Assembly: GCA_913020725.1 (NCBI GenBank)
Contig: CAJWCD010000039.1
Location: forward strand, 1 to 26,312
Reading direction: 5' to 3'
Length of the DNA: 26,312 nucleotides
Source: an uncultured Pseudomonadota bacterium
Lineage (GTDB): Bacteria; SAR324; NAC60-12
Position numbers and translations under genes: made by a program. The notes under the pieces are model-generated. The model was not told the origin of the DNA, did no database searches, and saw only the letters and a program-made list of their open reading frames with translations. Numbering within the stretch: position 1 is the stretch's first letter; each line of letters opens with the position of its first letter. Of this stretch, positions 1-26,312 are shown piece by piece.

Positions 1-439
1 CGTGATTGCGTGGGGTACGAGTACCGTTGTTGAGGCGGCAAAGACGGCAGCACAGTCTGCACGGGACACGGCATTGGCGCACCGTGATGACGCCAGCCAG
101 CACAAAACAACGGCAGAGCGTTGGGCGAAGCTGGAGGACGCAACAGTGGTGGACGCAGACACCAGCGTGGATTCTGGGGAGTACAGTGCAAAGGAATACG
201 CGGTTGGTGACACGGTCACTACCGGTTCCGCAAAGGAGTGGGCGAGCAAGGCGTACAACTCGGCAGTGGTGACGAGTCCATCAAACGAGTACAGCGCGAA
301 GCACTACGCACAGAACATTCAGGAGTGGGCAACCAAGGATGATGGCGCAGTATCGGGGAGCGATTACTCCGCCAAGGCCTACGCCAGTATCGAAGGGGCC
401 AACGCGCCCCCGGAGGGGAGTGCAAAGGAGTGGGCAACT
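1..439 (+). CDS. Partial phage-like structural/tail-fibre-type repeat protein (probably 5' truncated; coherent coding ends at about 439)
   Basis: Frame 2 is Ala/Thr/Ser-rich with alternating repeats: YSAKEYA (182), SAKEWA (227), YSAKHYA (290), IQEWA, YSAKAYA (365), SAKEWA (419). Such repeats resemble marine phage virion proteins (recognition, not a database hit). After about 440 the ORF reads on into unrelated sequence to 571. Confidence 0.5.
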
Positions 440-662
440 CCACAGCAGCGCAGCATTCCCATCGGCAACCAGCATATCGTCTCAGACCCAGACCCTCCAA
501 GAAGTGGCGGAGCGCATCAACGCCCTCGTCGGCTCTCGCAATTCCACATCGCAGCCCCCCTCACAGGCTGAGGTTGCACTGCAACCCTTGCCTGCTTCTT
601 CCTTCGCCATTCCAGCAAAAAGACCACTCCGAGCCGTTTCCGGCTGCTTGGAAGGAGAGTGA
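433..662 (+). pseudogene. C-terminal fragment of a probable methyl-accepting chemotaxis protein
   Basis: GNSTAAQHS (433-459), then a 1-nt frameshift, then SATSISSQTQTLQEVAERINALVGSR and a Pro/Ser-rich tail ending TGA at 660-662. This resembles the MCP second methylation helix (QNAA..EESAAAS.ELSSQA..L...V..L.ALVG). Confidence 0.45.
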
Positions 663-665
663 GAA

Positions 666-3104
666 TCAGGCCCGCAGTTTGAGGTTTTCCGGGTCGCAGG
701 GAGATTCCGGAATCACGCGGGCAGGGCAACGCTCGCCAAGAATTTCCACCTCCAACTCAGTGCCGACTGCGGCGAACTCAGGCGGGACATAGCCGAGCGA
801 GAGGCTTTTGCCAATGGTGTGTCCATAGGCTCCGGAAGTGCCGCGTCCAATCATCGTACCGTTGTGGAAAATCGGTTCGCTGCCCAGCGGATCTGCATCG
901 GTCACATCCACCTCTAGCGTGACATAGTTGAGTGGCAAGCCCTGCTCCTGCTGCTTGAGCAGCGCGGCTTTTCCGGGGAATTCCTTGCCGAAATTGATGA
1001 AGCGCAGCAGTCCGGCTTCGAGCAGGCTGTACTCACGGGCGAGGTCCATGCCGATCATGCGGTAGGATTTTTCGATGCGCATGGACTCCATCGCGTATAT
1101 TCCAAAGTGGACCATGCCGAACTCCTGCCCCGCCTCACAGAGAGCGTCAAAAAGCTCAACTTGGCGGTTGATGGGGTGGTGCAGTTCCCAGCCGAGTTCG
1201 CCGACGAAGTTCACGCGCAACCCCAGCATCGGCACTCCTGCGACTTCAACGGGTTGCGAGGTCAGCCAGCGGAAACTAGTGTTGCTGAGATCAGTACCGG
1301 TGAGCTTGGAGAGCAGGTTTCTGGACTGTGGGCCGCAGACGACCAGCGCGCCGATTGCTGTGGTCATGTTCTCCAGCGCCACGCTGCCGTCATCCGGAAG
1401 CGACCGCAGCAGCACATCGTGGTCAATGCGCTCCGCCGCGCCCGCGCTGACGAGGTAGAAGGTGTCGTCGCCGGTGCGTGTGATTGTGAACTCGGATTCC
1501 ACTTCCCCCGCCTTGGTGAGCGCGTGGGCCAGCACAATGCCGCCGATCTGCTTGGGCAGACGGTTTGCGACAATCCCATCAAGCAAGGCTTCGGCTCCGG
1601 GGCCAGAGACCTTGTGTTTGGTGAACGGGGTCAGGTCGAGCAGCCCCACACGCTCGCGCACGGCCCGGCATTCTGCACCGACAACCTCAAACCAGTTGGT
1701 GCGGCGCGTGTGGAAGCTGTACTTGTTCTGCGGTGCCATGCCTTGCGGGGCAAACCAGTTGGGACGCTCCCAGCCGTAGCGTTGCCCGAAGGTGGCGTTG
1801 AGTGTTTTTTGGCGGTCGTAGATTGCGCTGGTCTTGGCCGGACGCGCCGCTAGCCGTTCCTCAAAATCGTAATGGATGACAAAAACGTGTTCGTAGGCTT
1901 CCTCGTTCTTTTCCTTGATGAAGTCGCGGCCGGACTGCGTGGCGCTGTAGCGGCGCGGATCGACTCCGGTCATGTCAATGCTTGGGTTGCCCTCGACGAT
2001 CCACTCCGCGAGAAATTTCCCGCCGCCGCCTGCTGCCGTGATTCCAAAGCTGTGCCCTTCTGAAAGCCAGAAGTTGCGCAATCCCCAGGCCGGGCCGATG
2101 ATCGGGTTGCCGTCCGGGGTGTAGGCAATGGGACCATTGACGGTTTGCTTGATTCCGGCATCTGCGAAGAGTGGCACACGATCCCCCGCAGCGAGGATGT
2201 GCGGTTCCAACCTCTCCAAATCCGGAGGCAGCAATTCCTGTCCGAAACCCTCCGGAACACCATCCAGCGCCCACGCTGGAGCGCCTTTTTCGTAGGGACC
2301 GAGGATCAGGCCATCCTGCTCTTGGCGCATGTAGTAGGAGGCGTCGCTCTCGCGCAAAACCGGCATTTCCGGATTGCCCGCACGATTGTAATCGGCAAGT
2401 TCCGGGATGGTGTCAGTGATGATGTACTGGTGTTCAACGGGCACCACCGGAAGTTCCAGTCCAACCATTCGCCCCGTCTGCCGAGCGTAATTTCCGGTGC
2501 AGGAAATCACGACCTCGCAGGTGACCTCCCCCTTGTCAGTGGAGACCACCCACTCGTCATTCGATTTTTGTTGAATGCCTGTGACTTCAGTTTGAGTGTA
2601 GATTTCGGCCCCCTGTGAGCGAGCGCCTTTGGCCATCGCCATCGTCACATCAACGGGGGCAACATGCCCATCGTCCGGATGAAAGAGTGCTCCGACGAGT
2701 CCCTCCGGGTTGATGAACGGCCAGGTTTTTTTGATCTCGTCAATGCCGAGCAGGTGGTAGTTGACCCCGACCGTGCTGGCGGTGCCGCAATAGCGTTTGT
2801 ACTCGTCCATGCGCTCCGAGTTCGTCGCCAGCCGCAAGTTGCCGTTTTTGTGCAGGCTGACGGGCTGTCCGGTTTCCGCTTCCAAAGATTCGTAGAGTTC
2901 GATGGTGTAGCGGTGGACCTTGCCAACGCTGTAACTCATGTTGAAGAGCGGCAGCAACCCGGCGGCGTGCCATGTCGAGCCGGAGGTCAAGTCCAGTTTC
3001 TCGAACAGCACGGTGTCCGTCCAGCCCAGCTTTGCCAAGTGGTACTGCACACTGACGCCCACGATGCCACCGCCGATGATCGCCGCTCGGTACTGTGTTT
3101 TCAT
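666..3104 (-). CDS. GcvT-family FAD-dependent oxidoreductase (dimethylglycine/sarcosine dehydrogenase-like), 812 aa
   Basis: N-terminal GGGIVG FAD motif, GSTWHAAG covalent-FAD His motif, YTPDGNP, GWERP, and a C-terminal folate-binding GcvT domain (GELGWELH, SMRIEKSY). RBS GAGG upstream. Confidence 0.92.
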   Translation of the reverse strand: MKTQYRAAIIGGGIVGVSVQYHLAKLGWTDTVLFEKLDLTSGSTWHAAGLLPLFNMSYSVGKVHRYTIELYESLEAETGQPVSLHKNGNLRLATNSERMDEYKRYCGTASTVGVNYHLLGIDEIKKTWPFINPEGLVGALFHPDDGHVAPVDVTMAMAKGARSQGAEIYTQTEVTGIQQKSNDEWVVSTDKGEVTCEVVISCTGNYARQTGRMVGLELPVVPVEHQYIITDTIPELADYNRAGNPEMPVLRESDASYYMRQEQDGLILGPYEKGAPAWALDGVPEGFGQELLPPDLERLEPHILAAGDRVPLFADAGIKQTVNGPIAYTPDGNPIIGPAWGLRNFWLSEGHSFGITAAGGGGKFLAEWIVEGNPSIDMTGVDPRRYSATQSGRDFIKEKNEEAYEHVFVIHYDFEERLAARPAKTSAIYDRQKTLNATFGQRYGWERPNWFAPQGMAPQNKYSFHTRRTNWFEVVGAECRAVRERVGLLDLTPFTKHKVSGPGAEALLDGIVANRLPKQIGGIVLAHALTKAGEVESEFTITRTGDDTFYLVSAGAAERIDHDVLLRSLPDDGSVALENMTTAIGALVVCGPQSRNLLSKLTGTDLSNTSFRWLTSQPVEVAGVPMLGLRVNFVGELGWELHHPINRQVELFDALCEAGQEFGMVHFGIYAMESMRIEKSYRMIGMDLAREYSLLEAGLLRFINFGKEFPGKAALLKQQEQGLPLNYVTLEVDVTDADPLGSEPIFHNGTMIGRGTSGAYGHTIGKSLSLGYVPPEFAAVGTELEVEILGERCPARVIPESPCDPENLKLRA

Positions 3105-3202
3105 TTTCGCCTCTGTTATTGGGAAATTAGGAACTATTGCATTACCGGGGTTGCCGTGTTGTCTAAATCAACGGCCCCGATGTTGTCACTTTTGCAGTAA
3201 AC

Positions 3203-3230
3203 ACTTTAATCCTGCCGGATTGCGCTTCAA
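3203..3230 (-). promoter_or_regulatory. Putative sigma70 promoter of the GcvT-family gene
   Basis: Minus strand TTGAAG-N16-TAAAGT, about 100 nt upstream of the ATG. Confidence 0.3.
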
Positions 3231-3466
3231 GCCAAGATCGCAGGATCGGAAATTTTTGTGGAGGACCGGAGGAGCGGTTCAGTTTATGGCGTCGGCGTCG
3301 CTGGTCTCGAACTTGGCGGCAAAGAACTGGCCGGAGGACTCCACGCCCAGGGCCACTTCGCCACCCCTACCATTCCTGAGTGCGCGGACCCAACGGGAAC
3401 ACCAACAAGCTCATCCACCCTGTTGCACTTACGAGTTGAATCCGCGCATTTTAACGACGATGCGAG

Positions 3467-5320
3467 TCAATCGAGGTCCTGCATGCCGATTGCTTCAAAG
3501 GTGGCGGGGGCCACGGTCATTGCCGGAGTTTCAGGGGTGGCCACGACAACATGGGGTGGAGTTTCGGGGGCAACGTCCATCAACAACAAGGCACGCTGCA
3601 TGATTTCCCGGAAGATCGGAGCGGCGGCTTTGCTGCCGTAGTGGTTGGGGCGTGGAGGTTCTTTAACCACAACCAAGGCTGTGAAAACGGGTTGGGAGGC
3701 TGGAGCAAACCCAACAAAAGATGCCCAGAATTTGGTGTTGGAGTAGCGCCCAAGGCTGGGGTCGAATTTTTGACTGGTGCCGGTTTTTCCAGCAATCTTG
3801 TAGCCCGGAATCGCCACCTTCGTGGCGGTGCCACCGCGTTCGGTGACAGAGACCATGAAGCGCGTGAGGATGCGGGCGATTGAGGTGTCGATGACGCGCC
3901 GAGGAGCCTTTGGCCCAAAGTGAGCCAGCACTGCTCCCGATTCATCGAAGAACTCGGTGTGTCGCTCTCCGGATTCATCTTCCATGTATTCAACGACGTA
4001 AGGGGGGCGCCACTCGCCCTCGTTGGCAATCGCATTGATCGCGGCCACCACTTGCAGCGGGGACGCCAAAATGCCTTGCCCATAGGAGAGGTTGGCATGG
4101 TCCACCCGTGTCCATTTTTCCGGAGGAAGCAGTTGGCCGGTCGCTTCACCGGGGAGTCCCGCACGGGTTTTTGCTCCAAAGCCAAACTTGGTGATGTAGT
4201 CGTGAAACTGTGCAGGCGTCATCTCCATGCCGATTTTCGCGGCACAAATATTCGACGATTTTTGAATGACTTGCCCCACCTCAAGGTTTCCGTGCGGTCG
4301 GCTGTCCCGGATCACCCTGTCGGCAACCTGAAACCGTCCCTCTTCACAGAAGAACTCCTGCGTGGGCGTGATGATCCCCTCATTCAGCGCGGAGGCCACC
4401 GTGATGACCTTGAAGGTGGAGCCGGGTTCATAGCCATGCGTGATTGCAGCGTTGACCTGCTGTGCGGCATCATATCGTCGGTAACGGTTGGGGTCGAAGT
4501 CCGGATAGTTTGCCAGCGCAAGAATCTGCCCGGTTGGGGCGTGCAGCACAATGGCCACTCCGGATTTGCCCTGAACGCGCTTGACGCCCTTGCGCAGGGC
4601 GCTTTCTGCAATATGCTGGAGGGTGGAGTCCAGCGTGAGGTGCAGGGTGTGCTGGTTGAACTCCCAACGCTCATCCCGGATTTCCGGGCGGGTCCGGAAC
4701 ATGCCTTCCTTTTCCACCACATACGCGACCTCTTCCCCGTGAAGCCAGCGGTTGTAGCCGTACTCCAAGCCCCCCAAACCCTGAGAATCAACTCCAGTGA
4801 AGCCGAGCAATGCCCCGGCGAGTTCTCCGGCGGGATAATACCTCCGGAACTCCGGAAGAAACTTCAGCCCGTCAATCTCCAGTTTCTGAATCTGCTGCAC
4901 CTGTTGCGGGGTGAGTTGACGCTTGATCCAGAGGAAGGGGGCTTTGGATTTCAGCTGGGCCGCGAGTTTCCTTGAGCTGGTTTTGAGGATTGGCGCCAGC
5001 CGCTTGGCCACTCGCTTGCGCTGCTTGAGTTGGGAGGGGTTGGTGTAGAGCGAGCCGACCGGAACCGACACCGCGAGGATGCGGCCATTGCGGTCGAAGA
5101 TTTTTCCGCGTCGGGGTTCGAGCCGCACCGTGCGCTGCTGCTGCATGCGGGCGCGTTTTTCAGAAGCAGGGCCTTGCAGGATTTGCAGATAGTAGGTGCG
5201 CCCCAGCACCGCCACCAGCACCATGCCCATCACGCCCAGCACCGTGAGCAGCCGGAAGTTGAAGCTGAAGCTTTCGTAATGCTCCGCTCCGGAGGGCCGT
5301 ACAGTTTTGGAATCCGCCAT
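3467..5320 (-). CDS. ftsI: Penicillin-binding protein 3 (septal transpeptidase)
   Basis: N-terminal TM anchor, PRRGKIFDRNG, RYYPAG, GLEY, EPGSTFK (SxxK), SSN (SxN), GKTGT (KTG). Directly follows an ftsL-like gene (TAATG overlap). Confidence 0.95.
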   Translation of the reverse strand: MADSKTVRPSGAEHYESFSFNFRLLTVLGVMGMVLVAVLGRTYYLQILQGPASEKRARMQQQRTVRLEPRRGKIFDRNGRILAVSVPVGSLYTNPSQLKQRKRVAKRLAPILKTSSRKLAAQLKSKAPFLWIKRQLTPQQVQQIQKLEIDGLKFLPEFRRYYPAGELAGALLGFTGVDSQGLGGLEYGYNRWLHGEEVAYVVEKEGMFRTRPEIRDERWEFNQHTLHLTLDSTLQHIAESALRKGVKRVQGKSGVAIVLHAPTGQILALANYPDFDPNRYRRYDAAQQVNAAITHGYEPGSTFKVITVASALNEGIITPTQEFFCEEGRFQVADRVIRDSRPHGNLEVGQVIQKSSNICAAKIGMEMTPAQFHDYITKFGFGAKTRAGLPGEATGQLLPPEKWTRVDHANLSYGQGILASPLQVVAAINAIANEGEWRPPYVVEYMEDESGERHTEFFDESGAVLAHFGPKAPRRVIDTSIARILTRFMVSVTERGGTATKVAIPGYKIAGKTGTSQKFDPSLGRYSNTKFWASFVGFAPASQPVFTALVVVKEPPRPNHYGSKAAAPIFREIMQRALLLMDVAPETPPHVVVATPETPAMTVAPATFEAIGMQDLD

Positions 5321-5721
5321 TACTCAGTGTAGGCGGTGGGGAGTGTTGTTGCAGGTGCAGCGAAATCGTTTTGTACCAGCCGCAGGATGCCGTGCTGTTC
5401 CAGCGAGGGCACGGAGAGGCCAAGGTGTTGGACGGCAAGGGCTTCCAGACGTTGTGGACGCGTGAGGTGCGTGATCTCGACTTCCAGTAAATCGAGCGTC
5501 AGCACCTGTTGCTCGCGCTCTTGCTCCAAACTCTGAATGCGGGTGCTGAGGTGGCGGACGTGGATCCACTGGGCAAGGTAGGTCATGCAACCCGCCGTGA
5601 GCAGCACGCTGACCAGCAGAGCAATTCGGAAGGAGCGAATCGTCAGCCAAAACACCTGTGGCACCAGCCACCAGCGAAACTGGCGTCGCAAAACTTTGGG
5701 GCGTCGGCGCACGATCTTCAC
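5320..5721 (-). CDS. ftsL: Cell division protein FtsL-like
   Basis: Basic N-terminus, one TM helix, leucine heptad coiled coil (IQSLEQEREQQVLTLDLLEVEITHL), and LTRPQRLEALAVQHLGL motif. Stop overlaps the ftsI start. Start codon uncertain (GTG 5721 chosen; ORF open to 5781). Confidence 0.8.
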   Translation of the reverse strand: MKIVRRRPKVLRRQFRWWLVPQVFWLTIRSFRIALLVSVLLTAGCMTYLAQWIHVRHLSTRIQSLEQEREQQVLTLDLLEVEITHLTRPQRLEALAVQHLGLSVPSLEQHGILRLVQNDFAAPATTLPTAYTE

Positions 5722-5837
5722 AGCACAATTGACGGAAAAACAGAGGTGGCACCCGCCTGCGGATTTGCTTGGAGAAACCAAGGCACTCCCGTTGCACGAA
5801 CCGTCCCAAACCGAGCAACTTCAACTGGAGAAAAAGA

Positions 5838-6248
5838 ATGCCTGTAACGTGGACAATGTTGGTGGCGGTGGGAACCGGAGGGGCGCTGGGCGCGGTGGCT
5901 CGTTTTGCGGTTTCGCGTCAGGTGAGCCTTTGGCTGGGCGCCGCGCTCCCGTGGGGGACGCTTGCGGTCAATGTGCTGGGGTCGTTTCTGCTGGGCTTTC
6001 TCGCGGCGTGGTTCCGGAGCCGCACGGAGTTGCCTCCAGAGTGGCAGGCCCTGTGGACGGTGGGTTTTCTGGGGGCGTTCACCACCTTCTCGACGTTCAG
6101 CAACGAGGTGGTTGGACTCCTGCAAGCCGATGCCAGTCTGCGGGCGCTCGCCACCATTGCGGCCAATGTCCTGCTTTGCCTCTGTTGCTGCTGGGGCGGC
6201 GTGTGGCTCGCCCGGAGTTTTGGAGCGGCGTTGAACGCCGCCGCTTAG
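5838..6248 (+). CDS. crcB: Fluoride channel Fluc/CrcB
   Basis: VGTGGALGAVARF, PWGTLAVNVLGSF and GFLGAFTTFSTF signature motifs. GGAG RBS at 5827-5830. Overlaps the ileS stop by 4 nt (convergent). Confidence 0.93.
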   Translation: MPVTWTMLVAVGTGGALGAVARFAVSRQVSLWLGAALPWGTLAVNVLGSFLLGFLAAWFRSRTELPPEWQALWTVGFLGAFTTFSTFSNEVVGLLQADASLRALATIAANVLLCLCCCWGGVWLARSFGAALNAAA

Positions 6249-9200
6249 GCTGCTACCGTCTTTTTGACGGTGATGCGGCAGACTTCGCCGTTGAGGTCCC
6301 ATGCGGTTCCTTCCGTGGAGTCCTGGGGTTCGAGGTGATCGCAGAGGGTTTCGGTGCAAATGAACCCGGAGTGTGCGTCCAGCGCGGACTGCACGTCCTC
6401 GGTGCTTTGGAAGCCCACCCGGATGCGATCCATCACATCAAGGTCCAAATCCTTGCGCATGTTCTGCACTTTGTTGACGAACTCCCGTGCCAATCCTTCC
6501 TGCACCAATTCCGGGGTCAGCGTGGTGTCGAGTGCCACGGAAAGTCGGTCGTCGGTTTCCACGAGCAAGCCCTCCTTCTGCTGACGCTGCACCAGAATCT
6601 CATCCGGGCCAAAATCCATCGACACGCCTGCGACTTCAACAGTAACGGAACCTCCGTTCAGTACCTTCTGAATTTGCTCCGGATTCAGTGAAGACAACGC
6701 TTGGGCGGCGGATTTCATCCGCTTGCCCAAACGCGGACCCAGCACTTTGAAGTTCGCCTTGGCACTGAGATCCACCAACCCACCCTCATCCGGAGTGACC
6801 TCCAGCGTCTTGACGTTGAGTTCATCGGAGATCAATTCGCCGAGTTCGTCAAGCACCTGTTGTGCTTCCGGGTCACGGGTGATCAGCGTTAGTTTGGGCA
6901 AGGGTTGCCGCACTTTAAGCTGGTGCTTGGCCCGCAGGGCACGACCCATTGTGACCGCAGCAAGCACGATGTCCATCTGTGCCTCCAACTCCGGAATCCG
7001 CAGTTGTGCATCAGGTTCCGGGAAGAGCGCGAGGTGAACGCTTTCCAGTTCGCCGTCACGGCGTAGCGTCCGGAAAATGCCATCTGCGATGAACGGAATG
7101 AAGGGCGCGATGACCTTGCTGAATTCCTGTAGCACTTTGTAGAGCGTCGCATAGGCTTGACGCTTGTCTTCGCCCTGTCCTGCTTTCCAGAAGCGGCGAC
7201 GGCTGCGGCGGATGTACCAGTTCGTGAGTAGGTCAATGAAACCCACAAAGGGCGCGACCGAGCGGTTGAGGTCGTAGAGGTCCATCTGCTTCTGCACCTC
7301 CGCGATCAGTCGCTGTAGGCATGAAAGAATCCAGCGGTCGAGTGCATTTTTCGCAGAAACCGCAAGGTTGTCATCCGTGGGTTCCCAACCGTCAATGCGG
7401 GCGTAGGTGGTGAGGAAGGCGAGGGCGTTCCAAAGTGGGAGCAGCAGTTGCCGGGTGGTTTCGATGAGCCCTTTTTCGCTGAAGCGCAAGTCCTCGCCGC
7501 GTACTGCTGGGCTGTTGAGCATGTAGAGCCGAATCGCATCAGCCCCATACTGATCCAGCATTTCGTTCGGGTCCGGGTAATTCTTGAGCCGTTTGCTCAT
7601 CTTCTTGCCGTCCTCGGCGAGGATCAGTCCGTTGACAATGCAGTTCTTGAACGCCGGGACGTCGAAGAGCGCGGAACCCAGCACCGCGAGTGTGTAGAAC
7701 CAACCCCGCGTTTGGTCGAGCCCTTCGCAGATGAAATCAGCAGGGAAGTTCGCCTCGAAGACCGTCTTGTTCTCGAAGGGATAATGCTCCTGCGCGTAGG
7801 GCATGGAACCGGACTCGAACCAGCAGTCGAGGACTTCCGGAATGCGGCGGTAGGTCTTGCCGTCGCGCTCAATGACCAAATCATCGACGTGCTGCTTGTG
7901 GAGGTCTGGAATCACTTGACCAACGGCACCCTCCAATTCCGCGACGCTGCCAAAGCAGAGGATGTCGCCGTCCTCGTTTTTCCAAATCGGCAGGGGGGTG
8001 CCCCAGAAACGATTGCGGCTGATCGCCCAGTCGCGTGCGTTTTCCAGCCACTTGCCAAAGCGCCCGTCGCGGATGTGTCCGGGCACCCAGTGGACCGTGC
8101 GGTTGTGCGCGACCATGCGCTCCTTGAACGCCTCGACGTTGACGAACCAAGTGGAGATCGGCTTGTAGATCAGTGGGGTGTCGGTGCGCCAGCAGAAGGG
8201 ATAGCTGTGCTGCACCGTCTCGTGCCGGAACATCTTCCCCTCCTCCTTGAGCCGCTGGACGATCGGCTTGTCGGCATCCTTGATGTTCAACCCGGCGATG
8301 AAGTCCGTGGACTCCCGGAAGTTGCCCTCGTCGTCAACAGGATCGAACACGGGCAGTCCTTCACGCTGGAAGATGCGCACGTCGTCCTCCCCGAAGCAGG
8401 CGAGATGCACCAAGCCCGTGCCGCTTTCTTCACTGACGTAATCGTCAAGCTGCACCGTCCATGCTTTGGAGGTGTCCACATGGTTTTTGGCAAAATCGAA
8501 GAGCGGCTCATAGCACATGCCCTGCAATGCTGTGCCCGGCATTTCCTCCAAAATTTCGTAGCTTCCGGACTCAAAATGTGCCTCGACCCGGTTTTTGACG
8601 AGGTAGTAGCAGGTGCCGCTTGCACACTCCCGGAGCTTGACATAAGTTAGCTCTGGACCCGCACAGAGTGCCATGTTCGAGGGCAGGGTCCACGGGGTGG
8701 TCGTCCATGCGAGCAAGTGGCTGTCCGGCTCACCGATCACCCGGAAGCGCAGGGTCACGGAGGGATCCTGCACGTCCTGATAGTTCAGGTTCGCCTCGAA
8801 GTTCGACAACGGGGTTGAAATGCGCCACGAGTAGGGGACGACCTTGAGTCCTTCGTAAATCAGCCCCTTGTCCCAAAGTTGCTTGAAGACCCACCAGACC
8901 GACTCCATGAAGTCTCGGTCCATCGTCTTGTAATCGTTGTCGAAATCCACCCAACGGGCCATGCGTTCCACAGTTTCCCGCCACTCGCTAGTGTAGCGCA
9001 GCACGATGGAGCGGCACTCCTCGTTGAAGTTCTCCACTCCGAATTTCTCGATCTCAGGACGACCCTTGAGTTTCAGCGCTTGCTCCACCTCGTACTCGAC
9101 GGGCAGGCCGTGCGTGTCCCAGCCAAAGCGACGCTCCACCCGGAAGCCGCGCATTGTCTTGTAGCGTGGGATCACGTCCTTGATGGTGCCTGCGAGCAAG

Positions 9201-9370
9201 TGTCCATAGTGCGGCAGGCCGGTCGCAAACGGCGGGCCATCGTAAAAGCTGAACGGCCGCTCCTGCGGACGCTGTTCGATGGATTTTTGGAAGATGCGCT
9301 GCTCCCGCCAAAAGCTTAGGAGGTCGCGTTCGAATTCAGGAAAGCTGATCTTGTTGGAAACGGGCTGCAT
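6245..9370 (-). CDS. ileS: Isoleucyl-tRNA synthetase, type 2
   Basis: FYDGPPFATGLPHYGH, GWDTHGLP, AWTTTPWTL, DWAISRNRFWGTP, EGLDQTRGWF, KMSKR. The C-terminal EGLAREFV..VQ..RK domain is typical of IleRS2. Confidence 0.97.
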   Translation of the reverse strand: MQPVSNKISFPEFERDLLSFWREQRIFQKSIEQRPQERPFSFYDGPPFATGLPHYGHLLAGTIKDVIPRYKTMRGFRVERRFGWDTHGLPVEYEVEQALKLKGRPEIEKFGVENFNEECRSIVLRYTSEWRETVERMARWVDFDNDYKTMDRDFMESVWWVFKQLWDKGLIYEGLKVVPYSWRISTPLSNFEANLNYQDVQDPSVTLRFRVIGEPDSHLLAWTTTPWTLPSNMALCAGPELTYVKLRECASGTCYYLVKNRVEAHFESGSYEILEEMPGTALQGMCYEPLFDFAKNHVDTSKAWTVQLDDYVSEESGTGLVHLACFGEDDVRIFQREGLPVFDPVDDEGNFRESTDFIAGLNIKDADKPIVQRLKEEGKMFRHETVQHSYPFCWRTDTPLIYKPISTWFVNVEAFKERMVAHNRTVHWVPGHIRDGRFGKWLENARDWAISRNRFWGTPLPIWKNEDGDILCFGSVAELEGAVGQVIPDLHKQHVDDLVIERDGKTYRRIPEVLDCWFESGSMPYAQEHYPFENKTVFEANFPADFICEGLDQTRGWFYTLAVLGSALFDVPAFKNCIVNGLILAEDGKKMSKRLKNYPDPNEMLDQYGADAIRLYMLNSPAVRGEDLRFSEKGLIETTRQLLLPLWNALAFLTTYARIDGWEPTDDNLAVSAKNALDRWILSCLQRLIAEVQKQMDLYDLNRSVAPFVGFIDLLTNWYIRRSRRRFWKAGQGEDKRQAYATLYKVLQEFSKVIAPFIPFIADGIFRTLRRDGELESVHLALFPEPDAQLRIPELEAQMDIVLAAVTMGRALRAKHQLKVRQPLPKLTLITRDPEAQQVLDELGELISDELNVKTLEVTPDEGGLVDLSAKANFKVLGPRLGKRMKSAAQALSSLNPEQIQKVLNGGSVTVEVAGVSMDFGPDEILVQRQQKEGLLVETDDRLSVALDTTLTPELVQEGLAREFVNKVQNMRKDLDLDVMDRIRVGFQSTEDVQSALDAHSGFICTETLCDHLEPQDSTEGTAWDLNGEVCRITVKKTVAA

Positions 9371-9412
9371 GGGTGTGGAAATGGATTCGGAACCAGACTC
9401 AGGAAAACAATC

Positions 9413-9441
9413 AGGCTACAAATCCCGCCTCCGGATGACAA
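9413..9441 (-). promoter_or_regulatory. Putative sigma70 promoter of ileS
   Basis: Minus strand TTGTCA-N17-TAGCCT, about 40 nt upstream of the ATG. Confidence 0.45.
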
Positions 9442-9603
9442 GCCAATTTGGGGTGAGTGTGTTGAATGCGGGTGCAAGTAAGAGTGAGATTTTTTGTCGG
9501 TAATGGCTACTCAGTACATGGCAGGTTGTATTTGACGATGAATGGGGGCTTGGCTCTAAGTCCGATCATCTTCAGAATTCTTACAGAGCCACGTCGTATT
9601 TTT

Positions 9604-10086
9604 TCAACCAGCCATGCTCAGGCGGCTGTCCATCACGCCGCTGAACTGTTTCATCATGTGAATGAGTTGCTCCTGAAGTTGTTCCCGTCCCTGCTTGCTC
9701 TTCCAACCGTCCTCCCGGAGAGACCATGAGATTCGAGAGGGGCGTTGTGACTCCAAACGCTGCCAGCGCAAGGGTACACCCACGCAGCGTTCAATCGTCT
9801 GCCGTTCCTGCTCAAGCTGCTGAAAATCTGTTTGTTCTGGTCGAACGAGCCAGTGTCGATCCACAGTTCCACAGCACTTTGATACTCGCCTAGGGTGTAG
9901 GCATAGCGCAGTCCGGAGGTGGAGGAATTCACCCAAAGTTGCTTTCCTCCAGAGGGGTTGATCTTGCGGTGACCGGATAGTTCCAGTCTGTGGGCTTTGG
10001 TGATCAGTCGGTTCCAGAACAAGTGGAGTCCGCTGCAGCCGCAGACTTGGGAGCAACAGGGATTGGGTAGGGTTATGCTGGGTCAT
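9604..10086 (-). pseudogene. DUF4268-like domain gene split by two frameshifts
   Basis: Joining frames gives ...FWNRLITKA...INPSGGKQLW...SGLRYAY...AVELWIDTGSFDQNKQIF / QQLEQERQTIERCVGVPLRWQRLESQRPSRISW, which follows the DUF4268 pattern. Shifts lie near 10022 and at the A4 run near 9823-9826. RBS GAGG lies just after the ynjD stop. Confidence 0.65.
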
Positions 10087-10094
10087 TGTTCCTC

Positions 10095-10745
10095 TTAGGT
10101 GTTGGCAGGTGCATCGCCAATCCGGATCACCGCTCCTTCCGCCGCTTCAGCATCGGCAGGGTCGTGAGTGACGAGCAGGACGGGTAAATTGCGTTGACGG
10201 GCGTGGGTGAAGACGAGGCTCCGGAAGCGCTCCCGCAAGGCTTGGTCGAGCTTGGAAAAGGGTTCGTCCAGCAACAAGGCTTCCGGTTCGGCAAGCAGGG
10301 TGCGCATCAAGGCCACCCGTGCCCGCTGTCCTCCGGAGAGTCGGGCGGGGTCGTGATCGGCGTACCCCGGAAGTTCGATGGTTTCCAGCGCCTCAGCCAC
10401 TTTCTGCATGCGTGACTGCCCCCGGAAGCGGCGAGGCAGGGCGAAGGCGAGATTTTCTCCAGCGGAAAGGTGTGGGAAGAGCAAGTCATCCTGAAAGAGA
10501 ATGCCCATGCGCCGTTGCTCCGGGGGGAACCCATTCAGCCGCCTGCCGTTGAGCATCACACTCCCGGAAACCGAAAACGCCGGATCGAGCGTTCCGCAGA
10601 GCCATGCCAGCAGGCTCGACTTCCCGGAGCCACTTGGACCCATCACGGTCGTGACTTGGCCTCCGGGAATATGCAAGTTCAGAAGATCAATCAGCGTCCG
10701 GGAATCGAGCCGTAGGGTCAGGTTGGTGATTTCCAGTCCAGTCAT
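10095..10745 (-). CDS. ynjD: ABC transporter ATP-binding protein, YnjD-like
   Basis: Walker A GPSGSGKS, ILFQDDLLFPHL, LSGGQRARVALMR, LLLDEPFSKLD, VTHD. Confidence 0.85.
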   Translation of the reverse strand: MTGLEITNLTLRLDSRTLIDLLNLHIPGGQVTTVMGPSGSGKSSLLAWLCGTLDPAFSVSGSVMLNGRRLNGFPPEQRRMGILFQDDLLFPHLSAGENLAFALPRRFRGQSRMQKVAEALETIELPGYADHDPARLSGGQRARVALMRTLLAEPEALLLDEPFSKLDQALRERFRSLVFTHARQRNLPVLLVTHDPADAEAAEGAVIRIGDAPANT

Positions 10746-10833
10746 TTTCAAAGTTACAAAGAGGCAAAGCTCCAGAGTTCCAAAGGGGGAAAGTGTGCTA
10801 GGCGAGTCCAGCAGAGCCGACCCGCCGTAAACA

Positions 10834-10887
10834 GCCGCGGATCACACGGATCCAAACCATTCGTGTCCCTCCGTGAAAATCAGTGGC
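10834..10887. repeat. Imperfect palindromic intergenic element built of CACGGA-like units
   Basis: GCCGCGGATCACACGGAT-CCAAACC-ATTCGTGTCCCTCCGTGAAAATCAGTGGC. The arms are complementary (CACGGAT/ATTCGTG, CGGA/TCCG, GCC/GGC), with about 9-10 nt periodic subunits. Confidence 0.55.
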
Positions 10888-10903
10888 GAAAACCAGCCAT
10901 CGA

Positions 10904-12628
10904 TCACTGCACCCCTTGGCGGTTCCGGAACAGCAGGCGTGGCACAACGAGTGCGCCCAGCAAACCCAGCCACGGCACGAGGGCTTGCAGAAAGCCATAG
11001 ACCCCGATCACCCGGCGGTCGGCTCCAGCAGCGTGGGCCACTGCCTCGGTGGTGAGAGTGGCGATGCGCCCGGCACCCGCAAACAGCGTGGGCAGGTAGA
11101 GTGCCACACTGACCGCAACTCCAATGGCTGTGGCAATCAGCAACGGGCGCAGCAGGAGCGGTATCCGCACCCGCAGCAGCACCTGCCACGGAGAATGCCC
11201 CAAGCAGCGAGCCGTGGTTAAAAAACGGGCATCCAATCGTCGCCACGGTTCGGCCAGTGAGAGGAAGCAGTAGGGCAACACGAAGAGCAGGTGGCTCCAG
11301 ATCACGAGGATGAGAGTGCCGTCGAGTCTCAGTTTCAGTGCCAGCACTTGAACACCGAAGAGGAACGCTGCTTGTGGAAGGATCAGTGGGAGGTAGAGCA
11401 GCCACAATGAGAGTGGCATCATCCGCACCTGCCGCCAGCGCTCGTTTTCCAAGCATCCCACCACCAGAATCAATGCCACGAGGGTGCTGCCTCCAGCGAT
11501 GAGCAGCGTTGTGCCCACCGTGTCTACTAAGGCAGGTCCGTGTCGCAGCCAGTTGCGCGGTGTCCAAGTTTCTGGCCACGCTTGGGGATAAGGCCAGCGG
11601 CGCGTCAGCGACCAGATCAACAATCCGAGCAGACTGGCCCCCGAAAATCCTAACAACAGCCAACTTGCCAGTCGTCCGGAAGCCTTTGCCAAAAGAGCCG
11701 ACTGGCGTTGACCGTTCGTCATCCAACCCCGCAAATACTGGAAAGCCACGCGCTCCAGCAGCCACGCTCCGGCCAGAGCGGCAAGCGTGAGGCAGAGCAG
11801 CAGCGCCGCCCCTACCGCTGCAAGAAATCGGAGTTGAAGGTCGGGATCGTCGGCCCAGCGCAGAATCAGCACAGCCAGCGGAGGCGGAGTGCTTGGGCCG
11901 AGAATCAGGCTGACGTCCACCACCGAAAGCGAGAAAGCCAGCACCGCAAACACGGGCAGGCGTAGCAACGGATAAAGCTGGGGTAGCACCAGCCGCAACC
12001 ACGCCGACACCGCAGTGTAGCCCAACGCCTGTCCGGACTGCACCAGCGCCGCAGCCCGCACCTGCGGCAGGGCTGCGAGCGTCATCAACAGCAGGTACGG
12101 GGTTTCCTTGAGAACCAAGCCGAGGATCAGTGCCAGTCCCCACGGATCCTGCACCGTCACAAACTCCGGAGGCAGATGCCAGCCGGTGAGTCCGGGTGAG
12201 AGCAGGCGCACCAGCCAGCCACTCGGTGCGATCAGAAAGGCCAACCCCAGCGCGACTGCCGCGTGTGGCACGGCCAAGAGCGGCACGAACGTGTGTTCGA
12301 GCTTCCGAAACCAGTGAGTCTGATGCCCCGCGACGACCAGCAACAGGGCCAGCGCGAGCGAAATCACGGTCGACACCAGCCCCGTCCAGAGCGTCAGCCC
12401 GACCGCCCACGGAACCGCCGGATGCGCGAACAAGCTCCGGAAGTGGCCGAGGTGAAAATGATTTTCACCCAACTCCGGAAAGTAGCCAAACGCCGGAAGC
12501 CCCACCCCTAGCAACCCTCCCAGCACGGGTAGCCCCAACAGCAACCACGTCAGCCCCGGAAAGAGTGACAACAGGCGCAGGTACAAAGAATTCCGCCTTG
12601 TTGCTTGAAAACGGGTTGCGGTCAGCAT
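10904..12628 (-). CDS. ynjC: ABC transporter permease (two fused TM domains), YnjC-like
   Basis: PLLAVPHAAVALGLAFLIAPSGW, LKETPYLL, FSLSVVD, GPSTPPPLAV, WSHLLFVLPY, YLPTLFAGAGR. Confidence 0.85.
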   Translation of the reverse strand: MLTATRFQATRRNSLYLRLLSLFPGLTWLLLGLPVLGGLLGVGLPAFGYFPELGENHFHLGHFRSLFAHPAVPWAVGLTLWTGLVSTVISLALALLLVVAGHQTHWFRKLEHTFVPLLAVPHAAVALGLAFLIAPSGWLVRLLSPGLTGWHLPPEFVTVQDPWGLALILGLVLKETPYLLLMTLAALPQVRAAALVQSGQALGYTAVSAWLRLVLPQLYPLLRLPVFAVLAFSLSVVDVSLILGPSTPPPLAVLILRWADDPDLQLRFLAAVGAALLLCLTLAALAGAWLLERVAFQYLRGWMTNGQRQSALLAKASGRLASWLLLGFSGASLLGLLIWSLTRRWPYPQAWPETWTPRNWLRHGPALVDTVGTTLLIAGGSTLVALILVVGCLENERWRQVRMMPLSLWLLYLPLILPQAAFLFGVQVLALKLRLDGTLILVIWSHLLFVLPYCFLSLAEPWRRLDARFLTTARCLGHSPWQVLLRVRIPLLLRPLLIATAIGVAVSVALYLPTLFAGAGRIATLTTEAVAHAAGADRRVIGVYGFLQALVPWLGLLGALVVPRLLFRNRQGVQ

Positions 12629-12633
12629 GCCTC

Positions 12634-12662
12634 TTGACTTACGGGTGCTCTCGTCTCACGAT
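12634..12662 (+). promoter_or_regulatory. higBA promoter with overlapping palindromic operator
   Basis: TTGACT (12634-12639)-N17-CACGAT (12657-12662). Inverted repeat TCGT-CTC-ACGA (12651-12661) overlaps the -10, as expected for antitoxin autorepression. Confidence 0.55.
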
Positions 12663-12692
12663 AAATACTTAACTTAACACAGGGAACCACGG

Positions 12693-12974
12693 ATGATTTT
12701 TTCCTTTCGCTGCAAGGAAACGGAAAAGGTCTGGCATCGCAGGTTCTCCAAGAAATTCCCGGCGGATCTTCAGGTTCGCGCCCGTCGAAAGCTGATTGCG
12801 CTCCACATCGCCGCTTCCCTCAACGATCTGCGGTAACTTCCTTCCAATCATCTGGAGGCTCTCAAGAAAGATCGCCAAGGACAGTGGAGCATTCGGATTA
12901 ACAAGCAGTGGTGTGTCTGTTTTGTTTGGGCAGAAGGGAATGCCCACGATGTGGAAATCGTTGACTACCATTGA
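12693..12974 (+). pseudogene. higB: HigB (RelE/ParE superfamily) toxin with an in-frame stop
   Basis: Manual translation: MIFSFRCKETEKVWHRRFSKKFPADLQVRARRKLIALHIAASLNDLR*LPSNHLEALKKDRQGQWSIRINKQWCVCFVWAEGNAHDVEIVDYH*. TAA at 12834-12836 (codon 48). Not in the ORF track. Confidence 0.88.
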
Positions 12975-12984
12975 GGAAATCATT

Positions 12985-13278
12985 ATGAAAGACAAATTGA
13001 TTCCTTTGGAGCATCCGGGGACGTTTCTGAAGGAAGAATTCATGGACCCCCTTGGAGTCCGTGCCCACCGACTGGCCAAGGACACTGGAATCCAGCCGAT
13101 GGCCATCAGCGAAATCCTCCGGGGAAAACGCCGCATCACCCCACGAACGGGATTGCGACTCGCCAAATTCTTCGGGGTTTCCGAAGGCTACTTCGTCCAC
13201 CTTCAGGTTCAGTACGAGATGGACTTGGTGAAGGAAGCGGAAGGAAACGAAATTGGCCAGATCTGTGCCGTTGCATGA
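12985..13278 (+). CDS. higA: HigA antitoxin (HTH_XRE), 97 aa
   Basis: HPGTFLKEEF, AHRLAKD, ISEILRGKRRIT, LRLAKFFG, LQVQYE. GAGG RBS. Toxin-first order is typical of higBA. Confidence 0.92.
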   Translation: MKDKLIPLEHPGTFLKEEFMDPLGVRAHRLAKDTGIQPMAISEILRGKRRITPRTGLRLAKFFGVSEGYFVHLQVQYEMDLVKEAEGNEIGQICAVA

Positions 13279-13305
13279 CCGGATCGCTAACGCTTGGGCA
13301 TGGGG

Positions 13306-14511
13306 CTACTGTCCATAACGCCGCAGCCATTCGGCATCGATGCGGTTCTTCCAATCCGGATGCGGGTTGGGTTGGGTTGGCCCAAGCTGGTCCGGGGGCA
13401 GGGTGGCGATGCCTCGTGGCAGTTCGTCAAAACGGCGGCGGTCTGCGGCAGTCATGCGGGTGTGATCGAGAACCGTGCCATCGCCCCAGAGGTCTGGGTG
13501 CTGCTTGCGAGCCTGTGCTTCCGGAGACATCAGAAAATTGGCGACCACCAGTGCGCCTGCCGTGCTGGACGAGTTGAACGGAATCGCCACAAAGTGGGTG
13601 TTGCCGATGGTGCCTGTCTTGAGGACGAAGGTGCGGGCCGTTTCCGGCAGTGATCCGCTGGCGATGGCGGCAGAGGTGTCGGCGGGATTGAAGGAGAGGC
13701 TGACATCTACTTCGCCGTCGTCAAGCATCTGTCGCTGCTGGGCGATGTTGCTGGGGAAGTCTTGCCCCTTGCGCCAGAGGTGGGGATGCAACTCGTCGAG
13801 GTAGTTCCAGAGCGGCGCGGTGATCTTCCGGAACTGCTTGTCGTCACTCACCGCAGCTCGCAGCACTTTGGAGTCTGGAGTCAGTTCCATCAATGCCTGC
13901 AGCAAGAAAGTCGAGCCGAGGAAATCCGAAACCTGCGGATAGGTGAAGCGTCCCGGATGTGCTTTCGCCCATGCGAGCAGTCCGAGGATCGAGTCCGGTG
14001 TGTCTGCAACCCGTGCCGAATCGTAGGCGAAGTTGAACTTGGCCATGCCCCACGGTGCTTCGAGTCCGTCGGTGGGAACATGAAAGTCCAGCACCGTTGT
14101 GGGTTTGCCCTCTGTGTCAACGAGTGCAAAGTTCGGCAGTTGTTCGACGAACGGTCCGAAGAGCAGTCCATTCTGCTTCATCGCCGCAAAGTTCTCGCCG
14201 TTGATCCAGATCAAATCCACCGATCCTCCGGAACTGCGCCCCGCCGTTTTCTCGGCAAGCACACGGGAGACGGCATCAGCCGTGCTGGCAAGCTTGACGT
14301 GCCGCAGTTCCACTCCGTGTTCCTTCCGGACACGCATTCCAACCCAGGACAGGTAGGCGTTGATTTCCTCTGAGCCGCCCCAAGCGTTGAAGTACACCGT
14401 TTGCCCGTGTGCTTCCCGGAGGACTTCCGCCCAGCCTTCTGCGAAAACGGGAAGGGCGTGAACCAGTGAAAACACGGTCAAGATGAGGGCAATCGAGAGT
14501 TTGCGAAACAT
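13306..14511 (-). CDS. ynjB: ABC transporter substrate-binding protein, YnjB-like
   Basis: Signal peptide, GQTVYFNAWGG, VDLIWINGENF, EAPWG, HPGRFTYP, GTIGNTHFVAIPFNS, VVANFLMSPEAQARK. Confidence 0.88.
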   Translation of the reverse strand: MFRKLSIALILTVFSLVHALPVFAEGWAEVLREAHGQTVYFNAWGGSEEINAYLSWVGMRVRKEHGVELRHVKLASTADAVSRVLAEKTAGRSSGGSVDLIWINGENFAAMKQNGLLFGPFVEQLPNFALVDTEGKPTTVLDFHVPTDGLEAPWGMAKFNFAYDSARVADTPDSILGLLAWAKAHPGRFTYPQVSDFLGSTFLLQALMELTPDSKVLRAAVSDDKQFRKITAPLWNYLDELHPHLWRKGQDFPSNIAQQRQMLDDGEVDVSLSFNPADTSAAIASGSLPETARTFVLKTGTIGNTHFVAIPFNSSSTAGALVVANFLMSPEAQARKQHPDLWGDGTVLDHTRMTAADRRRFDELPRGIATLPPDQLGPTQPNPHPDWKNRIDAEWLRRYGQ

Positions 14512-14550
14512 GGTTGGTTTGGAAAAATGGGGTTGAAGAGTACGGTTTTG

Positions 14551-15072
14551 CTAGATTTCCGAACCTCCATGAAGCACTCCGCCACTCAAAGGCAGGGGAA
14601 CCCCGGTGGTGGACGGAAGCGACAGGGGGCAGGCCCATCACGCTGCGCACCGCCAAATAACCGAAAGCCTGCGTCTCCAAGGCATCCCCTTGCCAGCCGC
14701 TTTCCTCGACGGGTTTCACCTCCGTTCCAAGTCTGCGGCTTAACTCACGCATCAAAGCCTGATTGTGACGACCTCCTCCAGTAACGAGCCAAAGCAGCGG
14801 CGGTTCCGGGAGCAGTTCAACACTTCTTGTTACGGCCTCTGCTGTAAAGGCGCCAGGGTGGCCGCTCCATCCGCTGACGACAGCCTTAGCACAGGGGTCA
14901 GTTCAAACTGGTTGCGATCCAGCGATTTGGGAGCCTCCATCAAGAAGTAAGGATGCTCCAGCAGTGCTTCCAAAATCCGTTGATCCGCATTGCCGGACAA
15001 CGCCAGCTTGCCTCCGGTATCCTGTTTTTGCCCCAGCCGGAGGTGCATGAAGCCAACTTCCACATTTCCGGT
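14551..15072 (-). pseudogene. anmK: Anhydro-N-acetylmuramic acid kinase, 3' half only, two frameshifts
   Basis: Stitched translation: TGNV...DTGGKLALSG...HPYF...PKSLDRNQF...DGAATL / AFTAEAV...WLVTGGGRHNQALM...DALETQAFGYLAVRS..GLP / LSLPSTTGVPLPLSGG...EI*. Shifts near 14851 and in the G5 run near 14625. The N-terminal half is absent. Confidence 0.82.
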
Positions 15073-15855
15073 TCAAGCGCCCTGATGCTGCATGTTCGAG
15101 GACATGGGCTTGAGTGAAATCCGCAGCTTGTAGCGGTTGCCCAGATAGACGGAACGCACGAACTCAATGGGCTGGCCTTGCGGGGTGAAGGTGGTGCGGG
15201 TGAAGCCCAACACCGGAGTCGCAGGGCCGGTGTGCAGCTTGTCCATTTCGTCTGGAGCGGGACGCCGGGCCTCGACCGTTTGCTGGGCTTCGGTCAGTTG
15301 CAGGGCGTACTTCCCCCGTAGCACACCATAGAGTGATTCCTTGGAAAAATCGTGGGCTTGCTCGATTCCGGGACACAGTAAATTTGGAATGTGGGTGCGC
15401 TCCAAGGCAATGATCTCTCCGTCGGCGAGGCGCAACCGCTCCAGCACAAAGACCGGAGTTCCTGTCGCCAAACGCAACTCTGCGGCCACCTCACCAGCGC
15501 AAGCCTCCACTCCGGCATATAGGACTTGGCTGGTCACCTGTCGGTGTTGAGTCTTCATGTCCTCGGTGAAGGACGTCAGCGATTCCAGCTTCTGGTCGAT
15601 CTTGGTACGGGAGGCGACAAAGGTGCCCTTGCCCATACGGGTGTAAAGCCAGCCTTCCTGCTCCAAACCCTTGAGCGCCTTGGTGACGGTCATGCGGCTG
15701 ACCTGAAACCGTTCGGCCAGCCGCCGCTCTGAGGGCAGGCGGGTGTGTTCCGGATAATCCCCAGATGTGATGCTGTCCTGACAATACTCCTTGATCTGGA
15801 GGTAGAGCGGCGTGGGGGAGTTTGGGTTCATCGGGGTGGCCTGATTGTCGCTCAT
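15073..15855 (-). CDS. GntR-family (HutC/UTRA) transcriptional regulator, NagR/DasR-like
   Basis: PLYLQI, LPSERRLAERFQVSRMTVTKAL, GKGTFV, then a UTRA domain (SFTEDM, RLRLADG, SLY). Divergent from nagB-nagA. Confidence 0.9.
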   Translation of the reverse strand: MSDNQATPMNPNSPTPLYLQIKEYCQDSITSGDYPEHTRLPSERRLAERFQVSRMTVTKALKGLEQEGWLYTRMGKGTFVASRTKIDQKLESLTSFTEDMKTQHRQVTSQVLYAGVEACAGEVAAELRLATGTPVFVLERLRLADGEIIALERTHIPNLLCPGIEQAHDFSKESLYGVLRGKYALQLTEAQQTVEARRPAPDEMDKLHTGPATPVLGFTRTTFTPQGQPIEFVRSVYLGNRYKLRISLKPMSSNMQHQGA

Positions 15856-15960
15856 CAGCTTCCTGAGGTTTAAGAAACGGTCTGCCCGAAAGTTTCAAGC
15901 CTGGACGGCTCTCAGAGTCCCTCATGCGGAGCGTATTCACGTTCCACTAAATTTTTCTGT

Positions 15961-16001
15961 ACAAATCTAGACCAATCTGGTATAGTCCAATATAGTCCGA
16001 T
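15961..16001. promoter_or_regulatory. dre-like GntR/NagR operator array
   Basis: ACAAATCTAGACCAAT (15961-15976) and TCTGGTATAGTCCAAT (15976-15991). The second matches the DasR-type consensus AGTGGTCTAGACCACT at 11/16 on the minus strand. Half-site TAG(A/T)CC(A/G)AT occurs at 15968, 15983 and 15993. Confidence 0.65.
15978..15986 (+). promoter_or_regulatory. Extended -10 promoter of nagB
   Basis: TGgTATAGT, about 56 nt upstream of the nagB ATG, embedded in the operator. Confidence 0.45.
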
Positions 16002-16017
16002 TTTTCCGGAATGTCAA
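15989..16017 (-). promoter_or_regulatory. Sigma70 promoter of the GntR gene
   Basis: Minus strand TTGACA-N17-TATATT, near consensus. Confidence 0.65.
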
Positions 16018-16042
16018 CAATAAATTTCAAGGGGACGATTTC

Positions 16043-16825
16043 ATGGAAATTCTGATTCGGGACACTCCGGAGGCCAGCGCTCAGGTGGCGGCAGACGTGG
16101 TGAGCAAGATCATCCGCGAGCGGGCCAATCTAGTGCTGGGGTTGGCCACCGGAGGAACGCCGCTGCGGATGTACCAAGAACTGATCCGGATGCATCAGGC
16201 CGGAAAGCTGAGTTTCCAGAACTGCACGACCTTCAACTTGGACGAGTATGTCGGGCTGCCTCCGGAGGATGAGCGCTCCTACAATCATTACATGCGGAGC
16301 AATCTGTTCGATCGGGTGGACCTTGATCCTGCCCAGACGCACCTGCCGGATGGCGACGCCCCCGACCTGCGCGAAGCCTGCCGGGACTACGAGCAGAAGA
16401 TCAAGGATGCGGGGGGCATTGACTTGCAGGTGCTGGGCATCGGCGCGAACGGGCACATCGGCTTTAACGAGCCGACCGGCTCGCTGGCCTCGCGCACTTG
16501 GGTGAAGATTCTCAGCGAGCAGACCATCCGGGACAATGCGGTGCACTTCGATGATCCACAGGAAGTGCCCCGGCATGTAGTGACGATGGGCATTTCCACC
16601 ATCATGGAGGCGCGGCACTGCCTGCTGCTGGCTAACGGCGCAAAAAAAGCGGACGCGGTGCGCAGGATGATCGAGGGTTCGGTTTCGGCCAGTTGCCCGG
16701 CTTCGATCCTCCAGATGCACCCACGGGTCACGGTTGTGCTGGACGAGGAGTCCGCCTACCTGCTGGTCGCCAAGGAGCATTACAAATGGATCGAGCGCAA
16801 CAAGCTCGACTGGCAACGTCACTGA
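16043..16825 (+). CDS. nagB: Glucosamine-6-phosphate deaminase
   Basis: LGLATGGTP, TFNLDEYVGL, GGIDLQVLGIGANGHIGFNEP, TMGISTI, CPASILQMHP. Confidence 0.96.
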   Translation: MEILIRDTPEASAQVAADVVSKIIRERANLVLGLATGGTPLRMYQELIRMHQAGKLSFQNCTTFNLDEYVGLPPEDERSYNHYMRSNLFDRVDLDPAQTHLPDGDAPDLREACRDYEQKIKDAGGIDLQVLGIGANGHIGFNEPTGSLASRTWVKILSEQTIRDNAVHFDDPQEVPRHVVTMGISTIMEARHCLLLANGAKKADAVRRMIEGSVSASCPASILQMHPRVTVVLDEESAYLLVAKEHYKWIERNKLDWQRH

Positions 16826-16849
16826 AACCCTCCAATCCCAAGATTTTCA

Positions 16850-17944
16850 ATGCCGATCACCGAACTCCCTGCCCCTACGGACACACTCCCTCCGAGCCAC
16901 GCGGAGCAGGGTTGGGTGCAGACTCCGGGACTTGTGGATTTGCAGGTGAACGGTTTTGCCGGAGTGGATTACAACACGCCCAGCCTCACTCCGGAACAAC
17001 TGCACCACTCGCTGGAGGCCATGCTGGCCACGGGCGTGACCACCTGCCTTCCGACCGTGATCACGGCAACAGAGGCCCGCCTCAAGGCATGTTTTTCCGC
17101 TTTGGAACGTGCCCGGACTGCTTCGCCTCTCGCCCAAGCCATGATCGCGGGCTATCACTTGGAGGGGCCGTTTCTTTCGCCTCTGCCCGGCTACTCCGGA
17201 TGCCACCCGATAGCTGCGATGGGCTCCGCCGATCCAGAACTGTTCGCCCGTGTGCAGGATGCGGCGGGCGGTAGCATCCGGTTGGTGACGGTGGCACCGG
17301 AGATTGAGGGCGTTCTGCCGCTGATTGAGAAACTGGTTCGGGATGGGATCCTCGTTGCTTTGGGACACACGGCGGCAGACACTGCCACCATCCGGAAGGC
17401 CGTGGACGCCGGAGCTTCGCTCTCCACCCACCTCGGCAACGGCACCGCAGGGGCACTCGCCAAGAACAACAACCCGATCATGGCCCAGCTTGGCGAAGAC
17501 CGGCTGCACGCCAGTTTCATTGCGGACGGCTACCACCTGTCTCCGGAAGTGCTGAATGTCTATTTGCGGGCCAAGCAAACCCAGCGCACCATTTTAGTGA
17601 CGGACGCGATGGCTGGCGCCGCCGCCCCTCCCGGACGCTACCGACTTGGGGAACTCGAACTGGAGCGCGGGAAAGAGCCGGTGGCCCGTGACCCGGTCAC
17701 TTCTCGTCCTGCTGGTGCTGCGGTCAGCCTCGACCAGTGTGTGCGCAACGTGATGCGCTGGTTTGGGGTTTCGCTGCACGAGGCCGTCGTCTGGGCGGGC
17801 ACTCAACCCCTACGGTTTCTGAAAAACTCCGGGACCATTGCCTCCTCCTCCGAGGCGAATCAGTTTGTTTGGTGGGAAGAGCAAGAGCAGGGTTGGCAGG
17901 TCAAAGCCGCACGAAGCGGACAGTTCTTGTTCAACGGGGTTTAA
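16850..17944 (+). CDS. nagA: N-acetylglucosamine-6-phosphate deacetylase-like
   Basis: PGLVDLQVNG, GVTTCLPT, HLEGPF, TVAPE, LGHT, THLGN, IADGYH, LVTDAM. Confidence 0.85.
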   Translation: MPITELPAPTDTLPPSHAEQGWVQTPGLVDLQVNGFAGVDYNTPSLTPEQLHHSLEAMLATGVTTCLPTVITATEARLKACFSALERARTASPLAQAMIAGYHLEGPFLSPLPGYSGCHPIAAMGSADPELFARVQDAAGGSIRLVTVAPEIEGVLPLIEKLVRDGILVALGHTAADTATIRKAVDAGASLSTHLGNGTAGALAKNNNPIMAQLGEDRLHASFIADGYHLSPEVLNVYLRAKQTQRTILVTDAMAGAAAPPGRYRLGELELERGKEPVARDPVTSRPAGAAVSLDQCVRNVMRWFGVSLHEAVVWAGTQPLRFLKNSGTIASSSEANQFVWWEEQEQGWQVKAARSGQFLFNGV

Positions 17945-18056
17945 ATTAACCCTTGACTCCAAATTGAAGAATGATAACTCTATTGTCTGTTAGATTCGAA
18001 ACTGCACGAATGCAGTGCGGTTTTTCTCAACTTTTCCCTTAAATCAGGAGAAACTC

Positions 18057-19424
18057 ATGCGCAAGGAACAAGAACTGCTCTACCAAGAGGAATTGCGGCA
18101 GCAGTTGCTGAACGGCGAGATCGACCGCCGGGAATTCCTCTCTCGAACCATGACCGCCGGACTAGGATTGGCCGGAGTGGGAGTTGCGGCGAACTTTGGG
18201 ACCGGAGTGGCCCACGCAGCACGACCGCTGACCCCGACCTTCTACCAATGGATCGAGGATTTGCATCCGGGCATTCCGAAGGTGAATTCACGGTTCCCAG
18301 ATGTGAATTACCAGATTGCTCCTGTGGAGGGGTTCGGGATTGAACGCTTTGTTGCTGAAGCCAAGAAGGGCAAGAGTACCTGGGACGTCTATGTTGGTCA
18401 GACTCCGTTCGTCGAGATGACCGCGATGATTGAGGCGGATGTGATCGAGCCATGGGACGATTACATTCCAAGGGATGTCCTCAATGACATTATCCCTTCG
18501 ATTCGTGAGGAGTGCACGATCAACGGCAAGCTCTACGGTTGGCCTTTCCTGTTGGATGTGATCGGCATGAGCTGGCACTCGGGTATTACGTCCAAAGCAG
18601 GCTTGCCCGCTGACCCCCCTGCAACATGGCAGGATTACTTGGCCCGTTCTCAACAAATCGTGGATTCCAAGACGGCTTTGTTTGGCGCGACCTTTGATGC
18701 ACACGGTTGGCGCTCGCTCGCTCCCTTCACACATAGCTTAACCCGTGATGCCTACACGTCCGATGGTCTGTTCGATTTTACTGGAGACGCAGCCATTGAA
18801 GCCTTAATATTGATGAAGAACATCATGCGGGATGCGAATCCGGACATCCTGCTTGCCGGTGCCTCGGATGGTGGAGTGAACGGAACTCCGGACGAAGTGG
18901 CCTTTTCGACCCAGCGGGTGGGGTATTACACCAAATACTTCAACGCACCGCTGCGGATGGCCCAGTATTGGGACAACCCCAAGGATCTGAAACTGGGACC
19001 GCTGCCAAAGTTTGCTGGCGGAGAAGGTTCCACCGTGTTCTGGACCACGGGTGCAGCCTTGTTCAAGCACGGACAGAACAAGGAAAAAGCTGCCGAGTAT
19101 GTCAAGGCTCTGACCTATGACATGCAGATCTGGAAGGATTCCATTGCCGGAACTTCCACCGGGCACCCAGGACATTTGCCTCCCTACAAGTCCATCTATG
19201 CCAAGTGGGCCGCGAACAAGCCCTCCTGGCTCCCTGATTTTGTCGGACTCGTCCGTGGGCAGCTTGATGAGGCCAAGGCCATCCCCAACCACCTCTTTGG
19301 ACTCCAGCAGTTCATCATCGGACAGCCGGTCTGGGAGACTTACCTCAAGGGAGAAGAGAAAAATCCACGGGTTGCAATGCAGAACGCGATGGATGCGGTT
19401 CGTGCTGAAATGAAGCGCGGATAA
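18057..19424 (+). CDS. Sugar ABC transporter substrate-binding protein with Tat signal
   Basis: AGGAG RBS before ATG 18057. Twin-arginine motif IDRREFL, hydrophobic stretch and AHA cleavage site. CUT1 SBP-like motifs (NGKLYGWP, PATWQD). Confidence 0.82.
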   Translation: MRKEQELLYQEELRQQLLNGEIDRREFLSRTMTAGLGLAGVGVAANFGTGVAHAARPLTPTFYQWIEDLHPGIPKVNSRFPDVNYQIAPVEGFGIERFVAEAKKGKSTWDVYVGQTPFVEMTAMIEADVIEPWDDYIPRDVLNDIIPSIREECTINGKLYGWPFLLDVIGMSWHSGITSKAGLPADPPATWQDYLARSQQIVDSKTALFGATFDAHGWRSLAPFTHSLTRDAYTSDGLFDFTGDAAIEALILMKNIMRDANPDILLAGASDGGVNGTPDEVAFSTQRVGYYTKYFNAPLRMAQYWDNPKDLKLGPLPKFAGGEGSTVFWTTGAALFKHGQNKEKAAEYVKALTYDMQIWKDSIAGTSTGHPGHLPPYKSIYAKWAANKPSWLPDFVGLVRGQLDEAKAIPNHLFGLQQFIIGQPVWETYLKGEEKNPRVAMQNAMDAVRAEMKRG

Positions 19425-19443
19425 GCTAATCCAAGATTTGGAG

Positions 19444-19470
19444 AAGGGACAGCCTTCGCTGTCCCTTTTC
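19444..19470 (+). terminator. Stem-loop/intrinsic terminator after the SBP gene
   Basis: AAGGGACAGC-CTTC-GCTGTCCCTT followed by TT: a perfect 10-bp stem with a short U tract, likely a partial terminator or mRNA stabiliser. Confidence 0.7.
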
Positions 19471-19503
19471 TAGCTTGCCTCCTGCCGACAGGGTTGAGAC
19501 ACA

Positions 19504-20478
19504 ATGAACCGTCGGCTTCATCAAAGCAAAGTTGATGCTTCCGTGACAGCAATAGCAATCCCATCTGTTGGAATGGCCAAACGGAGTTTGTTTGGACTGC
19601 AATTCAGCACTTGGACTTTTTTGCTTCCCGCACTTTTGTTCTTTGTCGGATATCAGGTCTTTCCTATCATCCGCGTCGTCTGGCTCAGTTTCACTGATTT
19701 CAAGTACCTCACCAATGATCCTGCCAACTGGGTCGGACTGGCCAATTATGCGGAAGCCCTCAGTGATCCTCTGATGTGGAAAAGCCTAGGCAGGGCCGCA
19801 TATTTCACGCTCATGTTCCTGCCCGGAACCATCATCTTCCCTTTGTTGCTTGCCATCTTGGTTGACCGTGTTGAAGGCCAGCGCTTGTCCACCTTTTATC
19901 GAGTCATCCTGCTGCTCCCTGCGGTCATTCCAAGCACTCTGGTGTTTGTGTTGTGGAAATGGATGTACAATTACCAGATTGGACCCATCAATCACTTTTT
20001 GGTTGAGGTCATGGGGTGGTTCACTTACCGGAACGCGCCTCAGTGGCTTGGAGGCACCCCGTTGACCCTGCCTTCGGTGGCCGTCATGGAGGTCTGGTGG
20101 GGACTGGGGTATCACAGCATCTTTTTTCTTGCCGGACTCGCTGCGATTCCTAAGGATCTGCCTGAAGCCGCTCGTGTGGACGGTGCGAGTGAATGGCAAG
20201 TCTTTTGGCATATCACTCGACCCCGGCTACAGCCGATCATGCTCATTCTCGTGGTCCTGCGCTTCGGCACGGCCATGGCTGTGATTGATGAATACCTGAT
20301 TTTTGGCGGCTTCAACCGTGCTTCACCAACCTACACTTGGACGGTGTTCATGTACGATCAGGCCTTTAAGATCGGACTCTGGCGTCAAGGATTCGCATCA
20401 GCAATCGGCATGATAGGAGCCTTGGTGATGATGTGCTTTGTAGCTTTCCTGATTTACGTTTTCCGTTCCAAGGATTGA
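19504..20478 (+). CDS. Carbohydrate ABC transporter permease (CUT1, first)
   Basis: FLLPALL, WVGLANY, LAGLAAIP..LPEAARVDGAS (EAA loop). Alternative start ATG 19573. Confidence 0.9.
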   Translation: MNRRLHQSKVDASVTAIAIPSVGMAKRSLFGLQFSTWTFLLPALLFFVGYQVFPIIRVVWLSFTDFKYLTNDPANWVGLANYAEALSDPLMWKSLGRAAYFTLMFLPGTIIFPLLLAILVDRVEGQRLSTFYRVILLLPAVIPSTLVFVLWKWMYNYQIGPINHFLVEVMGWFTYRNAPQWLGGTPLTLPSVAVMEVWWGLGYHSIFFLAGLAAIPKDLPEAARVDGASEWQVFWHITRPRLQPIMLILVVLRFGTAMAVIDEYLIFGGFNRASPTYTWTVFMYDQAFKIGLWRQGFASAIGMIGALVMMCFVAFLIYVFRSKD

Positions 20479-20485
20479 GGAGGAG

Positions 20486-21361
20486 ATGTCTGCGACCACC
20501 CACGAGAATCCCTATCTGAAGAAGAAACTCGCACGTCAGCGTCGCAATGCGGTGATCCAGCATGGCGTGATCATTTTCTTTTTACTGAGTATTTTGCTTC
20601 CTCTGAGTTGGGTTTTGCTGCTTTCGGTCAAATCCCTCCCGGATTCCATGCGTGGGAGCCTCTGGCCCCGGCGTTTTGATTTCTCGCATTATGGCTATGT
20701 TTTCGATAAAATTGGAACGCTGCCCACGAACTTTTTCAACAGCATTTATGTCACCGGGGCGACGGTGTTGATCACCACCTTCTGTGCCGTTCTGGCAGGC
20801 TACGCTCTGGTTCATCTCAAACCCCGTGGAGGCGCATTCATTGTCGCCATGTTTCTCTCTTCTCTCTACTTCCCGACACGCGTGGTTTCAGTCATCAGCA
20901 TTTATGAAATCCAAGATTATTTTGAGTTGATCAACAGCACCAGTGGCTTAATTCTGCCCTACATCACTTTGAATCTGGCGATTAGCGTACTGATCATGCG
21001 CAGTATTTTTCAGTTGGTTCCCCATGAACTGATCGATGCTGCCCGCATTGATGGTGCGGGTCCGTGGAGGACACTGTGGGTGGTTGGTCTGCCGCTCGCC
21101 AAAAACGGACTTGTGGTGGTGATCATTGTCAATTTTGTCACAGCGTGGGGGGAATACCTGCTTGCTACGACACTGACCAACGATCAGGCCGTGAGAACCA
21201 TGCCCGTGGTGCTGGCCGCCGCACAGGGAGGCATGGGGCAGTGGGCCTGGCCCCGTATCGCCGCAGTTTATGTGCTGGTGGTCCTGCCAGGGATCATTGC
21301 GTTCACCTTCGCCCAGCGCCTCTTTTTCAAGGGACTCATGGACGGTGCACTGAAGACCTGA
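20486..21361 (+). CDS. Carbohydrate ABC transporter permease (CUT1, second)
   Basis: AGYAL, ELIDAARIDGAG, FVTAWGEY, QRLFFKGLMDGALK. GAGGAG RBS. Confidence 0.92.
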   Translation: MSATTHENPYLKKKLARQRRNAVIQHGVIIFFLLSILLPLSWVLLLSVKSLPDSMRGSLWPRRFDFSHYGYVFDKIGTLPTNFFNSIYVTGATVLITTFCAVLAGYALVHLKPRGGAFIVAMFLSSLYFPTRVVSVISIYEIQDYFELINSTSGLILPYITLNLAISVLIMRSIFQLVPHELIDAARIDGAGPWRTLWVVGLPLAKNGLVVVIIVNFVTAWGEYLLATTLTNDQAVRTMPVVLAAAQGGMGQWAWPRIAAVYVLVVLPGIIAFTFAQRLFFKGLMDGALKT

Positions 21362-21434
21362 TCAGCCCTTGGGCTTTCAACCCGAACAAAGCAGACGGTC
21401 GTCCACTGCGGCTCCTTGCTGAATCCAGTTTCAT

Positions 21435-22442
21435 ATGGCTTTTGCACCAGTCAGAATGGGTGTGGTTGGAACAGGGCGTTTCGGTTCTCTCCATGCTTTG
21501 ACAATCAATGGTTTGGCCGAATCGGATTTGGTGGCCTTGGTGGACAGCGTTCCCGCCAGTCTGGATCGTTTACCACCCGAACTCTCAGACATCTCGAAAT
21601 TTACCGATCTTGACGAGGCAATAGCCGAAACCGGTGCAGAAGCTTGGATTGTCGCCTCGTCCACGGCTTCCCATGTGCCGGTTGCAGGCAAGTTACTGGC
21701 ATCGGGATCTGCGGTTTTGTTGGAGAAACCGCTGGCCGACAGCCTGAACGAGGCAATCAAGCTTTCCGAACTGGCGGACGCAAACCCAGAACGCCTGATG
21801 CTTGGCCACCTCTTGCTCTTCAACAGCGAATTCCAGGGTTTGAAAGCCGAGTGTCGCCGTCGAGGCTCTTTCCGCTATGCCTCATGTTACCGGATGCGGC
21901 CAACTCGGCATGCCAATGATTATCCAGGGGAAACTCCGTTTCACCTCACAATGGTTCATGATCTTTACTGCATCCAATCCTTGGTGAACGCCGAAGATCC
22001 ACTGTATTATCACGCTCAAAAACACGTCACTTCCCTGGGGAACATAGATTTGGCACTGGCCCAACTGCAATGGGCTGATGGCAGGTTGGCGACTTTTGCC
22101 GCAGGGTTTCTTACACCAGAGGGGATGTCCGGGGAAGGGTTTGACCGCATGGAAGTTTACGGTGACGGGTGGTTTGCTCGTTTATCGCCCAACCCGCGTC
22201 CGCTGGAAGTGTGGGCCGAACGTTATGTTCCGCCGTTGACTCTTGAAATCCAAACCGATCCCGGTCATCCCAGCGGCATGCTGGCCGAAGAACTGCGCTG
22301 CTTCTGTCAAGTTGTCAGAGGTCTGGAACCCGTCCCTGCCGGAGCGCGCTATGCTGATGGGGTTCAAGTGATGCGCTGGCTGGAAAGACTGTTCGAGGCG
22401 GCTGAACAGGGGCACGGCTCACAGCATGGGGAGACCGAGTGA
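21435..22442 (+). CDS. Gfo/Idh/MocA-family NAD(P)-dependent oxidoreductase
   Basis: VVGTGRFG Rossmann motif, LLEKP, MVHD. Confidence 0.88.
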   Translation: MAFAPVRMGVVGTGRFGSLHALTINGLAESDLVALVDSVPASLDRLPPELSDISKFTDLDEAIAETGAEAWIVASSTASHVPVAGKLLASGSAVLLEKPLADSLNEAIKLSELADANPERLMLGHLLLFNSEFQGLKAECRRRGSFRYASCYRMRPTRHANDYPGETPFHLTMVHDLYCIQSLVNAEDPLYYHAQKHVTSLGNIDLALAQLQWADGRLATFAAGFLTPEGMSGEGFDRMEVYGDGWFARLSPNPRPLEVWAERYVPPLTLEIQTDPGHPSGMLAEELRCFCQVVRGLEPVPAGARYADGVQVMRWLERLFEAAEQGHGSQHGETE

Positions 22443-23293
22443 GATCATTTGCGCGGGCAGACGCCCACGTTCACCTCTTTGAAGGTAGCTATCAGGGGAA
22501 CTCGTTCACCCGGCGTCCGGGTGTTTTGATCGATGAAGTCCTTTGTTACCAATCGTTGATGCAGGAGTACCAGATCCAAGCTGCCTTGGTGATAGGCTTT
22601 GCCGGAGAAAGCTGGTGTGCAGAAAACAACGGTTTCCTTGCTGAGTTGATCCCGCGCTGTTCATGGATGCAGGCCCTTGCCTACTGGGATCTGAATTCGG
22701 ACAGAGATCCCCTCGAACAATTGGAAGAATGGCGCGGGCAGGGATTCATTGGAATCAGCCTGTATGTTTTCGAAAAACTGGAGATTCAGGGTCTGGCTGG
22801 AATTAAAGACGAGGTTTGGAACTGGCTTGAGTGCAATGGCTGGCTAATCAGCGTCAACTCATCCGGGGGTCGCTGGAGCTTGTGGAAGCCGATTCTGGAA
22901 AAACATCCGAGGTTGAGACTAGCCGCCTCCCATCTGGGTCTGCCTTCCAAGTTTTCGAGGACGCCTTCACGGGATGAGGCTTTCAAGATGATGTCGCCGT
23001 TGAACGAGCTATACGAGTTCCCAGAAGTGCATGTCAAACTCAGTGGCTATTATGCCCTCACCGATCCCGCGCATGATTTTCCCCACGAAGCCGCTTGGCC
23101 CGTGACGGAAGTGATCCTGAAACATTTTGGATCCGAGCGGCTTCTGTGGGGAAGCGACTTTTCGCCTTGCCTGGATTTTCTTTCCTTCCCGCAGACTTAC
23201 GGACTGTTCTCGAAGATGCCTTTTTTCAATGAGGAGGATCGGGAAAAAATACTGGGAGGAAATCTCCTGAGACTGATTGGAGGCGAAGCATGA
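22439..23293 (+). CDS. Amidohydrolase_2-family protein (sugar lactonase-like)
   Basis: DAHVH, SHLGLP, VKLSG, FGSERLLWGSDF. GTGA start/stop overlap with the upstream gene. Confidence 0.85.
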   Translation: MRSFARADAHVHLFEGSYQGNSFTRRPGVLIDEVLCYQSLMQEYQIQAALVIGFAGESWCAENNGFLAELIPRCSWMQALAYWDLNSDRDPLEQLEEWRGQGFIGISLYVFEKLEIQGLAGIKDEVWNWLECNGWLISVNSSGGRWSLWKPILEKHPRLRLAASHLGLPSKFSRTPSRDEAFKMMSPLNELYEFPEVHVKLSGYYALTDPAHDFPHEAAWPVTEVILKHFGSERLLWGSDFSPCLDFLSFPQTYGLFSKMPFFNEEDREKILGGNLLRLIGGEA

Positions 23294-23328
23294 TTTTCGC
23301 ATTCGCAAGGGTGTGGGGTGAACGCAGT

Positions 23329-24114
23329 TCATTTCCCGATGATATCTTGGATCATCCGGAAATTGCCTGCGGTCAACCCGCCATCCACGGTCAGGGAGGT
23401 ACCATTGACAAACCCGGCTTCATCCGCACTGAGGAAGGCCACTGCGGCCGCGATGTCCTCCGGTTGCCCCACCCTGCCCTGCGGGTACCAGCTTTTTACC
23501 AGCTCAAGTACTTCTGGACGCGCCTCCACACGGTGACGCCAAACCGGCGTTTCCACCGTCCCCGGAAGCACGGCATTGCTGCGGATTCCTTTGGGCCCGT
23601 ATCCGATTGCTAGTGTTTGTGTGAAAGAAATCAGTCCGGCCTTGGCTGCGCTGTAGGCGGGATTTCCGAGGGCTTGAATAGCGTTCACGGAGGAGACATT
23701 GGTAATCACTCCGCGGCCTTGTGCAACCATGCCGGAGAGGACCAGACGTGTCAGTACAAAATGCGCGGTCAAGTTCAGCGCGAGGTCCGCATTCCAACTC
23801 TCTAACGTCGTCTCTTCATAATCCTCACTGAAGGCTCCCCCGGCATTGTTGACCAGCACATCAACGTGTCCCAAAGTTTCCAGCACTTTTGCAAACGCTC
23901 CTTCCACTGCGTTTTCATCCGTCAAATCCGCTTCGACAAAAAGTGCAAGTCGCCCCAAGTGTGTCAACTCGTTTTCAACAGTCTTACCCGTTTCCACGTT
24001 GCGGTCGATGAACACCAGTTTCGCTCCTTCGGAAGTAAGCCGATGGCAGATGGCCAAGCCGATGCCCGAAGCACCGCCGGTCACAAGCACGTTTTTATGC
24101 TCAAAGCGTTTCAT
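23329..24114 (-). CDS. Classical short-chain dehydrogenase/reductase
   Basis: TGGASGIG, VNNAG, YSAAK, PG, VDGG. GGAG RBS before ATG 24114. Confidence 0.92.
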   Translation of the reverse strand: MKRFEHKNVLVTGGASGIGLAICHRLTSEGAKLVFIDRNVETGKTVENELTHLGRLALFVEADLTDENAVEGAFAKVLETLGHVDVLVNNAGGAFSEDYEETTLESWNADLALNLTAHFVLTRLVLSGMVAQGRGVITNVSSVNAIQALGNPAYSAAKAGLISFTQTLAIGYGPKGIRSNAVLPGTVETPVWRHRVEARPEVLELVKSWYPQGRVGQPEDIAAAVAFLSADEAGFVNGTSLTVDGGLTAGNFRMIQDIIGK

Positions 24115-24166
24115 GACAAATCTCCAGAAGTATTGAACGCTAAAACTGACATGGTTCCTCCTATCA

Positions 24167-24742
24167 TCATTCAAAGGTGTCGTGGGTACCCCGGTAAATT
24201 TGCAGGAAACGGGGCAGGTAGGTGACGAGGATATAGATTTCGATGGCGCTGGAGACGAGCAGGACGGGCAGGATCACGGAATCGTAGGGCAAATCCGCAT
24301 GGCCCAAATCTTCCAGCCAGAGCCGCACAAAACCGTAACCGAGGATGGCGAAGTTGAACGCTGTGCCCCACTTCGGAATCCGTTTGGGAGCGACCTTGAA
24401 GGCGATTTTTTTCCACCAGAGCAGCACCGGGATGGAGGCCAGTTGGGCCAAATCCCGGACAAAAATCAGCGCGACGTACCAGCCCGGAACCCGCTCCACG
24501 GCAAAGAGGTAGCCGAACATTGCCAGTGCGACGAGCTTGTCCGCCACCGGATCGAGGATCATTCCGGCCTGCGTGACAATCCCCAACTTGCGGGCCAGTC
24601 GTCCGTCCAGATAATCCGTCAGAAACACCCAGCCCGCGAGCAGGAACCCGGCAGTGAACGAGCGCTGGTGGATCAGTAGCAGCACCGCTGGAATCAGCAG
24701 GATGCGCGAGAGTGTGAGCAGGTTCGGAAGATTGAGCGGCAT
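24167..24742 (-). CDS. CDP-alcohol phosphatidyltransferase (PgsA/cardiolipin-synthase-like)
   Basis: NLPNLLTLSRI and the D(x)2DG(x)2AR(x)8G(x)2LD(x)2AD motif (TDYLDGRLARKLGIVTQAGMILDPVADK). GAGG RBS. Confidence 0.88.
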   Translation of the reverse strand: MPLNLPNLLTLSRILLIPAVLLLIHQRSFTAGFLLAGWVFLTDYLDGRLARKLGIVTQAGMILDPVADKLVALAMFGYLFAVERVPGWYVALIFVRDLAQLASIPVLLWWKKIAFKVAPKRIPKWGTAFNFAILGYGFVRLWLEDLGHADLPYDSVILPVLLVSSAIEIYILVTYLPRFLQIYRGTHDTFE

Positions 24743-24749
24743 GGTCGCC

Positions 24750-25415
24750 TCACGCGAGAATCTTCTCTCCGAGTTTGCGGGTCTCCTCCTCGCTGCGCCG
24801 TTCCGGACGCGGCGGAATCGTGATGCCCTTGGCACACGCCGGGCGTTCTTCCAGCGTGGCGCACCAGCGGCTCACATTTGCTAGGTCCGCGATTTCTACC
24901 CCCGCCCACTTGTGAATCCGCACCCACGGCCAGGTGGCGATGTCCGCAATCGAGTACTCTCCCGCCAAAAATTCCCGATCCGCCAAGCACGTGTCCAGCA
25001 CCTCGTAAAGCCGCCGCACCTCGCGCTGGTAGCGGTCAATGGCGTAGGGGATTTTTTCTGGAGCATAGCGGAAGAAGACGTGCGCCTGCCCCTGCATCGG
25101 CCCCACCCCGCCCATCTGAAACATCAGCCACTGCATCACTTCCGAACGCGGCTTGGGGTCGGCAGGGAGCAACTGCCCGGACTTTTCCGCAAGGTAGATC
25201 AGAATGGCCCCGGACTCCATCACGGCAAAGTCCTCGCAGTCGTGATCAATGATGGCCGGAATGCGCCCGTTTGGGTTGATTGCCAGAAACTCCGGCTGCT
25301 TTTGTTCCCGGCTGGAGAGGTCGAAAATCACCGTTTTGTAGGGGAGTCCGATTTCCTCCAGCATGATGGAAACCTTGTGGCCGTTTGGCGTGGGGGCGGT
25401 GTAGAGTGTGATCAT
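24750..25415 (-). CDS. yfcG: Glutathione S-transferase, Nu class (YfcG-like)
   Basis: [55 protein letters not shown]. Confidence 0.85.
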
Positions 25416-25688
25416 GCGGGCACCTTGAGGGCTTGGGGTTGAAGTTTTGACTGTCCGGAACTTCCGGAGGCAAACAGAGAGGCGTTGCGCCACCTCCATT
25501 CTTACACTAGCTTGACCAAATGGGAAGCCTACTGCTTCCTCAAGCTTCCATCTAGTTGTGGACGAGGTTAGTGATTATGCGGAAGCGGTGGAGAGCAAGC
25601 TGGAAATTCGCTGGATTCCTTTGTAGAATTTGAGTTTGGGATTCCCTTTATCCAAACGCAACCCGTACCCAACCCCAAAAGAAACACG

Positions 25689-26211
25689 ATGAAAAAAGTG
25701 ATCACCCTGTGTTGTGCGGCCTTACTGCTGCCGAGCTTTGTCTTCGGCCCTCTGCCCGTGGGGGAAAAACCTTCGCAGGTGGTGCTGGAGGGCGATCAGG
25801 GCAATCGCGTCAATGGTGGTTCGTGGAGCAGCGATGAACTGGTCGGAGCAGTTCATGTGCTGTTCTATGTTGATCCGGACGAAAGCGACCTCAACAATGC
25901 TGCCAGCGACGCGCTCAAGGCGGAACACTTTGACAAAGCGCAGTACCGCTCGGTGGCCATCATCAACATGGATGCGACGTGACTGCCCAACGCAGTGCTC
26001 CAAATGCGGCTGGAGAGCAAGCAGGAGGAGTACCCTCCGAACGATTTATGTGCGGGACAACCAGATTGCTGGTGGAGAAGTTGGGACTTGGCGGACGACA
26101 GCAGCGACATCGTGCTGTTCGACCGCGATGGCACGGTGCTGTTCAGTGTCGATGGACAACTCACGGAAGTGCAAATCCAAGAGTTGCTGGGGCTGATCCG
26201 AGAGCGGATGA
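25689..26211 (+). pseudogene. YtfJ-family periplasmic protein, disrupted (TGA plus local frameshifts; may be sequencing error)
   Basis: Signal peptide, WSSDEL, VLFYVDPD, VAIINMDAT*LPN, KQEEYP / TIYVRD / LLVEK / WDLADDSSDIVLFDRDG..LF..DGQL. TGA at 25980-25982 where Trp is expected. Three frame changes at about 26037-26082 return to the original frame. 3' end approximate. Confidence 0.7.
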
Positions 26212-26217
26212 ACGGAT

Positions 26218-26312
26218 TCAGGCGGCAGAATCCTGAAGTTCCATACGAGCGGCAACTGCAAGTTCATCGGCGCGGTCGTTCTCCGGATGCCCGGCGTGGC
26301 CCTTCACCCAAC
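26218..26312 (-). CDS. rnhA: Ribonuclease HI, C-terminal 30 aa (5' part beyond the window)
   Basis: Minus strand reads [30 protein letters not shown], the canonical RNase HI C-terminal motif. Not in the ORF track. Confidence 0.9.

Follow-up and report, generated by a model that had tools for sequence, protein, structure and literature searches.

Why does the palindrome TCCGGA recur so often in the window, the whole stretch of 26,312 nucleotides analysed here, and what keeps it there? The earlier note had counted about 54 sites by hand, against a chance level of about 8 in 26 kb, and had likened the word to HIP1 of cyanobacteria. An exact count gave 55 sites between positions 706 and 26287, the coordinates quoted for 11 of them being all correct, and dinucleotide shuffles gave a mean of 8.88 and a maximum of 18 (0 of 100 reached 55). 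The source genome is likely that of an uncultured marine bacterium of the SAR324 group. The main features, apart from site pairs, are the following.

706 to 26287, unstranded: TCCGGA sites, 55 and dispersed, 2.1 per kb, a local sample of a genome-wide motif.
6245 to 9370, minus strand: ileS, which served only for placing the genome; its closest named relatives belong to SAR324 cluster bacteria (70-74% identity).
9430 to 9435, unstranded: intergenic site upstream of ileS.
18893 to 23354, unstranded: site-free gap, the third longest in the genome, with 4,468 bp between site starts.

By our own gene calls, the window sites fall in all codon phases (10 in phase 0, 13 in phase 1 and 27 in phase 2) and five of the 55 lie outside called genes, as had been proposed; the phases given for individual sites were likewise right (phase 0 at 831, phases 1 and 2 at 4843 and 4851 in ftsI). 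The five start at 9430, 9912, 16005, 25454 and 25463, and the last two of them lie inside a longer ORF, 24750-25499, if an upstream ATG is used. The site-free gap spans sugar ABC permeases, an oxidoreductase and a lactonase-like gene; with a G+C of 0.533 and CCWGG at 1.79 per kb, vs about 0.5 genome-wide, it is likely a recent acquisition that has yet to ameliorate.

The enrichment is real and genome-wide. In the assembly (204 contigs, the longest of 92,563 bases; 93.3% complete), TCCGGA is the top hexamer, with 7,675 sites in 3,446,541 bases (2.23 per kb, where the HIP-type density criterion is at least 0.2 per kb, genome-wide), and all 125 contigs of at least 10 kb carry 1.2-3.0 sites per kb. 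No other palindromic hexamer stands far above expectation, and most of the G+C-rich ones are strongly depleted. No promoter-specific enrichment was found in the genome, and site density drops near start codons.

The observed/expected ratio (O/E) falls from 7.35 to 6.51, 3.37, 2.43 and 1.00 as the Markov order rises from 0 to 4. The last value is the outcome fixed beforehand as refuting, and formally the claim of a sharp hexamer falls with it. The order-4 ratio is 1.00 because the enrichment factorises into half-sites: GGA makes up 57% of Gly codons after NCC and 59% after TCC, vs 22% elsewhere. As TCCGGA accounts for 15,350 of 29,918 CCGGA pentamers, and the spacing amplitude (see below) is 0.42 for pairs of hexamers, 0.20 for a hexamer and a half-site and 0.06 for pairs of half-sites, we read this value as a graded site and not as the absence of one. 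The signal is thus graded, TCCGGA > CCCGGA > other near-matches, with no all-or-none hexamer; words rank alike in spacing effect and in abundance, and no fixed octamer extension of TCCGGA was found, the best flank being a T at 36%. That amino-acid bias alone is insufficient was borne out by synonymous shuffling of 2,784 genes, over which TCCGGA stands at an O/E of 3.41, rank 1 (3.58, 1.96 and 4.25 by phase), and the 521 intergenic sites give an order-2 O/E of 2.59, the highest among intergenic hexamers.

A second property lies in the spacing between sites. TCCGGA pairs avoid whole helical turns, with 38 pairs in phase vs 250 out of phase; the oscillation has a period of 10.56 bp and phase 0 (2dLL 169), with troughs at whole turns and a decay over about 40 bp. 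Under two nulls that preserve the proteins, 233±13.5 and 187±11 in-phase pairs were expected and 61 were observed. The depletion holds in all three frame relations, and among pairs outside single genes (5 in phase vs 30 out of phase). The in/out z score is -12.5 for TCCGGA vs a mean of -0.01 (sd 1.06) for 320 non-CCGG words, and the cross-phase ratio is 0.15 for TCCGGA, 0.34 for CCCGGA, 0.71 for TCCAGA, 0.73 for ACCGGA, 0.83 for GCCGGA, 1.04 for CCCGGC, 1.18 for TCCGCA and 0.97 for TCAGGA. No A/T periodicity was found in the site flanks. In terms of site use, a same-face neighbour 19-45 bp away (two to four turns) lowers it from 33% to 8%; counting pairs twice, occupancy is 67/808 (0.083) in phase and 272/728 (0.374) out of phase. 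We put neutral occupancy at an estimated 0.075, on the basis of codon usage away from CCGG contexts. In this genus, g1, a same-face neighbour at 19-45 bp abolishes the whole enrichment and an opposite-face neighbour leaves it intact; the sharpest troughs dip under the neutral value (23/495, or 0.046, vs 0.075, pairs counted twice). The related genomes G001 and G002 match this one, with in-phase occupancies of 0/42 and 2/43 (pairs counted twice), and 20 pairs at spacings of 30-33 bp vs 187 at 36-39 bp were found across g1 (3/3 genomes). Three pairs of the window can be set against the rule.

2221 to 2256, unstranded: pair 30 bp apart (2.84 turns).
4843 to 4856, unstranded: two sites 8 bp apart in ftsI.
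12436 to 12479, unstranded: pair 38 bp apart (3.6 turns), of the allowed opposite-face class.

Of the nine window pairs spaced by 19-100 bp, only that at 2221 to 2256 comes within 0.17 turn of an integral number of turns. Spacings of 8-10 bp, as in ftsI, are tolerated genome-wide (occupancy 0.357, the average), as would be expected if overlapping footprints count as a single site.

The sign of the rule changes between close genera. In the sister genus g12, enrichment of same-face pairs reaches 6-fold, and 1,071 pairs at 30-33 bp were counted vs 273 at 36-39 bp (14/14 genomes). In G019, pair spacings peak at 21, 30-33 and 41-42 bp and occupancy is reversed, with 166/281 in phase vs 18/106 out of phase (pairs counted twice). 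G006 has an in-phase excess in whole-genome counts (48 vs 14), which the occupancy test on a 400-kb sample did not reproduce (7/68 vs 6/36, pairs counted twice), and genus g2 is mixed (70/64, 31/87 and 128/87). Between genera, in-phase pairs vary about 100-fold, and out-of-phase pairs stay at 0.4-2.1 of expectation. Across six related genomes, from which this link comes, g1 is both the most tolerant of half-sites and the most averse to pairs. In another family of this class, three genomes strongly avoid TCCGGA and keep GCCGGG. Further afield, Lentisphaeria ileS loci gave an order-2 O/E of 1.17, with the phase signal absent in 125 kb; 85 loci on viral contigs, a biased pick made by a triple-site pattern, had no blastn match to G000, and 17 of them tested by blastp gave only three weak matches. 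In the literature searched, we found no description of the abundance, phasing and sign flip of TCCGGA.

Are the sites kept? Plain Jaccard conservation between relatives is only moderately high (rank 24/1,016 and 145/1,228), and a codon-matched third-position test on two genome pairs was therefore used. It showed orthologous sites to be conserved beyond the codon level: synonymous change inside sites, relative to the same codon outside, is 0.59 and 0.46 with G002 and 0.76 and 0.47 with G001, all gene-bootstrap intervals lying below 0.85. Symmetric selection predicts a ratio of 0.37-0.51 and pure gain bias one of 1.00; in divergence data, selection looks no different from a repair process that would generate sites as well as shield them. 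In contigs from four seawater runs, among the 40 listed of 427 differences, one creates a site and none destroys one, which is too few for a selection test.

As one of two possible causes the earlier note had suggested a methyltransferase or repair bias, and this branch found no support: C5 methyltransferases (PF00145) and Vsr (PF03852) gave no match in the 93.3% complete genome, in searches whose controls were recovered. C5 methyltransferases are absent from 3/3 g1 genomes, with only weak partial matches in 2/14 of g12. SeqA (PF03925; control recovered in E. coli) and histones gave no match over cut-off in five genomes, type I HsdM gave one partial match, and EcoRII-C gave 0/39 in a search whose controls were silent too. 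HU/IHF was rejected as a reader, being present in 5/5 genomes, motif-rich and motif-poor alike. RHH_1 was also rejected: the sole match in G000, a 79-aa protein that looks antitoxin-like, is unmatched in G019 or G020. The genome has one orphan amino-methyltransferase, vertically inherited and found in 48/79 genomes of the phylum, and its presence does not track motif density (6/7 in motif-poor g3 and 17/18 in family f2). In g1, N, C or R stands in place of its motif IV catalytic serine; no neighbour is conserved in more than 10/30 of its loci; its predicted structure (pLDDT 91) is about as similar to Trm11 as to Dam (TM 0.34-0.35); and its Atlas clusters hold unnamed methyltransferases. Probably decayed in catalysis, it would be an outside candidate for the putative reader. 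No mention of SAR324 was found in the texts and supplements of two marine methylome papers.

Restriction-modification systems specific for TCCGGA are known (BspEI, Kpn2I, AccIII). They share the identical hexamer, which three genomes of another family strongly avoid; restriction, however, depletes its site, whereas TCCGGA is the top hexamer here and no C5 methyltransferase accompanies it. HIP1 (GCGATCGC) and the alternate HIPs of cyanobacteria are, in passages of PMC4390886, PMC5861425 and PMC13756078, likewise dispersed palindromes at 0.2-2.7 per kb, genic and intergenic; like TCCGGA, they are conserved beyond the codon level, have one-off variants that are also favoured and are slightly rarer in codon-biased genes. 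The likeness to HIP1 thus stands as to genome-wide and lineage-wide occurrence, independence of frame, intergenic sites and conservation beyond codon choice, but not as to fold enrichment or sharpness. HIP1 is enriched 16- to 317-fold, a figure for octamers, whereas the TCCGGA hexamer, at 3.37-fold over order 2, lies below the 16-fold criterion set for octamers (in a passage of PMC5861425) and has a graded half-site structure. Moreover, its 10.5-bp pair rule flips sign between genera; the periodicity reported for HIP1 is of 10-90 kb, and the word "helical" is absent from the main text of PMC5861425 and PMC13756078. SeqA, the dimeric reader of Dam-methylated GATC in Gammaproteobacteria, prefers same-face site pairs, with gaps close to 10 or 20 bp and shorter than about 50 bp favoured in vivo (passages of PMC2691817 and PMC2912659). 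The spacings of 21, 31 and 42 bp in g12 resemble that preference. A same-face preference within about 50 bp is present in g12, whereas this genome shows avoidance. The genome-wide GATC spacing periodicity is attributed to codon usage (in a passage of PMC2912659), unlike the TCCGGA rule, which runs through the entire genome sequence and is reversed in g1, and a SeqA match is absent from the five genomes.

We lean towards weak selection for the sites of a putative symmetric DNA-binding protein whose bound copies interact. Each site would carry a small advantage, with a scaled selection of about 1.2-1.8; in g1, a second same-face site would be occluded or redundant, and in g12 it would nucleate a cooperative complex. 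A single geometry with a changed binding strength could yield both signs, given that half-site tolerance and pair avoidance both peak in g1, and the protein's likely job would be chromosome organisation, by bending or bridging. Of the earlier inference, the DNA-binding branch is favoured by the spacing data, and the lineage-wide, frame-independent character of the motif held; the sharp hexamer and the methyltransferase/Vsr bias found no support. Hardly credible in comparison is that TCCGGA is a side effect of biases in codons, dipeptides or protein structure, or of other CCGG palindromes being avoided. Among dipeptides PE ranks first (1.67) and SG stands at 1.49, CCCGGG, GCCGGC and ACCGGT are avoided, and the order-4 ratio of 1.00 fits; but protein-fixed nulls, under which enrichment and phasing persist, pair phasing and occupancy already contradict it, TCCGGA tops the intergenic hexamers by order-2 ratio, and G020 and G019 are motif-rich without strong avoidance of other palindromes. 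As PE is 1.63-1.69 in five motif-rich genomes vs 1.17-1.24 in two motif-poor genomes, the dipeptide frequency more likely follows from the motif.

A drive by methylation or repair, an Elhai-type ratchet in which an enzyme resolves mismatches towards TCCGG on either strand and the sites have no fitness value, is unlikely, though the likeliest of the rivals. The phase rule would then arise because a neighbouring site blocks the enzyme (g1) or recruits it (g12), and in-phase occupancy does drop to about neutral and not distinctly under it, as a blocked site-writing enzyme would give. Half-site factorisation fits a strand-by-strand ratchet as set out in part of PMC4390886, a symmetric drive predicts a loss ratio identical to that of selection, and the orphan enzyme in 48/79 genomes is inherited vertically. 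Against this, C5 methyltransferases are lacking in 3/3 g1 genomes and there is no Vsr, the orphan enzyme also occurs in motif-poor g3 and has its motif IV serine altered in g1, the ratchet in its published form saturates over about 1 kb and lacks a helical term, and the sharpest troughs fall below neutral (0.046 vs 0.075, pairs counted twice). The period of 10.56 bp and the decay over about 40 bp are those of relaxed B-DNA, and would suit intrinsic DNA mechanics without a specific reader, phased copies summing to a curvature disfavoured in g1 and favoured in g12. We regard this as very improbable given the sharp sequence specificity (1.04 for CCCGGC, 1.18 for TCCGCA, 0.97 for TCAGGA), flanks without A/T periodicity, and in-phase pairs that differ about 100-fold among genera, against 0.4-2.1 of expectation for out-of-phase pairs. 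We give equally little credence to a signal for DNA uptake or recombination, an idea put forward for HIP1 in a passage of PMC13756078. Sites can accumulate under an uptake bias, and the sites are dispersed, gene-independent, lineage-wide and scarce in foreign-looking DNA, but such a signal alone predicts neither the 10.5-bp pair rule nor its reversal, and a graded 6-bp site holds little lineage information.

What HIP1 does has been a question for three decades. TCCGGA offers another phylum's counterpart, likewise a palindrome spread over the genome, and adds something that can be measured: the 10.5-bp pair rule, which varies in strength and sign between close genera. The rule supplies exact probes for a reader (21 or 32 bp vs 26 or 37 bp), the 79 genomes form a natural phylogenetic contrast, and HIP1 and GATC can be put to the same simple test. 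Should a protein be responsible, one DNA-binding factor has altered a third of eligible codon positions in an abundant ocean lineage, and apparently its dipeptide use too. More tentatively, and short of expecting it, we suggest that SAR324 may possess an undescribed, putative sequence-specific chromosome organiser that reads TCCGGA at thousands of sites and whose neighbour interaction has had its sign rewritten in evolution. If so, same-face pairs would be favoured in one genus and worthless in another, with the word almost purged in a third branch; protein sequences would have been bent towards Pro-Glu and Ser-Gly; and the genome sequence would record a binding-cooperativity curve at base-pair resolution.

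The hexamer TCCGGA occurs 55 times in the window, against 8.9 occurrences expected from dinucleotide shuffles, which confirms the iteration described in the earlier note, whose coordinates and reading frames for the sites were all correct. In the assembly of which the window is contig C39 (G000; 3.45 Mb, 93.3% complete), it is the commonest hexamer, with 7,675 sites or 2.23/kb, and its observed/expected ratio (O/E) falls from 6.51 under a first-order Markov model to 3.37, 2.43 and 1.00 at the second, third and fourth orders. We infer that this genome belongs to SAR324 because its relatives carry that label: the named relatives of the IleS encoded in the window are SAR324 cluster bacteria, and one gene product of the assembly is 98% identical to a protein labelled SAR324. 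Two features of the window are as follows.

18893-23354: sugar uptake and oxidation cluster, free of TCCGGA, lower in G+C and rich in CCWGG
6245-9370: IleS of the long type, with scores against MupA/MupB-like models below the cut-offs

The ftsL-ftsI genes (window 3467-5781) adjoin ileS and are separate from the remaining division gene cluster.

When 2,784 genes (our own gene calls) were shuffled synonymously, TCCGGA ranked first, with an O/E of 3.41 (by phase, 3.58, 1.96 and 4.25), and the 521 intergenic sites give an order-2 O/E of 2.59; the enrichment is very unlikely to be a coding artefact. The hexamer fills 6,996 of the 21,095 places permitted by the protein sequences. This occupancy is level across G+C classes, falls to 0.25 in CCWGG-rich genes and is slightly reduced (0.26) in genes with codon use like that of 20 clustered, small and basic ORFs, taken to be the ribosomal-protein operon; no site was found in 44 tRNA genes. 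The dipeptide PE has an O/E of 1.63-1.69 in five TCCGGA-rich genomes and of 1.17-1.24 in two poor genomes, each represented by a small sample. Among 35 ortholog pairs between G000 and a second genome (G015), PE was found in G000 alone 70 times and in G015 alone 36 times; this test is weak, however, because control dipeptides skew in the same direction (AG, 51 versus 29; EP, 35 versus 20).

The earlier note had named as refuting its claim an O/E near 1 once 5-mer and dicodon frequencies are modelled, and the order-4 value of 1.00 is such an outcome. The signal is graded: GGA makes up 57% of Gly codons after NCC and 59% after TCC, against 22% elsewhere, an A following CCGG is favoured regardless of the preceding base, and CCCGGA is also enriched, 2-fold. 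Enrichment is thus multiplicative across half-sites, the behaviour to be expected of a binding site whose positions act roughly independently. In a fit that omits the four palindromic cells, TCCGGA stands at 1.31, 0.71 and 1.28 times the half-site product in G000 and its congeners G001 and G002, and at 1.68-2.23 times in samples of three other genera. In alignments of 297 kb and 217 kb with the two congeners (82% and 89% identity; out of 400 kb and 330 kb), the rate of change at synonymous third positions within TCCGGA is 0.46-0.76 of that for identical codons elsewhere; the predicted ratio is 1.0 for a pure excess of site-creating mutations and 0.37-0.51 if selection, or a repair drive, acts symmetrically.

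The sites also follow a helical spacing rule. In G000, TCCGGA pairs at start-to-start distances of 20-23, 30-33 and 41-43 bp number 0-6 per distance, and those at 25-28 and 36-38 bp 13-28, versus 17 expected; in-phase pairs (whole helical turns apart, on the same face) total 61, versus 233 and 187 under two nulls preserving the proteins. The fit gives a period of 10.56 bp, with minima at whole turns and a decay of 41 bp. No such rule was seen in any of the 320 non-CCGG hexamers examined. Relative to TCCGGA, the ratio of in-phase to out-of-phase occurrences is 0.15 for TCCGGA itself, 0.34 for CCCGGA, 0.71-0.83 for TCCAGA, ACCGGA, TCCGAA and GCCGGA; CCGG words lacking both flanks stand at about 1. 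As the same two words rank highest for spacing effect and for abundance, the two properties may well share one cause. Set against a neutral occupancy of 0.079, our own estimate from codon use outside CCGG contexts, average occupancy corresponds to an odds ratio of 5.8; it is 1.1 (67/808) where a same-face site lies 19-45 bp away and 7.2 (272/728) where the site is on the opposite face, with pairs entered twice in both cases; at 46-70 bp the ratio has climbed back to 3.3, and by 71-100 bp to 4.8. Occupancy does not change for sites 8-10 bp apart. Thus, a second same-face site in G000 is mostly without value, rather than clearly harmful, when judged from this estimated baseline.

Between genera, it is the same-face class that varies, not the phase.

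TCCGGA density in genera from a survey of 79 genomes of the phylum at least 70% complete, with numbers of pairs at 30-33 versus 36-39 bp
g1 (G000-G002), rich: 3 genomes, 1.4-2.2/kb; 20 versus 187
g2, rich: 3 genomes, 2.2-2.9/kb; no uniform direction
g12 (sister genus), rich: 14 genomes, 0.6-2.1/kb; 1,071 versus 273, direction shared by 14/14, weakest 7 versus 6
g5, rich: 3 genomes, 0.7-1.1/kb; 85 versus 39
g3, poor: 7 genomes, 0.13-0.24/kb

In one g12 genome (G019; 789 kb), pairs are most frequent at spacings of 21, 30-33 and 41-42 bp, with a period of 10.4 and a phase of 2 degrees, and occupancy is 0.59 in phase versus 0.17 out of phase. Over the 12 rich genomes in a first sample, in-phase pairs range over 0.06-6.1 times the Poisson value, computed with rounded genome sizes, and the 36-39 bp class over 0.4-2.1. 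Related genomes are not independent, and these comparisons amount to perhaps three or four independent contrasts. A mirror image of the G000 pattern is found in family f7 of the same class, where TCCGGA is nearly purged from genomes of 3.1-3.7 Mb (267, 76, 15, 31 and 25 sites in G081, G082, G083, G079 and G080); G081-G083 retain GCCGGG (1,470-3,230 per strand), the half-site TCCGGG is depleted in graded fashion in G081 and G083, and G079 and G080 avoid both other CCGG words tested as well. Ordinary restriction avoidance may also explain this purge.

To account for the graded enrichment, the conservation and a 10.5-bp pair rule that is specific to the sequence and changes sign from genus to genus, we somewhat favour a reading in which an abundant symmetric protein would bind TCCGGA, its sites being weakly favoured, and bound copies would interact on one face, so that a second site would add nothing in g1 and would act cooperatively in g12. 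The g12 pattern resembles pair binding by SeqA, the reader of GATC pairs, as described in PMC2691817 and PMC2912659. A repair drive whose enzyme responds to neighbouring sites matches most of the same figures; we regard it as a rather unlikely source of the pattern. Binding and repair alike require a factor that senses two sites together.

Searches for the cause gave no match to SeqA or a histone in five genomes and no Vsr in G000 (93.3% complete), and neither G000 nor the two congeners yielded a C5 methyltransferase. An orphan amino-methyltransferase was found (locus L081:514-2253, minus strand, on contig C49 of G000; 579 aa, with a long charged N-terminal extension), present in single copy, apart from a few split hits, in 48 of the 79 phylum genomes: 31/39 in the family, 17/18 in the sister family and 0/22 elsewhere. 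Six of the seven TCCGGA-poor g3 genomes carry it. The first residue of its motif IV is Ser in 86 of the 91 homologues aligned. The three g1 genomes have Asn, Cys or Arg instead, and the motif is altered also in g4, g5 and g7 (9 of 29 orthologs, from 30 loci); the form SPPY marks N4-cytosine enzymes. Outside motif IV the protein is under purifying selection (G000/G001 dN/dS 0.05), and it is possibly a pseudo-enzyme; in g1 it could not be the simple writer if the motif IV residue is required. Its fold matches Dam and the tRNA methyltransferase Trm11 about equally, so that its substrate could be of either kind. Of six genomes examined, only those of g1 strongly avoid CCWGG (order-3 O/E 0.21, 0.21 and 0.38, versus 0.82-0.95), coinciding there with the altered motif; G006 has an altered motif yet keeps CCWGG.

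A complete viral contig of 110 kb (L311, IMGVR_UViG_3300037308_000217), for which a link to SAR324 was sought and none found, carries 319 TCCGGA (2.9/kb) and no copy of the control word, with an order-4 O/E of 2.24 in 20 kb sampled. Low-G+C viral contigs (L321-L325, L286, L289 and L341) show 12- to 18-fold order-1 enrichment, clustered locally in L322 (72 of 148 sites within 11.6 kb of 127 kb). Three Victivallaceae ileS loci (L009, L016 and L021) have 1.4-1.9 TCCGGA/kb; pooled over eight Lentisphaeria loci, the order-2 ratio is only 1.17.

TCCGGA acts in the manner of HIP1, the highly iterated palindrome of cyanobacteria (PMC4390886, PMC5861425 and PMC13756078), but it lies below the 16-fold criterion that PMC5861425 set for octamers and a cognate methyltransferase has not been demonstrated, and for these reasons we do not class it as a member. 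The proposal of the earlier note, that a lineage-specific methyltransferase, repair bias or DNA-binding system maintains the hexamer, stands in part: the enrichment is genome-wide (2.23/kb) and the spacing favours the DNA-binding branch, whereas the site is graded rather than a sharp hexamer (order-4 O/E 1.00) and the methyltransferase link was not borne out. TCCGGA is absent from the main text of the HIP1 paper PMC4390886, and "SAR324" from the texts and the searched supplements of PMC8919816 and PMC9516812, where the genomes may bear other labels; we found no published account of TCCGGA in SAR324 in a search that covered mostly open-access papers and, for HIP papers and preprints, their main texts, so that a motif table in a supplement may list the word. 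Within the SAR324 lineage, TCCGGA density may mark recent acquisitions.
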